Source: Promethearchaeota archaeon (GTDB lineage Archaea > Asgardarchaeota > Lokiarchaeia > Sigyniarchaeales > SOKP01). Taken from it: a stretch of DNA of 64,000 nucleotides. The notes under the pieces were generated by a model. The model worked only from the letters and a program-made list of their open reading frames with translations. It had not been told where the DNA came from and ran no database searches. The DNA lies in NCBI GenBank assembly GCA_019058365.1, contig JAHPZE010000002.1:192001-256000 (forward strand). The letters run 5' to 3'. Positions 1-64,000 of the stretch are shown one piece after another; positions within the stretch are counted from its first letter, which is position 1, and every line of letters begins with the position of its first letter. The position numbers and the translations under genes were made by a program.

Positions 1-127
1 TTTCCATTAGATCTCCGCATACTGGATTTCCAACCTTCCCATATCCATCGGGATTCTCAATAGACCCTACATTTCTTGGATTCCGAAAATGGTCCATTAC
101 CTTATCGGTATATTTATGTACACTCAT
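1..127 (-). CDS. iscU: Fe-S cluster scaffold IscU/NifU, N-terminal part (runs off window start)
   Basis: Manual translation from ATG at 127: MSVHKYTDKVMDHFRNPRNVGSIENPDGYGKVGNPVCGDLME; directly follows the iscS stop; not in ORF track. Confidence 0.95.
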   Translation of the reverse strand, partial: MSVHKYTDKVMDHFRNPRNVGSIENPDGYGKVGNPVCGDLME

Positions 128-1318
128 TTAATATTCCTCCTCTTGTAATTTTTTTAATAAATCTGAAGGCGTTAGTGGTGATAAAATTCTTAACCTTCTT
201 ACAATTCCGGGTAATACTTTTATAATTTTATCAATATCTTTTTCTTCTGTAAATCTCCCTAAAGTTAATAATAAACTCCCATGTGCTTCCTCATGTAATA
301 GACCACAAGACATAAGCGTATGGGAGGGTTCTAGAGTCTTTGAAGAACAGGCAGAACCCGTTGCTACCTCCACTTTTTCATCCTTTAAGGAGAGAAGCAA
401 TGATTCACCTTCAATATAATCAAACCGGAAATTAGCATTATTTGGCGTCCTTATCTCAGGATGCCCATTTAAATACGATTTAGGTATTTTTAAAACTTCT
501 CTAATTAATTTATCCCTAAGAATTTTTAATCTAGCAGCTTCTTCATTTATTTCTGTTTTCATTATCTTTGCAGCTTCTGCAAAACCGACTATTCCTGGCA
601 TATTTTCAGATCCTGACCTTATTCCCATTTCCTGACCACCCCCAATAATAATCGGATTTATTCTCACACCTTTCTTAAGGTATAAAGCCCCTATACCCCT
701 TGGTCCATAAATGTCATTCGAAGACAAGGTCAATAAATCAAAAGGAACTTTTTGTACATCAATAGGTATGGTACTTTCACTTGCTACAGCATCAGAATGA
801 AACCAGATCTTTTTCTTTTGAGCAATTTCCACAATTTCTTCTACAGGCTGCAGTGATCCAATTTCATTACTTGCCGTAGAAACTGAGATTAGGATTGTCT
901 CGTCAGTTATTAAACGCTCCAATTTGCTTAGATTAATAATACCAAATCTGTCTACAGGGACTTTACTCACTCTAAATCCTTGCCTCTCCAAAAATTTCCC
1001 TATATTTAATACCGAAATATGTTCAATCTCAGAAATTATAATATGATTTCCTTGTCTCTTGTTTCGGAGAGCTGCTCCAATTATCCCTAAATTATTTGAT
1101 TCAGTAGCCCCAGAAGTAAAGATGATGTTGTCTGGATTTGGAGCATTAATAAATTCAGCTACTTTAAGTCGAGATTCTTCTAAAGCATTAGTAGCATGAT
1201 ATCCATAATTATGTAATGAAGATGGATTGCCAAATTCCTCAGTGAAATATGGTTTCATAGCCTCAAAAACACGAGGATCGACTGGTTTTGCTGCTTGGTA
1301 ATCTAAATACGCACTCAA
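128..1318 (-). CDS. iscS: Cysteine desulfurase IscS/NifS
   Basis: YLDY, GNPSSLH, FTSGATE, GGGQE-RSG, TGSACSS motifs. Confidence 0.93.
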   Translation of the reverse strand: MSAYLDYQAAKPVDPRVFEAMKPYFTEEFGNPSSLHNYGYHATNALEESRLKVAEFINAPNPDNIIFTSGATESNNLGIIGAALRNKRQGNHIIISEIEHISVLNIGKFLERQGFRVSKVPVDRFGIINLSKLERLITDETILISVSTASNEIGSLQPVEEIVEIAQKKKIWFHSDAVASESTIPIDVQKVPFDLLTLSSNDIYGPRGIGALYLKKGVRINPIIIGGGQEMGIRSGSENMPGIVGFAEAAKIMKTEINEEAARLKILRDKLIREVLKIPKSYLNGHPEIRTPNNANFRFDYIEGESLLLSLKDEKVEVATGSACSSKTLEPSHTLMSCGLLHEEAHGSLLLTLGRFTEEKDIDKIIKVLPGIVRRLRILSPLTPSDLLKKLQEEEY

Positions 1319-1335
1319 TACTTTTACCTTTTTTA

Positions 1336-1590
1336 TTATTTCATTTTCTTAAATATAAATATTAAATCATCGCCATCTCTACTAAATTCTACTACTTTTG
1401 TATCTGTTCTTTTAGCCCATCTTTTAAGATCCTCTTCTGCAGCGGGATCATCAGCTATAACCTTAAAACATTGTCCTATATTTAGAGCTTCACTTAAATT
1501 CCTCACTTCAAATAATGGCTCAGGACAATATAGACCTCTTGTGTCTAAGATCTCTTTAATTTCTACTCGTTCACTTTGTTCATTATTCAA
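1336..1590 (-). CDS. tusA: Sulfurtransferase TusA family protein
   Basis: LDTRGLYCPEP motif; next to iscS. Confidence 0.9.
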   Translation of the reverse strand: MNNEQSERVEIKEILDTRGLYCPEPLFEVRNLSEALNIGQCFKVIADDPAAEEDLKRWAKRTDTKVVEFSRDGDDLIFIFKKMK

Positions 1591-1793
1591 TTTTAAAACC
1601 TTCTTGAAAAGATTCTCTTGATATATAAACGGTTCAAAAAGAGTATAAATCTTCTCATTATAATTTAATAAACTTTAATCCTAACTGAGAAAATTGTATA
1701 AAACCAATAAAAAAAGATAGTTATATTTTATAAGTTTTTAAACTGAATATAGTAAAAAAGAGAAAATTAAAAATATCAAATCAAAAGATATAT

Positions 1794-2429
1794 TTATTCA
1801 ATTCCAGCTAAACTTTTTATATGTTTCACTCCATCAACAGCATCATCTGCAAAATCATCGGCACCAAGTTTTTTTGCTAGTTCCATATTTAAAGGGGCAC
1901 CTCCAACAATTAGTTTAACTTTGTTACGGAGTCCTGCGGCTTTTAAAGCTTCATGAACAACTCTTATATGTTCTACTGTCATAGTTAATAAAGTACTTAA
2001 AGCAACAATTGTAGCCCCAGTTTCTTTTACTTTTTCAATAATAGTATTCTCATCAACATCCATCCCTAAATCATGAATTTCAAAACCAGAACTTAAGAGG
2101 AGAGAACCTAGTATATTCTTTCCAATATCATGATTATCTCCTTTCACTGTAGCAATAATTATTTTCACATTATCCTCTGCTTTATCAGCAGCAGCTAATA
2201 CAGGCTTCAAAATGGCAAAAGCTTCTTTCATAGTTTCTCCAGCAAGAACAAGTTCAGTTAAGTAATACTCTTTTTCTTCATAACGCCGACCAACTTCGTC
2301 CATACCCTTTGTTAAAGAATTCAATATATCAAAAGCATCCTTACCCTCATTTAATGCTTCTTTTACTGCATCTGCAATATCATCAACTTCTAATTCGATT
2401 ACTAATTCTGTTAATTTTTCAAGATCCAT
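1794..2429 (-). CDS. Corrinoid (B12-binding) methyltransferase cognate protein
   Basis: Cap domain plus GDNHDIGKN, SxLLT and GGAP motifs. Confidence 0.9.
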   Translation of the reverse strand: MDLEKLTELVIELEVDDIADAVKEALNEGKDAFDILNSLTKGMDEVGRRYEEKEYYLTELVLAGETMKEAFAILKPVLAAADKAEDNVKIIIATVKGDNHDIGKNILGSLLLSSGFEIHDLGMDVDENTIIEKVKETGATIVALSTLLTMTVEHIRVVHEALKAAGLRNKVKLIVGGAPLNMELAKKLGADDFADDAVDGVKHIKSLAGIE

Positions 2430-2562
2430 AAAAATCTCTTTCCTTTAAGAAAATCTAATAGTAATTATTATTAAAATAAATTAAAATTATCCTTTAAATC
2501 TTATTTTAATAAAAAGACACATAAATCGAAAATTTTTAGATTTTACTACAGAAAAAGAAAGC

Positions 2563-2705
2563 GAGGGAGATGAGAAAAATTAAAATCTTGAAAGTCTAAG
2601 ATTTTACAAAATTTAGATAGTTACCATTTTAATTAGGAAATTTCCTCAATTACTCGAATTGTGTAATTTTAGGGGATATTATTTGTAGTTTCTCAATCTT
2701 CCCTC
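2563..2705 (-). ncRNA. Candidate structured RNA or MITE with terminal inverted repeat
   Basis: GAGGGAGATGAGAAA (2563-2577) pairs with TTTCTCAATCTTCCCTC (2689-2705); internal hairpins; minus-strand TATA near 2730 and T-tract after the stem. Confidence 0.4.
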
Positions 2706-2985
2706 TAGGGTATAATTATGATACTTTAATATTTAAACTTAATTCAATTATAAACTAAAATTCTAAAAATCCTTCAAAAATCGCTCTAAAATTATCATTA
2801 CAAAATTATTTAATAATGAGTTGGGGTTAAATATGTATGTAATAACTACCAGCCATATTTATGAGTAAAAAATTAATTACTTTTACTTATTATTTTTGAG
2901 ATTAATATACCTTAATTTTTAAGATATTATTGTAAATAATTATTATTGGCACTAAAAATATAAATAAAAAATTATTATAAACATC

Positions 2986-3783
2986 GTGCCAGAAAAAGAA
3001 AATTCTTCAGAGGAAATAATTGAAGAAGATTCAATAGAAGAGTTAGAAAATATAGCAAATCATGATCTTTTAAAAAATATTAGTAATAAATATGCTATTT
3101 TTGCGAAAGGGTTAGTTAAAGATTATGAAATTGGGGACTTTATTGTTCGAGCTGTTGATAATATCTCTCTATCAATAGAAAATGGACAATTTTTAGTTAT
3201 TAAAGGTCCTAGCGGTGCTGGTAAAACTTCACTATTAAATCTATTAGGAGGATTAGATTCACCAAATAAAGGGGTAATTTACAACTTTGGTGTAAAAATC
3301 TCAAATATGAAAGAAGAATCATTAGCAACTTGGCGATTATTAAATTCTGGATTTATATTTCAAAATTACAATCTCATTAGCACTCTTACTGCTGAGGAAA
3401 ACGTCATGTTTCCAATGAGTCTTTCAGGTGTTGCTTTTAAAAAACAAAGAGAACGTGCAACAGAATTATTGTCAAAAATGAGTCTTGATGATCGAAGGGA
3501 GCATTTACCGTTTCAATTATCTGCGGGTGAACAGCAAAGGGTTGCAATAGCAAGAGCATTAGCAAATGATCCCCCTATGATTATTGCTGATGAGCCAACA
3601 GCAAATTTAGATAAAAAGACTAGCAAGTTTATTAGAGATCTTTTTAGAGAATTAAAAAATAATATTAGAACAATTATCATCGCAACTCATGATGATTTTT
3701 TAATAGGTTTGGCTGATAGAGTTATTACTTTTGATGAGGGGAAAATTATTAAAGAAGAAATACTATCGGAAAAGGAAATTTAG
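2986..3783 (+). CDS. ABC transporter ATP-binding protein (LolD/MacB-like)
   Basis: GPSGAGKT, LSAGEQQRV, ADEPTANLD. Confidence 0.92.
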   Translation: MPEKENSSEEIIEEDSIEELENIANHDLLKNISNKYAIFAKGLVKDYEIGDFIVRAVDNISLSIENGQFLVIKGPSGAGKTSLLNLLGGLDSPNKGVIYNFGVKISNMKEESLATWRLLNSGFIFQNYNLISTLTAEENVMFPMSLSGVAFKKQRERATELLSKMSLDDRREHLPFQLSAGEQQRVAIARALANDPPMIIADEPTANLDKKTSKFIRDLFRELKNNIRTIIIATHDDFLIGLADRVITFDEGKIIKEEILSEKEI

Positions 3784-3798
3784 GAATTAGAAAACAAT

Positions 3799-5706
3799 AT
3801 GACCTCCCTTGATTTTGCGCTGAAAGACCTTTACCGGAAAAGACAGACAAATTATCCATTTCTATTAATAATGTCAATTATCATAGCACTTACAGAGTTT
3901 TTAATTTATTTTACATCATCTTTAGGATTAAATATATTTATTCAAACAACATTTGTGAATAACTATTATTTCTCTGGAGGAATTAGCATAGTCTATAAAC
4001 AGTTCAATACTCTAATTCAGATATTACTAGTAATCTTAGCAATCGCAATAGTAATTACTGTAACAACCACACTAGTTATTTCTAAAAAAAGAGACATCGC
4101 TATTATGAAATCATTAGGTACTCTCCCCAAAAAGTTATATAGTTTTTATTTACTCGAAGTCTATGTTTTATATTTTATTGGATTTTTATTTGGATTGATT
4201 CTAGGATTAATAGCATTTGGAATATTTGCTCTAATTATGAGTTTTTTTAAATTTCCTTTAGTAATACAAATTGATTTAGTATACACTCCTATTTTATTTT
4301 TTTCTTGTATTCTAGGAATTTTCTTTATAACTGGTTATACTCTTAGGAAAATAGGGAAGCAAAATATAATTAGAACTTTCTCAAAGGATATACCTTATAA
4401 TTATGATGCTTCTAAGCGATTTTCAATTATCCCAAAATGGTTAATCTCAATAGGATTTAATATCAAAATTGCTGTGGTTAATACAGTGAGGAAAAAAGGA
4501 GAATTCAAGCGTTATTTAATACTATTTTCTATAATTGGATTGATGATCTTTACGTTAGGTTTGGGGTCAATTGTTTTAAAGACATCATCTCAAAATTGGA
4601 TTTATAAGTCTCAGGGTGAAAATATAGTAATAATTGGACATAAAGATGTTATTCATAATTATTCACTAATGTATAAGATGTTTTCTGATCCTAATATATT
4701 AATAGATGAAAGTAATATTGATTTTACAGCTTCAGATTATTTATTTAATATGAGTGATCTTAGTGAGTTGTATGATATTGAAGAAATCGAAAAAATTGAT
4801 GAACGATTAATAAATTTTTATGATGTAGAAGAAATTCCCGGGATTCATATTAACGATGACGATTCATATACAATTGTTGGACAACATAGAAGAGAAAACA
4901 TTCCTCTAATTGGTGTTAATCCTGATAGTGTAATTCAAAATTTTGAGATTGAAGGACGGTTTTTTACTGAAGAGGATGCTTACGATAATATAACTATAGG
5001 AGATGGCTTGGCTTACAATCTTTTCGAGCATGCGTTAGATCAGAGTTTAAGACTTACTTCGTTAGGACCAACATTCCATATTAGTGGAGTTGTCATTGAT
5101 AGCTTTTATTCTGGATGGGCTGGCTATGTAGGATTGAATATTATCCAGCAAGCACTTAATTTGTCAACAGAAATTAATCTTGTATTATTAAAATTAAGAG
5201 ATGGAGCATATAATATAATAAGAAATACACTTGAAAATATATCAAATAGTATTGGTGAAAATTTCACTTACTTAAAATTAGATGAAACCTTCCAAAGGAA
5301 TTTAAATTATTTTAATTATTTATCGATCTACCCAATTTCATTAATTCTAGTGATTTCAATACTGACTATATTATCATTATATAATTATCAGAAAGCAGGG
5401 ATAATGGAGAAAGCAAAAGATTTTCTAATTATGCGTGCAGTTGGTTCAAAAACTAGATCCTTGAAAAAGATACTTTTTTTAGAGTCATTATTTATTCTAT
5501 TACCATCTTTACTTATAAGTTTAGCAATAGGAATGATAATAAATTCTTTATTTCTGTTCAGCCGAGCCTATTTACCTCCCTTATATATTCCTTTCATAGT
5601 TTTTATGATTTTATTCGTAATATTTCTCAGCTTTAACTTTTTAAGTCTTTTTCCAATTATAAAAAAAATAAACAATTTTTCTATTAAAGATTTTAATATG
5701 TATTAA
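3799..5706 (+). CDS. FtsX/MacB-like ABC permease
   Basis: Two RDIAIMKSLG / KDFLIMRAVG FtsX-type motifs, multiple TM helices. Confidence 0.85.
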   Translation: MTSLDFALKDLYRKRQTNYPFLLIMSIIIALTEFLIYFTSSLGLNIFIQTTFVNNYYFSGGISIVYKQFNTLIQILLVILAIAIVITVTTTLVISKKRDIAIMKSLGTLPKKLYSFYLLEVYVLYFIGFLFGLILGLIAFGIFALIMSFFKFPLVIQIDLVYTPILFFSCILGIFFITGYTLRKIGKQNIIRTFSKDIPYNYDASKRFSIIPKWLISIGFNIKIAVVNTVRKKGEFKRYLILFSIIGLMIFTLGLGSIVLKTSSQNWIYKSQGENIVIIGHKDVIHNYSLMYKMFSDPNILIDESNIDFTASDYLFNMSDLSELYDIEEIEKIDERLINFYDVEEIPGIHINDDDSYTIVGQHRRENIPLIGVNPDSVIQNFEIEGRFFTEEDAYDNITIGDGLAYNLFEHALDQSLRLTSLGPTFHISGVVIDSFYSGWAGYVGLNIIQQALNLSTEINLVLLKLRDGAYNIIRNTLENISNSIGENFTYLKLDETFQRNLNYFNYLSIYPISLILVISILTILSLYNYQKAGIMEKAKDFLIMRAVGSKTRSLKKILFLESLFILLPSLLISLAIGMIINSLFLFSRAYLPPLYIPFIVFMILFVIFLSFNFLSLFPIIKKINNFSIKDFNMY

Positions 5707-5822
5707 TGAATTTTTTTAGATTATTAGAAAATGATAATATGGATACGACATTAATAAGTTAAATTTTAATTTCTAAAATTGTATTAATAAATTAATTTCT
5801 AATAAAATGGTGATTCTTCTCT

Positions 5823-7133
5823 ATGACTGAAGATGCTTTAAAAAATAAAATCAGAGAATTAGAGTTAGAATTAAAGAAAAAAGATCAAGAGATCGAACAT
5901 CTTGATGATATTATTGAAGAACTCCAAGATAAAATTATGGAATTAGAGGATCTTAAAAAATTAGAAGACGGAGCGACAAAAAAAAGTAAAAAAATACAAG
6001 CTGCAGAATCAAGATTTGCATATGAACTCGAAGAAAAAGATAGACAAATACGTGAATTAAAAAACAATATGGGTTTTTTAAGAAAAGAGAAAGTACAACT
6101 TCAACAAGAAGTAGAAAGAATGAAATCCGAGACAGACTCATCCGTAATTAGAGTCGAAGATTTAAGAAGTAAATCACCACTAAATGTCTTGGTAAAAGAT
6201 TTACAAGAAAAAGTGAATAAACAAAGTTCAATAATTAATAAATTAATGTCTAAAAATATTACTAGTGAAGATTTTGGTGAAAAATTGATTCAAAAAGACG
6301 AAGAAATTGAAATTTTAAGATTAGAAATCACAGAGTTAAATCAAAAATTAAAAGATCTTAGTTCTCCATCTGAAAAAAGTAGCAATTCAATAGCTAAAAG
6401 ACTAATCGAAGATCTTCAAAATCAATTAACCAAGGCAAAAAAACAAGTAGTTGAATTAAAACAAAAACTTGAAAAATCTGATAAAAATAAAAAACAAGAA
6501 AAAGATAGTCCTAAAATCCAAGATTTTAAAAAAGAAATCAATAGATTAAAAGAAAAACTCGAAGGAAAAAGCAATGAAAATAAGGTTTTAAAAGAGGAAA
6601 TTATCGCTTTAAAAAAATTTGAAATTACCGAGAAGTTTGAACAAAATGAGAGCCCTTCTGATGACATGATCAAAGCATTAAAAGAAGATCTCCAAACTAA
6701 GCTAAACAAATCAAAAATGCAGATTAAAGCACTTCAAGAGCAACTTGAAAAATTTAAGACGGGAAAACCGTTAGACTCGGGTGAATCTCAAAAAGACCTG
6801 GAAGGTAAATTAAAAATGCAAAGAGAGATGGCAAGCTTTCTTCAAAAACAACTAGAAACAAAAGAAGGAGAAATTGAAACAATTAAAAATGAAGCTGTAC
6901 AAATAAAAGCAAAATACAGGCAATTAGAAACTCAATCTGGAATAAAAGATCAAAAACTTAGTGAATTACAAAACCAGATAGATAGTCTTAATATTCTAAC
7001 GCAAATTCATCCTAAAAAGGAAGATCCTGACCTAGCGTTGAGAATCAGAGAGCTTAAGAATAAAGTTGATAATCTTAGAAAACTTAATAATGAACAAAGA
7101 TTAGAGATTTCTCAGTTAAGAAAAAAAATCTAA
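5823..7133 (+). CDS. Long coiled-coil protein, unknown function
   Basis: K/E/L/Q-rich heptads; repeated EDLQxxLxK motif. Confidence 0.75.
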   Translation: MTEDALKNKIRELELELKKKDQEIEHLDDIIEELQDKIMELEDLKKLEDGATKKSKKIQAAESRFAYELEEKDRQIRELKNNMGFLRKEKVQLQQEVERMKSETDSSVIRVEDLRSKSPLNVLVKDLQEKVNKQSSIINKLMSKNITSEDFGEKLIQKDEEIEILRLEITELNQKLKDLSSPSEKSSNSIAKRLIEDLQNQLTKAKKQVVELKQKLEKSDKNKKQEKDSPKIQDFKKEINRLKEKLEGKSNENKVLKEEIIALKKFEITEKFEQNESPSDDMIKALKEDLQTKLNKSKMQIKALQEQLEKFKTGKPLDSGESQKDLEGKLKMQREMASFLQKQLETKEGEIETIKNEAVQIKAKYRQLETQSGIKDQKLSELQNQIDSLNILTQIHPKKEDPDLALRIRELKNKVDNLRKLNNEQRLEISQLRKKI

Positions 7134-7140
7134 ATCTATT

Positions 7141-8121
7141 ATGGAATTAATTATTTTAGGAAGTGCTGCTGCAATTCCTATTAAAAATCGTAATTTATCC
7201 TCTATAGCTATTAAATTTAAAAATCAGACTTTAATATTTGACTGTGGGGAAGATTTCCAGCGGAAATTTGCTGAAGCTTCTCTAAAATTTAATAAGCCAT
7301 TGAAGATCTTTATAACACATTTTCATGGAGATCATATTATTGGACTCCCCGGATTTTTATTTCGATTGAGTTTAAATGATAGAACTGCACCAATGATGAT
7401 TTTTGGACCTCGAAATCTTTTTCTCTATTTATTTCTCCATAAAAAAATTCTCGGATTAAAGGCAAATTATCCTATTACTATTTTTGAGATTGACCATCTA
7501 AATAATGAATTAATTGAGTTTGAGGGATTAGATTCAGAAGAACCAAAAAGAACAATTAAGATTAATGATAATATCATTTTCGATTCCAAATCATTTTCCA
7601 TGAAATATGCTTTAGTGGAACACTCAATAATTACATTTGCATATGCTTTTGTTGAAAAACCTCGTTATGGTAAATTTAACCCAATTAGGGCTAAAGATCT
7701 AAATATTCCTGAAGGTAATCTCTGGAAAACACTCCAAGAAGGAGAAGTTATTGAAATTAATGGAAAAATTATTGATCCCGTTAAAGAGGGAATTATCAGT
7801 CCAAAAAAACCGGGAAGAAAAATAACTTACTCTGGAGATATGAAACCGAGCAATTCTCTAATAGATTTAGGAAAAGATTCTGATATTTTAATTCATGAAG
7901 CAACTTTCGCAAAAGCATTAGCAAAAATAGCTGAAGATAAAAAACACTCAACTTCAATTGACGCAGCAAATGATGCAAAAAAAATGAATGCAAAACAATT
8001 AATTCTCACTCATATTTCTTCACGATACCAAGAAGATGCTATAAAATTACTAGAAGAAGCTAAAGAAATTTTCCCAAATACCGTTTTAGCTGAAGATTTA
8101 TTACGAATTACATTAAAGTAA
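7141..8121 (+). CDS. rnz: Ribonuclease Z
   Basis: THFHGDH, HEATF, LTHISSRY, exosite arm. Confidence 0.95.
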   Translation: MELIILGSAAAIPIKNRNLSSIAIKFKNQTLIFDCGEDFQRKFAEASLKFNKPLKIFITHFHGDHIIGLPGFLFRLSLNDRTAPMMIFGPRNLFLYLFLHKKILGLKANYPITIFEIDHLNNELIEFEGLDSEEPKRTIKINDNIIFDSKSFSMKYALVEHSIITFAYAFVEKPRYGKFNPIRAKDLNIPEGNLWKTLQEGEVIEINGKIIDPVKEGIISPKKPGRKITYSGDMKPSNSLIDLGKDSDILIHEATFAKALAKIAEDKKHSTSIDAANDAKKMNAKQLILTHISSRYQEDAIKLLEEAKEIFPNTVLAEDLLRITLK

Positions 8122-8431
8122 CAGTTTTATAGAACCAAATCATAATATCTATTATAAATCTAAATTAAGGATTAATTTTGGTTAATATTCTACAAGACAT
8201 TTGGAATGTGACTCAGAATGATATAGTGTTTTATAACCGTGTCTTTAATCACACTATTAATGAATAACTATTTGATTATTAATAACTTTTTTTTAAATAA
8301 ACTTTTTTAAATCAAATAAATACAGTAAAATTTTCAATAAATCATTGGAAATACGTAACATAATTAACACATCATTCATTTTCTTAAATAGTTCAATATG
8401 AACTGAAAAAAAAATTTAATTTATGTAAAAA

Positions 8432-8686
8432 TTGGTTTTAAAATTGACCGAAGGTACAGTTAAATGGTTTAATAACCGTAAAGGTTATGGATTTATAGCA
8501 ACTGAAGAAGAAGGAGATATATTCGTTCATCACAGTGCCATTGTTAAGAAGAGTGATGAATATGCCTCGTTAAATGAAAATGATAAAGTAGAATTTGAGA
8601 TCACTCAAGGTGATAAAGGTCCTGCTGCAAGTAAAGTAGTAGTAACTGAAGCCGCTCCTGCTCAAGTTCGAGATTTTCGATATTAA
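8432..8686 (+). CDS. Cold-shock domain protein (true start probably TTG at 8444)
   Basis: [29 protein letters not shown]. Confidence 0.93.
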
Positions 8687-8814
8687 ACTTCTTTTTGTTA
8701 CAAATCAATAAAATATAATAATATTTAATAAGTAGTAGGTAGTAATTAGTAAGACCTTGTTTTGCGATTGTTATCGAATCTTATCTTTTTTTTATTTCTT
8801 AAAAAAAAATTTTT

Positions 8815-9207
8815 TTAGAAGAGGGGGATGTTATTAATGTCCAAACTTTTAGGAATTCTTTTATTACGTTCTAAATAAGAAACTTCATGTCGTAAATATC
8901 TCCAAGATATTTCGCATTTCTCTAATTTACCATCAACTGACGTTTCAAATTCCCAAGGATTAATTACAATTAAGTCCCCTTTTCTTATCCACACTCTTTT
9001 TTTAATTTTCCCTCGGATTCTCCCAATACGGCGTTTTCCATCTTCACAATAAACACCCATCCTTTCTTGGCCAAATATCTCAACAACCCGCGCAAACATT
9101 TCTCCGTTCTTTCTATAAGGCATTTTTACTCTCGATACTGTTGGGGTTGGAGCGGGAGTGAAACTCCTCCGTCCTTTTTTTTGTTGGTTTTTTTTCATCT
9201 TAGGCAT
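8815..9207 (-). CDS. eif1a: Translation initiation factor aIF-1A
   Basis: RIGRIRGKIKKRVWIRKGDLIVI.PW. Confidence 0.93.
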   Translation of the reverse strand: MPKMKKNQQKKGRRSFTPAPTPTVSRVKMPYRKNGEMFARVVEIFGQERMGVYCEDGKRRIGRIRGKIKKRVWIRKGDLIVINPWEFETSVDGKLEKCEISWRYLRHEVSYLERNKRIPKSLDINNIPLF

Positions 9208-9663
9208 ATATATTCTACTCTTTAGTTTTTCTAGCTAGTTACTATTATAAATCCGATTTACTATAAATGTAAAGAATTATACTTTTATTTGAAGTTAAAA
9301 TCGGAATATGCTTCGCATAAAACTCGCAAGGTGCGAATTGAAAATTTAAAATTCAGTTAAATTTAAAACATATCTTTATAATTTAATAGGATAATAATTA
9401 CTTCTTTTTAGGTTTTTCTAAATCATTTAAAATATTCATAATATAAACCGAAAAGTAAATGAAAGAACAGACTATATGTCGGAGTGCTGATGGAAAAGTG
9501 AAACTATTAACTCTATACGATTAATTAATATCTCGATTGAGAATAACACACAATGCTATTTACGTGGAAAATGGGTTTATATAATGAAAATTGAATTAAA
9601 AGATTATAGCACTCTATTTTTATTAAAAAGAGGATTACAAAAAAATCCATTTTAATTAATGAT

Positions 9664-9882
9664 CTAAATCCCGCCGGCGATATGGGGAAGGATAACCACT
9701 TCTGATTGCTCATTGATAACGGTATCGGGTGTAGCCTTCTTTCCATCCACTAGAATTCCAAAGTACTTATTTTCTAATTTAAGTTCTTGTAGTAGGTCAG
9801 CTACAGTCATTGTTTTTTCTGGTTTGAACATTTCATACAAGCCAGTATCTAATAATTCAGAAATTTGTTTTATAACAATCAC
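9664..9882 (-). CDS. MoaD/ThiS/SAMP ubiquitin-like protein (likely start ATA at 9873)
   Basis: Beta-grasp pattern ending VVILPHIAGG-I. Confidence 0.85.
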   Translation of the reverse strand: MIVIKQISELLDTGLYEMFKPEKTMTVADLLQELKLENKYFGILVDGKKATPDTVINEQSEVVILPHIAGGI

Positions 9883-10049
9883 CTACATTTTTTTATTATT
9901 AATAATATACACGTTATACTATTTAATATTATTCCTTTATAAAAAGTCGTTTCAGAATGCTGTGAATTCTTGTTTTTGAACCAATTATTGCATTTATTTT
10001 AGTGTTTCTAAATAGATTTTCATTTTAAAGAAAACTGAATAGAAAAATT

Positions 10050-11786
10050 ATGGGTTTTAAACAAAAACCAATTTTTTTTATTTTTACATTACTTTCTATA
10101 AATAGACTTTACTTAGTTCGAGGAGATTATAAAATTATTGAAGAAGAGGAATTCATAGATTATACAGAATATTTAGATAAGATAAGAGAATATGAATCTA
10201 AGATTAAGCAATTAACTGATCCAATAGAGAAAGAAAAGAAAATTAAAGAAATGGTCTCAGGGGCTATTAATTTCTCTAATGAAATTGTTGAATCTGGAGA
10301 ATATTTTGAAGCAGGCGAATTTCTTTTCTCTGTTGCTGAAATAATGGAAAGTCTTGATTTTTCAGAAGCACTCAAATTATATAAGCAAATTATTGAACTC
10401 TATAAAAAATTAATTATTGATTATAAGCTTCAAGCGAAATTACATGAGATTGCTGAGTTATACTTACGAATAGCAGACATTTATCATGATAAAATAGTAG
10501 ATTTACATTCTGAAAAAAAAAATATATTGAATAGTATAAAATTTCTAAAGCAGGAAAGTAAACTTTTAAAGGAGTTCAATGAAACCAGAAAACTTGCCCA
10601 AAATTATCAAAATATAGCAGAATTGTTTTTAAAATTTTCAGATTATATGAATGCTATAAAATACTATGAGAAAGCTATCGCAATTTCAAAACATCATAAC
10701 TACTTTGATATGCTGTCTTTCTCTTATCAACAAATAGGATTATGTTATGAAGAAATCGATGATTATAACAAATCCCAAGATGTAATTTTGGATGGTGTTG
10801 AACACTTCTCAAATTTAGCAACTAAATATGAAGAAAAAAGTGATGGTTTAACTTTAGCTCAAATATATCAGATATTAAAGAATCTTTATCACATTTTGGA
10901 TAAAGCGGATCAATATACTATTTTCTCCAAGAAAGAAGCTGGAGCGTATATAGATCTAGCAGAAACTATAGAAAAAAATAAAGAAAACTTTCATAAAATT
11001 GCACGATATTACCGAGGTGCTGCGTTATGTTATCAAGACATTCAAAATAATTTAATTGAATGTGCTTCTTGTTTTGTATTAGCTGGAAATTTTTCAGAAA
11101 AAATTGAGGATTTTAACCAAGCTGCGATAAATCTTGTTGATGCAGCTAACGTATTTAAAGAATTGAAAAATTTTGATATGGCTTATAAACATTATGTTAA
11201 AGCAGGAGATAATTTTTGGAAAATTGGAAGTATAAACGAGTCCACAGAGAGTTATTTAAACGCCTATGATATCGCTATCGAAGGTGAATTAGAATTTAAC
11301 AGATTTGGGATTTTTAATCAAATAATTAGAGGATTAAATAAGATTGCTGAAGAAGGATTAAAAAATAAGCAATTTTTTACTGCTGCAACCCTTATTTTAG
11401 AAAGCATAAAATTTTATGAACAACTGGATACCGCAAAGGATTATCTTTTGAGAGAAATGGTTAATAATCTTTATCGCTACTATTATAGAGCTGCTAACCT
11501 TAAAAATATTGGCCATTCTCACATAGTTCAAAGCTATGTTCTCGCTTCCATCTCATGTATATTAAATGGAAATTTAGAAAAAGCATGGGAAATTATCTCT
11601 GAAATTGAAACCGAAGGGAACACAATTAGAAAATTCAAGGAAATTATAAGAATAATGATTGAACAAGTTTCCGAAGGGAAAGAAGTAGGATTAGAAGTTT
11701 TCCCCTACAATTTAAGAAGGTTAATAGAAAGCTCTGAAGAAATAACATTTCTTTTGAAATTATTTAAAGGATTTAAAATAATATAA
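10050..11786 (+). CDS. TPR / alpha-SNAP-like helical repeat protein (start probably near 10134)
   Basis: Repeats such as QAAINLVDAANVFKELKNFDMAYKHYVKAGD. Confidence 0.75.
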   Translation: MGFKQKPIFFIFTLLSINRLYLVRGDYKIIEEEEFIDYTEYLDKIREYESKIKQLTDPIEKEKKIKEMVSGAINFSNEIVESGEYFEAGEFLFSVAEIMESLDFSEALKLYKQIIELYKKLIIDYKLQAKLHEIAELYLRIADIYHDKIVDLHSEKKNILNSIKFLKQESKLLKEFNETRKLAQNYQNIAELFLKFSDYMNAIKYYEKAIAISKHHNYFDMLSFSYQQIGLCYEEIDDYNKSQDVILDGVEHFSNLATKYEEKSDGLTLAQIYQILKNLYHILDKADQYTIFSKKEAGAYIDLAETIEKNKENFHKIARYYRGAALCYQDIQNNLIECASCFVLAGNFSEKIEDFNQAAINLVDAANVFKELKNFDMAYKHYVKAGDNFWKIGSINESTESYLNAYDIAIEGELEFNRFGIFNQIIRGLNKIAEEGLKNKQFFTAATLILESIKFYEQLDTAKDYLLREMVNNLYRYYYRAANLKNIGHSHIVQSYVLASISCILNGNLEKAWEIISEIETEGNTIRKFKEIIRIMIEQVSEGKEVGLEVFPYNLRRLIESSEEITFLLKLFKGFKII

Positions 11787-11877
11787 ACCTACAATTTTGT
11801 ATAGTTTAATTGGATGGTTTATAAAGCTTAAATATTTAAAATGAATCCCTTATTTTAATTATAAGACTTTAAGAATA

Positions 11878-12546
11878 ATGAAAGTTAAGAAAAGTAAAAA
11901 TATCGTTTTAAGTTTCGACCTGGATAATACTTTAATTAATAACAGGGATGGCATTGTAGCTTCATTTAATTATGCATTAAATAAACATAACTTACCTATA
12001 TTGGAGAAAACAGAAATAGAACATATGATTGGAACGCCTTTAAATGAAATGTTTGATAGTGTCTCCAACTATGACTCTTCAAAATTAGTTATTGCGTTTA
12101 GAGAATATTATGGGACAAAAGGCATTTATCAAGCAAGTGTTTTACCCGGCATTAAGTCTAAATTAAAAGAATTATATGAATTGCCCTTCACCTTAGGAAT
12201 AATAACATCAAAAAAGCAAGAAATGGCGAAGAGAATCCTTGAAATTTTAAAGATTCAGAAATATTTTGATTATATTATAGGAGAAACAGAAAATACAAAG
12301 GAATTGGGAAAACTCGATCCAAAACTCAAATTAATGTTAGAAAAGAATTACCCTGAATATTATATTATAATCATTGGGGATCATCCTAAAGATGTTATAC
12401 TTTCCAACAACTTAAACTGTCCATTCATTGGAGTATTAACAGGAAACCATTCAGCAGAGCAATTAAAAGCGATAAAAAAAGGAAAAGTACAAATAATAAA
12501 TTCAGTTAGTGATTTGACTATTGATTTAATATTATCTTTAATTTAA
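11878..12546 (+). CDS. HAD-family hydrolase (phosphoglycolate phosphatase-like)
   Basis: FDLDNTL, ITSK, IGDHPKD. Confidence 0.88.
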   Translation: MKVKKSKNIVLSFDLDNTLINNRDGIVASFNYALNKHNLPILEKTEIEHMIGTPLNEMFDSVSNYDSSKLVIAFREYYGTKGIYQASVLPGIKSKLKELYELPFTLGIITSKKQEMAKRILEILKIQKYFDYIIGETENTKELGKLDPKLKLMLEKNYPEYYIIIIGDHPKDVILSNNLNCPFIGVLTGNHSAEQLKAIKKGKVQIINSVSDLTIDLILSLI

Positions 12547-12614
12547 ATCAGATGTTCTAATTTTAGATATCTGTAATAAAAAAGAGAAAAAAAGTAATTA
12601 TTTTTAACAACGCT

Positions 12615-14072
12615 TTATTCTTTTGACCAAGATTCATATTCTTTCATAAATTCCTCTGGTTTCCATTGAGTATCCATATACTTCGGGATTCCAGAACTAT
12701 CTCTAGGTCCTACAACTACAAATGCATCTGCTTCATCTTCTAAGGCTCCACTCAAACGAGCAGCCATGCCTGGAATAATAAGAATTCTATGCTTTACTTT
12801 ATCAAAAGCCCCAAATTCCTTCACGGCTTCAGCTATTGAACCCGCATTAAATTGACCCCCTGCAACAGCGCTTTCAATTCCTATCCCCTCACTATCGACT
12901 ACTAAAAGCCAACAACTTAAGTTAGCTCCTTGCAGATCTTGTTCGACGGGGATTTTAGTCATTCTATAATTACTAGTAACGAATATTGGAGCCATATCTC
13001 CGGGTTCTCCAATCTTATACATACCTGGGTCTACAGCGGGGTAAATTCTTGGGTCAGAAAATACACTTTGTCGTAAAGTCATCAAGGCTAAAAGTGCCCA
13101 GATCTCTTCCTTCTTCTGACCGGTGTGCAATACTAACATATTTGCATCTATAGACTCCATTATAGCTCCCATTATCACTTCTTGATATTGATGTTCCCAT
13201 AATTCTTTATCATTTCCAATCTTTACTTGGCTCCAATAAGCTGCGGGTACACCCATAACTGGCCAACAAGCATTTTTATCTTCTTTATTTATTGCTCCTG
13301 TCCTTAATTGCATAATCCTATCATAAGTTACAGAAAGATTCCCGGGTCCAAAATAAGTTCCTGGATCTAATACCATCTCTTTCACTCCTAATTTCTGTAG
13401 GGTAGCACTCAAAGATACTAACTCATCTAAATTACTAGAAGTAATAGCAACAGGTAAGTTATTTTGTATAGCAAATTTCCCAATTTCCTCCCAAGTATTT
13501 TTTGTAATAGCATAAAGTAAGGGTTTTTTATCCTTAATTTCTTCAGCAGCAGTTAATAATATTTCAGTATTAAAACTACATAGCATAATAGGAAGATTTG
13601 AGAGCTCTGTTACTTTTTTAGCTGCTAACTTAAATTGATCTTTATCTCCGGAAACATTTCTTAAAGCAATACCATCAAGAGTAAGGACATCTCCAATCCT
13701 TTCAATTTTAAGATCTGAAAGGTATTTGATAATATTTTCTAAATCAATGTCGTCATCTGCAATTTCAACAAAGAGAGTTGTTTGGTTATAAAATGTTAAT
13801 TGATGCCTCATCAAAACCTCTTCTCCCCCGATTGTAGCTGTCCTATCTCCAATACCAATAGTTACAGTTTTTTGAGGAGGAGTTAAAAGTTTAATAAGTT
13901 TCTCTCTATTTTTTGCTTGTTTTGGATCTTGGATTAAATGAGTACAATCTTGAACTGTTACCTTTCTTTCCAATGTATCTGTCGCAAAAGCCATACATGT
14001 GTCATATCCGCAATCTTTACAATTCGATTTATCCAAAAGGGCATAAATCTCTAACGGACTTGGTCTAGCCAT
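12615..14072 (-). CDS. cdhE: Acetyl-CoA decarbonylase/synthase gamma subunit (CFeSP large subunit)
   Basis: N-terminal CKDCGYDTCMAFA Fe-S motif, GGEEVLMRH, IIPGMAA...VGPRDS. Confidence 0.92.
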   Translation of the reverse strand: MARPSPLEIYALLDKSNCKDCGYDTCMAFATDTLERKVTVQDCTHLIQDPKQAKNREKLIKLLTPPQKTVTIGIGDRTATIGGEEVLMRHQLTFYNQTTLFVEIADDDIDLENIIKYLSDLKIERIGDVLTLDGIALRNVSGDKDQFKLAAKKVTELSNLPIMLCSFNTEILLTAAEEIKDKKPLLYAITKNTWEEIGKFAIQNNLPVAITSSNLDELVSLSATLQKLGVKEMVLDPGTYFGPGNLSVTYDRIMQLRTGAINKEDKNACWPVMGVPAAYWSQVKIGNDKELWEHQYQEVIMGAIMESIDANMLVLHTGQKKEEIWALLALMTLRQSVFSDPRIYPAVDPGMYKIGEPGDMAPIFVTSNYRMTKIPVEQDLQGANLSCWLLVVDSEGIGIESAVAGGQFNAGSIAEAVKEFGAFDKVKHRILIIPGMAARLSGALEDEADAFVVVGPRDSSGIPKYMDTQWKPEEFMKEYESWSKE

Positions 14073-14259
14073 TTCATTTTCTCCAAATTCTTTTTTAATC
14101 AGTAGTAAATATTCACTAAGTATGGGTACTCTAATTGTAAATTTAATTAAAAATTTGGTTTTTTTAAAACAATTATACCTCTAACTCCTTTTATCTTGAT
14201 TCAATTTCTAAAATAAGATATTAGAAAATTATTAAAAAATTTTTAAATTTACTTAGTTA

Positions 14260-15696
14260 ATGGTTAATGATCAAAAATTTTTTGAAGATCTTAATTCTTT
14301 ATTTTACCCTGAACATATTGCATTTATTGGAGCATCAGAAAGCTCTAGATTGGGCTCAATGTTGTATTTACCAGCTTTTAAGGATTCAATATGGTCCGAA
14401 ACTTTTTATCCCATAAATCCAAAATATAATGAAGTAATGGGTTGGAAATGTTATGCTTCTGTTTTAGATGTTCCATATCCTGTCGATACGGCTTATATCT
14501 CATTGAAGACTAAATTTATCTCAAGAGCTCTGAAAGAATGCGTGGAAAAAGGAATAAAATGGGTAATAATTTTTGCGTCAGGCTTTTCTGAAACGGGAGC
14601 TTCTGAAGGAAAACAATTAGAAGTAGAACTCTTAAAAATTATTAAAGGGTCTAATACAAGGGTAATTGGACCAAATTGCTTAGGCCCATTAAACGCAGAA
14701 AATGGAATGGCATTCTCATTTGCATCTCAAGGAAAATATGGGAGCGTATCTTTTATGTCCCAATCTGGAGGGCATCTAACTCAATTAGTTAACGTTGGAT
14801 ATGAACGAGATATTAGATTCCGTTATGGTATTAGTTTCGGTAATCAAATTGATTTGAATTGCGTGGATTTTATAAGATATTATAGTCAAAATTCACAAAC
14901 AAATCTTATTGCTGCTTATTTAGAATCTTCTGGTTCAGCTTCAGGGCATGAATTATTTTTAGAACTTAGAAAAGCAACTAAAATCAAACCAGTAATTTTA
15001 TGGAAGGGAGGATATACTAAAGATGGATCTCGTGCTGCTTTTTCTCATACTGGTGCAATAGCTTCAAATGATATATTATGGAAATCAATGGCTAAACAAA
15101 CGGGTACTACTCTTGTTAAAGATAATGATGAATTTTGGAGTACAATAAAAACTTTTGAACTATTATATCCACAATATCGGCCTAAAGGACGAAATGTGGG
15201 AATAATAACTCCAGGAGGCGGGTCTTCTGTTAATATCACTGATTTATTCGCATCTCAAAACCTTAAGATACCAGATTTAACTGCTGAATCACAGGCTAAA
15301 ATTGCTAAAGTACTGCCATATGTTAATGTAAATATTAAAAATCCTGTTGATTTAGGTGCATCGGGGTTTATCTTAAATCCCTTTACGGATTGTATAGATA
15401 TTGTGGTTAATGATCCAAACATTGACATAATTATAATACCACTTTGGCCTGACCATATTTATCGGTACGTTTTTAATAGAATGATAAAATGTTTTGAATC
15501 AACCTTAAAACCTTTTGCGTTTTGTTTACCAAGTATTTCCGACGATATTAATCTAGCAAAAAGATTTAATGCAGTTAAAAAGTTATTACATAAGAAACGA
15601 GTTCTCTATTTCTTATCTTTGAGAGACGCGGCAAAAAGTATCTCATTTTTATGTGATTATATAGACTTTCTAAAATCTCATAAAATCTCGAATTAA
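14260..15696 (+). CDS. Acyl-CoA synthetase (NDP-forming) alpha-like CoA-binding protein
   Basis: IGAS, GFSE, IGPNCLG, SQSGG, SHTGAIA, NPVDL. Confidence 0.88.
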   Translation: MVNDQKFFEDLNSLFYPEHIAFIGASESSRLGSMLYLPAFKDSIWSETFYPINPKYNEVMGWKCYASVLDVPYPVDTAYISLKTKFISRALKECVEKGIKWVIIFASGFSETGASEGKQLEVELLKIIKGSNTRVIGPNCLGPLNAENGMAFSFASQGKYGSVSFMSQSGGHLTQLVNVGYERDIRFRYGISFGNQIDLNCVDFIRYYSQNSQTNLIAAYLESSGSASGHELFLELRKATKIKPVILWKGGYTKDGSRAAFSHTGAIASNDILWKSMAKQTGTTLVKDNDEFWSTIKTFELLYPQYRPKGRNVGIITPGGGSSVNITDLFASQNLKIPDLTAESQAKIAKVLPYVNVNIKNPVDLGASGFILNPFTDCIDIVVNDPNIDIIIIPLWPDHIYRYVFNRMIKCFESTLKPFAFCLPSISDDINLAKRFNAVKKLLHKKRVLYFLSLRDAAKSISFLCDYIDFLKSHKISN

Positions 15697-15722
15697 AAAT
15701 AAAAAATAAATCAGTTTTTTAT

Positions 15723-16064
15723 CTATTTTTCTTTAGAAATTTTTTCTAAATATAATTTCATAAAAAATCTTTGACTATTACAGTAAGCAAATTTCTGTTT
15801 TTGACTAAGATCTTTAGAATTCTTTAAAATATAATGTATTTCTTTAATCATTTCAAAATGATTATCTATAATAGTCTCATTTATCTGCTTAAGGATACTT
15901 TTATTCTTTTTTATTAAATTATTTTTGTCTAATTTGTGTTCAAAATAATTACTTTTTTGTAAATTATAATTAGTTAAAATAGCCGATTCATCAAATCTAA
16001 GACTATTTTCAACATTTTTAAGATAAGTTCCTTCTAATTTTCCTGAACTCATTCCGTTTACCAT
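15723..16064 (-). CDS. Hypothetical protein
   Basis: 113-aa ORF with ATG, no recognisable motif. Confidence 0.55.
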   Translation of the reverse strand: MVNGMSSGKLEGTYLKNVENSLRFDESAILTNYNLQKSNYFEHKLDKNNLIKKNKSILKQINETIIDNHFEMIKEIHYILKNSKDLSQKQKFAYCNSQRFFMKLYLEKISKEK

Positions 16065-16412
16065 AAATTTTACTAATACTATTATTTTACTTATATTAAT
16101 TTCAGAGTAGCGATACTATTAACCCATTAATACATTAGCATTATTATTAAAATCAAAAATTCCCGAATTTATCATTAAAAGGAGAGGATAAGGATAACAA
16201 AATTCAAATTAAATATAAAAAGAGATTATTAAAGGCGAAATCCAATGTAAGAGTGAAAATTTTGTTTCCCTTCCTAATTAACAGTTTGACTTAAACTATA
16301 AAAATGGAACAAAATTTTGATTAGGCAAAGATAGACATTTAGGAATTATGAAAACTTTGTCTTTTTTATGAAACATAGAAAAAAAATGAAATCTTAAAAC
16401 TTCAATCTTTCT

Positions 16413-17006
16413 TTAGTAATATTCTATTTTTGATAGAAGTAAAGCGAAGAACCCGTAAAATAGGATATTTATTATACAACTTATAATAGCAAATATAAGA
16501 AGTTGCTCAAAAGATGCCAAAAAGTACAAACTCAATAATGCAGTTTGAGTAACAGGGCTCAACAAAGCTGCGATAATTACTGTTGCTGTACTTATAACTG
16601 CTGTTAAACTCCATGCCCCAAAACATTGAATTTTACTTTCACCGAACCTTCCAGCAAGAATCGCTGCTATAATTGGAGTAATTAAATATCCTAACCAAAT
16701 TAGGAAGATTTCCAAAACAAAACTTCCTAACAATGGTTGAAATAATATGTAATTAAAAATTAAAGTCGGTGTACTAGCAATTGAACCAAATAGATAAAAT
16801 ATAAGCTTTAAAGGAGCATAATTGGGCGAAGCCGGATTGAAAATATCAAGTAAAACCGCAATTCCAGGACCAAATGCTAAAGAAAGAATTGCAAAGACAA
16901 AGTTTAACCCCACAAATGCTACTAAACTCAATAAAAATGCTTTACCAAATGCCATTTCTGTTAGACTCTTTTTTATGTATATATTATTATATCTTATTAT
17001 CTTCAA
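16413..17006 (-). CDS. Membrane protein (true start probably ATG at 16955)
   Basis: About five hydrophobic segments. Confidence 0.7.
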   Translation of the reverse strand: MKIIRYNNIYIKKSLTEMAFGKAFLLSLVAFVGLNFVFAILSLAFGPGIAVLLDIFNPASPNYAPLKLIFYLFGSIASTPTLIFNYILFQPLLGSFVLEIFLIWLGYLITPIIAAILAGRFGESKIQCFGAWSLTAVISTATVIIAALLSPVTQTALLSLYFLASFEQLLIFAIISCIINILFYGFFALLLSKIEYY

Positions 17007-17231
17007 GGAAGAGATTAATTTTAAATTTTAGGATAAATTTCAATTGAATTTTAAATCTTTTTACTTTCCTCTTAGATAATAAATAATAGGTAGAATTTAG
17101 TATCATCTTTAATTTCTGCTAAATTATATGATAATTTTACCTTCAATCAATCAAAATATTGTAAAGATGGATTTAAGAGAAGATTTGCTGAAAATTTTAA
17201 TAAATCATGAAATCCTAACAAGACTATAACA

Positions 17232-18260
17232 ATGAATAGAGTTAATGAAAAATTTACTCTTGGAAAGCTTAAACACAAGTTTTTAGCTCAGTTGCTCTCA
17301 AATATTGAAATAAATGATAATAGGGTAATTATGGGATCTAAAATAGGTGAAGATGCAGCAGTTATAGATATACCAGGACCTAATTATTTAGTAGCTAAAA
17401 CAGACCCAATTACCTTTGCAACTAATAAGATTGGCTACTATGCAGTAATCGTGAATGTTAATGATCTTGTATGCACTGGAGCAAAGCCTAAATGGTTTCA
17501 ATCCACAATATTATTACCCGAAAAACTTACTACGAGTAGGATGATTAATAAGATATTCAAAAATATCCATGATACATGTAAATCGATGGATATAACTGTT
17601 GTTGGAGGGCATACAGAAATTACTCCCGGGCTTGAGAGGCCAATTGTAATTGGGTCCTTGATAGGAGAAGTTCCCAAGAATAAACTCGTACTCACTTCCG
17701 GAGCAAAACCAGAGGATGCACTTATTTTAACGAAAGGGATCTTTATAGAAGGTACATCAATTATAGGACGAGAGAAAGAAAAGGAGCTATTAAATCATGA
17801 GTTAGGTCATGAATTTATAAAAAGATGTCAGGATTATCTTTTCAATCCTGGAATATGTGTTTTTGAAGAAGCTCTCTTAGCAAATAATCATTTTAAAATA
17901 AAATCGATGCATGACCCAACCGAAGGTGGACTTTATACAGGCGTAGCTGAAATGACTATCGCCTCAAATACAGGTGTGGAAATTGAAGAAGGAAGAATTA
18001 AAATCTTACCAGAATCAGAAATATTAAGTAAAATATTTAGCCTTAATCCGTACAATACGATATCATCTGGATCCTTATTAATTGCTGTGAATCAAGAAGA
18101 TTCTTTTGGTTTAATCGATCTATTAAGAAGAAATAAAATATCTGCTGAACAAATAGGTAAATTTACTCCTAAAGATAAAGGATTATTGGTTAAAAAAGAA
18201 GATGGAAAAAAGGAACCACTTAGATACTCAGAAACAGACGAAATAACCAAAATTTTCTGA
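17232..18260 (+). CDS. AIR synthase-related (HypE/ThiL/PurM superfamily) protein
   Basis: GEDAAV, KTDPIT, NVNDL, GGHTE, MHDPTEGG. Confidence 0.88.
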   Translation: MNRVNEKFTLGKLKHKFLAQLLSNIEINDNRVIMGSKIGEDAAVIDIPGPNYLVAKTDPITFATNKIGYYAVIVNVNDLVCTGAKPKWFQSTILLPEKLTTSRMINKIFKNIHDTCKSMDITVVGGHTEITPGLERPIVIGSLIGEVPKNKLVLTSGAKPEDALILTKGIFIEGTSIIGREKEKELLNHELGHEFIKRCQDYLFNPGICVFEEALLANNHFKIKSMHDPTEGGLYTGVAEMTIASNTGVEIEEGRIKILPESEILSKIFSLNPYNTISSGSLLIAVNQEDSFGLIDLLRRNKISAEQIGKFTPKDKGLLVKKEDGKKEPLRYSETDEITKIF

Positions 18261-18432
18261 TACTCCTTAAAAAAGCAACTTAATTTTAATTTTTTATCAA
18301 GTCAAACATATTATTCCCAATTTAACTAAAATTTTTATTTTCAAAATTTTATTTTATAATATATATAGTATCAATTTCTTAGGGTTGTTTAAAACCCAAA
18401 AAACAATAGACTTATTAAATATTTGATCAAAG

Positions 18433-20355
18433 GTGGCTTATAAAGAATTAAAATATCTTTTTAAAAATCTTCAAGAGAGAGTCAATAAGCAAGATTTTAG
18501 CATAAAGTCTGTAAACCGCTTGTTATTTGAAATTTTAGAGAAGAATAATACTAAATTTGAAGAATTTAAAAATGATATCCGATTAAAATGGGAAGAATTT
18601 GAAAAAAAAAATAGAAACCGAGTAATTAAGAAAACATTTACTTCATTTTTCTATGAAACTTTTCATGAGCTATTTAGTTATTTTTTAAATATGTTTTTTG
18701 GTTTTGATAAAAATTCCTTAAAGCTAATTAATAAAGAAAAAATATCTGAAAAAATAATTTTTTTTGATTATAACTATACTCTAAATCCAAATGAAGAGGA
18801 CTCAATTGTTAAAAGTTCAGGGGAATTTCAAGTAGATGTATTGTATGGATTTTCTGTTACTACGGGATATCTTTATTTTCTTGTTCGCCTGTTAGGAATT
18901 GTTATTAGAAATACAATTCAGAAAAAAATCTTTATTTTACTTGATGCAGTTATAGAGAAAGACAGAGAGGCAAATAAGAATTTGAATTTTATGATAATCA
19001 TTAAAGATAGTAAGGATGAAATTTTCAATTATTATTATAATATGGTTTTATATTATTTCTTAAGACAATTTAAAGGGATTCCTAAAGAATTTTATGAGAA
19101 ATTGTTAGAAGGAAGAGAAAAATTATACCAGGTCGCTTTAAACGAATATTATCTATCAAAAGAAAAATTAGTTGATTTACTATATTATTTTTATAAAAAA
19201 TGTAATTTATTACAGAGTTTCTCACCCTTATTAGACTTTTTTAATTTTGTAGGAGCTAGAGTAGAGGATTCTGTTTTTTCTAAAGTTGATATTATTAAGA
19301 AAGAATTCCTAATTAACCTTGATTATTCTACAGAGAAAAAAAATACTATTATCAAATTCTTCGATTATCTTGATAAGACATCAACCCTATATTCAACCTT
19401 TCAAGCAAACAATCTGCCATCTCCAAAATCGCAATTAAATCTATTTTTATTATATATGAAATATTACTTTGGTAGTGGACTGGAGGCTTTAGAAGTGGGG
19501 GATTTATTATTTTTACCTGAAATTTTTAAAGTAACATTAAATCAATATAATAAAACTATAGAGGATGTGATTGGAGCTAATTCTATCAACAATATTAAAG
19601 AATTTATAAATTTCCTGTCAGCTTTGTCAAATATTAAAAACATCAATCTCTTTTTTCAAAAGATCTTTAAAAAAAATATTTCTCAATTAAATTATGGCTT
19701 TTTTAGGACATTTCTAAAAAGTTTAAATTCAAATTTTTCTCAGAACTTAGCTAAAGAAAATAAAATTCTATGTGAAGATCCACAAAATACACCATTTACA
19801 TTTAATATTATTGTTGACCATATATGCAGAATTCTCTATGTATTGATTGATAAAATTTTTATGAGATCCTCACCAGATATTGCATCTAACAATTTCATTG
19901 ATCCACGTAGTCGATATATTGGAAAAAATATTGCTTTAAGAGTGTTAGAACTCTTTGTTTTTCAAGATATAAATTATTCTGATGATGTGTGGCCAGATTA
20001 TATTATCAGTTTAAACAGAGAACCCATTAAGAATGAGTTGAAAAAGTTTAACATAGAAATTCCTGACAAATATTTCTACTCAGTTGAGGAATTAGTCCAA
20101 ATAATGGTAACCTATAATATCCAATCTTTTTCTGATCAACCTTATTTCGAAGAATGGTTAATACATGAGATTATCATTCCACTTAATGATTTAATTCAAA
20201 ATATTCGAAATTCAGTAGGAGATCCCGCAAAAGAACTTGATGTATATGAAAAATTAAGTGAATATTTCCTATTAAATATAAAAGATGAGCAAATTATTAA
20301 GGATTTTAAATTCTTATGTCAACAATTTGCCCCGTTTTGGAAACATGTTGAGTAA
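18433..20355 (+). CDS. Hypothetical protein (large, helical)
   Basis: 640-aa ORF, no recognised motif. Confidence 0.7.
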   Translation: MAYKELKYLFKNLQERVNKQDFSIKSVNRLLFEILEKNNTKFEEFKNDIRLKWEEFEKKNRNRVIKKTFTSFFYETFHELFSYFLNMFFGFDKNSLKLINKEKISEKIIFFDYNYTLNPNEEDSIVKSSGEFQVDVLYGFSVTTGYLYFLVRLLGIVIRNTIQKKIFILLDAVIEKDREANKNLNFMIIIKDSKDEIFNYYYNMVLYYFLRQFKGIPKEFYEKLLEGREKLYQVALNEYYLSKEKLVDLLYYFYKKCNLLQSFSPLLDFFNFVGARVEDSVFSKVDIIKKEFLINLDYSTEKKNTIIKFFDYLDKTSTLYSTFQANNLPSPKSQLNLFLLYMKYYFGSGLEALEVGDLLFLPEIFKVTLNQYNKTIEDVIGANSINNIKEFINFLSALSNIKNINLFFQKIFKKNISQLNYGFFRTFLKSLNSNFSQNLAKENKILCEDPQNTPFTFNIIVDHICRILYVLIDKIFMRSSPDIASNNFIDPRSRYIGKNIALRVLELFVFQDINYSDDVWPDYIISLNREPIKNELKKFNIEIPDKYFYSVEELVQIMVTYNIQSFSDQPYFEEWLIHEIIIPLNDLIQNIRNSVGDPAKELDVYEKLSEYFLLNIKDEQIIKDFKFLCQQFAPFWKHVE

Positions 20356-20370
20356 TTTTAATATCATTTT

Positions 20371-20919
20371 TTACGTAATATTAAATATTTCTAAAAATCT
20401 CGAAAATTGACTCTCTATATCTACTATTGGTAAATCTGAGATATTTTTATTATTTAAATCTTTGATACATATTACTCCAGAAACCATTTTAACGTCTTTA
20501 GTTAATTGTTCTTCAACTTCATTTAGATTGGATATACATAATACTGTAGGGTTATTTAAATTCCTAAATCCTTCTGTAAATACTATGTCTACTTTAAAAG
20601 GTCCATTTTTTAAGAACTTTAAAAGTACTTCCAGTCTAATTTCTTCCTTTTTTAAAAAAATTGCAGTCTCATTATTATCATTTTGAATCACAGAATAAGT
20701 AGCTCCAGCTTCAGTGAATTTATAAGAATCTTTTCCTTTCTTATCAACTGGATGGTGTTTTACATTCTTTATCACAGCAATATTATAATTAAGTCTTTTT
20801 TTTAATAATTTCATAGCTGTTGTAATGAAATTTGTTTTTCCAGAGCTGGAATATCCAATGACAGAAATAATATGAAAATTCATATTGTAATTTATTTTGG
20901 ATTCTTTTTCTATTTTCAT
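20371..20919 (-). CDS. mobB: Molybdopterin-guanine dinucleotide biosynthesis protein B
   Basis: GYSSSGKT, GKDSYKFTEAGA, DIVFTEGF. Confidence 0.88.
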   Translation of the reverse strand: MKIEKESKINYNMNFHIISVIGYSSSGKTNFITTAMKLLKKRLNYNIAVIKNVKHHPVDKKGKDSYKFTEAGATYSVIQNDNNETAIFLKKEEIRLEVLLKFLKNGPFKVDIVFTEGFRNLNNPTVLCISNLNEVEEQLTKDVKMVSGVICIKDLNNKNISDLPIVDIESQFSRFLEIFNIT

Positions 20920-21011
20920 TTATTTTAATGGAAAAAAAATATATTATTTTACTAGTTAATATTTATTTAAATAAGATTTTTCTCTAGAATTCAAAATATC
21001 TTTGAAAATTA

Positions 21012-23003
21012 ATGCCTGCTAAAAAAGAATGGATCATATTTGACGCTAATTTCTTCATTTGTATGTTGCAAATTAAAGCACGTAATATTTTAGGAAATTT
21101 AAATAAAGCTGCTGAGGATTTAGGGTATGAATATTATATCTCTCAAGTAGTATTTGATGAAATAAAAGCGCCTCATACTTATAAAGATAAATTAAAAAGT
21201 TTCGTAAATGTAGTAGAAATATTACCAAATCAAATTGATGCCATTAAAGATAAACTACGTCAATTTAACATAAGGTTTCCTGCTCAAGATCCAGATCTCA
21301 CACTTGTTTGCATCGGAAATAGCTTATTGAACAAAAATGACACCTTTCCTGTCCATCTTGTGACTGATGACTTTAAACTAGCAAAGAATACAAATTTACT
21401 ATATAAAGCTAAAATCAATATATTATCACTATCAAGCTTTCTTCTAAAAATTCAAAGAACAATTGCCGATGCTCAGATGAGAAGTTACTTTAAAGATATT
21501 TGGAGGAGAAGTTTGAATTATACATTATCTTATATGATTGAACGTTCTAAAATCTATCCCGCTGAACAAAAGATTACTTGGTTGATTGAAAAAGCAATAG
21601 CGGTTACAGAAACGTCAATCCTAACGCAAGATATTGAGTTAGAGAACCCCGATACTGGTGTGAAATTTGAAATTGGAGCTTCTAAATATGCAGTTGAAAT
21701 AACTCTTGCTGAAAAATATATTGAAAATCAAGATCTTTCCCAAACCGAGGAGGAAAAAATATTTGGGATTATAAAATTCCTAGAAAATCTAAAAATTTCA
21801 AGGGAATACATAATTCGAGCCCGAAAGGCGATAATAAAAAGTATCCCAAAGGATGCAGTTAAGTTCTTAAAAAAAGGAAATGGATTTTTAGTATCTTTAC
21901 TTCAAGTTGCATCTGGACAATTGACAAGTGTGAAGGATTATGATATTGTTGAGCAGTTAATATGTTCTGAAATTAGTAAGATGGAATTCTTACGAGCATT
22001 TTTATTAGTTTCTCTTGGCCGTATTAATACAGCAATTGATTCACTTGAAAGAGCGGCATTATTTTCGGTTATAATTCATAATTATAAAACTTGTTTAACT
22101 TTAAATTATGTAAAGGCTTTAATTTATTTATTCCACGGGCTTTATACAGAAGCAATTAGACAATACAATTTTTCTGAAGAATTAGCTGACATTTATGGAG
22201 ATGATAAGCTAAGACTAAAATGTTTGATAGGTAAAGCCATAGCACTTTATATTCAAGGTGAAGATAGGAATACAGCATTAAATATCATGGAAGAAATTTC
22301 AAATATGGACTTAGACAAGAATTTCCTTGATGCAATAATAGTTTTTAGTGAGTTAGGAGATTATTTTCTAGCTTTAGGACATTCTCAAATTGCAACAAAT
22401 CTTTATAATCAAGCTTTAGAAATCTCGATTGACTATAAATTATCATTCAAAAGTGAAATTTTAATAGAGAAATTAAAAAGATCTTATATCGCAACCGTAC
22501 TAGTTGGTTATTCAGCAGAAGATGCTGTTGATAAATTGGATCTTTTATTAGATAAGGCGTACTCTATCAAGGATGTTGAAAAATATAATGAGCAAATTAA
22601 AAAAATATCAAGCTTTAATCTCTTATTTTATACTCCATTCCCGTATATTACAGGAAAAAAAAAAATTATCCCCTACTCAGCATTACCGAAAGAACTTAAA
22701 GATGATTACTTGGAAGTGGTATATTTCGAAAAATTAAAAGAAACTCAAGATAAAATTCTTTTTATTGTTTCTCATTATGAACTAGGCTTGTTAGGTATTA
22801 AATTGAAAACAAGTGAAAATGTAACTGGAATTGCTGAAAATTATAATCTTAAGATAAAACCAAATGCGAAAGTTAAAATATATGAACCTGATGAAGATTT
22901 AAAAGATGTGTTTTTAATCCGTGCAATTATCGAAATAACAACGATAGATACAGTTCAAATTAAATATACTCTTCCATCTTTCTTTAAACAGTTAAATCTG
23001 TAA
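21012..23003 (+). CDS. PIN-domain plus TPR protein
   Basis: IFDANFFI...VFDEI...DPDL...VTDDFKL, followed by TPR-like helices. Confidence 0.75.
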   Translation: MPAKKEWIIFDANFFICMLQIKARNILGNLNKAAEDLGYEYYISQVVFDEIKAPHTYKDKLKSFVNVVEILPNQIDAIKDKLRQFNIRFPAQDPDLTLVCIGNSLLNKNDTFPVHLVTDDFKLAKNTNLLYKAKINILSLSSFLLKIQRTIADAQMRSYFKDIWRRSLNYTLSYMIERSKIYPAEQKITWLIEKAIAVTETSILTQDIELENPDTGVKFEIGASKYAVEITLAEKYIENQDLSQTEEEKIFGIIKFLENLKISREYIIRARKAIIKSIPKDAVKFLKKGNGFLVSLLQVASGQLTSVKDYDIVEQLICSEISKMEFLRAFLLVSLGRINTAIDSLERAALFSVIIHNYKTCLTLNYVKALIYLFHGLYTEAIRQYNFSEELADIYGDDKLRLKCLIGKAIALYIQGEDRNTALNIMEEISNMDLDKNFLDAIIVFSELGDYFLALGHSQIATNLYNQALEISIDYKLSFKSEILIEKLKRSYIATVLVGYSAEDAVDKLDLLLDKAYSIKDVEKYNEQIKKISSFNLLFYTPFPYITGKKKIIPYSALPKELKDDYLEVVYFEKLKETQDKILFIVSHYELGLLGIKLKTSENVTGIAENYNLKIKPNAKVKIYEPDEDLKDVFLIRAIIEITTIDTVQIKYTLPSFFKQLNL

Positions 23004-23024
23004 TACAATACAGTAAAAGAACGG

Positions 23025-23306
23025 CTATTCTTTCCTCAAACTTTTATCTCGTTGTGATATTTGATGGCTGTGTATGGCACATGAAATACAGTAGTATTTT
23101 GTCTTACTTGGAGCTTGAATTATCGTTCCTGATTTCTTTAATTCAGTATACATCCGGGAATCAACTAGAGAAACCCTTCTTGTTACAGCTTTAGCTTTGC
23201 TACGAGCAACAGTTCGACCACACTTAGCACACTGAACTTTAGCATACTGTCCTTTACTAGATCCGCTTCTACCGCCACTTTTTCTCTTTTTTGGAATAAA
23301 AATCAA
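23025..23306 (-). CDS. rps26e: Ribosomal protein S26e (likely start ATT at 23297)
   Basis: PKKRKSGGR, CAKCGR, YYCISCAIH. Confidence 0.95.
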   Translation of the reverse strand: MIFIPKKRKSGGRSGSSKGQYAKVQCAKCGRTVARSKAKAVTRRVSLVDSRMYTELKKSGTIIQAPSKTKYYCISCAIHSHQISQRDKSLRKE

Positions 23307-23440
23307 CCATTTTTAATTTTTTCTTGTTGATCTTTAGATTTATAAACAATTAAATTGTTTAAAACTTAAAAAATTTATCCTTAAGCATAAAAAACTGCAA
23401 AAATAAAAAATTAAAACATAATTTATAGAGTTAGCTAATT

Positions 23441-24154
23441 TTATTTTAAATTTGCATTTAGATTCTTTAAAGTTTTAAAAGCAAAATTTAATCTTTGGAG
23501 AACTGTATAAATCAATGTTAAAGTATAAATTATAATACTAATGAGAAAAATTGGTGTGACTGGTACTCTTGTGATAAATGGAACAGAAATTGTTATAGGC
23601 TCATGTAATATTAGTAATGTTAAAAAATAAAATATTAGTTCTATAATAATAGCAAAAAGTAAAAACAAAATTCGTTCAGCTCGTTCCATAAAACCAATTC
23701 CTCTCATATTAACGCCTTCATTTTCAGCTCTTGAACGTATATAAGAGATCATGATAACTAAAAACAAAATAATATAACCTAACATATAATCCACTAAACC
23801 TCCATAGATTAACCCTAATATGAGTATAGCATCAGAAAGTCTATCTAAATTTGAATCTAAAAATGCACCAGCTTGAGTTTCATTTCCTGTTCTTCTCGCT
23901 ACTTCCCCATCAAATAAATCAAAAGCGCCAGCTATTCCCAAAATAAAAGGTATTACCCACGAAAGCCATATAGAAAAATATAACCCATATAATGCAATTA
24001 TTAAAGAGCCAACTAATGTACATATAAATCCTATATAAGAAATCTTATTAGGCGTAAAATTATGTTTAATTAAAAATTCTACAGGGCGATCTATATATCT
24101 ACTTGAAAATTCCTTCTGTCGAGCTCTTTTTTTATTCTCTTCTATCTCATTCAA
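23441..24154 (-). CDS. CDP-alcohol phosphatidyltransferase (archaetidylinositol-phosphate synthase-like)
   Basis: DLFDGEVAR...GAFLDSNLDRLSD, SYIRSRAE. Confidence 0.9.
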   Translation of the reverse strand: MNEIEENKKRARQKEFSSRYIDRPVEFLIKHNFTPNKISYIGFICTLVGSLIIALYGLYFSIWLSWVIPFILGIAGAFDLFDGEVARRTGNETQAGAFLDSNLDRLSDAILILGLIYGGLVDYMLGYIILFLVIMISYIRSRAENEGVNMRGIGFMERAERILFLLFAIIIELIFYFLTLLILHEPITISVPFITRVPVTPIFLISIIIYTLTLIYTVLQRLNFAFKTLKNLNANLK

Positions 24155-24224
24155 TTGACTTATAATTCCTGATATCCAATAATTTAGATATTATTTTTAA
24201 AATTTTATTCCAATAAAAAATTTA

Positions 24225-24821
24225 TTAAAATGCTAACAAATGTAATTTCAATAATCGAATCACTGAGGAAGCTAAATACGATTGATTTCCAATACTTATC
24301 ATCGGAAGATTTAATGCTGATAATTCCTTTGAGTATATAAATTCGTCCTCTTGGCTCCCTATTATGAAAACTATGTTTTCTTTTTCTTTAATAATATTTA
24401 ATAACTTAAAAAAATCTTGACCTTGTTCATGTAAAATGTATATATTATAATTTAATTGTTTAAAATGATTTATTGCTTCTATTATAGTCATTTTTGAAAT
24501 TTTAATTGAACTCAATAGATTGAGAGAGTAATCTCTTGTAGTATGATATTTTTGAAGGAATTTAACAAAATAATCTGTAAAGCGCAATTCATTCTTCGGA
24601 AAACTTTCATAATTGAAAAATTCAGGGTTAAAAATAAAAGTGCCATATCGATCCAAAAACGCCCATATCTGAATATTTCTTTCAAAATCATTATTACTTA
24701 GTATTGCTGAAAGAATACATCGTGAAATTACATCTAATCGGCCAGAAGATCCGGGTATATCCTTTATAGTATAATTATTTATATCTATAGTCTTAGATTT
24801 AATGAAAAAAAGTAGGTTCAT
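24225..24821 (-). CDS. trmY: tRNA pseudouridine(54)-N1 methyltransferase
   Basis: DIPGSSGRLDVISRC, LHEQG, SIGNQSYLAS SPOUT motifs. Confidence 0.85.
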   Translation of the reverse strand: MNLLFFIKSKTIDINNYTIKDIPGSSGRLDVISRCILSAILSNNDFERNIQIWAFLDRYGTFIFNPEFFNYESFPKNELRFTDYFVKFLQKYHTTRDYSLNLLSSIKISKMTIIEAINHFKQLNYNIYILHEQGQDFFKLLNIIKEKENIVFIIGSQEDEFIYSKELSALNLPMISIGNQSYLASSVIRLLKLHLLAF

Positions 24822-24959
24822 ATAATCATTCTATGAAGTTTTTATATTTTATGATAAAAAAATAAAAAATTGGTCTAAATTTAATTTAAATTCAATTTAA
24901 ATTTAATAAAATGTAAAGTACAAATTAGTTTAAATTTACTTCTTAATTGATGAAAAAAT

Positions 24960-25724
24960 ATGGAGCAAAATAACATCGCAATTGAAGTAAGAAATTTGAA
25001 GAAACATTTTAGAACAAAATTAGAAAATGTTAAAGCTCTAGATGATATTTCTTTCAATGTTAAATCCGGAGAGATTTTTGGATTATTAGGACCAAATGGT
25101 GCAGGAAAAACCACAACAATCAATATATTAATAGGGTTAATTAAACCAACTGATGGATCAGCTACTATTTATGGTTATGATATACAAGATCATATTTCAA
25201 AGGCTAAAGAATTAATAGGAGTTTGCCCCCAGGAGCATGCTGTATTTAAATTTTTATCGGGGAGGGAAAATATAGAACTCTTTGGTAATTTATATTCGAT
25301 GCCTAAAGATAAAATAAAAAAGAGAGCAGATGAACTAATAGACAAATTAAATTTTTCAAATGCGAGTAAACATAAAACGAAAGGTTATAGTGGAGGCATG
25401 TTAAGTCAATTAAATTTAATCATCTCTATTATAAATAATCCCAAAATCATATTCTTAGATGAACCAACAGTTGGAATGGACCCACGAGCACGAAGAAAGA
25501 CATGGGAATTTATTGGCAATTTTAAAAATGAGCGAAAAACAGTATTGCTTACAACTCATTATATTGAAGAAGCTGAAGCTCTATGTGATAGAGTTGCTAT
25601 TATTGATTATGGTGAATTGCTTGATATTGGGTCACCAAAAGATTTAATGAAAAAATATGAATCAGATAATTTAGAAGACGTCTTTATGAATATTACAGGA
25701 AGAAAAATTATGGAGGGAATGTAA
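24960..25724 (+). CDS. ABC-2 type exporter ATP-binding protein
   Basis: GPNGAGKT, YSGGM, LDEPTVGMD. Confidence 0.92.
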   Translation: MEQNNIAIEVRNLKKHFRTKLENVKALDDISFNVKSGEIFGLLGPNGAGKTTTINILIGLIKPTDGSATIYGYDIQDHISKAKELIGVCPQEHAVFKFLSGRENIELFGNLYSMPKDKIKKRADELIDKLNFSNASKHKTKGYSGGMLSQLNLIISIINNPKIIFLDEPTVGMDPRARRKTWEFIGNFKNERKTVLLTTHYIEEAEALCDRVAIIDYGELLDIGSPKDLMKKYESDNLEDVFMNITGRKIMEGM

Positions 25725-26465
25725 ATGAATACACAAAGACTCTTTGCGTTATTAAAGATGGAGTTGAAAAAAATTATAAGAGAACCAGCCTATGTATTTT
25801 TAATGTTTCTATTTCCCGCTGTTCTCACAATAATTTTTGGGTTTACCTTTAGTGATCCAGAACTAGGAATGCCATTTAGTGCAATGGCTCCCGGTTTATT
25901 TGCTTATGCGTGTATTTTCATAATAATGATTGTAGCACAATCTTTTTCTGATGAAAGAGAACAAGGATTATTAAGGAGATTAAGCATTACCCCTATGAAG
26001 GCTTCTGATTTCATGGGAAGTCAGATTTTATCAAATATGATAATCGCTATGGTGCAAGTTCTCATTGTTTTCATTTTAGCTCAACTCTTTGACTTTAAGC
26101 CACAGACCGATATTTTAGGCATTTTATTGGCAATTATACTAATGGCTATTTTTTCTCTTAGTTCTGTAGGACTTGGACTAATTACTGCTACGATATCTAA
26201 AAGTGCCGGTGTAGCAACAGGTCTATCTTTTCTCTTTATACTGCCTCAAATGTTCTTGGGAACTTTCATACCAATAACTAGTAATACTCGAGTAATAGCA
26301 GTCTTTCTCCCAAGTTATTATGTAACAGACGCTCTAACTTCAATTTTTAATGGAGATTCACTACTCAGTGCTAATATATTAATTGATTTTAGTGTTGTTT
26401 CGATTGTTAGTATTATGATTGTAATTATCGGTATACAATTATTCGACAAATTTGGAAATAAATAA
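25725..26465 (+). CDS. ABC-2 type permease
   Basis: EREQGLLRRL motif, six TM segments. Confidence 0.88.
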   Translation: MNTQRLFALLKMELKKIIREPAYVFLMFLFPAVLTIIFGFTFSDPELGMPFSAMAPGLFAYACIFIIMIVAQSFSDEREQGLLRRLSITPMKASDFMGSQILSNMIIAMVQVLIVFILAQLFDFKPQTDILGILLAIILMAIFSLSSVGLGLITATISKSAGVATGLSFLFILPQMFLGTFIPITSNTRVIAVFLPSYYVTDALTSIFNGDSLLSANILIDFSVVSIVSIMIVIIGIQLFDKFGNK

Positions 26466-26511
26466 AAAAAAGTGGTTATTTATTTTTTTAAAAATTTCTT
26501 AAAATATTCAA

Positions 26512-27513
26512 TCATTTTTCATTAGTAATATTTATTGAATGCTTTTTCTTATAACGAATGATTAAATAGAAAGCAGAAGACATCAGAGTGACAGACAAAA
26601 CAATACCTAAAATTGCTGCTCCATAATCACTAGTTATCCAACTAAACAGTGGAATCCAAGGAGATACTAAATTTTCTAACCATGATTCACCATTTTGGTC
26701 AATTAATACACGTTCTAATCCATCTGGAGCATCAGATAGAAATCCTATTGTAAATCCAACTGCTATCATCAACAATAAACCTCCAACTACTACAACAATT
26801 GAAATTATTGGTTTTTTATATTTAGTAAGATTAAATAATATCACTTTGTTTTCCATATATGAATCTGTTGTGATTAAATCTGGTTTTACTCTATATATAT
26901 AGAACACAATTAAAGCAGAAATAATAGCTTCTCCAATACCTATCAAAACGTGCCAATAAACCATTGCAGGGATAGCAATTCCTAGTGGGATTGCCCCTGA
27001 AAGACCTAATTCAATGCCACACATAAAAGAGGCTAAAATGATAGCAATATAGGAACCAATGGCAGTAGCAATTGTAACTTTCATTTCCTTCTTAATAGAT
27101 GTTTTATTTAGAATCTTTACTAAAAATACTACAATATAAAATCCAACAAATCCTCCTATTATTCCCATATTGAAAGTATTTGCACCTAATGCTAGAATGC
27201 CTCCATCTCCGAATAAACTTTGTACAACTAATACCAAAAAAAGTATAATTACTGAAGCCCATGGTCCTAATATAACAGCTACTAAGGTACCTCCAATTAA
27301 ATGGCCAGAGGTGCCACCAGGAACGGGATAATTAACAAACTGAAATGCAAAAATCGTAGCAGCCAAGACACCTATATAAGGTATTAATTTCTCAGAATCT
27401 TCTTTCTCAAAAATTTTTCCCATTTTAAAATATCCTAAAATCATTACTATAATTGCAACAATCCATAGGATAATTAGAGTTGCAGGATTAAGTAATCCAT
27501 CTGGTATATGCAT
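26512..27513 (-). CDS. ECF Ni/Co S-component CbiM/NikM fused to PDGLE domain
   Basis: N-terminal MHIPDG, GTSGHL, C-terminal PDGLE. Confidence 0.92.
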   Translation of the reverse strand: MHIPDGLLNPATLIILWIVAIIVMILGYFKMGKIFEKEDSEKLIPYIGVLAATIFAFQFVNYPVPGGTSGHLIGGTLVAVILGPWASVIILFLVLVVQSLFGDGGILALGANTFNMGIIGGFVGFYIVVFLVKILNKTSIKKEMKVTIATAIGSYIAIILASFMCGIELGLSGAIPLGIAIPAMVYWHVLIGIGEAIISALIVFYIYRVKPDLITTDSYMENKVILFNLTKYKKPIISIVVVVGGLLLMIAVGFTIGFLSDAPDGLERVLIDQNGESWLENLVSPWIPLFSWITSDYGAAILGIVLSVTLMSSAFYLIIRYKKKHSINITNEK

Positions 27514-27558
27514 TTTTAAAATATTAAGGTTAATTTTTTTTATAATGAATAATTAAAA

Positions 27559-27624
27559 TGTTACTATATTATAAAAGAGTATGAAATATATAAAATATTA
27601 CTTTTTTAAAAAAAAGTATGAAAT
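27559..27624. promoter_or_regulatory. Tandem TRTTAC-N14-GTATGA operator (NikR-like) in divergent promoter
   Basis: Copies at 27559-27584 and 27596-27621, both with a 14-nt spacer. Confidence 0.55.
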
Positions 27625-27653
27625 TTATAATAAGTTAAATAGCTGATAAATTC

Positions 27654-28457
27654 TTGAGAACAACCTTACCTTTTAGGCATGAGAATGAAAAGATTTATTT
27701 AAAGAAGATTAATCCCTTAATTCGCTTAATTTTACCATTTATTTTAGTAGTACCTTTTCTTGTTATAGAAGATTTTTATCTGATATTTACAATTTTATTT
27801 GTTTCTTTAACCACTGATTTAATACTTCGGTTAAATGTAATAAAAATTCTTTCAAGATTGAAAGTGGTTATCCCATTTGTTTTTTTAATTACGATCTTTA
27901 TTCCATTTTATGTTGGGGAGACTGTGGTATATATATTCAATATTGGAATTCCAATAATAATTTATAGAGAAGGTTTATATCTAGCTTCTCTTATTTTTTT
28001 AAGAGTTTTTGGAGCTCTATTCATATTTATGTCATTTTTTTCAACTTTAACTTACTCAGAATTTATAGATGCCTTAACCAAATTACGATTACCTTCAGTT
28101 TTCGTAGGATCTTTAATAATAATGTTACATTATATTCCAATCCTAGCAGGGTCTAACAAAAAGATATTAGAAGCACAAGAAATGAGAGGAAAAAAAATTA
28201 CGTCTTATTGGCAAAAATTAAATGCTCACGCTTATATTATGGGTAAGGGTATTATAATGAATATGGAAAGAAGTGAAAGATTATATGAAAGTTTAAAAAT
28301 GCGAGGTTTTTCTGGTAAAATTACATTTGCTCCAAAAAAAATAAAAATGATTGATTTGGTATTATTAGCATTATTCTCATTAATGGTTATTAGTTTTATT
28401 TTTATTATAAACTTAAAATCAATTTATCAAGGTGTTTTTGCATTAATTTTGCCGTAG
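27654..28457 (+). CDS. ECF transmembrane component CbiQ/NikQ
   Basis: AQEMRG and SLKMRGF motifs. Confidence 0.88.
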   Translation: MRTTLPFRHENEKIYLKKINPLIRLILPFILVVPFLVIEDFYLIFTILFVSLTTDLILRLNVIKILSRLKVVIPFVFLITIFIPFYVGETVVYIFNIGIPIIIYREGLYLASLIFLRVFGALFIFMSFFSTLTYSEFIDALTKLRLPSVFVGSLIIMLHYIPILAGSNKKILEAQEMRGKKITSYWQKLNAHAYIMGKGIIMNMERSERLYESLKMRGFSGKITFAPKKIKMIDLVLLALFSLMVISFIFIINLKSIYQGVFALILP

Positions 28458-29197
28458 AAGTAGAAGATCTGAATTTTTGTTATAATTCGGGGTTTAAAAT
28501 TCAAGATATATCGTTTAAATTAGAGGAAAAAGTTATTTGTGGACTTACTGGAAATAACGGTTCCGGAAAAACAACTTTATTAAGATTATTAGTCGGATTA
28601 TTAAAACCTCAATCAGGAAAAATCAAGATTTTTAATAATACACTTACAAGAGATAAACAAGAATTATGGGAGACCAGAAAAACAATTGGTTTTTTATTCC
28701 AAAATCCTGATGACCAACTATTTGCTCCTACTATTGAAGAGGATATTAGCTTTGGAGCAAGAAACCTAAAACTTGATGAGGAAGAAGTACAAAGAAGAGT
28801 CAATTGGGCTTTAAAAGCGGTAGATTTATCAGAATTTAAAGAATACTCCCCATTTAATCTCTCTTGGGGTCAAAGAAAAAGAGCTGCTTTAGCTGGGGTG
28901 CTCGCAATGAAACCCAAATTGCTGATTTTGGATGAACCTTTTGCTAATCTTGATTTTAAATCAATTTACAATCATCTTAAAATTTTAGAAAAACTAAGAA
29001 AAGAAAATGAAATAACTATATTCTTCACATCTCATAATTTATTCTTCATCGAGCATTGGGCAGAATATATGTTACTTTTAGATGAAGGTAAAATCATTTT
29101 TGATGGTGAACCTCATAACGGATTAGGAGATTTAAATGTCAAGAAATTACTTGGATCTTATGATGATATTCTTTCATTAATAAAAAAGAAATATTAG
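28442..29197 (+). CDS. ECF ATPase CbiO/NikO, full length from inferred ATT start
   Basis: Open frame with GNNGSGKT, FQNPDDQ, LSWGQRKR and LDEP; no ATG/GTG/TTG in frame between TAG 28391 and GTG 28898. Confidence 0.88.
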   Translation: MNFAVEVEDLNFCYNSGFKIQDISFKLEEKVICGLTGNNGSGKTTLLRLLVGLLKPQSGKIKIFNNTLTRDKQELWETRKTIGFLFQNPDDQLFAPTIEEDISFGARNLKLDEEEVQRRVNWALKAVDLSEFKEYSPFNLSWGQRKRAALAGVLAMKPKLLILDEPFANLDFKSIYNHLKILEKLRKENEITIFFTSHNLFFIEHWAEYMLLLDEGKIIFDGEPHNGLGDLNVKKLLGSYDDILSLIKKKY

Positions 29198-29280
29198 TAA
29201 ATTCACATAAATCCTTTTCTAATAAAATAATTTTAAATTTCTTAAATTTATACTATAATAAAACTTGATCTAATAGTCTT

Positions 29281-29775
29281 ATGCACTTGGTACTTACTTA
29301 CTTTCATCAAATTAAAGGTCCAAGTATATTGATGTCATATCCTGATGAAAAACTTGAAGAAGAAATAATAAATAGACTTTTGAAATTTTTCGATTTAGAA
29401 ATCGATGAAACGTTTTTTGAAATAGTTCTCATCACTAAAAAAAAGAAAATTATCAATTTTAATTTCGAGATACCATCTGAATGGGCACGTGGGAAAAAGG
29501 AATTTATTATGCTTTCGCTAATAATGAAAAAAGAATATGAAAGTGAAAGTATGTATGCATTTATAGTGGATAGCTCCTACAAAATCCTTAAAACTAAAAA
29601 CATTTTTAAAGCACTCTATAAATATGATGATTTTCGTGATAGAAACGATATAGAAATTGATGTTACTTACGAACAGATAAGAAAAATTCTTTTTGAATGT
29701 TTAACAAGCCTAATTGCAAGAATTGAGGATGAGATTAAGGGAGTAAACAAAAAAGACCCTTTTCCATTTTCATAA
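29281..29775 (+). CDS. Longin/uDENN-like domain protein
   Basis: LVLTYFHQIKGPSILMSYP N-terminus and SEWARG. Confidence 0.6.
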   Translation: MHLVLTYFHQIKGPSILMSYPDEKLEEEIINRLLKFFDLEIDETFFEIVLITKKKKIINFNFEIPSEWARGKKEFIMLSLIMKKEYESESMYAFIVDSSYKILKTKNIFKALYKYDDFRDRNDIEIDVTYEQIRKILFECLTSLIARIEDEIKGVNKKDPFPFS

Positions 29776-30399
29776 AAACAAATGAGAACCAAAAGTTGAA
29801 GATAAAGGGAAAAAAGCAAAAAAATGCTCAGAATATCTTGAATTCTTAACAAGGATGTACGGGTTTAGAGTCCAAAATTCTAAAACTAAAAAAGGATATC
29901 TACTTAAATTCTTTGGTGATTCTCAAAAAAAGAGTGGAATATTTCATAATGCTATGTTATAATGACGATGTTCTTTTTTCGTTAAATTTTTTGTCGCCTG
30001 AAACACTAACACGATCTTTTTCATTTTAAGGAATTATACCCTTTAAATCTAAGGCGTTCTCTCATGTCAGGCTTTTGCAAAGTTGGGACATAATCATGTC
30101 GCAAATCTGGGTTGCTGACTCTACTTTCATTGCGGTGGTTTATACCATTGCTCTGTAAAGAGCCCGTATTAGTTTTTGCATTTTCTGATTATTAAATTCA
30201 GGATATAAGCATTTTTTTGCGCACCATATTCATTTTTTAGTCGTATGAGCCCTCGATAATGCTCAGTGTTCCATCATCATTTTCCCAGTAATATAATAGA
30301 GTATTAAAAATAAAAGTTTTATTATAATATTCCCCTAATAAAGGATTCTGAAAAAGGTTTCAAAATAAAATTCTATCAAGGAAAAAATTATTAAGGGAT

Positions 30400-30870
30400 T
30401 TAAAGCATACCAAAAGTATCAGATCTAAAGAGTTCCTTTACTTCTTTAGAAATTTCTGCTTGATCAGCCTTTAGATATCTATGTAGTATCAACGATATGT
30501 GTGGAGCCCATTTTTTCATTGTGGCTCTGATAAATCCAATTTGAACATTTTTATCAGCAACTATACACAATACTCCTTTCCCAACTTTCATTGAAAAAAT
30601 CATACCCTCAAGATATTCAGTTATTTGAAGGTTAATGGAACCATATCCTAAAATGTGTCCTTGTTCCTCACCAGCTACAAAAACAGCGCCTCCAATAGCA
30701 CCAATCTTCTCTACAGAAATTCCATTATAACTTGAGAATTTAAATTTAGCTTGACTCAAAATAGTTATTCCTGTATCATCGGTTAGAAGAGCATATTTTA
30801 ATCCCGGCGCACTATTGATAATTGAAATTAAAATCTTTTTTAATCTAAGCTCATCCTCGGAATAACTCAA
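30400..30870 (-). CDS. Roadblock/LC7 (MglB-like) protein
   Basis: ALLTDDTGITI...GAIGGAVF...EYLEG...GVLCIVAD..VQIGFIR. Confidence 0.85.
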   Translation of the reverse strand: MSYSEDELRLKKILISIINSAPGLKYALLTDDTGITILSQAKFKFSSYNGISVEKIGAIGGAVFVAGEEQGHILGYGSINLQITEYLEGMIFSMKVGKGVLCIVADKNVQIGFIRATMKKWAPHISLILHRYLKADQAEISKEVKELFRSDTFGML

Positions 30871-31077
30871 ATATTTGTCAACCTATTATTTATATCATCT
30901 TCTAATTCAGTTTCTTTAAGGTTAAAAAATAGTTATTTAAACTTATCTTTATATTTTTACCTTACACCTACTTATTTAATGAAGAAATTTTAAATATAAA
31001 AATTTAAGTAAACTCAGTGTTTTTTCTACGGTTTATAATAAAAAATAATATTATATTCTTTTCAGTAAATTTAATTC

Positions 31078-31413
31078 TTAGAAAAGATCTTGCCCTTTAA
31101 TTAAAGTTTTTAATGGCTTCAATCGACTTTTATAATCTTTTGACTTTTCTAATAATATCAATAATTTGTAGTTTTTTGACTTATCTAAATCTTTTTTTAT
31201 TTGTACTAATTTAGAATCTTCTATGAATTCTCTATTTTTAGCAATCGCAGATAAGGCTAATGTATTCTCAAGTATCCATAATTTCTTTGAAATTTTTGAT
31301 GCTACAGGAAATCCATGCTTATCTGTAATTATTCCAGCAACAAAATTTGGAAAGTTTTTTTCAATTCTATATAAAAAATACTTAACCTCACTTTCGTTAA
31401 TAAGATTATCCAA
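31078..31413 (-). CDS. Roadblock/profilin-like small protein
   Basis: GIITDKHGFPVASK motif. Confidence 0.6.
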   Translation of the reverse strand: MDNLINESEVKYFLYRIEKNFPNFVAGIITDKHGFPVASKISKKLWILENTLALSAIAKNREFIEDSKLVQIKKDLDKSKNYKLLILLEKSKDYKSRLKPLKTLIKGQDLF

Positions 31414-31574
31414 TATTAGAACACCTATTCTATCAATATGATCTTATTGATAGAATAATTTCATTAAATGCTATAATATGGAGATAATATCATTTTTCTA
31501 TCAAATATAGCATTATTGGTTTTAAAATTTATTTCAATCCTATTTATTTAGTGCTTACAAAAAGGAAAATATGG

Positions 31575-32552
31575 TTATTTGTGGTTTTTCTTTAATGATA
31601 TTCCAAGGTTAAGATTTTCTACAAGTTCGCTAAAGCGGTTTCGAACGGTAACTTCAGTTACACAACTAATATTAGCAATTTTTCTTTGAGTTCTTCGCTC
31701 ATTGGTTAAAATACATGCAGCATAAATTGCTGCGGCACAAACACCCGTTGGACCTCTTCCAGAGGTTAAACCACGTTCCTCAGCAATCCTGATTATAACT
31801 TTTGCCATTTTCTGGCATTCTGTAGTCAATTCTAATTCTGAAATAAATCTTATAAGAAAATCTATAGGCTTAGTTGGATTTAAATTCAATTCCAATTCTT
31901 TTGATATGAATCTGAAAGAGCGACCAATTTCTTTCTTATCTACTCTCGCTACTTCAGCTATCTCATTTAAGGTACGTGGAACCTTGTACATTCTACACGC
32001 GGCATATAGACTTGCAGCGGCTACCCCTTCAATACTTCTACCCCTTATTAAATGTGCTTCAACCGCATCTCGGTATATTTTAGCTGAACATTCTCTTAAA
32101 TTCTTTTGAAGATCCAAGTTTGAAGCCATTCGGTCAAGTTCGCTTAATGCAAACGTAAGGTTTCGTTCAGTAGCATCAGATACTCTTATACGACTTTGCC
32201 ATTTGCGAAGTCTATAAATTTGACCCCTCAATTTAGCAGGTATTTCTTTCCCAAAAATATCTCTATTTTTCCAGTCAATCATAGTACTAAGCCCTTTATC
32301 GTGTATCATATAAGTCATAGGCGCTCCCGTTCTTGTTCTCTTCTTTTTCTGATCAGCATCGAAAGCTCTCCATTCTGGTCCGCGATCAATATATTTTTCT
32401 GAATGAACTAAACCACATTCTTCACAGACTATTAATCCTCTATTTTCATCAAAAAACATGTTTTTTCCGCATTCTGTACATATATTATTTTCTGTATGAG
32501 AAAAATCTTCTGATTCTGCTTTCACTTCTTTCCAATTTGAAATAAAACACAC
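31575..32552 (-). CDS. tfb: Transcription initiation factor IIB (likely start ATT at 32543)
   Basis: Zn ribbon, GPEWRAF, HDKGLST, two cyclin repeats. Confidence 0.96.
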
Positions 32553-32597
32553 CTTTTTTTAAAAAAATTCTTCTCTCTTAAAAGATCATTTAAAATG

Positions 32598-32849
32598 CTA
32601 GGTTATCCTAGTGAAAAGTTTATCATTAGGGTCAAATGGTTGATTTGGTAATGCTTTAATTGAGATGAAAGGGAGCTTTATGGGGCCAAAAACATCTCTA
32701 ACGTAAGCGATCTTGACATATTTCTCGTTGTAGATCGACTTCTTAATAATTTGTTCTAATTTATTATTCCATTGTTTCGCTCTAAAGATGTGATGGTTCT
32801 TAGTTGATTGTCCAATATAGAAAAAGTTCAATTTAACCCAGTTTTTCAA
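32598..32849 (-). CDS. gar1: H/ACA RNP subunit Gar1
   Basis: VRDVFGPIKLPFISIK; conserved position upstream of tfb. Confidence 0.8.
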   Translation of the reverse strand: MKNWVKLNFFYIGQSTKNHHIFRAKQWNNKLEQIIKKSIYNEKYVKIAYVRDVFGPIKLPFISIKALPNQPFDPNDKLFTRIT

Positions 32850-33241
32850 GAGATCCCCTAACTAAGTGGATGAAATTTAAAATAAATGATGGTTGTTAAT
32901 ATTTAAATATAATGGTTTTTATTTCCCACCAATACAAAATGGTAAATTAAGGGATTAATAATCTAAAAAGAATTTTATTGAAAAATTCCCTAAAAAAAGA
33001 ATATGAGTAATTTTTTTAGGTTTGGGATTTTTAGGGAGATAATCTACATTTTTTAATATGACTATCTGATATTTGAGGTTTCCTTTTAAAAACATTGGAT
33101 AAATATGTAGCTAATTAGATATAAAATATAAAAGTGATCTGACTTAATATTAAGATTTTTTTCTCATTTAACATAAATTTTAAAAATTCATAGCTATAAT
33201 CTTTACAAAATTAAGTTTTTATATCTTTTTAGTGAATATGA

Positions 33242-34450
33242 ATGAAATCAAATGATAAAGTAAAAAATCTATTTTTAATTATCCTAGGAATTGTTCTCGC
33301 CTTTACCTTAATATCTAGCAGAGATCTTAATATCAAAACGGGAAATTACAGAAATCAAGTAAAGATAGATATATTAAAAACATCATTAATATCTGGAAGA
33401 ATTCATATTGACAATAATTGGTCTGATGCAAAGTTCGCGGGGATCTGTACTGGTTCTGGTAATTCTTCCGATCCTTATGTTATAGAAGATTTGGTTATAG
33501 ATGGTGGAGGTGCAGGAAGTTGTATCCTTATTGAAAACTCAGAAGACTACTTTAAAATAGAAAATTGCACTATATCCAACTGTGGAAGTGTTTTTTACGA
33601 TTCGGGTATTAAATTAATTTCAGTAAATAATGGCAATTTATCTAACAACCGTGCTTTAAATCTTGATTCTTTTGGGCTCGTTATGTATGAAAGTAACAAT
33701 ACTATCGTTGTAAATAATATGTTTAGTGGTGAACGTGGCATCTCGATTCAATTTTCTAAAAATGATGTTATATATTTCAATCAGTTTATTGGTAGTACGT
33801 TCTCAGTTGAAACTCATTATTGTACTAATAATAGATGGAGTTCACTAGAACAAATAGAATATTTTTATAGTAGTAATACATATAAGAATTACCTCGGTAA
33901 CTATTATCAGGATTACAATGAACTTGATAATAACAATGATGGGATTGGAGATACTCCAATGATCTTAGATCAACATCTACCCTCATCTGAATGGATTTAT
34001 CTTGACTATTATCCATTGATTGCTCATATACAGTATTATGAGCTTTCTGTAGAGATTCAACCTCCTGATGCTTTTGTGTTATCATCTAATGCGGGAACTC
34101 CCGAAACAGATGGAAATTTTACTTTAACCTGGACTATTGCTGATAGAGCCTCAAATTATTCTGTTTATCAACACTCTGGGGTAATAACTGACATAAATGA
34201 TAGCCTAACGATACTATTAAATGAAACCATAGATCTTTCGCTTGCATTAACGGATTATCCTCTAGGTATTTATTATTTTATAGTTGTTGCTCGTAATAAT
34301 TATGGGCAAAGTATTTCAAATAATGTAAAGATCGAAATAGAAAGTCCTAATGAAGGCAACCCTACTGTTTTCGGATATAATATGTTCATTTTAATCAGTA
34401 TTATTTGCTTAATCTCAGTGATTCTAACTAAGAAGCTAAAAAAGCCTTAA
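33242..34450 (+). CDS. NosD/CASH beta-helix surface protein with C-terminal sorting anchor
   Basis: Signal peptide, GSG..SDPYVIE, DGIGDTP, GYN-TM-KKLKK tail. Confidence 0.8.
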   Translation: MKSNDKVKNLFLIILGIVLAFTLISSRDLNIKTGNYRNQVKIDILKTSLISGRIHIDNNWSDAKFAGICTGSGNSSDPYVIEDLVIDGGGAGSCILIENSEDYFKIENCTISNCGSVFYDSGIKLISVNNGNLSNNRALNLDSFGLVMYESNNTIVVNNMFSGERGISIQFSKNDVIYFNQFIGSTFSVETHYCTNNRWSSLEQIEYFYSSNTYKNYLGNYYQDYNELDNNNDGIGDTPMILDQHLPSSEWIYLDYYPLIAHIQYYELSVEIQPPDAFVLSSNAGTPETDGNFTLTWTIADRASNYSVYQHSGVITDINDSLTILLNETIDLSLALTDYPLGIYYFIVVARNNYGQSISNNVKIEIESPNEGNPTVFGYNMFILISIICLISVILTKKLKKP

Positions 34451-34754
34451 GATAAAATTATATAAAGTTTTATTCTATATTCATTGTCATCCTATAAGTT
34501 GTTTATTTTGTGGTAATTTTATTTCATTTTTCCGGACTTAATTTAAAATGCTCAATTTAATAAATCTGATCAATTTATTAATATAATTATTTCTTCTATT
34601 CAATCTTTTAATCAAAATCTTTGTTGATTAGATACTAACACATTGCTTTAATCGACAGTCCGAATTCTTCTAAAGTTACTCATTATTGAATAAAAAGAAT
34701 CAATATAATAAACCCCATATACTTTTGAGATTTTCATTTCTTAAGCATAATTTT

Positions 34755-35855
34755 TCAGTCAAAAACTTTCTTCAAGTTATACTTTTTCTTACAGGTACAT
34801 TCATATCCATTTTGATCTAACTCGCTCAAATCCTGAGAGAGAACGAAATGTTTAAGTCTTTCTTTTGCTGAAATTTCGCATTCTCTTTTTAAGCAATTAT
34901 GGATCCCTCTTTTTGTTCCCGCTCCAGAAGGATCAGATAAAATACGTAAATTTTTTAAATTTTCTTGGGTTAAAGACTTTTTTAAGCATTTAAATAATGA
35001 ATAAAACCAAGGAGGTCTATAGCGATTTTGAAACCATAAATATTCTGCAAGAGTTCCTTTTTGTATATTCAATGGGTTAATTGATATTGAATTCACGTTT
35101 AGTTCTACTAATTTTTTTATAGATTGGGAACAATCATCAATCGCTGCTTGTTCATTCATGAATGGAGGTTTCAGTAAAAGATAAACTCTTACTCCAATAT
35201 TATATTCTTTTAATCGCTGTAACGTACTTTTAAAATCCTTGAATACAACTCCTTTATTTATATAGTTGTTTCTAATATAATCATCAACAGTTTCAAGCCC
35301 AATAGCAATTTCTAAGTATTTTTTATCAAAAAATTCTCTAATTTCTTCTAATTTTTCTACCGTTATGTATTCTAACCGTGATTCTATAACAAACTCCTTA
35401 AATTTTTCTACTTTTGAGATTTTTTCATAGATGTAGTTTCTAGCTTCTTGTGGTATTTCATTTTCATCCAAGAAGCTTCCAGAATTGTAAATTTTAAAAA
35501 TATAATTATGAGGGTCTTGTTTGATTTCATTTATCTTATTATTATAAGCATAATCAAATTGATTAATAAGTTGGGTAGTTGAAACCTCTTCATTTACAGC
35601 ATCCAAATAATATCCACACATGGAACACCCTCCATGTTCACTTGCACCCCAACTGCATCCCTTTGATCGTAAAATAATCGTAAATTCTTTTCCAATTTCC
35701 TCTCTAAGTCTATCTTCTTTTATCCAAAAACTAATTGGTCGCTCTATTACCTCTAATCCATATTTGATTCTCTTTTTTAAAGCTTCCCATCTAATCGAGT
35801 TAATCTTCTCAACAATTGGTTTATTATCTTTAAAAAAAGTATTATTTCCATTCAT
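34755..35855 (-). CDS. raSEA: Archaeosine biosynthesis radical SAM enzyme RaSEA
   Basis: GCSW...GGCSMCGY, SGSFLD, YRPPW, RGIHNC; overlaps arcS. Confidence 0.9.
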   Translation of the reverse strand: MNGNNTFFKDNKPIVEKINSIRWEALKKRIKYGLEVIERPISFWIKEDRLREEIGKEFTIILRSKGCSWGASEHGGCSMCGYYLDAVNEEVSTTQLINQFDYAYNNKINEIKQDPHNYIFKIYNSGSFLDENEIPQEARNYIYEKISKVEKFKEFVIESRLEYITVEKLEEIREFFDKKYLEIAIGLETVDDYIRNNYINKGVVFKDFKSTLQRLKEYNIGVRVYLLLKPPFMNEQAAIDDCSQSIKKLVELNVNSISINPLNIQKGTLAEYLWFQNRYRPPWFYSLFKCLKKSLTQENLKNLRILSDPSGAGTKRGIHNCLKRECEISAKERLKHFVLSQDLSELDQNGYECTCKKKYNLKKVFD

Positions 35856-37932
35856 TTATTTTTACAATTCTCCCACTTTTAGAATTTTTGATAAAATTAG
35901 AGCCAACTAATAATACTCCACTTCCTAAAATTTTTTTTTTTCCTTTATCTAATATGACGACTTGATTATTAGGAATGAGATCTAAACTATAATCTAACAC
36001 TCCTGCTCGAAATAATGTATTTCCTTGTAATTCTTCACCGTCAAAGACAATATAGTTTGAATTTATAGAACTATAAGATTTAAATAACCTTTTAAGTCCA
36101 TTAAGTGTTAATTCTATTTGCCCTGTTGAGTGTTTAAAAACTCCTAACTTTTCATTAGTTTTTAGGTCCTTCAAATCAATCTGATCATTAAATCTAATTC
36201 GAATCGGTTTTAGGCCATTAGTAATAATATTAATACCCGCATTTGTACCAAATTGATAATCTAGGATTTTCATAAATTTTCTAATCCATGTTTTTGAGTA
36301 ATTCTCACTTTCCAAATAATTTTTTTTAGGTTGAAATTTATCCTTAAACTTCATAATTAAGCTCTCTAAAGATTGAAGTGATTTAATAGAAGTTGTTTTA
36401 TCAGAGATTTCAGAGAAAAGAAAATTATGTGGTAATTTAGAAGAAGCGCTGTTTACGATTTCGAGATATTCATTTTTTAAATGGCAAATAATAGGTATAT
36501 TTGGGTCATATTTTTCTATTAATTTAATAAGCATTTCTGATGCAATATTTATTTCTTCACTATCCCATTCCCCAGTAACAGAAATATCGTAAGAATTAAC
36601 GGGATAAACATTTTCTAACTGTCTAGGAATACACCCAAGAGGAGAGGTTAAGATCATTTCTTGAAAAGTAGGAAATTCTGGAAATTTTCTAGTACTATTA
36701 TAAAACTTCTTATGAGATTTGGATTCTGAATATGGTTTCTTAGCTGAACATGGTAGTAAAATAATTAATGTTGTCCAAGGTTCAGGTTCAAAATTTTTGA
36801 TTGTTCTTTCCCTAAACTGCTTGAAATCTGGTCTATTATATGACAATGGTCCGATTAATCTTATTTTTTTACTTTTTTGCCTTATCGGAGTTTCATATTT
36901 AATAATATCAAAATATTCTTTATCTAAAATCTTTAACATCGAAATTAAGTTTGTATCATCAAAAGAAGACTTTTCCACAAATGCTCGAAAATCTTCGTAA
37001 TTCAGGTATTGTTTGGTTTTATTCATATAATTATTTGCCGTAATTAGATTATGTAAGCTTAATAAATCAATCTTTTCAGAAGAATGTTTATTATATGATA
37101 TGTTAATCAAATTACCTTTACACGCTATGCATGAACATGGAAAATATTTTATTTTATATATCGGTAATAGATATTCTATCGTATCATAGAAATTCTCCGC
37201 AGATAAAAACAATAAATATGAAGAATCAATTAGATCTATTCCTAGGTAAATTAGTAATGGATAATATTTCGGAATTATTCTTCCAGAAGCCATAATAATT
37301 ATATTATTATCCAATTCTAGTTTTATTTTAATTATAATTTTCAAAATATTTCGATAATTGCTGATATTATCAAAAACATCCGCTAAATTAACAATTTTTA
37401 TATTTTCAAATTGTTTAACAATTGGAATATAAAGATCTAATAAATCAACATAATCAAATATTTTTATAGTTAAACCAAAATTTAGTTGTGGATGATTATT
37501 CAATATTCTTTCTGTATTTAAAAGATAATTTTTTACTTCTTTTGTAGCAAATTCTTTAGTAATACTAGTAGTGGGAATATTGAATGGAATAAGTGATATT
37601 ATATTATCTTTGGAAAATACATTGCTATTATTTATTAATATTTCTTGAAATTTTTGTAGAGTACCAGGATATGTAAATAAAAATCCAGTATTTCTGAATT
37701 TCTCCCATATAAAACCAATTTTCAAGAAAAATTCTTTAGAAATTGTAAATAAATCATGATTCTCAAATTCTTGAATAAAACTAAATTGTTTCATTAATGA
37801 ACTTTTTATAGGTATAATTATGTTAGGTGTAGTAATAAATAATTTGCGTTCTTTAGAAAAGATGATTCGTCCAATTCTAGAATAACCAATCTTACTTGAT
37901 AATACTTCAAAGAAATATTTCATTATTTTCAA
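35842..37932 (-). CDS. arcS: Archaeosine synthase alpha subunit ArcS (TGT-like, DUF5591, PUA)
   Basis: CSCIAC, LLPCSAKKPYSESKSH, TSPLG.IPR.LE, YD.SVTG.W. Confidence 0.9.
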   Translation of the reverse strand: MKIMKYFFEVLSSKIGYSRIGRIIFSKERKLFITTPNIIIPIKSSLMKQFSFIQEFENHDLFTISKEFFLKIGFIWEKFRNTGFLFTYPGTLQKFQEILINNSNVFSKDNIISLIPFNIPTTSITKEFATKEVKNYLLNTERILNNHPQLNFGLTIKIFDYVDLLDLYIPIVKQFENIKIVNLADVFDNISNYRNILKIIIKIKLELDNNIIIMASGRIIPKYYPLLIYLGIDLIDSSYLLFLSAENFYDTIEYLLPIYKIKYFPCSCIACKGNLINISYNKHSSEKIDLLSLHNLITANNYMNKTKQYLNYEDFRAFVEKSSFDDTNLISMLKILDKEYFDIIKYETPIRQKSKKIRLIGPLSYNRPDFKQFRERTIKNFEPEPWTTLIILLPCSAKKPYSESKSHKKFYNSTRKFPEFPTFQEMILTSPLGCIPRQLENVYPVNSYDISVTGEWDSEEINIASEMLIKLIEKYDPNIPIICHLKNEYLEIVNSASSKLPHNFLFSEISDKTTSIKSLQSLESLIMKFKDKFQPKKNYLESENYSKTWIRKFMKILDYQFGTNAGINIITNGLKPIRIRFNDQIDLKDLKTNEKLGVFKHSTGQIELTLNGLKRLFKSYSSINSNYIVFDGEELQGNTLFRAGVLDYSLDLIPNNQVVILDKGKKKILGSGVLLVGSNFIKNSKSGRIVKINEWK

Positions 37933-38079
37933 TAAAAGGTATTATTTTTTTGTATAAATTATTTCACTATAAATTAAGATATTTCTCAAAATTATTAAGA
38001 ATTTAGACAATTGAAGTCATTATTATTCTTGAAATTTTTTACTTTTTAGAGTTAATTTAATGGTTGTAAATAATCTAAA

Positions 38080-39042
38080 CTAAAAAATAAAGAAATTTGT
38101 ATAGGGTTTTAACTCATCTAAAACAAAATTAGTATATGTATCTTCTATCTCTTCAGAAGTGTATAGGTCCCTAATAAAAATAGCATAATCTTCAATCCTC
38201 TTAACTCTCACAATTGCAAATAATCCATATTGTTCTCCCATCCTAAATAAATCTGTGATAAATTGGTTTTTTTCTAAATTCAATGCAATTTCATTATATT
38301 TGGAAGGATCTTTAGGTTTAATACGAACAAGATATTTTCCTTTATAACCTACTTTTTTAGGAGAAAAATTAATAGAATAATTGAGTATAATACCATTTAC
38401 CTCAAGTTTTTTTATTCTATTATGTATTGTTGATTGAGAAAATTCAATATTATATTGATTTTTCATTATATCCCGAATCTCATATGTTGATATTGGTTTC
38501 TTTTCTTGTTCTTCTTGCAATATTTTTAATATCAAAGAATCATTTCTGTCCATTGTAAATTCAGAATTTAAATCCACCTCATCTATTTTGATGCCATTAG
38601 TCTTAAACACTCGTATTGTCTCAAGTATCTGATACTTCTTAAAATAAGATTCAGCCATGATATTATCAATTTTTTCCAGTCCTTCATGATAGTCTTTAGT
38701 AGATTTAAAAACGAATAGAGCTATTAAAGAGAATTCTCCTAAGATTCCATCAAGCATTTTTAAATGTGGAATTTTTAACAGTTTTTCCAATATTTGAGGT
38801 TCTCTAGGATTAGTTTTAATTTCTAGAATAACATATTTTAGATTATCTGGCTGGATGTAAGGATGAATATTAATTGTAATATTTTCAATTATTTCTTGTT
38901 TTCTTAGGAGCTCAATCTTGTTATGAATTGTTTGTCGTGTAAGGCCTAAAGCTTTTACATTTTTCGAAACATAAAATTTCGATCTTCCACCAAACATTCT
39001 AATTAATTGAAGAGCTGCTGCTCTATCAGTAGAATTAATCAT
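38080..39042 (-). CDS. Tandem Lrp/AsnC-family regulator
   Basis: Two HTH plus RAM repeats; divergent from ahcY. Confidence 0.82.
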   Translation of the reverse strand: MINSTDRAAALQLIRMFGGRSKFYVSKNVKALGLTRQTIHNKIELLRKQEIIENITINIHPYIQPDNLKYVILEIKTNPREPQILEKLLKIPHLKMLDGILGEFSLIALFVFKSTKDYHEGLEKIDNIMAESYFKKYQILETIRVFKTNGIKIDEVDLNSEFTMDRNDSLILKILQEEQEKKPISTYEIRDIMKNQYNIEFSQSTIHNRIKKLEVNGIILNYSINFSPKKVGYKGKYLVRIKPKDPSKYNEIALNLEKNQFITDLFRMGEQYGLFAIVRVKRIEDYAIFIRDLYTSEEIEDTYTNFVLDELKPYTNFFIF

Positions 39043-39175
39043 TTCATTACAATTTATTATTTGTTAATAAATATAATAAATTAATTGTTAAATAAAGATT
39101 TAAATTTTTATATATTTAATGAAAAAAAGATTAATAAATTAATTATTACTAAAATTAATATTATTATAAACAATT

Positions 39176-40456
39176 GTGAAATTTTCTATGGTAAATTATA
39201 AAATAGCTGATGAAAGTTTAGCAGAAAAAGGTAAAGAAGCTCTATATATAGCTGAAAATAAAATGCCTGTAACTGCTAAAGTTATTCGTAAAAGATTTGA
39301 AAAAGAGAAACCGTTAAAAAATATAACGATCGCCGGTTGTTTGCACGTAACAAAAGAAACTGGGATTCTTGCTCGAACCTTGAAAGCTGGAGGAGCTGAA
39401 GTATATCTCTGTGGGAGTAATCCATTATCAACCCAAGATGATGTAACAGCAGCATTGATACAGGAAGGAATTAATGTTTTTGCATGGCATGGCAATACTG
39501 ATGAGGAATTCTATTGGTGTATAAAGCAATGTTTAAAAGCTAAGCCAAATATTTTAATTGATGATGGTGGTGATATGATTGTTACTGCTCATCAAGAATA
39601 TCCAGATCTTATATCCTCTGGAACTATAATCGCTTGTCAAGAAGAAACTACCACAGGTGTTAAGAGATTTAGAGCTATGGATAAAAAAGGAGTTCTAAAA
39701 GTGCCACTTTTTCCTGTTAATGATGCCAGATGCAAAAATCAATTTGATAATGAACTAGGAACAGGGCAAGGTATAGTATCTGCAATTTATGGAATGCATG
39801 TTCTTTTTGCAGGCAAAAACGTAGTTATCGGTGGATATGGTCATTGTAGTTCAGGTATGGCACTCAGAGCGCGGGGATTAGGTGCGATCGTAACTGTTAC
39901 AGAAGTTGACCCAATAAAGGCATTACAAGCCGTATTTGCAGGATTTAGAGTTCAAAAAATCGAAGATACGCTCCCTAATGCTGAAATAATTTTAACCGCA
40001 ACTGGTTGTAAACATGTTATTCCTCCAACGATAGAGATGTTCGATAAGTTGAAGAATGGCGTCATTCTTGGTAATCTTGGACACTTCGATATTGAGATCC
40101 CCACAAAAGAACTCTATGAATATGCAAAAGAAATTAAACCAATTAGACAAAACGTAGAAGAATTAATTTTTCCTAATGGTAAAAAAGTCTATCTCCTAGC
40201 TAAAGGACGATTAGCTAATTTAGTCTTATCAGAAGGTCATCCAAGTGAAGTTATGGACATGTCATTTGCCCTTCAATCCTTAATGTCGGAATATATCGTA
40301 AAAAATAAAGATTCCCTAAAACCAGGTATGCTTGAGGTTCCAACTGATATTGATGATAAAGTTGGATTTCTCAAATTAAAATCAATGGGTATTGAAATCG
40401 ATAAATTATCCGAAGAACAATACAATTATATTCATGGATTTCTCGAAGGTACCTGA
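39176..40456 (+). CDS. ahcY: S-adenosylhomocysteine hydrolase
   Basis: CLHVTKET, SNPLSTQD, EETTTG, GHFDIE, GHPSEVMDMSF. Confidence 0.95.
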   Translation: MKFSMVNYKIADESLAEKGKEALYIAENKMPVTAKVIRKRFEKEKPLKNITIAGCLHVTKETGILARTLKAGGAEVYLCGSNPLSTQDDVTAALIQEGINVFAWHGNTDEEFYWCIKQCLKAKPNILIDDGGDMIVTAHQEYPDLISSGTIIACQEETTTGVKRFRAMDKKGVLKVPLFPVNDARCKNQFDNELGTGQGIVSAIYGMHVLFAGKNVVIGGYGHCSSGMALRARGLGAIVTVTEVDPIKALQAVFAGFRVQKIEDTLPNAEIILTATGCKHVIPPTIEMFDKLKNGVILGNLGHFDIEIPTKELYEYAKEIKPIRQNVEELIFPNGKKVYLLAKGRLANLVLSEGHPSEVMDMSFALQSLMSEYIVKNKDSLKPGMLEVPTDIDDKVGFLKLKSMGIEIDKLSEEQYNYIHGFLEGT

Positions 40457-40485
40457 AATAATTAATTTTTATTTAATTTTTTTAA

Positions 40486-40557
40486 TTCTATACTTTAGGG
40501 TTTAAAATGTCATCAGCAGGGATATTTTTTCTCCGTAAACTTCGAAAACAAGATTTC
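40486..40557 (-). repeat. Degenerate duplicate of ArsA/Get3 gene 3' end (att-like direct repeat)
   Basis: Matches 42813-42882 with 5 substitutions and a 2-nt insertion. Confidence 0.9.
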
Positions 40558-40749
40558 CACAATACTTTTTACTTTTTTCCTTTTAGTCTAGTCTATATAT
40601 TTATAAATTCGCATCTGCTTCGGTAAAACACATTTTGCATAGGTTATGCAAGTAATAATGTACTCAATTTTCATGAAGGAGGAGGAAATGAGAGTTTTAG
40701 CTTGATGTGTCTGTTTTTCTATGTTCTAATTTATAGAATTATAATATAG

Positions 40750-41538
40750 TTAAATATATTCATTCATTTTTTTTATCACAATTTTTTTAAAAAATTTCAA
40801 TTTCTTTAAGTATTTGAATCCTGGTACTGCGATAATTTCTTGATTACATGCTTTTTGTATCTTCTTAGTTATATAACCTTTTACTGCAATCTCTTTTCCA
40901 GCGAGTTTGAAGCTTTCGTGAATTTTTATAATGCGAGGGAACTTTAATTCTTGTTCATGATTTATCCCCTTTCCCCCTATTTTTGACGAATTGCGGACTA
41001 ATTTGGCAATTATTCTACTGTCAAAAAATCGTTCAAATATCTTAAAGTAATTAATAATATTTTCAGCGGTTATTTTTTCAATGTTATCATATACAATTAA
41101 TGGAATAATAGGTTTCTTGGTTATTGAATCACTAACATGATGAAAAAATAATCCACTATCATTAACTCTAATTTGAGAACAATCAGCTGTACTATATAGT
41201 CTTTCAAGAAAACATTTCATTAAGGAAGACATGGTAAAAATATAGATGGGTGTTGCATAAATGATGACCTCCGCCTCTGCCATCTTTGAGAATATTTCTC
41301 TACAATCATCTTTCTCAGCATAGATACATCTTAAGTAATGTGCATCAGTTTGACAAGTATTACATCCTATACATCTTTTAATTTTTTTTTCAGATAAGTT
41401 TATGATTTCTAGTTCTGAATCGTTGCTTATGACCCCTTCTCTGATTTTATTTAATAAGAAGAAAGTATAACCTTTATTTCCACTAAAACTTCCATTTAAA
41501 GCTAATATCTTTTTAAATCCTTTTTCCATATTTTTCAT
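40750..41538 (-). CDS. Flavodoxin-like iron-sulfur flavoprotein / FMN reductase
   Basis: ILALNGS, CIGCNTC, ATPIY. Confidence 0.85.
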   Translation of the reverse strand: MKNMEKGFKKILALNGSFSGNKGYTFFLLNKIREGVISNDSELEIINLSEKKIKRCIGCNTCQTDAHYLRCIYAEKDDCREIFSKMAEAEVIIYATPIYIFTMSSLMKCFLERLYSTADCSQIRVNDSGLFFHHVSDSITKKPIIPLIVYDNIEKITAENIINYFKIFERFFDSRIIAKLVRNSSKIGGKGINHEQELKFPRIIKIHESFKLAGKEIAVKGYITKKIQKACNQEIIAVPGFKYLKKLKFFKKIVIKKMNEYI

Positions 41539-41541
41539 ATT

Positions 41542-42102
41542 TTATTTGAAATTTATCAAATCTGAAAAAATAGAAATTAATTCTGATACAGTGTAAAACT
41601 CATGTTTTTCAAAAATAATCTGAGTAATCATACCTAGTGCAAATGTTCTGATCTTGTTTATCATTGCTATTTGCCTTTCTTTAGGTAAATTGTTCAAAAT
41701 AGGGTCTCTTAAAGCCAATTTATAAACATAATCCAATCTCTGTTCAATAATCTTTTTCCGATAAGTTCGAGAAATTTGATATCCGAAAAACATTTCTCTA
41801 CAGAGTTCCATTTCGTTTTGAGCAAATTGAACGTAACCTACTCCAAGCTTGATTGCAATTGACTCGTGTGAAATCTCTTCTATTGTTTTTCTAAGCAGTT
41901 GTTGACTTTGATTTATTATTTCCTTTTTTAATTCCTTCTTTGATCCCAATTCAGAATAGATTGGCATCGTCGAGCAATTTAGCATTTTTGCGAGTTTTCG
42001 AATCGAAAATTTACCTGAACCATATATTCGAATGAATTCAAGTGCATTCTCGATAATTAGATCCTTAGTATATTCAGTTGGTCGAGGCATTATTTTGTTC
42101 AA
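41542..42102 (-). CDS. TetR/AcrR regulator (true start probably ATG at 42090)
   Basis: MPRPT...FSIRKLAKMLNCSTMPIYS HTH. Confidence 0.88.
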   Translation of the reverse strand: MNKIMPRPTEYTKDLIIENALEFIRIYGSGKFSIRKLAKMLNCSTMPIYSELGSKKELKKEIINQSQQLLRKTIEEISHESIAIKLGVGYVQFAQNEMELCREMFFGYQISRTYRKKIIEQRLDYVYKLALRDPILNNLPKERQIAMINKIRTFALGMITQIIFEKHEFYTVSELISIFSDLINFK

Positions 42103-42128
42103 ATAACACTGTTATATAACATTGTTAT
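42103..42128. promoter_or_regulatory. Tandem palindromic operator ATAACA-N-TGTTAT x2
   Basis: Perfect 6-1-6 palindromes at 42103-42115 and 42116-42128, just upstream of tetR. Confidence 0.75.
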
Positions 42129-42277
42129 ATTTCAATCAATATAAATTTTTCCTTTTTCGTAATAAATGGAAGAGTTAGGAGATTTCAAAATATCTCACCG
42201 GCTAATTTAGTCTTTAGAAGAGACTTAAAATTAATTAAATCTTTAATTTTAATTATTCCATATTAAATCATGATTAA

Positions 42278-42793
42278 GTGTTAAATATGAAAGAAAATAT
42301 AGAATTAGAATTAGAAGAATTAATGGAATTGATGAGATATGCTTTTCTCAGATTGGACGGTGCGTGGTTCATGGCTTCAGTTGAAAAATTCGGTTTGAAG
42401 AATGCGACAGAATTAGATATAAAAGCATGGGAGATGTTTTCTGAAAGGTTGGGAAAGAAAATTGCTTCAATAACAAACTTGAAAGGTAATTTATCTCAAA
42501 CTTTGCCAAAACTGATGAAAATCCAACATACACTCATGAATATGAATTCAGAAATAGAAGTTATTAATGAGAGCAAAATGATTCACAGAGTTTTAGAATG
42601 TGAAGTTTGGAGAATGGTTCAGAAAGTATGGACTCAGGATGCAATTCCTTGTCACAAGGTTACACTAGCAAGTATTAGGGGTTTGCTAAAGGGAGCTTTT
42701 CCAGAAAAAGAGTTTATTTTAAAACATAAGAAGAAAATCCCTTTGGGAGATCCTTGTTGTGAGATTGAAATTTCCATTAAAAGCAATAATTAA
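42278..42793 (+). CDS. DUF6125 / V4R-like protein
   Basis: LDGAWF, C...PC...CC pattern. Confidence 0.65.
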   Translation: MLNMKENIELELEELMELMRYAFLRLDGAWFMASVEKFGLKNATELDIKAWEMFSERLGKKIASITNLKGNLSQTLPKLMKIQHTLMNMNSEIEVINESKMIHRVLECEVWRMVQKVWTQDAIPCHKVTLASIRGLLKGAFPEKEFILKHKKKIPLGDPCCEIEISIKSNN

Positions 42794-42814
42794 AGTATTT
42801 TTATAAAAATTTTT

Positions 42815-43840
42815 CTATACTTTTGGGTATAAAATTTCATCAGCAGAGATATTTTCTCCGTAAACTTCGAAAGCAAGATTTCTCAATCCATCTAATCCAA
42901 TAGGTTCTTCTCTAAGCTTTTCTGATTCCCAAATTTTTAACTTTTTAAATTCTTTTTTAATTTCTAATGTATATTTTAGTTGTTGTAATCTAATCTTAGT
43001 ACAAAAATCACATTTTTTTGGTTCTGGAGTAATCATATTAATATGAACGCCCTCTAATTTAATATATCGCATTGTTAAGTCTCTAGCTCTTTTTATTTCT
43101 TCAAAACTTGGTTTTTCAGCTATAGTTACTAATCTAAGTGACCCTATATCATGAATTAGATCTGATATTCTTTCTCCTCGTCTTTCTAATTCAACAATCA
43201 TATTAAAAATCTCTTTTCCCAATTCTCGTCTTTTTTCATAATTATCAAATGGTTTGATTATATTTCTCCACACTTTTGAAACATTTCGAATCGCACCCTT
43301 AATAGAATTATAAAAATTTAATGAGTACTTAAGCATTACTTTGACCTGGTCTTCAGGAATCTCAAAAAGAGTAATCATGTTTGCCGTTGGAGGAAAATCT
43401 GCAATTATTATATCAAATTGAATTTCTTGAGTATTAATATCTTCAGCATCTAATATTTTTTGAAAAAACATTGCATTTTTTAGTGCTAATGGAATAGAAT
43501 CAGCTGTAAATGTAGTATCTATAAATTTCTCGATTTGAGGAATCATCCCTACTAAAGGCATTTGACTCATAAGGATTTTCATTTTTTCTATTAACTCTTT
43601 AGTATATTTCTTAGCATAACTATCAGCATCAGGTTCTATTCCCCAAAGATTTTTTGTTAGCTGAGTTAGTTTATTTCCAATCTCTATTTGGAATAAGTCA
43701 CTAAGATTATGAGCCATATCAAAAGAAATTAGAAGAATATTTTTATAAGGAAGTAAATCTGAAAGTAATACTGCTGTAGAAGCGCTAATCGAACTCTTTC
43801 CTACCCCTCCTTTTCCACCTAAAACAATAATTTTTTCCAT
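42815..43840 (-). CDS. ArsA/Get3(TRC40)-family ATPase
   Basis: GGKGGVGKS, SFDMAHNLSD, C-terminal CDFC, EPIG. Confidence 0.88.
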   Translation of the reverse strand: MEKIIVLGGKGGVGKSSISASTAVLLSDLLPYKNILLISFDMAHNLSDLFQIEIGNKLTQLTKNLWGIEPDADSYAKKYTKELIEKMKILMSQMPLVGMIPQIEKFIDTTFTADSIPLALKNAMFFQKILDAEDINTQEIQFDIIIADFPPTANMITLFEIPEDQVKVMLKYSLNFYNSIKGAIRNVSKVWRNIIKPFDNYEKRRELGKEIFNMIVELERRGERISDLIHDIGSLRLVTIAEKPSFEEIKRARDLTMRYIKLEGVHINMITPEPKKCDFCTKIRLQQLKYTLEIKKEFKKLKIWESEKLREEPIGLDGLRNLAFEVYGENISADEILYPKV

Positions 43841-44393
43841 ATTTCGATTTTAATTTAGAAAGTCTGATTTATTATATCAAAAACAAAAATAACATAAAAA
43901 ACTAACCAAATAGCAATAATTTCAATATTAATATTCTTTCATCAAGAATTAGCAAAAAATAAATATCTTGAACGATTTTATTAATATAGAATATTAAAAA
44001 TTATCAAAAATATTAATTAAATCATCAATTATATTAATTAGTTATATCAATACATCATAATTCTTAATCAAATATATAAATTCATTAAATAATTTTATAA
44101 ATTAAATAACGCAATTAATAGAATAAATCAAATAAACAATTAATTAAAAAAATTATCAATTCAGTAAATCAAAATTATTGTTCAGACTTATAATAAACCA
44201 TAAGAAGTAGATCTATATTTCAAGCTTAATAAAAATTCATAGATTTCATTAAAAGACTAAAAATTCAAGATTTTAGTTAGAAATAATTAATTTAGTATTG
44301 GTTCTAAATCAAATGGATAGAATCTGCTTCTACTTTATAAGTATCACTTTATATTTTGATTTATTGGAGATTTAAACAAATCAAAAAAAAGAA

Positions 44394-45578
44394 GTGATAA
44401 AAATTACAAATCAATCAGAATTTACTACAAAATATATTATTGAAGTTAAGTTCAAAATTATGGGTGTAGTTGAGAAATCAGATATCGTTGGAGCAATATT
44501 TGGGCAAACGGAAGGTCTTCTATTAGATCTTGATTTAAGGGATTTACAGAAGTCGGGAAGGATTGGTAGAATAGAGGTTGAAAATGAATCAAAAGAAGGA
44601 ATTTCGAAAGGTATTATAAATATTCCATCCTCTTTAACGAGAAAGGAAACTGCATTATTGGCAGCAACTGTTGAAACTGTTTCTCGTGTGGGGCCATGCG
44701 AAGCAGAAATTACACTTATCGAAATTCGGGATGTTCGCGAAACTAAACGACAACAAATAATAGAAAGAGCAGCAGAACTTTTAAAAGAATGGGATCAAAA
44801 ATCCCTAGAACAAAGTGAGATAGAAGAACAAATTGATACAGATATAAAACTTGGAGAGATTATTTCATGGGGCTCAGAAAGTCTTCCTGCAGGCCCAGAA
44901 GTGGATAGTAATCCAGAATTAATTATTGTAGAAGGTCGAGCTGATGTTTTAAATCTATTAAGAATTGGAGTTAAAAACACGATTGCCGTTCAAGGAACTC
45001 AAGTTCCAAAGTCAGTAATTAAATTAGCTAAACAAAAAAAATCAGTAATAGCATTTGTCGATGGAGACCGTGGTGGAACGATTATTCTTAATGAATTATT
45101 ACAAGTTGCTAAGATTGATCATGTAGCTAGGGCTCCTAATGGATCGGAAGTAGAAGAATTAACCCGAAAGCAGATGATAAAAGCATTGCAAAACAAAAAA
45201 CCAGCAAAAACTTTTAAAGTTATGAAAGAAAAAGATAAAATTCAAAAAAGAAATGGCGATATTGATGGAAGTATTCAGAAAATTTTAAAAAAATTAAAAA
45301 TAAAAGATGAAACAGTAATTATTAAAGCTATACAGAATATACAACCAGGTTTTGCTATTGGATTTAATAAGGCTCTTGAAAAATTATTTGATATGCCCGT
45401 AGGTGAAATTTTCGAAAAAATTAGAAATTTTAAAGATACCCAGTATTTAATAATTGATGGTATTTTGTCAAAAAGGCTCCTTTCACTTTCAATCAATATG
45501 AAAATTAAATTAATTGTAAGTAAAAATAAAGAAGAAGAATTAGTTATTCCAGAAAATATCTTAGTCTGGTTCTTTTAA
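44394..45578 (+). CDS. dnaG: Archaeal DnaG (TOPRIM, exosome-associated)
   Basis: DIVGAIFGQTEGL, VEGRADV, DGDRGG. Confidence 0.95.
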   Translation: MIKITNQSEFTTKYIIEVKFKIMGVVEKSDIVGAIFGQTEGLLLDLDLRDLQKSGRIGRIEVENESKEGISKGIINIPSSLTRKETALLAATVETVSRVGPCEAEITLIEIRDVRETKRQQIIERAAELLKEWDQKSLEQSEIEEQIDTDIKLGEIISWGSESLPAGPEVDSNPELIIVEGRADVLNLLRIGVKNTIAVQGTQVPKSVIKLAKQKKSVIAFVDGDRGGTIILNELLQVAKIDHVARAPNGSEVEELTRKQMIKALQNKKPAKTFKVMKEKDKIQKRNGDIDGSIQKILKKLKIKDETVIIKAIQNIQPGFAIGFNKALEKLFDMPVGEIFEKIRNFKDTQYLIIDGILSKRLLSLSINMKIKLIVSKNKEEELVIPENILVWFF

Positions 45579-45592
45579 AAATTTACTTCATC

Positions 45593-45829
45593 TCAACCAA
45601 TAGGTATAATTTGAAAAATTGATTGAAATATATATGAAACTGCACCTAAAAGGATAATACCTATCGCACAAATTTTGAATACTAAGAAATATTCTTTTTT
45701 TGTAGGTTTATTTGCAATTTTAATTATTCTTTTTGAGTTTTGGAAGAATGAAACCAGTCTTTCATATAATCCTGGTTTTTTCTGTTTGTTAGTCTTCGAA
45801 TAATTCTCATATTTCGGATAATTTGACAC
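45593..45829 (-). CDS. secE: Protein translocase SecE/Sec61-gamma
   Basis: RIIKIANKPTKKEY plus one TM helix. Confidence 0.9.
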   Translation of the reverse strand: MSNYPKYENYSKTNKQKKPGLYERLVSFFQNSKRIIKIANKPTKKEYFLVFKICAIGIILLGAVSYIFQSIFQIIPIG

Positions 45830-45891
45830 AATAAAAAAAAAGTACAGTTAGATAAAAAAGTTATCTTTTATGACGGTTATTTAAATTAGGA

Positions 45892-46782
45892 TTATATAAT
45901 TTCGAGTATGTTTGTGATAAATAGATCTCGATTAAAAGGGTCTAAATTTTCATAATTCTGCCCTGTCCCTAAAAAAATGATGGGTTTTTTTGTTTCAAAG
46001 GAAATTGACAATGCGGCACCACCTTTTGCATCAGCATCAAATTTTGTTAAAATATTGGCATCAATACCAACATGTTTTTTAAACTCTTTTGCTTGAAAAA
46101 GAGCATCATTACCTGCTAAAGAGTCACCCACAAATATACGACAATCAGGTTGAGCAATTCTACAAATTTTTTGTATTTCTATCATCAAATTTTTATCTGT
46201 AACTTGTCTTCCGGCTGTATCGATTAAAACCACATTTATATTTTTTGCTTTTGCGTGCTCTATAGCATCATACGCAACTGAAGCAGGATCTGATTTATAT
46301 TCATGCTTTATAACTCGTATTCCTACATTCTCCATGTGATAAGATAATTGCTCGATTGCTGCGGCTCGAAATGTATCTGCTGCAGCAGCAACAATTGAGA
46401 AACCATGTTTTTTTAAAAAATAAGCGATCTTTGCCATAGTGGTAGTTTTTCCTGTACCATTAACTCCAAGAAATAAAATTACATAAGGTTCACTTTTTTT
46501 CTTAATTTCTGCGATTAAATCAATTTCTTCTTCAGGTGTTAAGATCTCAGTTATAGTATCTTTTAAAGTTTCAAATAATTTCTTTTGGGTTGATTTTAAA
46601 CGCCCTATTTGTTCTCCTTTAAAAGATTCAACAATCCTATTACAAATTTCATCGGCAGTGTCAATAGCTACATCGTTACTTAAAAGAAGTAATTTTAGAT
46701 CATTAATGGCATCATCTAACTTTTTTTCTGTTAAAGTTTTTTTAACAAATGATGAAAATGTGTTTTTTAGTTTCTCGAGCAT
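45892..46782 (-). CDS. ftsY: SRP receptor FtsY
   Basis: GVNGTGKTT, DTFRAAA, DTAGR, TKFD, GTGQ. Confidence 0.95.
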   Translation of the reverse strand: MLEKLKNTFSSFVKKTLTEKKLDDAINDLKLLLLSNDVAIDTADEICNRIVESFKGEQIGRLKSTQKKLFETLKDTITEILTPEEEIDLIAEIKKKSEPYVILFLGVNGTGKTTTMAKIAYFLKKHGFSIVAAAADTFRAAAIEQLSYHMENVGIRVIKHEYKSDPASVAYDAIEHAKAKNINVVLIDTAGRQVTDKNLMIEIQKICRIAQPDCRIFVGDSLAGNDALFQAKEFKKHVGIDANILTKFDADAKGGAALSISFETKKPIIFLGTGQNYENLDPFNRDLFITNILEII

Positions 46783-46847
46783 TTATTTCTCCGTAGAATT
46801 GTGAAAAATAATTAAGATTATAACAAGTTTAATATAAAAAATTATTC

Positions 46848-47267
46848 TTATGTGTAATTTCTTTGAATATTTTGAGAAATTTCTTTAAGGTTTAGATCTA
46901 TATTTTGTATTTGTGTGGTTAAAAACTGTACTTGTTCATTATGTTGTTCAATTAATTTATTAAGAAATTCAAGGGCTCCATCTAAATCCTTCTCAATGAA
47001 TACATCTTGAGTTACAGCTAATAAAACTTTCTCTGGTTCTTTAATAGATGCCTTAGTATATACTAATCCTCCAATTGGAACAAGAATTTCATCATTTTCA
47101 TTTATTCCCTCTTTTAAGTTTTCAATGGTTCTCTTAGTATTCAAAACATTTGCTAAAGAGGCATTTATCATTTCTAATTGATTCTGAAACATTTCGCTTT
47201 GTTCTTTAAAGTATCGAAATTTTAATAATTGTTCTTGGTACTCTTGAGATTGTTCCATCTTTATCAA
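46848..47267 (-). CDS. pfdA: Prefoldin alpha
   Basis: EILVPIGG hairpin, coiled coils, gene order. Confidence 0.9.
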   Translation of the reverse strand: MIKMEQSQEYQEQLLKFRYFKEQSEMFQNQLEMINASLANVLNTKRTIENLKEGINENDEILVPIGGLVYTKASIKEPEKVLLAVTQDVFIEKDLDGALEFLNKLIEQHNEQVQFLTTQIQNIDLNLKEISQNIQRNYT

Positions 47268-47288
47268 ATCTTTTAGTAGTTTTCTTGA

Positions 47289-47516
47289 TTATTCTGATAA
47301 TTCTCGGATGAGATAATCTTGAGATTCTTCTAGAGATATTTCTCCAATTTCTTGAATGTTGATTTGACGTCTGTAAATTCCAATTGAGGTAATTTGAGAT
47401 AGTACTTTTTCAAGAGCCTCTTCTTCTTTCAAGGCACGTACTTCTTTTCTAAATAAATACTTTTTATGATCTTTATTATAATTACCAATAATTCTGAAAA
47501 TTTTAATCTCTGACAT
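47289..47516 (-). CDS. rpl18a: Ribosomal protein L18ae/LX
   Basis: KIFRIIG...FRKEVRALKEEEALEK. Confidence 0.88.
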   Translation of the reverse strand: MSEIKIFRIIGNYNKDHKKYLFRKEVRALKEEEALEKVLSQITSIGIYRRQINIQEIGEISLEESQDYLIRELSE

Positions 47517-47654
47517 AACTTATTTAAACCACTGTTTCAAAGCTTTTAAAATACGATAATATTTCTAAAAATATTAAATTTTGTATTTCAATCCATGTAG
47601 GATTTTAAAGCAAATTAGATATAAATAAAGAGATCGCAAATTTTTATATCTAGT

Positions 47655-48323
47655 CTATAAATGTAAAACACTTGTAATACGCATTAATTCGGGACCAGTA
47701 CAATTAACCCCAAAAATTCCGCTCTCATCGTTAACTATTGCTCCAGACCTTAAATAAGGCACTCCACGATTTACAGTCGATACATCCACTTCATCGACCT
47801 TTAGAATGGAAGATATAATTTCGATTTCACTATCAGTTGATAGAGGATGTACTAAGCAACCAAAATTATTCGCTAATGAGATTGATCCGGGGAGATAATA
47901 GTCCGCAAATTCGTAAATAACAACCTCAACATTTAGAATATCTTCAATCTCTGTTTTATAATTTTCTAAGAAAGAGCTGATTATTGCGCCTTTATCGTTA
48001 CATAAGATTAAATTACCAAAAGCATTATCAATTGATTTTAGAACTCCAATTTGGCTCGATTCTTTCACATGTAGTTCTAAATTATTAAGCTCATCTTCTC
48101 TTATAATATGTGGTACTATTATCCCGTATTTATTTGACGCTGTATATACACCTAATAAATTAGAATTATTAATTGTAAGAGGATAAAATGGAGCCTTAAA
48201 AGTGGTTTTAAATTTCTCCAGTAATGTGCTCAGTAATGTTGGAGGATAAAGAATAAATGAATTATTGGCAGCTAGATATACTCCAATTAAACTTCGACCA
48301 AAAATCTGGGCTCTAAGGATCAT
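47655..48323 (-). CDS. eif6: Translation initiation factor 6
   Basis: GNLILCNDKGA, NNFGCLVHP, TVNRG. Confidence 0.93.
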   Translation of the reverse strand: MILRAQIFGRSLIGVYLAANNSFILYPPTLLSTLLEKFKTTFKAPFYPLTINNSNLLGVYTASNKYGIIVPHIIREDELNNLELHVKESSQIGVLKSIDNAFGNLILCNDKGAIISSFLENYKTEIEDILNVEVVIYEFADYYLPGSISLANNFGCLVHPLSTDSEIEIISSILKVDEVDVSTVNRGVPYLRSGAIVNDESGIFGVNCTGPELMRITSVLHL

Positions 48324-48453
48324 TATTCTATTTTTAATTTGTGAATTGCTTAATTTTTGCTATTGATATTTTTGAGATTTGATTTTAATTCTTTAAATTA
48401 TATGTTTTAAAATGAGTATACTATTTTTGAATTCCTATAAAATTTAATTACCC

Positions 48454-48906
48454 CTACCCTAAATAAACGACTACTAATCCATCAATATTCTTTGTTGCCC
48501 TAACTTTTAACTTTCGTGGAGGTTTTTGAGTGGAACGTTCCCAAATCTTCTCATTAACTTCTTGAGTTATTACTAAAGATTCTGGTTTAAAGTGACGCGT
48601 CATGTATTCTCTAAGATACCTAACTGCTTTATTAGCTCGTTTATGTCTAGGCCCTTTTCGAGCTTTAGCAAGAGGAACTATGTATATTCTCTCATCTATA
48701 ATCTCTTCTTTAGGAGCTTCCTCTTCCTCAATTTCTTCTCGTTCTTCAACTCCCTCTTCAAAAATTTCACTTATTTCTTCTTCCTCAGAAATTTCATCCA
48801 GACCAAATTCTTCTATTTCTTCAATTTCTTCTGGTTCTTCAACTTCAGAATCTACTAATTCTTCTTCTAGATCATCTAAACTAATTTCTTTTTCTTTTTT
48901 TGCCAT
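48454..48906 (-). CDS. rpl31e: Ribosomal protein L31e with acidic N-terminal extension
   Basis: ERIYIVPL...RANKAV...NEKIWER..QKPPRKLKV. Confidence 0.93.
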   Translation of the reverse strand: MAKKEKEISLDDLEEELVDSEVEEPEEIEEIEEFGLDEISEEEEISEIFEEGVEEREEIEEEEAPKEEIIDERIYIVPLAKARKGPRHKRANKAVRYLREYMTRHFKPESLVITQEVNEKIWERSTQKPPRKLKVRATKNIDGLVVVYLG

Positions 48907-48933
48907 CTTATTTCAGATTCTTTTTTTTCTTAA

Positions 48934-49095
48934 TCAATCTCTTTTTAGTCGAGCATTCCTCCATGTTCTTTTCGAATAGGGACTATCTCTCACTCTACGA
49001 TTTGTTTTTATAGTAATCCAATTTGGAATTGTTTGACTTTGTTTAGCCTTTTTTGCTCTTCGCAATTTAGAAGGCAAATTCTTATTTCTCGCCAT
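48934..49095 (-). CDS. rpl39e: Ribosomal protein L39e (missing from ORF track)
   Basis: Manual translation MARNKNLPSKLRRAKKAKQSQTIPNWITIKTNRRVRDSPYSKRTWRNARLKRD. Confidence 0.93.
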   Translation of the reverse strand: MARNKNLPSKLRRAKKAKQSQTIPNWITIKTNRRVRDSPYSKRTWRNARLKRD

Positions 49096-49131
49096 AATTT
49101 CTGATCTCTTAAATATTTCTGTTTTTTGTAA

Positions 49132-49473
49132 TTATTTTTTAATATTAAATTCTTTTTTTTTTCCTATTGAAGAAATTTGTTCTAATAACTTTTTAAATGC
49201 ATTATCTGGTAAAGGTGTTGCACCTCTTAATTGTCCTGATTGAAATAATTGAATCAATTCTAACTCAATTTGTTCTGCGAATTGTGGTTTAACCATCCGA
49301 ATATTTTCTAATCTTTGCCTTCCTTCTTGGCTTAATATCTTCCTCATCAACAGATATTTTTTATTTTCAAACTCTTTTTGCTGAGCTTCTGAGATTTGTT
49401 GTTGTGCTGCTTGTTGTCTTAATTCTGCTAATTTTCTTTTTCTGATATTATCTAATTCTTCTTCGTCACTCAC
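49132..49473 (-). CDS. PDCD5-like DNA-binding protein
   Basis: ELDNIRKRKLAEL...ILSQEGRQRLENIRMVKP. Confidence 0.9.
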   Translation of the reverse strand: MSDEEELDNIRKRKLAELRQQAAQQQISEAQQKEFENKKYLLMRKILSQEGRQRLENIRMVKPQFAEQIELELIQLFQSGQLRGATPLPDNAFKKLLEQISSIGKKKEFNIKK

Positions 49474-49504
49474 AATAACTCCCTAAATTTTACAAATTTT
49501 ATAT

Positions 49505-49924
49505 TTAATGCCTTAAAATTGCATAAGCTGTTCGTTCTAATAAACTTGTACCTTCTGTGGAGACGGTTCTTCCTTCTTTTTCCATCTTGTCAATTAACTT
49601 TGCATTCTCTAACTGTTGCAAAGCTACTCTTATTATTTTTCCACTTCCTTTTGCAGAATGATTCAGCCCTGGTCCTCTTCGATTTCTCCCACCATAAAAT
49701 TTCCTAAGTTTATTTACACCTATTGGTTCAAATTTCTTTACTTTTCTAAGAATTGAAGCACATCTGATAAACCAAAAATTTTCAGTGTCTTCTGGTGCTA
49801 ATTCTTTAAAAAATGCTGTTTTCCAAAACTCTGAACCTTTTGGAGGAGAAATTTCTGGATAACCTTTTAATTTTTCTGCTAATGTTTTTACAAGTTTTTC
49901 CGGTTGAACAACAAATATAGACAT
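49505..49924 (-). CDS. rps19e: Ribosomal protein S19e
   Basis: KELAP, WFIRCASILRK, GSGKIIRVALQQLE. Confidence 0.95.
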   Translation of the reverse strand: MSIFVVQPEKLVKTLAEKLKGYPEISPPKGSEFWKTAFFKELAPEDTENFWFIRCASILRKVKKFEPIGVNKLRKFYGGRNRRGPGLNHSAKGSGKIIRVALQQLENAKLIDKMEKEGRTVSTEGTSLLERTAYAILRH

Positions 49925-50043
49925 ACATTAAAAAAAGAACTTAAAATTAAAAATTTTATTATTTTAGGAACAAAATATGGGTTATACCGAAGATTTTAAA
50001 CAGTGAAAAGTCCAAATGGTTAGATGTTTAATATTTGCTATCG

Positions 50044-50526
50044 TCAGCTTATTAAGTTTGATTTTTCAAATTGATATCCTTCAAGGACTTTCAAACCCTC
50101 TTCTATTAATACAGGGCCGATGATTTCTATCCACTGGTGAGGTTTAAGAAGGGTTCGACAATCTGTTTTGGTCGATCCGCCACTGATCTTTTGGAGTATT
50201 TTTTGCGAAACGCTAAAGACGATCTTGGTGATCCGCGCCCAAAACACCGCTCCTGAGCAAAGCATACATGGTTCCGCACTACAATACAAGCTAAATCCTT
50301 CCAAGTTCATAAGTTTGTTCCTTTGACAATAATCCCGAATTAGCAGATTTTCTGCATGCGCGGTAGGGTCAGAAGTGGCATAAATCTGATTCCCTCTTTC
50401 TGCTACGATCTCATTATTTTTGACTAGTATAGCACCAAACGGTTCTTGTCCATTCTCTCGTGCTTGCTTAGCCAATTGGATGGCACGTCGTAGAAAAAAT
50501 TCGTCTCTTTCATTCATAATAATCAT
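50044..50526 (-). CDS. Nucleoside/guanine deaminase (TadA/CDA family)
   Basis: PFGA, HAE, EPCMLC. Confidence 0.9.
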   Translation of the reverse strand: MIIMNERDEFFLRRAIQLAKQARENGQEPFGAILVKNNEIVAERGNQIYATSDPTAHAENLLIRDYCQRNKLMNLEGFSLYCSAEPCMLCSGAVFWARITKIVFSVSQKILQKISGGSTKTDCRTLLKPHQWIEIIGPVLIEEGLKVLEGYQFEKSNLIS

Positions 50527-50543
50527 TCCGAGTTATAGTGGTG

Positions 50544-51455
50544 TTAGTTCTTCTCCACCAATTCGTGTACCATTGGTAAACATTTCGACAACAGATGAAA
50601 CACATCATCCAATGACTGTAATATTCCGGGATGTATTTTGTTTACCTTCATTAAATTCAACTCATCAACATCGATTATATCTGAAACACCAAGCAAAGAG
50701 ATCGCGGGTATCTTGTATAGCGCACCCAGAAGATATACTGCACAACTCTCCATATCGACCGAATTGCACTTATACAACCTCCAAGTGTTAATAGCTTCGA
50801 GCGGTTCACAAAAAAGAGTATCCGAGCTCCAGAGAATATCTTGTCGCTCCCGCCGATTCCGCTCCCCTTTATTATTATTAAATATAGCATAAATCGACTC
50901 AGGACTGTCTACCGACCAATAACTACCGTTTAGGCTTGGATATTTCCAAGTTTCTAAAGTTTCTATAACGTGATTTTGAAATAACCGATTGTCTATCAAG
51001 TGGGCTGCATTTTCCTGTAAATATTGTAAAGAAGTTCCATCAGTAAGAAAAACAGTCTTCGGAATAACCATACTTCCAAGATCCAACCCCGTTTCTATAG
51101 AATGATTATTTTCCAAGGTGGTTTTTAATCCTCCGCAAAAGTCTATGCGAATGGCGGCCTTACAATGGCAAATTTTAAGGACTTCCATTATCATTGCTGT
51201 GTTGGGGCTCCCCATGTTCGTCTGGATTATGGATACTTCAACATTATTCAATTTTCCATTGCAAACCAGTCCATGAATGCTCCTCTTTTTCAATTTATGG
51301 ACAATGTATCGCATGACTGTGTTAACGGCGGGAAGGATAACAATGGGGCGAATATTTTTGGGAAATGTCTCGAGGAACATATAGGAGAGTTTTGCTTCAA
51401 CGGAAATGAACTTTAGAGCCATATTGGCAATTCCCGCTTTTATCTTATTTAACAT
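50544..51455 (-). CDS. Nucleoside phosphorylase family protein
   Basis: MGSPN, CGGL, SSD, VDMES, VSD. Confidence 0.8.
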   Translation of the reverse strand: MLNKIKAGIANMALKFISVEAKLSYMFLETFPKNIRPIVILPAVNTVMRYIVHKLKKRSIHGLVCNGKLNNVEVSIIQTNMGSPNTAMIMEVLKICHCKAAIRIDFCGGLKTTLENNHSIETGLDLGSMVIPKTVFLTDGTSLQYLQENAAHLIDNRLFQNHVIETLETWKYPSLNGSYWSVDSPESIYAIFNNNKGERNRRERQDILWSSDTLFCEPLEAINTWRLYKCNSVDMESCAVYLLGALYKIPAISLLGVSDIIDVDELNLMKVNKIHPGILQSLDDVFHLLSKCLPMVHELVEKN

Positions 51456-51682
51456 GGGATTCTAATTTTAATATAATATAAGAATTAAATTTACACTCTT
51501 TCATATTTTTAATAAAATAATTAAAACTCACAATTATAAAATTATTATCAAAATTTACTTTAACTTGTCTATAGCTACTTTTTTTAATAAGATGATTAAT
51601 AATAAGATCAATAAGAAGACTTAAACGATGCTATTCCTAAATATTAATATAATACTTTTAAATTAAAAATTTTCCGTATTTT

Positions 51683-51970
51683 TTGAGTTCTAGGACGATG
51701 GATTATCAACGAGAATTTAAAAATGCTCTATTATCACAACCTCACTGTATTTTAGGTAAAAATGGAATATCTAATGGATTTATTGAACATGTACTTAAAT
51801 TATTAAAAAGAGATAAAATCATAAAAATCAAAGCATTGAAATCTATTGCGACAAGATCAAATATTAATGAATTAGCTAATAAAATCTCGAATTTAACAAA
51901 CTCTAACCTTCTAGATGTTAGAGGTAAAATAATTATACTTACTAATTATGATATAAAAAATTTCAATTAA
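51683..51970 (+). CDS. yhbY: YhbY/CRM RNA-binding protein
   Basis: ILGKNG, IKIKALK, DVRGKIIIL. Confidence 0.88.
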   Translation: MSSRTMDYQREFKNALLSQPHCILGKNGISNGFIEHVLKLLKRDKIIKIKALKSIATRSNINELANKISNLTNSNLLDVRGKIIILTNYDIKNFN

Positions 51971-51992
51971 AATTGCTTTCAAGAACAATTAA

Positions 51993-52337
51993 ATGCCAAA
52001 AGGTAACCAAAATCCTAAAAATATTGCAAAAAAGATTGCAAATTCCCGAATGCTTTACCTCTTTCAGAAAGCTCATGAAGTGTTTCCTAAAAATAAATAT
52101 CTATCAAATCGATATATCTATTTTGCAAGACGCTATGCTCAAAGAACTAAAATAAAAATCCCTTTTGAGTGGAAAAAACGTATATGTCCTAAATGTAAAA
52201 TGTTTTTATACCCAGGCATGAATTATAGAATAAGAATACACTCACAGAAAGGAAAAGGTTCTCATCTCTCTTTAACTTGTTTTGAGTGCGATAAGACTAC
52301 AAGATATTTCATTAAATTAAAAAGGAAAAAGAAATAG
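51993..52337 (+). CDS. rnp4: RNase P subunit Rpp21/Rpr2
   Basis: KKRICPKC...PG...TCFEC. Confidence 0.9.
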   Translation: MPKGNQNPKNIAKKIANSRMLYLFQKAHEVFPKNKYLSNRYIYFARRYAQRTKIKIPFEWKKRICPKCKMFLYPGMNYRIRIHSQKGKGSHLSLTCFECDKTTRYFIKLKRKKK

Positions 52338-52371
52338 TATCATTATTTTAATTAATAAGAGAGAGTGGTTT

Positions 52372-53046
52372 ATGCCATTAATCATAATATTGGCTGAATG
52401 TGGATTAGAATTAATACCCAAACAAATAAGGAATCATCCTGCTGTGAAGAAAAATATATCTTCAAGAATTTATTCTTCACAATTATTAGATAACGCTTTA
52501 CATTTTTCCGCTATGAAAAAATTGAAAAATTATGAAAAGAGAGGACGACCAGACATAACCCATGTTTGTTTACTTAACGCTTTAGGATCACCTCTAAACA
52601 AAAATGGAAATTTAATACTATATATTCATACAATTAAAAATAAAATTTTTAAAATAAATCCTGAATTAAGAATCGCACGAAATTATAACCGGTTTAAAGG
52701 ATTGATTGCGAAATTATTAATAGATGGAAGTATCGAGATAAAAGGTTCATACTTAATAGAACCAATTAGAGGTACCTTAAAGGAACTTATCTCTAAATTT
52801 GAAAATTCCGAAGTTTACCTATCTTCAAGTAAGGGTAAGTCAATTGATAACTATAGAGATTTGTTTCAAGACGCTTTAGCTAAAAATTATATTGTTATCA
52901 TAGGGGGATTTCAAAAAAGTAGTTTCTCTGAAGAAATTACTAACTTATCTGGAAACCAAATCTCAATTTCAAGATACCCATTAGATGCGTGGATTGTTGT
53001 CAATAAAATTATAACTTATTATGAACTAACTCACAGAATTCATTAA
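52372..53046 (+). CDS. nep1: rRNA pseudouridine methyltransferase Nep1/EMG1
   Basis: KRGRPDITH, GSPLNK, RNYNRFKGL. Confidence 0.92.
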   Translation: MPLIIILAECGLELIPKQIRNHPAVKKNISSRIYSSQLLDNALHFSAMKKLKNYEKRGRPDITHVCLLNALGSPLNKNGNLILYIHTIKNKIFKINPELRIARNYNRFKGLIAKLLIDGSIEIKGSYLIEPIRGTLKELISKFENSEVYLSSSKGKSIDNYRDLFQDALAKNYIVIIGGFQKSSFSEEITNLSGNQISISRYPLDAWIVVNKIITYYELTHRIH

Positions 53047-53095
53047 AATCACTAAAGTTAAAAGAAATGGTGAATTTAATATATTACCCAAATTA

Positions 53096-53167
53096 GCGCC
53101 GCTAGTCTAGGGGTTATGATTCCGGCCTTCCAAGCCGGTGACCCGGGTTCAATTCCCGGGCGGCGCA
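53096..53167 (+). tRNA. tRNA-Gly(TCC), intronless
   Basis: Acceptor GCGCCGC/GCGGCGC, anticodon arm CCGGC-CTTCCAA-GCCGG, GGTTCAATTCC. Confidence 0.96.
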
Positions 53168-53220
53168 TAAAAACATTCCTTTTTTAAACCCATATAATAA
53201 CAAATCTTATACAATAAAAT

Positions 53221-53244
53221 TTCGTGAAAGGATAATTTCACGAA
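53221..53244. repeat. Perfect 9-6-9 inverted repeat
   Basis: TTCGTGAAA-GGATAA-TTTCACGAA. Confidence 0.75.
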
Positions 53245-53460
53245 GATTTGAATGTTATGAAAAAACCAATTTTTTCTAATATTTCATAAAGCAAAGAGTT
53301 ATATTTACATATTTGTATTTTATTGTTGAAAAAACGCCTGCTAAATACTTTCCATTTCCATATTAGATCACTTCTTTATATGTATTAAAAAGGCGCTTTT
53401 TCACTTCTTTTAAGTCTAATATATTTTTCTTTCATCAATCTTAAATTTCTTATTTTATTA

Positions 53461-54627
53461 TTGAGTAATACTATACTATTAATCATTATAATGGTTAAAT
53501 ATACTTATAAAGAATTTAAGTCAGTTTTAAATAAATTAAAATATCCAGATTCATGGTTTTGGTCTCGATACACATTAAACACATATTCTGGATGTGCTCA
53601 TGCTTGTATCTATTGTGATGCTCGAAGCGAGAGATATTATATCGAGGATTTTGAAAATGAAGTGATTATTAAAACTAATTTCGATAAGAAACTAGATCAG
53701 AGACTTAAAAAAGCTCGAACATTATTGCCTGATATAATTGCTCCTGGTGGTGTAAATGATGCCTATCAACCTATTGAAAAGAAAATTGAGCATACGAGGA
53801 AAGTATTAGAAGTTATTGCAAAATATAAATTTCCAATTAATATCGCTACTAAATCGAATCTAGTTACTCGAGATGTTGATATTCTTAGAAAAATCGCAAA
53901 TGAGACATGGTGTGCTATAGGATTCTCTATATCGACTACAAATGAAGAACTAGCGAAATTCTTAGAACCTTATTCTTCTTTGCCTTCGGAACGACTTGAA
54001 GCTTTAAAAAGGATAAAGAAGGAAGCTCCTAATATTCAAGTTGGGACATATTTCATTCCTATAATTCCATTTTTAGAGGATACTGATGAAAACTTAGAAG
54101 ATGTAATAAAAAAATCTAAAGAGGCTGGTGCTGATTTTGTATTATTTTCACCTGGCTTGACCATGAGGGATTCTCAAGTGGAATATTTCTTAAAAAAATT
54201 AAAAGAAAGTAATTATAACTATGTTGTTAAACCACTACTTGAATTATATCAAGGTCAGATGCATCCACCCTCAGAATATTGTAAAAAAATTAATAATAAA
54301 TTATGGAATTTATGTCAAAAATATAATGTTAATGTCCGAGTAAAACGTTGGATTCCTTCAGATTTCCGTAATTGGAATTATAAAATATCAGAATTACTCT
54401 TAAATAAAGAGTATATAGATGCATTAAAAACAGGTAAATCGAATAAAACTCTAATGTGGGCAGGATTGAACCTTAATAACCTAGAAGAATCGATTTTAGA
54501 CTTTTATAAGAGAGATGAATTGCACACTATAAAAAACTTTAATCCCAAAATAATTGAACTTATCGAACCTTACTTGGAAAAAAGTAAAGAATTAAAACAA
54601 AAAAAGGGGTTAGAAAAATTTCTATAA
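53461..54627 (+). CDS. Radical SAM protein, SplB/Rv2578c-like
   Basis: YSGCAHACIYCDAR, DAYQPIE, IATKS, LEP...ERL. Confidence 0.85.
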   Translation: MSNTILLIIIMVKYTYKEFKSVLNKLKYPDSWFWSRYTLNTYSGCAHACIYCDARSERYYIEDFENEVIIKTNFDKKLDQRLKKARTLLPDIIAPGGVNDAYQPIEKKIEHTRKVLEVIAKYKFPINIATKSNLVTRDVDILRKIANETWCAIGFSISTTNEELAKFLEPYSSLPSERLEALKRIKKEAPNIQVGTYFIPIIPFLEDTDENLEDVIKKSKEAGADFVLFSPGLTMRDSQVEYFLKKLKESNYNYVVKPLLELYQGQMHPPSEYCKKINNKLWNLCQKYNVNVRVKRWIPSDFRNWNYKISELLLNKEYIDALKTGKSNKTLMWAGLNLNNLEESILDFYKRDELHTIKNFNPKIIELIEPYLEKSKELKQKKGLEKFL

Positions 54628-54659
54628 TCACAGAAATAATCACAGAAATCAATGAAGTA

Positions 54660-55364
54660 TTGAAAAATACAGCTCCTAAATTTACTCCCGAACAGATTGT
54701 TCGAAGAAACAAAATACTAAATTCTAATAATCCAAACTTTTTTGGATATGGTCATAAGATTTCTGATATAGAAAAAATTACTAAAATCGTCCATATGAAA
54801 TATCAATGTAGTTATGAAGATGCTCTCACCGTTTGTAAAAATTTAGTTAGTTCCAGTGTTCATGAGGAGAAATTTGCTGGTATATTTTTTCTCAATTACT
54901 TTAAAAGCAATTTCAATCAAGCGACTATAGATATGTTTGAAGAACTATTCTCCAAACACTGTGATACGTGGGCTTTTTGTGATAGTAGTTGTATTAGAGT
55001 TATTGGACCATTTCTCGGAAAAAAGAATAACCAACAATTAGCTGAAAAAACAATTGATAATTGGTCAACATCTGAAAATCTTTGGGTTAGAAGAGCTTCA
55101 ATAGTAATTCTACTTAAAATTATAATGATTAAAAAAAGATTCGATGAGGATTATGTATTTGAATTTGTAGAAAAAATGCTTAATTACACCGAGGATTATA
55201 TTCAGAAAGGTATTGGTTGGCTCCTAAAAACGTGCTCAAGATATAAACCTGATTCAATTTTTAAATACTTAATGAGTAATAAAAAAAGACACTCCCGCTT
55301 AATTCTTAGATATGCTAGCGAAAAATTAACTAAAGAAAGAAGGGAGTTAATTTTGGAAAAGTAA
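54660..55364 (+). CDS. DNA alkylation repair protein (AlkD-like)
   Basis: DTWAFCD, SENLWVRRAS, YIQKGIGWLLK, LRYASEK. Confidence 0.88.
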   Translation: MKNTAPKFTPEQIVRRNKILNSNNPNFFGYGHKISDIEKITKIVHMKYQCSYEDALTVCKNLVSSSVHEEKFAGIFFLNYFKSNFNQATIDMFEELFSKHCDTWAFCDSSCIRVIGPFLGKKNNQQLAEKTIDNWSTSENLWVRRASIVILLKIIMIKKRFDEDYVFEFVEKMLNYTEDYIQKGIGWLLKTCSRYKPDSIFKYLMSNKKRHSRLILRYASEKLTKERRELILEK

Positions 55365-55477
55365 AGGAATCATATGAAAAAACTTTATATGATATTTTTT
55401 CCTTTTTAAATTACGAATTTTGATATTTTAAAAACTTAAATGTTTTATAAAATAAAAATTCTCAATATAACCAAAGA

Positions 55478-55668
55478 GCCAAGGTGGCGTAGTAGAACTC
55501 CTAATTAGGGAGTCTGCGAACCCCGGGAACGCACTAGAATCATCAGAATTACTGATAATGGTGAAACTGAAGATCTAGGTATCGAGCAGAATGAGCTCCT
55601 CGTTCATTCTCGAGAAAGTTCAAAGGGATTCGCCTTGAACGGATTCCGGAATAATCTCTCCCTTGGCA
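55478..55668 (+). tRNA. tRNA-Phe(GAA) with four non-canonical introns (15/16, 30/31, 51/52, 58/59)
   Basis: Removing 55493-55521, 55538-55565, 55587-55616 and 55624-55653 gives a 74-nt cloverleaf with all four stems paired; TATA about 25 nt upstream. Confidence 0.9.
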
Positions 55669-55992
55669 ATTATCCTAATTCTCATCAATAATATAAATCA
55701 TTCAAATTTCTTATAGAAATAGTTCAATTTTCCCCTTAATTCATAATTCTTAAAATTTAAAAATGTTTGATATAGTTCTAAGGTTGTAGGGATTCTTTTC
55801 TATTTTTCATTGAATTTTTCAATAAAATCATGCACTTTTTGATGTTTTATATTACTAACAGATATGATGCTGTTGGTTGGAGGAGTGCGCAGATGAACTC
55901 TTTTGAGAGTTAGATACTTAAAGATATTGAAAGAGAGGGTTAAGAACTAAATATTTTAAAAAAATAAAACAAAAAAGGCAAAAAAATAGACT

Positions 55993-57108
55993 TTAAGATT
56001 TCTTCAATTTTTTACTTAAAATGATTACTACAACGGATAGAATGCCAAACAGAACGAATAGATTATATCCAGGAATTATTCCATCGTCTTGATTATAAAT
56101 ACAATCTCCATTATCACTAAATGTGTTTCCTTCACAATCAATCTCTATGAAGCATCCATCATTTTCTTGCAAGATGTTTCCCGAAATTATATTATCATCA
56201 CTATTTTTTAAATATATCCCGAATTGAGAATTGTTGAATACGTTGTTTTCCTTAATGTCGTTCCAATTGCTGCCTTCTAAATATATTCCGTTAGTGCCAT
56301 CATAGCTTATACTATTTTCTGTAATTTTATTTCTATGACTATCTACTAAATTTATTCCATTAACGGTATTAAAGCTTATAGCATTTCCCGAAAGGAAGTT
56401 ATTAAAACCATATACATATATCCCACTAACCCCGTTATTACTTGCGTTGTTTCCTGAAATGAAGTTGCTATTACCTCCACAACTTATCCCATCAAGCATG
56501 TTGTTATTTGCTGTATTTCCTGAAATTATGTTATTATTACTTACTATAATTCCTATCCCAAACCGGTAATTCATGTCTGCTGTATTTCTCGCAATGATAT
56601 TATGATAACATCCCGATAAATATATTCCATAATAAGTCAACGAACAATTATTCATGATTATCAGAGAATTGTTTACATTTGATAATTTAATTCCAGCTTT
56701 ATATTCTCCTGGCGGAAATTGGGATATCGCATTGTAGAGGGTACAATTTTCAATCGTAAAATAAACATTTGAATTTTCAATCCAGATACAATTTTCTCCA
56801 TTTTTTGAACCTCCACCATCTATTATCAAATCTTCTATCACGTAAGGGTCGGAATGTGTGCCCGACCCCGAACAATTTCCATCATTTTTAAAATCAACCC
56901 AACCAGAATTACCATCTATATAAATTGGTTTTGATACTTGTGAGGTTTTCAAATTTTCTTTATTAAAAGAAATATCATCACTATATTCCGAATATGGAAA
57001 GCTATTTCCCGCATCAAGAATGAGATTAGTGTTATTTATAGTTGAAAGGATGAAAACAATTCCTATGGTGATTAAAATAATAATTTTTGATTTTGCATTT
57101 GATTTCAT
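55993..57108 (-). CDS. NosD/CASH beta-helix surface protein with Loki-CTERM-like anchor
   Basis: Paralog of 33242-34450; NNIISGN repeats; IPGYNLF-TM-KKLKK tail. Confidence 0.82.
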   Translation of the reverse strand: MKSNAKSKIIILITIGIVFILSTINNTNLILDAGNSFPYSEYSDDISFNKENLKTSQVSKPIYIDGNSGWVDFKNDGNCSGSGTHSDPYVIEDLIIDGGGSKNGENCIWIENSNVYFTIENCTLYNAISQFPPGEYKAGIKLSNVNNSLIIMNNCSLTYYGIYLSGCYHNIIARNTADMNYRFGIGIIVSNNNIISGNTANNNMLDGISCGGNSNFISGNNASNNGVSGIYVYGFNNFLSGNAISFNTVNGINLVDSHRNKITENSISYDGTNGIYLEGSNWNDIKENNVFNNSQFGIYLKNSDDNIISGNILQENDGCFIEIDCEGNTFSDNGDCIYNQDDGIIPGYNLFVLFGILSVVVIILSKKLKKS

Positions 57109-57499
57109 ACTATTTTCCCATACAAGTTAAATATAATTTGTAGCAATTAATAATTAGGTTAATTTTCTTTATATACATTTCAATCTACAACAGAAAGAAT
57201 ACCAAGCAGAAGGAAGAGATTAGATCCCCGCTTTCTTTCTATAATTCAGTTCACTTATTTCGGAATCATCTTCTTTCTTACTTTTCTTCCACATGTCCTA
57301 CAAATCTGGGTTGCTTTAAATACCCCATAAATCCAACCCTCAAATCAAAGTATAAGAAAAACCCCTAGTGTATTCTTACCATTTTTTAACTTGCATATGT
57401 TTTTCTCAAGTTTATTTTATATACAACAAAAAACACATTTGCTCATACTCTCTAATAAATATTTAATAAAGACTCTTAATTTAAATGCTTAGATTCAAA

Positions 57500-58687
57500 A
57501 TGAAATATGATTTTGATAGAGTTATCGAACGTTCTGGTACTAATTCTGTTAAATGGGACAAACAATTTCTTAAAGAACACTTTAAAACTGATGACATTTT
57601 GCCTCTGTAGGTTGCTGATATGGATTTTCAATGTCCTCAACCCGTCATTGATGCGTTAAAAAAGAGGGTTGATGCAGAAATTTATGGATATTGCTGGCAT
57701 AAAACTCCTACCTATTTAGATGCTGTTTCGAATTGGATGAAACGAAGACATGGATGGGAAATTGATAATGAATGGATAGTTTTCAGTCCTGGAATTGTTC
57801 CCGCTATTTATATGTTAGTTCAAACGCTTACTAATGTAGGAGAGAAAGTAATTGTTCAACCACCAGTATATTATCCTTTTTTTTCAGCCGTAGAAAATAA
57901 TGGACGTATCCTATTGACAAATCAATTGCATTATGAGAATAAGAGGTATACATTTAATTTCGAAGATTTTGAAGAGAAAGCTAAGGATCCATTAACTAAG
58001 ATGTTTATTCTCTGTAGCCCTCATAACCCTGTGGGGCGCGTTTGGACTGAAAAAGAACTTAGAAAACTTGGAGATATTTGTTTAGAAAATGATGTAATAA
58101 TAATTTCAGACGAAATTCATCACGATTTAATTCTTTCAGGATATAAACATACTCTTTTTTCTACAATATCGGATGATTTTGAAAGAAGCACAATTATGTG
58201 TACCGCACCAAGTAAAACATTCAATATTGCTGGTTTAAAAACGTCTAATATAATTATTCCAGACGAAAAAATGAGAGAATCATTCATAAATGTAATATCT
58301 AATAGGAATAGTGTTATGAGTCCAAATGCTTTTGGTATAGTTGCTTTAATTGCAGCCTACAATGAAGGAGAAGAATGGTTAGATCAAGCCTTAAAGTATA
58401 TCGAAACTAATTTTAAATTCTTAAAAGAATTTGTTAATGAAAAACTCATCAATATTGATTTCGTTGATCCAGAAGGGACTTATCTTGCTTGGTTAGATTG
58501 CAATAGATTGAGTATGGATGATGAAGAACTTAGTAATTTTATGCTTAAAAAAGCAAAAGTTGCACTGGATGATGGTAAAATATTTGGTCCAGGTGGAGAA
58601 GGATTTGAGAGAATAAATGTAGGATGTCCACAATCGATATTAAAAGAGTGTATGAATCGTATAGTTAATGCATTAAATGAAAAATAA
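57500..58687 (+). pseudogene. MalY/PatB PLP-dependent C-S lyase/aminotransferase interrupted by in-frame TAG at codon 37
   Basis: MKYDFD...NSVKWD...LPL*VADMDF (TAG 57608-57610 where the family has Trp); SPHNPVG, SDEIH, APSKTFN intact. Confidence 0.8.
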
Positions 58688-58713
58688 TTTTTTCTTAACT
58701 AGTAGTATTGAAT

Positions 58714-59241
58714 TCAATGAAATAATGGGTTTTGATTTCTTCTTGAGTCGTTATTAATGAAAACCCTAAATTTTTCATTGTTTTCATCGATAAATTCCCA
58801 AAATTCATTATAAATATCTTCAAGAGACATTTTTTTTTTCTGAAAATTAGTTTTTCGATTTATTTGCTGATTATAGTTCTTCTTTAGAATTTCTTTTGGT
58901 GTATATTCAACATAATTGCCTTCTAAAATTAAATTTTCAAAAAGTCCAATATCCCCTTGTTTATTTATATTAAGATCAGAATTCTTTTCGTCATTTGACT
59001 TATTTTCAAATTCAAAATCTACTCTCTGATACCCTCGAACCTGAAAATTTTTATCCACAAATGCTTGAAATTGATGCTCGCACACTAATCCTCGTGCTAT
59101 GGACATTGTAGTTAGCTGTTTTGCTTCTGAAATTACAGTTTTAGGAATTTCTAATGATTTTTTTGACTTACATACTGGACATATAAATTCAACCTTCGAT
59201 CTATTGATATTTACATTCCTCTTAACTTCTGTGATTGCCAT
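58714..59241 (-). CDS. Zn-ribbon-containing hypothetical protein
   Basis: CPVC...CEHQFQAFVDKNFQVRGYQ. Confidence 0.7.
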   Translation of the reverse strand: MAITEVKRNVNINRSKVEFICPVCKSKKSLEIPKTVISEAKQLTTMSIARGLVCEHQFQAFVDKNFQVRGYQRVDFEFENKSNDEKNSDLNINKQGDIGLFENLILEGNYVEYTPKEILKKNYNQQINRKTNFQKKKMSLEDIYNEFWEFIDENNEKFRVFINNDSRRNQNPLFH

Positions 59242-59361
59242 TATAACACCTTCTTGAGATTATCTAAAATTAACAATAAAAACCCCATTTATTTCATAAT
59301 AATAAGGATGAGATTTAAGTTCGAGGACTATACCTATTAAGTAATTTATAAATTATCAAAA

Positions 59362-59904
59362 TTAGGTACTATCGGGATCAAATTTGATATTCATATTGGT
59401 CTCATCCAATTCAAAATTAATCTCTAAATTTGATACTAAATCACTTTTAATTTTGAAACAATGAGACCCTTTGGTGAATTTCTTTAAAATATCATCATCT
59501 AATTTTATTAAGAGACTGATACTATCGTTTAGATTAACCGTTCTACCGCTCAATTTACCTTCCATAATATCATTTAAATTAAAGGATTCTCCTTTATGAT
59601 AGATTGATAAACGACTTTTTAACGTATCTAAATTAACATTATCTTTAGAAAAGTTTAATTTCATATCGTCTAAGTAAAATTCTCTATATTTAGATACATC
59701 AAGAGTATTAGGATCAAACTTTTTAATATTAAAATCTCCAATTTCAATTTCTTCAGGAATTACAAATGGTATAAGTAGATTAATAAATTTTATTTGTATT
59801 GAATCTACTCTCCCGTCACCGTCAGTATCTAGTATAAAGACACTCCTTTTTGGCGGAAAGATCTTTTTTATCAACACTTTGAATGCAGATAAATCATACG
59901 ATAT
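59362..59904 (-). CDS. Hypothetical protein with DxDxDG motif (inferred ATA start; ORF track starts at 59877)
   Basis: DTDGDGRVD; GGGTGA SD 6 nt before in-frame ATA. Confidence 0.65.
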   Translation of the reverse strand: MSYDLSAFKVLIKKIFPPKRSVFILDTDGDGRVDSIQIKFINLLIPFVIPEEIEIGDFNIKKFDPNTLDVSKYREFYLDDMKLNFSKDNVNLDTLKSRLSIYHKGESFNLNDIMEGKLSGRTVNLNDSISLLIKLDDDILKKFTKGSHCFKIKSDLVSNLEINFELDETNMNIKFDPDST

Positions 59905-59952
59905 AAAATTTCACCCTAATTATTTTTTATGGATTATTTGTAAATCTAAATA

Positions 59953-60975
59953 TTAATATTTTTCAATTTCAGAAATCTTTACTGGACGATTCTCTTCATA
60001 TGATTTCTGAGCAGCTAAGGCTACCAAAACATTTTGCAATCCATCTTCCCCATTTGGTTTGGGTTCTATATTTTTACGTAAGCATTCAAAGAAACTTTTT
60101 AATTCAGTAGAATAAGATTCCATGTATCTTTCCATGAAAAAGTATGGAATTTTGTCAATATTAGTGCATTCAGCAGTATAAATACGGACAGTATTAGTAG
60201 CCTCATTATCCGCTATAACACATCCCTTAGAGCCAAAAACTTCAACACGTTGGTCATATCCATAAACTGCTTGACGAGTATTATCAATTATTCCTATAGC
60301 TCCATTTTTAAATTTTAAAACTGCAACAGCAGTATCTATATCTCCTGCCTTCCCGATTTCGGGATCAATAAGTACAGATCCAGTTGCATAGATTTCTTCC
60401 ACTTCACTCCCAGCTTGGAATCTTGCCATATCCCAATCATGAATAGTCATATCAAGAAAAATACCTCCCGATACTTTTATATAGTCTATTGGAGGGGGAG
60501 CAGGATCCCGAGAAGTAATTTTAATTATTTGAGGTTCACCTATTTGACCAGAAGCGACTGATTCATAACATCTTAAAAAGTTACGATCAAAACGACGATT
60601 AAACCCCACCATGAGTTTGATACCCGTCTCTTTAACAATTGAAAGTGTTTCTTTAATACGCTTTATATCTGTATCAATTGGTTTTTCACAAAAAACATTT
60701 TTGTTCACTTTAGCAGCTTCTTGGATAAATTTTGCATGAGTATCTGTGGGGGAGCATATTAAAACAGTTTCAATTTCAGGATCTTTAAAGATTTCATTTG
60801 GATCGTTAGTGAGTTTGGAAACTCCCATGTCTGTTGCCCATGTTCTCAAATTATCATTTATCTCGAGATCAACTACACTTTTTAATTTTACATTCGGTAT
60901 TTTATGTAATAAATTTTCAATATGAATTTTACCAATTCTACCTGCTCCTATTAAACCAACGGAAAAAGATTTCAT
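59953..60975 (-). CDS. iolG: myo-Inositol 2-dehydrogenase
   Basis: GAGRIG, CEKP, GFNRRFD, DMTIHD, YGYDQR.EVFGSKG. Confidence 0.92.
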   Translation of the reverse strand: MKSFSVGLIGAGRIGKIHIENLLHKIPNVKLKSVVDLEINDNLRTWATDMGVSKLTNDPNEIFKDPEIETVLICSPTDTHAKFIQEAAKVNKNVFCEKPIDTDIKRIKETLSIVKETGIKLMVGFNRRFDRNFLRCYESVASGQIGEPQIIKITSRDPAPPPIDYIKVSGGIFLDMTIHDWDMARFQAGSEVEEIYATGSVLIDPEIGKAGDIDTAVAVLKFKNGAIGIIDNTRQAVYGYDQRVEVFGSKGCVIADNEATNTVRIYTAECTNIDKIPYFFMERYMESYSTELKSFFECLRKNIEPKPNGEDGLQNVLVALAAQKSYEENRPVKISEIEKY

Positions 60976-61104
60976 TAAATTATATCACATCACAGTCTTA
61001 AAAGTTTATTATTTTTAAACTTTCTAAAGAAGAATTATAGATTTATATTTATGAAAGGCTAAATTGAATTAATTAATTAAAATTTTTTTAAAAGTGTTAG
61101 TATT

Positions 61105-62322
61105 ATGAGTGAAGAAAAAATACAAGTTTATGGATATCGATGGGTAGTGCTATTATTATTCATGTTAGTAAATATAACAGTACAAATACTTTGGATAACT
61201 TTTGCTGCTGTCACTATACCAGCACAAATATACTTTGGTGTAGCTGATGAACTATATATATTTCTTCTTTCTGCTATTTTTATGATAATATACATACCAG
61301 ATACCTTTATAGCTTCATGGCTAATTGATAAATATGATTTTAAAATAGGTTGTGGGATAGGAGCAGTTTTGATAGCTATTTTCGGTTTCCTACGTTTTTT
61401 TGCCGGTCCAGATTATTTTCTGATGCTAATTTTTACTATTGGTATAGCGATTGGGCAACCATTTATTATGAACAGTATAACCAAATTATCTGGTAATTGG
61501 TTTGCGAAATCTGAACGAACAACTGCAACAGGGCTTGGTACACTTTCAATGTTTATTGGAATTTTACTTGGGATGCTCTTAACACCATTTCTTATTGTCG
61601 GTAATGATCTTAGCTCAATGTTACTCATCTATGGAATCTTAAGTCTATCAATGGGAATCCTCTTTATTGTATTTGTAAAAAGTAGACCACCTACACCCCC
61701 TTCCTCAGAACCATTCAGTGAAAAGGTCCTAATGTTTGAAGGCCTGAAAAAATTGTTTACAAATAAACATTTTCTAATTTTGGTTTTTCTATACTTCTTG
61801 GGATTAGGAATTTTTAATATGATTACCACGTATATTCAGGTAATTCTAACTCCAAAGAACCCCGCAGTATATGATGAGACTTTTGCAGGGATTGTTGGTG
61901 GAATTATGCTTCTTGGAGGAATTTTTGGTGCTATTATTATGTCAGCTCTTTCTGATAAATTTCAGAAAAAAGTAGTTTTAATAATAATTTCTGTTGCAAT
62001 TGCTACCATTTCTTTATTCATATTTGCTTTTGTAATTGATGAAACATCACTAATGGTCAGTGCTTTCTTATTTGGTTTTGGATTACTTGGCGCTGCTCCA
62101 GTTGCATTGGAATATGCAGTAGATATCACAAAACCAGTTCCAGAAGCAAGTTCGAATGGAATCTTGATGATGGTTGGACAAATTGGAGGGATTGTCTTTA
62201 TCCTTGGTCTAGCAAATTTTACATTACCAAGCGGGAATTATCTGCCAGCATTACTCTTAGAAGCTATTTTAATTGCTATTGCCTTAGTGTTATCATTCTT
62301 TCTTAAAAAAGTGAAAAAATAA
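61105..62322 (+). CDS. MFS transporter
   Basis: About 12 TM segments; YRWVVL, WF...ER. Confidence 0.88.
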   Translation: MSEEKIQVYGYRWVVLLLFMLVNITVQILWITFAAVTIPAQIYFGVADELYIFLLSAIFMIIYIPDTFIASWLIDKYDFKIGCGIGAVLIAIFGFLRFFAGPDYFLMLIFTIGIAIGQPFIMNSITKLSGNWFAKSERTTATGLGTLSMFIGILLGMLLTPFLIVGNDLSSMLLIYGILSLSMGILFIVFVKSRPPTPPSSEPFSEKVLMFEGLKKLFTNKHFLILVFLYFLGLGIFNMITTYIQVILTPKNPAVYDETFAGIVGGIMLLGGIFGAIIMSALSDKFQKKVVLIIISVAIATISLFIFAFVIDETSLMVSAFLFGFGLLGAAPVALEYAVDITKPVPEASSNGILMMVGQIGGIVFILGLANFTLPSGNYLPALLLEAILIAIALVLSFFLKKVKK

Positions 62323-62534
62323 TTCAAAAATTTCTTTTTTTTTCTCTTTATCTCATTAAAGTCAAAAATTTTACAATAGTAATAGTTTTATCAAGTTTTA
62401 TTTCCTAAAATCCTCTTCTCTTGATTAATAAATTCACTAAGTTATATAAAAAATATTGACATAGATGTAAAAATGAGTTACTAATCCTTTTATCTTTTAA
62501 AAAATCTTTTATAAATTTAGTAAATTATGGGTAA

Positions 62535-63722
62535 ATGAAAATTATGAAAACGATAGAAATTAATGCTGAATGGGATCCAAAACCAGGATTTAAATTAGGA
62601 TCAAAAGATATAGAAGGAAAGCTAACTTATTTAGGCTCGCAAGTGTGGCGTAATCCTGTTGTTGAAGTAGTAGAAAAACCAAAGCCTCAAATTAAATCAA
62701 ACGAAGTATTGATAAAAGTGAAACGATGTGGTATTTGTGGAAGTGATGTACACATGGCTCAAACATATGAAGATGGATATATTTATTATCCAGGATTAAC
62801 AGCTTTTCCAGCAACCCTTGGACATGAGTTTGCTGGTGAAGTTGTTGAAGTTGGAAGTCTAGCAATTAATAAAAGAACTGGAAAGCTTTATGAAAAAGGG
62901 GAACCTGTTACAGTTGAAGAAATGGTCTGGTGTGGCGAGTGCAAGCCTTGTTGCGATGGATACCCTAATCATTGTGAAAGACTACAAGAAATTGGTTTTT
63001 CTATTGATGGGGCTTATGCTGAATATATTGCTGTACCTGCCAAATTATGTTGGAGTTTAAAGAAGTTGGAAGATAAATATGATGATATTTTTAAGATAGG
63101 GAGTTTAGTAGAACCAACTTCAGTGGCATATAACGCAGTTATTGAAAGAGGTGGTGGAATTCGACCAGGGGAGAATGTAGTAATTCTGGGAGCTGGTCCT
63201 ATTGGTTTAGCAGCGGTAAAAATTCTAAAAACTGCTGGAGCAGCAGTATGTATTGTTTCAGAACCCGAAGAAAGCCGAGCATCATTAGTTAAAAAAATGG
63301 GTGCTGATTATGTGATAAATCCTCTTAGGGAAAATTTTGTTGAAAAAATTAAAGAATACACTGATAATGAAGGAGCTGCAATATATCTCGAAGCAACAGG
63401 ATTACCTGCTATTGTAACAAATGATATACAAAATGCAATATGGGAATGTAAAGCTGTTAATAGCACTGTAGTTATCGTAGCCAGAGCGGAGCAAAATATG
63501 CCAGTTTGTGGTGAATATTTCCAAGTAAAGAGAGCTCGTATTGTTGGTTCTCAAGGTCATTCTGGACATGGTAATTTTCCTAATGTAATAAGTTGCATGG
63601 CTGCTGGAATGGATATGACACCAATGGTTACAAAGGAAATTTCTCTTAATGATGTTCCTAAATATCTTAAACTTTTACAGACAGATAAAGAAAATTGTAA
63701 AATTTCAGTTAAAATAGCTTAA
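62535..63722 (+). CDS. iolM: scyllo-Inosose 3-dehydrogenase (Zn-dependent)
   Basis: AEWDPKP...GSQVWRNP, CGICGSD, GHE, GSQGHSGHG; inositol gene context. Confidence 0.82.
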   Translation: MKIMKTIEINAEWDPKPGFKLGSKDIEGKLTYLGSQVWRNPVVEVVEKPKPQIKSNEVLIKVKRCGICGSDVHMAQTYEDGYIYYPGLTAFPATLGHEFAGEVVEVGSLAINKRTGKLYEKGEPVTVEEMVWCGECKPCCDGYPNHCERLQEIGFSIDGAYAEYIAVPAKLCWSLKKLEDKYDDIFKIGSLVEPTSVAYNAVIERGGGIRPGENVVILGAGPIGLAAVKILKTAGAAVCIVSEPEESRASLVKKMGADYVINPLRENFVEKIKEYTDNEGAAIYLEATGLPAIVTNDIQNAIWECKAVNSTVVIVARAEQNMPVCGEYFQVKRARIVGSQGHSGHGNFPNVISCMAAGMDMTPMVTKEISLNDVPKYLKLLQTDKENCKISVKIA

Positions 63723-63816
63723 AGTTTCTTAAAACACATAATGTTTTTGAAAGTTTTGATAATAAGAGACAATCAAAATTTTTTTATATCATTTTCATTA
63801 TTCTATTAATTCATTT

Positions 63817-64000
63817 TTATAAGATTAATCGTAAATATTCTGATGATTCTTTAGCAACATCTTCAAATGAAGGTTTCATTATTGTTTCAATTGAGGCAAA
63901 CCCATCATAACCAGCTTTTTTAAAAATATTCAGAAACGTTCTAAAGTCAAAATGACCTGTTCCTGGAGCTCTACGGGTGCAATCTGCAAGATGTATATGA
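63817..64000 (-). CDS. Sugar phosphate isomerase/epimerase (IolO-like), C-terminal part
   Basis: Manual translation HIHLADCTRRAPGTGHFDF...GYDGFASIE...*; start lies beyond the window. Confidence 0.8.
   Translation of the reverse strand, partial: HIHLADCTRRAPGTGHFDFRTFLNIFKKAGYDGFASIETIMKPSFEDVAKESSEYLRLIL

Follow-up and report, generated by a model that had tools for sequence, protein, structure and literature searches.

Probable use of ATT, ATA and ATC as SD-led start codons in a genus of the Promethearchaeia (Lokiarchaeia)

ATT, ATA and, less often, ATC very likely serve as genuine start codons in a genus of the Promethearchaeia (Lokiarchaeia) and in one or more sister families, probably through tolerance of a mismatch at the third position. 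In the following, these three codons are called ATH, and ATG, GTG and TTG are called canonical. The conclusion is drawn from sequence comparison: a genome-wide codon tally, ortholog alignments of seven genes (7/7) and the boundaries of Pfam domains agree, and they bear out the suggestion of a first-pass annotation that relaxed third-position start selection is routine in this lineage. ATH-initiated genes very probably make up a few per cent of the genes of this Loki-type archaeon and its relatives.

Start sites of seven genes in the window

All seven ATT or ATA sites for which initiation had been proposed were found in the window, by which we mean the whole stretch of 64,000 nucleotides that was analysed. 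They are listed with the SD and its spacing to the start codon.

9667..9873, minus strand: ThiS/MoaD-like small modifier gene; start ATA 9873-9871; AGGTGA 9884-9879, 5 nt
10134..11786, plus strand: TPR/SNAP-like gene; start ATT 10134 (or adjoining ATT 10137); GAGGAG 10120-10125, 8 nt
23025..23297, minus strand: ribosomal protein S26e gene; start ATT 23297-23295; degenerate SD GGTTGA 23308-23303, 5 nt
28442..29197, plus strand: ABC/ECF-type ATPase gene; start ATT 28442; AAGGTG 28429-28434, 7 nt
31575..32543, minus strand: transcription factor B (TFB) gene; start ATT 32543-32541; AGGTG 32554-32550, 6 nt
44403..45578, plus strand: DnaG (Toprim) gene; start ATT 44403; GTGAT 44394-44398, 4 nt
59362..59904, minus strand: unknown-family gene; start ATA 59904-59902; GGGTGA 59916-59911, 6 nt

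The same geometry holds for two genes with ATG starts that had been cited as controls, 42278 (+9) and 59241 (+8). Other ORFs of the window with long 5′ segments free of canonical codons (53389, 54588, 14180, 1674 and others) gave no convincing combination of SD and ATH.

The seven genes were compared with their counterparts in about 24 congeners and in outgroup families. In every one of them the ATH codon is kept, or is exchanged with ATG or GTG at the same position. The single-copy S26e gene carries ATT at 22 congener loci and ATA at one, and the same codon is ATG at 5/6 and GTG at 1/6 outgroup loci. An in-frame TAG is located four codons upstream in most congeners (TAG, then CTG ATT TTT, then ATT), and the Pfam S26e match spans residues 1-89 of the protein against profile positions 1-93. 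Of the TFB genes of the congeners, 10 have ATT as start codon and one has ATC, and two congeners carry an in-frame TGA between the GTG of the SD and the ATH codon. The TFIIB zinc ribbon (Pfam) begins at residue 21; the outgroup loci have ATG farther along, in alignments that start only at residue 13-19. The SD of DnaG reads GGAAGTGAT in most congeners. All congeners have ATT or ATA as the start codon of this gene, and none has ATG. An in-frame TGA rules out the GTG in two congeners (G021 and G008), and 5/6 outgroup loci have an ATG at a distance of 1-2 codons on the 5′ side of the aligned codon. Analysis of the DnaG insertion in the congeners with RNAalifold gave no clear bulge-helix-bulge. 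The ThiS-like product matches Pfam ThiS (2e-9), and its start codon varies between ATA, ATT, ATG and GTG among the congeners, with GTA in G005. Two congeners have the SD-embedded GTG in another frame, and one of them also has an in-frame TGA; outgroup families carry ATG at or adjoining the start codon where the alignment extends that far.

In these four genes the first-pass annotation had correctly placed an in-frame TTG or GTG 9 nt upstream of the ATH codon, inside the SD. That this codon is the true start, with ATH being merely codon 4, is very unlikely. It is retained in this genome and potentially usable, and elsewhere in the window TTG and GTG are genuine, conserved starts that interchange with ATG in congeners. 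However, in congeners the SD-embedded codon is cut off by an in-frame stop, out of frame or absent, as described for each of the four genes. Furthermore, a GTG within the SD is not itself preceded by an SD, and it is the ATH position that interchanges with ATG or GTG in orthologues.

Initiation at ATH is also indicated for the other three genes. The TPR/SNAP-like gene, whose product gives Pfam SNAP/TPR matches, has an in-frame TGA four codons 5′ of a conserved ATT ATT in at least 14 congeners, and therefore the upstream ATG at 10050 in the window is not conserved. The start of the ABC ATPase gene overlaps the 3′ end of the preceding gene (27654-28457), and the next in-frame canonical codon follows only 152 codons downstream of the ATT. 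Its ABC_tran domain (Pfam) spans residues 21-168 against profile positions 2-137 of 137. ATT is present at the aligned or the next codon in 10/11 congeners, and L043 has neither. In the gene at 59904, the TGA of the SD GGGTGA is itself an in-frame stop, a second in-frame stop occurs 1-2 codons upstream in several congeners, and the start codon across 24 congeners is ATA, ATT, ATC or ATG. A tblastn search of stop-to-stop ORFs against close congeners did not locate the onset of conservation; it is uninformative on this point because DNA identity extends the alignments beyond the coding sequence and into shadow frames.

The genome under study is a MAG (54 contigs, estimated contamination 6.6%), so that errors of sequencing, assembly or binning, or pseudogenes, might be suspected. 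Such an origin has a negligible chance of being correct, since the same ATH codons are found in about 24 independently assembled congeners, closed chromosomes included. Moreover, the S26e, aIF1 and DnaG genes are single-copy and essential, and their ORFs are intact and conserved.

Genome-wide enrichment and spread of ATH starts

The first-pass annotation had made its proposal depend on an enrichment of ATH at SD-optimal spacing, and this enrichment was observed. At strong-SD sites no more than 8-15 codons from an upstream stop, the ATH fraction was 0.34-0.39 at a spacing of 4-7, compared to 0.14 at a spacing of 12-15 (p 4e-14 to 9e-13). The canonical ATG peak lies at a spacing of 4-7 as well, and ATH is enriched solely there. 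At these sites the excess was 75-86, against 229-264 canonical starts, and it corresponds to about 75-100 genes with 5-mer SDs. With 4-mer SDs it was 150-238, against about 700-820 canonical starts. About one fifth of SD-led starts are thus ATH.

In a second tally, only orphan SD sites were counted, that is, strong SDs near the 5′ end of an ORF that lack an in-frame ATG, GTG or TTG. It was used instead of an unconditioned tally, in which the retained canonical-start sites diluted the signal (ATA 1.6x). At the aligned spacing of 6, ATT was found at 23/101 sites, ATA at 21/101 and ATC at 5/101, which adds ATC to the two codons noted at first. At spacings 3, 9 and 12 of the same frame class, ATH amounted to 38/301 in total (Fisher p=1e-12 vs spacing 6). 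When all 61 codons were compared, a clear enrichment was seen for ATA and ATT alone (2.1-2.4x, p~1e-4). CTG showed a weak enrichment (6 vs 1), and TAT, TTA, AAT, TTT and AAA showed none at these sites. The SDs of ATH starts are no stronger than those of ATG starts (mean run 5.87 vs 5.80, p=0.38), and therefore no compensation by the SD is visible. Nothing distinctive was seen in the flanking context of ATH starts.

In 43 ORFs of the genome, an SD-led ATH has no canonical codon upstream and the next one at least 15 codons downstream. In 42/43, the stretch between the ATH and the first canonical codon gives a coding score in frame 0. A Pfam domain starts at residue 2-21 (profile position 1-5) in 13 of these proteins, including actin, three Ras GTPases, a response regulator, SDR, uL16, DUF134, Usp, DJ-1 and GPN. 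A 14th domain, PALP, starts at residue 71, and all 14 domain starts precede the first canonical codon.

These data bear on the possibility that the next downstream ATG, GTG or TTG is the start, that SD and ATH meet by chance in AT-rich leaders and that the proteins are shorter. Many automatic gene calls choose such starts, for example with aIF1 products of 65-90 aa, which are present in public collections. A downstream start would, however, delete the Walker A motif, the actin phosphate-binding loop, the P-loops of GTPases, zinc ribbons and most of aIF1. The frame-0 coding signal of the upstream segments and the absence of enrichment for other AT-only codons also argue against this explanation, which we regard as highly improbable.

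The trait is not Asgard-wide: it was seen in two families of the order and was not seen in the 800 kb that were covered from another class. For the second of these families (f2; G032, 800 kb), the ATH fraction was 0.31-0.35 compared to 0.09-0.11 (p~0.003-0.005). In 800 kb of a member of the other Asgard class (G076), no ATH signal was detected (0.14 vs 0.13, p=0.85) despite the presence of 127-182 canonical SD-led starts.

Initiator tRNA, aIF1 and a proposed mechanism

Inspection of the initiator tRNA and aIF1, as the first-pass annotation had recommended, showed that both look ordinary in sequence, but the aIF1 gene itself starts at ATT. A single initiator tRNA gene with anticodon CAU was located by motif (C35:107637-107744). 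It has A1:U72, its anticodon stem contains three G:C pairs, and it is canonical; any relaxation is therefore not visible in its sequence. The ATT start of the aIF1 gene follows its SD at about 9 nt, and a stop precedes it by 1-2 codons. The only canonical codons in frame are two TTG, at positions 87 and 91 of 105. Alignment of the protein covers residues 3-101 of M. jannaschii aIF1, and the ATT start is kept in three genera of the family. Comparison with solved aIF1 structures revealed no obvious sequence deviation, although subtle changes may be present. The aIF1 of S. solfataricus discriminates against AUU in vitro (PMC4705826). Routine use of AUU in the present lineage therefore needs an explanation, and none was found in the aIF1 sequence.

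Instead of by simple tolerance of a mismatch, ATH might be read by a dedicated device. The initiator tRNA might carry a modification of C34, in the way that f5C enables mitochondrial tRNA-Met to read AUA, a second initiator might have escaped recognition, or initiation might occur with Ile. Routine use of AUH would then be compatible with an aIF1 of normal appearance. In addition, not all tRNA genes were recovered, since many of them contain introns: aragorn with introns gave 30 tRNAs, none for Met or Ile, and the Rfam tRNA model gave 25. On the other hand, a similarity search with either half of the initiator gene found neither a paralogue nor an AUH-complementary anticodon. Since ATT, ATA and ATC are all used as starts (31:30:7), a single modified base that reads A would be insufficient. 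Internal ATA codons (5140) align to I at 30%, V at 19%, L at 17% and M at 4%, ATT and ATC behave in the same way, and internal ATG aligns to M at 24%. By these alignments, internal ATH is read as Ile, and a mitochondrial-type reassignment of AUA to Met is not encountered. Overall, a dedicated device seems unlikely.

The reading that we favour is direct initiation at ATH by the ordinary machinery. The duplex between the SD and the anti-SD at the 16S 3′ end (GGAUCACCUCCU) would bring a codon located 4-7 nt 3′ of it into the P site. There the usual initiator tRNA (CAU) would pair with the first two bases, the mismatch at the third being tolerated, and the protein would begin with Met. The leniency may reside in aIF1 or in the ribosome. 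Strong AT mutation pressure (29.5% GC) plausibly drives changes from ATG to ATH, which would survive because the initiation machinery is lenient.

The ATT start of aIF1 itself may form part of a feedback loop. We put forward tentatively, as a possibility rather less probable than its opposite, that start stringency is low and self-tuned in this order: aIF1 would be made from a conserved AUU at sub-optimal spacing and would be subject to negative feedback of the IF3/infC and eIF1 type. Such feedback would keep the amount of aIF1 within limits that allow efficient initiation at AUH. If this were true, a proofreader that regulates itself via a weak start site would either be older than eukaryotes or have originated three times, and the AUH-initiated genes, among them those for TFB, actin, small GTPases and ribosomal proteins, would be a regulon that responds to the level of aIF1.

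Relation to known systems and to gene annotation

An AUU start behind an SD is known in bacteria from E. coli infC, and NCBI table 11 lists ATT, ATC and ATA as starts. In descriptions of archaeal initiation, the start codons are AUG, GUG and UUG, and AUU is rejected by aIF1. The sites described here resemble infC in that a near-cognate AUH stands at an SD-set spacing, presumably with a normal initiator tRNA, and in that the gene of a fidelity factor begins at AUU, as is the case for bacterial IF3 (PMC4705826). In bacteria a handful of regulated genes is concerned and the machinery includes IF3, whereas here about one fifth of SD-led starts, housekeeping genes included, are affected in a machinery of archaeal/eukaryotic type (aIF1, aIF1A, aIF2). 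SD-led initiation is shared with the alternative archaeal starts GUG and UUG, which alter the first base, whereas ATH alters the third. Third-base variants are not listed as routine in reviews of archaeal initiation (PMC4705826).

The eukaryotic proofreader eIF1 is likewise made from a weak initiation site, and a low level of the factor raises its own synthesis (PMC4705826). The Loki aIF1 shares the weak site (ATT, about 9 nt spacing), and feedback is only proposed for it; eIF1 is initiated by scanning, at an AUG whose Kozak context is poor, whereas the Loki gene has an SD and AUU. AUA and AUU starts in an AT-rich genome are reminiscent of mitochondria. There, however, AUA means Met and one tRNA-Met fills both roles, whereas here internal ATA is Ile and the canonical initiator tRNA is separate. 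Closest in subject is a 'rare ATT start codon' proposed for the Asgard tubulin AtubA of the Kariarchaeaceae (PMC13394414). As in our cases, the deposited N-terminus of this Asgard gene was too short, and ATT behind a plausible RBS restores the AtubA fold. AtubA is, however, a single case from another lineage and was called rare, whereas the use of ATH described here is systematic and quantified. We found no description of systematic ATH initiation in the literature.

Our data suggest that a wholesale relaxation of third-position stringency is possible in a system of the aIF1/aIF2 type and extends to genes such as those for S26e, uL16, TFB, DnaG, actin, small GTPases and aIF1. The finding is relevant to the control of start-codon choice in the archaea most closely related to eukaryotes. 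As the class has cultured relatives, the evolution of start-codon fidelity towards eukaryotes is directly testable.

Gene callers limited to ATG, GTG and TTG shorten or lose such genes because ATH starts are not recognised. Possible costs, in the comparative genomics of Asgard archaea and in constructs for structural work, are genes wrongly scored as absent and clipped N-termini. The expectation that Asgard N-termini are mis-annotated thus holds for other callers, which shorten the products, and holds less for NCBI PGAP, which already calls some of these ATT starts and gives proteins that begin at the ATT read as M. For aIF1, PGAP independently calls the ATT as the start.

Start codons behind Shine-Dalgarno sequences

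The 16S rRNA of the genome under study (54 contigs, 4.74 Mb, GC 29.5%) ends in GGATCACCTCCT, so that a Shine-Dalgarno (SD) sequence is a subset of AGGAGGTGAT. A strong SD lies upstream of only a minority of genes, and in SD-led genes ATG is placed 4-7 nt past the A of GGTGA. The first-pass annotation had claimed, for several genes, ATT or ATA starts 9 nt past an SD-embedded GTG or TTG. When the window (contig C34, 192001-256000) was re-read, all cited sites were found in place with the geometry claimed for them, as were the ATG control genes at 42278 and 59241.

The frequency of ATT, ATA and ATC (together ATH) was tallied over 3,691 stop-to-stop ORFs that do not overlap one another and span 120 codons or more. 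SD motifs (GGAGG, GAGGT, AGGTG, GGTGA) near ORF 5′ ends were counted as orphan if no in-frame ATG, GTG or TTG (canonical codons) followed at spacing 2-12. At spacing 6, ATT (23), ATA (21) and ATC (5) made up almost half of 101 codons, compared with 38 ATH among 301 codons at spacings 3, 9 and 12, which share its frame class (p=1e-12). TAT, TTA, AAT, TTT and AAA showed no peak at spacing 6 at these sites. With all 61 codons tested, only ATA and ATT were clearly enriched at orphan SDs. CTG was weakly enriched genome-wide at functional spacing (6 vs 1, p=0.017), which makes it a possible additional start codon of minor use. The preference for spacing 6 is apparent only and due to ascertainment, because the TGA of GGTGA is there an in-frame stop that guarantees the lack of an upstream canonical codon; spacing 5 puts the SD's own GTG in frame with ATH.

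Classifying SD sites by the codon present, the ATH fraction was 0.34-0.39 at spacing 4-7 and 0.14 at 12-15 (p~1e-13), which supports the reading from the window on the scale of the genome. The ATH excess amounted to 75-86 sites vs 229-264 canonical for strong SDs at spacing 4-7, about 100 vs 314 when the search was widened to 40 codons, and 150-238 vs about 700-820 for 4-mer SDs. Thus, about one in five SD-led starts is ATH, corresponding to at least 2-3% and probably 4-6% of long ORFs. The window has seven ATH starts among about 57 genes.

Two other genomes were analysed, each over 800 kb. G032 (family f2 of the same order, GC 30.8%) showed ATH enrichment (0.31-0.35 vs 0.09-0.11, p~0.003-0.005), with the N-terminus of an FtsX-type permease behind GAGGTGA as a clear example. 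G076, from another Asgard class (GC 41%), showed none (0.14 vs 0.13, p=0.85) despite abundant canonical SD-led starts, so the signal is no methodological artefact. The trait is a property of this order and not of all Asgard archaea, with the caveat that the two control genomes differ in GC.

Genes without a canonical alternative

In 43 ORFs with an SD and ATH, the stretch from the upstream stop to the ATH is free of canonical codons, and the first one after the ATH lies 15-152 codons downstream. Over this latter segment, frame 0 had the best coding score in 42 of the 43. Pfam domains of ATH-initiated proteins typically begin at residue 2-21 and profile position 1-5, and all listed domain starts, including that of the PALP enzyme, precede the first canonical codon.

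Pfam domains in ATH-initiated proteins
Actin: residues 9-379 against 3-407 of 410
Three Ras-family GTPases: from residue 2-21
Response regulator, SDR, DUF134, Usp, DJ-1/PfpI, GPN-type ATPase: from residue 2-21
uL16/L10e (ATC start): from residue 2-21
ABC ATPase of the window: from residue 2-21
PALP enzyme: from residue 71

Contig C34, 311881-313023, minus strand: Lokiactin gene, 57 kb past the window
Contig C35, 107637-107744, plus strand: initiator tRNA gene
Contig C35, 130370-130684, minus strand: aIF1 gene, single-copy, outside the window

Lokiactin starts with ATT behind GAGGTGG, and no canonical codon occurs until 48 codons in, beyond the phosphate-binding loop (Pfam Actin 8e-129).

Internal ATA, ATT and ATC behave as Ile, so the genetic code is not reassigned. 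The sole recognisable initiator tRNA carries A1:U72, the anticodon CAT, an anticodon stem with three G:C pairs, and an intron of 32 nt adjoining the anticodon loop; no initiator paralogue with a different anticodon was found in the genome. Standard tRNA finders miss this gene and most other tRNAs of the genome.

The seven window genes across congeners

The seven genes were compared using 20-kb syntenic stretches, same-order outgroup families and 24 congeners, i.e. MAGs labelled Promethearchaeota/Promethearchaeia (Lokiarchaeia), including Loki_b32, ABR05/06 and the closed chromosome CP070805. The ATH position was kept or exchanged with ATG or GTG, in line with the proposed starts.

Of the S26e starts in congener loci, 22 are ATT and one is ATA, and TAG-CTG-ATT-TTT usually comes directly before, so that no canonical start is possible; outgroup loci have ATG (5/6) or GTG (1/6) at the same codon, and GGTGA in 4/6. 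TFB has ATT, once ATC, behind a conserved AGGTG or GGGTG whose GTG is separated from the ATH by an in-frame TGA in two species. An in-frame TGA is likewise found in two species for DnaG, which has ATT or ATA in every congener; in 5/6 outgroup loci ATG precedes the aligned codon by one or two codons. The ABC ATPase carries ATT at the start codon or the next one in 10/11 congeners, locus L043 having neither. ATA, ATT, ATG and GTG interchange at the ThiS-like start. The start of the gene at 59904 varies among ATA, ATT, ATC and ATG, and two in-frame stops often lie shortly before it. For the gene at 10134, an in-frame TGA precedes a conserved ATT ATT in at least 14 congeners, so the ATG found at 10050 in the window is owed to a single chance substitution. 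Other window genes have conserved TTG or GTG starts that exchange with ATG. The start set of the lineage therefore comprises ATG, TTG, GTG, ATT, ATA and ATC.

Several further features were observed. In the nearest congener (G005, locus L157), the ThiS-like start position is GTA in place of ATA and the SD-internal in-frame GTG alone remains, reflecting either a start-site switch or a defective gene. The ORF at 54588-54660 (24 canonical-free codons after a stop, G-rich AAAGGGG, then ATT/ATA/ATC shortly downstream) is a possible but unconvincing eighth ATH start of the window. Degenerate SDs (GGTTGA, GCTGAT, AGGTTGA; 23303-23308, 27639-27653, 30871-30882) upstream of S26e and two TTG-started genes are kept in congeners, and the TGAT at the 3′ side of the SD seems to carry much of the pairing. 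Single-copy DnaG of six congeners (loci L059, L068, L069, L071, L072, L073) contains an insertion of 39-42 nt that is conserved among them, carries in-frame TAG/TAA and splits the A-I-F-G-Q|T-E-G motif at the equivalent of about window 44500-44505; the last part of the upstream exon recurs at its 3′ end. The DnaG gene of the window lacks this insertion, which could represent either an mRNA intron or a case of translational bypassing.

The start of aIF1

The gene of aIF1, the factor that proofreads start codons, itself begins at ATT. A stop precedes this ATT by two codons, or by one in two congeners, and the canonical codons in frame are limited to TTG at positions 87 and 91 of 105. The product can be aligned over its full length with aIF1 of M. 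jannaschii. Both the ATT and an SD-like AGGTTGTGAT about 9 nt upstream are conserved across three genera of the family, and outgroups use TTG, ATG, GTG or, in two or three instances, ATA. In vitro, AUU is rejected by aIF1 of S. solfataricus, and weak start sites mediate the autoregulation of IF3 and eIF1 (PMC4705826), which makes a possible feedback loop of aIF1 through its own ATT start an attractive idea by analogy.

The suggestion that Asgard N-termini are mis-annotated holds in part: other pipelines truncate aIF1 to 65-90 aa, but NCBI PGAP already starts it at ATT, translated as Met, in these MAGs (under the name 'YciH'). The ATT/ATA pattern is confirmed, and its interpretation as relaxed start-codon selection is supported; the molecular basis of this leniency we infer. 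No systematic description of AUH initiation in archaea, Asgard or otherwise, came up in full-text literature searches; for one Asgard tubulin, use of a 'rare ATT start codon' has been proposed (PMC13394414). AUH initiation behind an SD is already known in bacteria, and the kind of phenomenon is shared. In contrast to bacteria, and new here, are its scale, the aIF1/aIF2-type setting and the inclusion of aIF1 itself.

In another Asgard family (G047, GC 47%, locus L260), ATA, following AGGAGG and preceded by an in-frame TAA, appears to be the aIF1 start, which hints that weak aIF1 starts recur beyond this order.

What the first reader, a model, noticed from the sequence alone, without database searches (positions are those of the whole stretch)
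55478..55668. tRNA-Phe(GAA) gene split by four non-canonical introns, including a 7-nt micro-exon
Seen: exons 55478-55492, 55522-55537, 55566-55586, 55617-55623 and 55654-55668 join to GCCAAGG TG GCGT AGCCCGGGA ACGC A CTAGA CTGAAGA TCTAG GTATC GAGAG TTCAAAT CTCTC CCTTGGC A, a 74-nt cloverleaf with all stems paired. Each 28-30-nt insert forms its own hairpin placed for bulge-helix-bulge geometry, at 15/16, 30/31, 51/52 and 58/59; none is at canonical 37/38. Known: archaeal multi-intron tRNAs that I am aware of carry up to three introns (e.g. Thermoproteales), and standard scanners can miss such genes. Inference: an extreme tRNA-splicing substrate in an Asgard archaeon, needing a broad-specificity EndA.
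Basis: partly seen in the sequence, partly recalled or inferred. Interest (0 to 1): 0.92.

Follow-up and report, generated by a model that had tools for sequence, protein, structure and literature searches.

The report
Four-intron phenylalanine tRNA, Asgard archaeon
The only phenylalanine tRNA gene found in this Loki-type Asgard archaeon is split into five pieces by four short introns, and two standard tRNA finders miss it; it is real, but Asgard tRNA genes with four or five introns are already published.

Summary
The five exons join to a 74-nt tRNA-Phe(GAA) that ARAGORN accepts with all stems paired. ARAGORN and Rfam miss the unspliced gene. It is the only tRNA-Phe found in the assembly, a Promethearchaeia (Lokiarchaeia) genome.

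The same gene in 47 genus alleles carries 0-4 introns; intron-free and three-intron alleles fix the junctions. Twelve alleles have four introns, and one has the same four. All four introns fit the bulge-helix-bulge (BHB) register: one has 4/4 central pairs, three have 3/4. [quoted passage not shown] Splicing is inferred; no RNA run was listed.

The novelty claim fails. Four-intron Asgard tRNAs are tabulated in Valentin-Alvarado 2024, one apparently with a 7-nt exon, and a 2026 preprint reports up to five. This scan found similar genes before on other DNA. Verdict: new member of a known kind, and a useful example of intron turnover in Lokiarchaeia.

The parts
55426..55463 (+). Conserved upstream block with a TATA-like box (TTTATAAA, 55444-55451); probable archaeal promoter of the tRNA gene
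   Evidence: Near-identical block upstream of the gene in 10 relatives while the few bases next to the tRNA vary; promoter role is inferred
55478..55492 (+). Exon 1 (positions 1-15: acceptor 5' strand, D-stem 5' strand)
55493..55521 (+). Intron 1, 29 nt, at 15/16 (D-loop); relaxed BHB, central helix GCGU/GCGA 3 of 4 pairs, intron helix starts at once
   Evidence: Absent from L005-L007 and L190 with exons 0-1 bases different; register test; hairpin covariation in homologues
55522..55537 (+). Exon 2 (positions 16-30)
55538..55565 (+). Intron 2, 28 nt, at 30/31 (anticodon stem); central helix CACU/GGUG 4 of 4 pairs
   Evidence: all four helix pairs kept in 16/16 homologues; A-U/G-C swaps in the hairpin
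55566..55586 (+). Exon 3 (positions 31-51) with the uninterrupted anticodon loop and GAA anticodon; no canonical 37/38 intron
55587..55616 (+). Intron 3, 30 nt, at 51/52 (T-stem); relaxed BHB, AUCG/CGAG 3 of 4 pairs, 9-bp intron helix
   Evidence: 3 of 9 homologues have 4/4
55617..55623 (+). Exon 4, 7-nt micro-exon (positions 52-58): 1 bulge base of intron 3, the 4-base helix strand and 2 bulge bases of intron 4
   Evidence: Sequence plus BHB register; the same 7-nt exon in 8 Phe alleles
55624..55653 (+). Intron 4, 30 nt, at 58/59 (T-loop); relaxed BHB, GUUC/GGAA 3 of 4 pairs, 8-bp intron helix; the 4-bp outer helix (T-stem) forms only after intron 3 is removed
   Evidence: 3 of 7 homologues have 4/4
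55654..55668 (+). Exon 5 (positions 59-73, discriminator A; CCA not encoded)

Best explanation
This is the functional and only tRNA-Phe(GAA) gene of a Promethearchaeia (Lokiarchaeia) archaeon. It is transcribed from its own TATA promoter as a precursor of about 190 nt plus leader and trailer (inferred). Each of four 28-30-nt introns forms a local BHB-type motif with the six exon bases before it: intron 2 with a full 4-bp central helix, introns 1, 3 and 4 with 3 of 4 pairs (shown from sequence and homologues). The (alpha-beta)2 EndA, whose catalytic subunit has the broad-specificity loop, cuts after the second base of each bulge, and RtcB with archease joins the exons (genes shown; activity inferred from established archaeal biochemistry). 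End trimming and CCA addition finish the 74-mer (inferred). The 7-nt exon is exactly 1+4+2 bases, the shortest that lets the motifs of introns 3 and 4 coexist without sharing bases, so no strict order is forced; removing intron 3 first would add the T-stem as outer helix for intron 4 (inferred). The introns are near-neutral passengers gained and lost repeatedly at a small set of BHB-compatible sites (inferred from allele mosaics).
For: The spliced product is a fully paired tRNA-Phe and the only Phe locus found in a near-complete set of about 46 tRNA genes. Intron-free and partly intron-free orthologues exist in the genus. Among seven close relatives exons differ by 0-1 of 74 bases and introns by up to 11 of 30. 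At the homology-fixed junctions each intron has at least 3 central pairs plus an adjacent intron helix; no shift of +/-1-3 scores as well. An intron moved elsewhere in the tRNA reaches 3 pairs in only 16% of placements. Homologous introns keep the three inner helix pairs (8/8, 16/16, 9/9, 7/7) and show two-sided changes in their hairpins. Two EndA paralogues: one has Y139/H147/K178 and K56 aligned to A. pernix K44 of the L1 loop (K44 role in PMC5829648), the other lacks the catalytic His. RtcB and archease are neighbours on C35.
Against: [quoted passage not shown] ViennaRNA does not make the BHB the ground state: forcing each motif costs 2.4-7.4 kcal/mol in the full precursor, and central-helix probabilities are about 0 for introns 1, 2 and 4, so local folding or enzyme binding must supply it. 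Three of four motifs are relaxed. The assembly is a MAG with 6.6% contamination, and a second tRNA-Phe could be unassembled.
Confidence: 0.93

Rival explanations
1. A pseudogene or chance mosaic: the inserts are not removed, and tRNA-Phe comes from a gene missing from the assembly.
For: The genome is a MAG in 54 contigs; no RNA evidence; the BHB is not the predicted minimum-energy fold.
Against: Exons are almost invariant across close relatives while introns drift. The promoter block is conserved. The exon-1 pattern occurs once per genome in 41 of the 42 genus genomes with a match, so no second copy is the rule. BHB pairs are kept under change.
Confidence: 0.02
2. The gene is real, but splicing follows an obligatory order (for example intron 3 before 4) or needs a cofactor beyond EndA/RtcB, because the relaxed motifs are too weak in the full precursor.
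For: Intron 4 gains its 4-bp outer helix only after intron 3 is out. Motifs for introns 1, 2 and 4 are not predicted ground states. Ordered removal is reported for multi-intron tRNAs of C. merolae (PMC3728597).
Against: The 7-nt exon is long enough for both motifs without overlap. The intron at 58/59 also occurs without the 51/52 intron (L257), and 51/52 occurs with 59/60 instead. The EndA has the loop known to allow relaxed motifs.
Confidence: 0.3
3. The introns are selected functional elements, such as protection of the tRNA gene against virus integration or a regulatory brake on maturation, not neutral passengers.
For: Most genus alleles carry introns (44 of 47), and the same few sites recur. 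The anti-integration idea is a published hypothesis recalled from memory, not tested here.
Against: Three genus genomes have an intron-free allele. Intron sets are mosaic and hairpin sequences turn over. Goswami 2026 found no enrichment of mobile-element context near intron gains, with limited power.
Confidence: 0.12

Closest known systems
Heavily interrupted tRNA genes of Atabeyarchaeia, Freyarchaeia and Jordiarchaeia (Valentin-Alvarado 2024, PMC11291895; Goswami 2026, bioRxiv 10.64898/2026.10.13.758758)
   Same: Asgard tRNA genes with several non-canonical introns at BHB-compatible sites. Four-intron genes are listed (Freyarchaeia Arg-TCT and Ile2-CAT, 4 by both methods); the Ile2 coordinates imply a 7-nt internal exon if the jumbled columns are read as four begins then four ends. 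Up to five per gene, repeated gains, two-paralogue EndA.
   Different: A different class (Promethearchaeia), not named in the preprint's main text. This genome's overall load is lower: about 1.2 introns per gene and 76% interrupted, against 2.2 and 97% in the focal families. Introns here are about 30 nt against a median of 22-23. Published Atabeyarchaeia tRNA-Phe genes have three introns.
Multi-intron tRNAs of Thermoproteales (e.g. Pyrobaculum islandicum tRNA-Pro(UGG); Sugahara 2007/2008 as reviewed in PMC4090602)
   Same: Non-canonical positions, strict and relaxed (HBh') motifs, removed by an (alpha-beta)2 EndA.
   Different: The cited example has three introns including the canonical one. 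Introns there are often copies shared between tRNA types, whereas none of the four here has a look-alike elsewhere in the genome (best 12-15 nt chance matches).
Cyanidioschyzon merolae disrupted tRNA genes (Soma 2013, PMC3728597)
   Same: Up to three ectopic BHB introns per gene, with spliced products and ordered removal shown by RT-PCR.
   Different: A eukaryote; some genes are also permuted. The gene here is collinear and not tested experimentally.

Membership tests
Archaeal tRNA-Phe(GAA) gene | Cloverleaf of 70-78 nt with paired stems and a GAA anticodon after splicing | tested here: met
   ARAGORN on the joined exons, 74 nt
Archaeal tRNA-Phe(GAA) gene | Orthology to uninterrupted tRNA-Phe genes | tested here: met
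   Intron-free alleles L019, L169, L170 align end to end, behind the same upstream block in L019
Archaeal tRNA-Phe(GAA) gene | Expressed and aminoacylated | not testable with these tools
   No RNA holder listed
BHB-type (EndA-spliced) archaeal tRNA intron | 4-bp central helix between two 3-nt bulges with cuts after the second bulge base (strict motif) | tested here: inconclusive
   Met for intron 2 (4/4); introns 1, 3 and 4 have 3/4
BHB-type (EndA-spliced) archaeal tRNA intron | Relaxed motif (3 of 4 central pairs plus a flanking helix) at the homology-fixed junction | tested here: met
   All four at register 0, better than any shift of +/-1-3; helix pairs conserved in homologues
BHB-type (EndA-spliced) archaeal tRNA intron | Host encodes EndA and RtcB | tested here: met
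BHB-type (EndA-spliced) archaeal tRNA intron | Cleavage and ligation shown | not testable with these tools
   Needs RNA data or an enzyme assay
(alpha-beta)2 EndA with L1 (CSL) loop | One paralogue with Tyr/His/Lys triad and the loop lysine (A. pernix K44) | tested here: met
   G000:C26 protein Y139, H147, K178 and K56, read from the alignment to 3p1z_B (for K44)
(alpha-beta)2 EndA with L1 (CSL) loop | Second, structural paralogue lacking the catalytic set | tested here: met
   G000:C12 protein has Ser where M. jannaschii EndA has the catalytic His
(alpha-beta)2 EndA with L1 (CSL) loop | Heterotetramer formation and broad substrate range | not tested
   Inferred from PMC5829648, which reports this type and loop for Asgard
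Split or permuted tRNA | Exons on separate transcripts or in swapped order | tested here: not met
   Five exons collinear within 191 nt
Group I/II self-splicing intron | Catalytic core of well over 100 nt | tested here: not met
   Inserts are 28-30 nt single hairpins; no Rfam match

The most novel reading that the evidence does not exclude
This Lokiarchaeia genus is a further, undescribed Asgard lineage with fast tRNA-intron turnover. One orthologous tRNA-Phe locus holds 0-4 introns at 10 positions in mosaic combinations, its most interrupted alleles escape standard scanners and would be invisible to a census built on scanner hits, and frequent sites closer than 7 nt are never occupied together. 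Such allele series could make the open question of how BHB introns arrive testable, especially if the mRNA mini-introns noted elsewhere in this genome belong to the same pool.
Probability: 0.4. Interest if true: 0.5.

Novelty: new member of a known kind. Interest (0 to 1): 0.27.

Why it matters
The gene is a clean example of a tRNA that ARAGORN and Rfam miss entirely, so Lokiarchaeia tRNA sets and intron counts built on such scanners are probably too low; the 2026 census says it sees only genes that tRNAscan-SE detected. The allele series in this genus (0-4 introns on near-identical exons) is ready material for studying intron gain and loss and for a first biochemical test of an Asgard EndA on relaxed motifs and a 7-nt exon. 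It sets no record and reveals no new mechanism.

Tried and rejected
RNA evidence: no RNA holder was listed for the locus; this is no evidence either way, and no reads were laid. tRNAscan-SE and SPLITS were not available, so whether they would find the gene is untested.

An alternative register for intron 1 giving a 4/4 helix (CGUA/UGCG) was considered and rejected: it leaves an 11-nt D-loop and disagrees with intron-free orthologues. ARAGORN's intron-mode call of a tRNA-Phe(gaa) at C35:40289-40390 was rejected: spliced alignment resolves it as tRNA-Thr(CGT) with one intron.

Copying of the four introns from elsewhere in the genome: only chance-level matches. A five-intron Phe allele was sought and not found in those searched; about ten genus genomes gave no Phe locus. 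Folding of all 16 splice states gave no reliable order, because the model does not favour the BHB helices. The helix counts for relatives' introns (all 120 with at least 3 pairs) are partly circular, since that aligner rewarded BHB fit; only the window's junctions were fixed by homology alone. No species tree was built, so the direction of individual gains and losses is not claimed. The preprint's supplements were not held, so its figures for Lokiarchaeia families are unknown. A TiaS look-up used a wrong accession (TIGR03280 is methan_mark_11) and says nothing.

Full report
OBSERVATION. Joining the five exons gives 74 nt that ARAGORN calls tRNA-Phe(gaa) with every stem fully paired. The unspliced locus is missed by ARAGORN on the window and on the genome with or without intron mode, by Rfam on the region and by the RF00005 model on the genome. 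The inserts are 29, 28, 30 and 30 nt, each a hairpin. Introns 1 and 3 cannot slide, intron 2 can slide +1 and intron 4 +/-1. The locus lies in an AT-rich gap (flank GC 16-22%, exons 54%) between a DNA alkylation repair gene and a convergent beta-helix protein gene. CCA is not encoded.

SOURCE. The window is G000:C34:192001-256000 of a 4.74-Mb, 54-contig assembly, rated 100% complete and 6.6% contaminated. Most named close relatives of its EndA are Promethearchaeota/Promethearchaeia MAGs, including bin132, bin108 and Loki_b32, and a neighbouring gene carries a Loki-CTERM domain. The host is therefore a Lokiarchaeia-type Asgard archaeon.

IS IT THE ONLY tRNA-Phe? A whole-genome spliced alignment with two Phe templates gives one strong locus (107); the next is 43 and is a Leu tRNA, and the reversed genome gives nothing at 25 or above. 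Extending this to all isotypes recovered about 46 tRNA genes: 11 without introns, 21 with one, 10 with two, three with three and this one with four, or about 1.2 introns per gene and 76% interrupted. Tyr, Leu(TAA) and Asn are not fully resolved. Arg(CCG) and Ile2(CAT) were not found. So the set is nearly complete and Phe has no other candidate in the assembly.

RELATIVES. A homology-only spliced alignment finds the same tRNA in genus-mates behind the same upstream block. Across 47 distinct genus alleles the intron count is 0 (3 alleles), 1 (6), 2 (15), 3 (11) and 4 (12) (three alleles come from one contaminated MAG, and BLAST retrieval favours less interrupted genes). G023 has the same four introns. 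Four alleles have introns 2-4 but not intron 1; two have 19/20 in its place; seven have 19/20, 30/31, 51/52 and 59/60; one has 5/6, 15/16, 22/23 and 37/38. In seven close relatives exons differ by 0-1 base of 74 and introns by up to 11 of 30. Most pairs of common sites show all four presence/absence combinations, which needs repeated gain, loss or recombination. Sites 15/16 and 19/20 are never both occupied (0 seen, 6.9 expected), nor 19/20 and 22/23 (0 against 4.6), and the shortest internal exon in any Phe allele is 7 nt. Kin are not independent, so this is a lead only, and other tRNAs here have 4- and 6-nt exons.

SPLICE MOTIFS. At the homology-fixed junctions the central helices are GCGU/GCGA (3/4), CACU/GGUG (4/4), AUCG/CGAG (3/4) and GUUC/GGAA (3/4), each followed directly by an intron helix. 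No shift of 1-3 bases scores as well, and an intron moved to another site in the tRNA reaches three pairs only 16% of the time. In homologous introns the three inner pairs are always kept; the mismatch is always the outer pair, and some relatives repair it. The hairpins show two-sided changes, e.g. A-U/G-C at 30/31 and several pair types at 15/16. The 7-nt exon is exactly one bulge base of intron 3 plus the helix strand and two bulge bases of intron 4. Against this, ViennaRNA places each motif 2.4-7.4 kcal/mol above the precursor's best fold, and 1.0-1.7 kcal/mol for introns 2 and 3 in a nascent transcript. The motifs must therefore form locally or on the enzyme; that step is inferred.

MACHINERY. 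The genome has two EndA paralogues. The 198-aa one aligns best with Aeropyrum pernix EndA and has the Tyr/His/Lys triad (Y139, H147, K178) and K56 opposite K44 of the Crenarchaea-specific loop. That lysine confers cleavage of relaxed, non-canonical introns, and the loop and (alpha-beta)2 type are reported for Asgard (PMC5829648). The 206-aa one lacks the catalytic His. RtcB and archease lie side by side, and their role in archaeal exon ligation is established (PMC4090602).

MECHANISM. Shown: gene anatomy, orthology, motif geometry, presence of the enzymes. Inferred: transcription from the TATA block, four EndA cuts-and-joins by RtcB, trimming and CCA addition. I put this at 0.93. A forced order of removal is possible but not required by the geometry. 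A pseudogene reading is very unlikely.

COMPARISON AND NOVELTY. Valentin-Alvarado 2024 reported that 92-95% of tRNA genes in three Asgard genomes have introns. Their table has an intron-4 column and lists four-intron genes, with Freyarchaeia Arg(TCT) and Ile2(CAT) at four by both methods; the Ile2 coordinates imply a 7-nt internal exon on my reading of the columns. Goswami 2026 counts up to five inserts per gene, repeated gains and BHB enrichment, leaves arrival routes open, and notes that genes missed by tRNAscan-SE are invisible to it and that splicing of the new inserts is not yet shown. Its main text does not name Lokiarchaeia, and two further searches found no paper on Loki tRNA introns in the held library. 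Earlier notes of this scan describe four-intron Asn and Trp genes and three-intron Phe alleles in other Asgard genomes, and BHB mini-introns in protein genes of this genome (not tested by me).

VERDICT. A real, well-supported four-intron tRNA-Phe; a new member of a known kind. What it adds is the lineage, the complete miss by two scanners and the 0-4-intron allele series. Interest 0.27.

Noticed in passing
L165:289-486 (G000:C35:133588-133785, +): tRNA-Asn(GTT) has two ordinary introns and a 60-nt, two-hairpin insert at 63/64 where relatives (L228, L230, L232) have a single 30-nt intron. It looks like an intron nested at the 3' end of an intron; the register is unresolved. L213 (G022) has the same insert plus three more introns, which would make five.
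   Followed up: partly
L228, L230, L232 (tRNA-Asn of genus relatives): Four introns with a 4-nt exon between 59/60 and 63/64. The helix strand of the last intron spans the previous junction, so removal must be ordered.
   Followed up: partly
L166 (G000:C34:25519-25694, -): A three-intron tRNA with a 6-nt exon that splices to tRNA-Ile with anticodon UAU (ARAGORN). No Ile2(CAU) gene was found in the census; TiaS was not properly checked.
   Followed up: partly
L167 (G000:C32:1868-2030, -): tRNA-His(GTG) with three introns, not found by ARAGORN or RF00005 on the genome; accepted by ARAGORN after manual splicing.
   Followed up: partly
G000:C34:23029-23180 (+), outside the window: A selenocysteine tRNA with two introns.
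   Followed up: no
G000 whole genome: About 46 tRNA genes; only 11 are intron-free, and few introns are at the canonical 37/38 site. Most are about 30 nt. tRNA-Arg(CCG) was not found.
   Followed up: partly
L259/L260 (G000:C35:26226-27989): rtcB and archease genes are adjacent and convergent.
   Followed up: no
window 53096-53167 (+): Intron-free tRNA-Gly(TCC), directly after a YhbY, Rpp21, Nep1 gene run at 51683-53046.
   Followed up: no
window 53461-55364 (+): Radical SAM gene followed by a DNA alkylation repair (AlkD-like) gene, just upstream of the tRNA-Phe promoter.
   Followed up: no
window 55993-57108 (-): Parallel beta-helix protein with a Loki-CTERM sorting signal, convergent with the tRNA.
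   Followed up: no
L017, L205, L206 (G004): One MAG holds three different tRNA-Phe alleles on separate contigs, probably bin contamination (9%).
   Followed up: no
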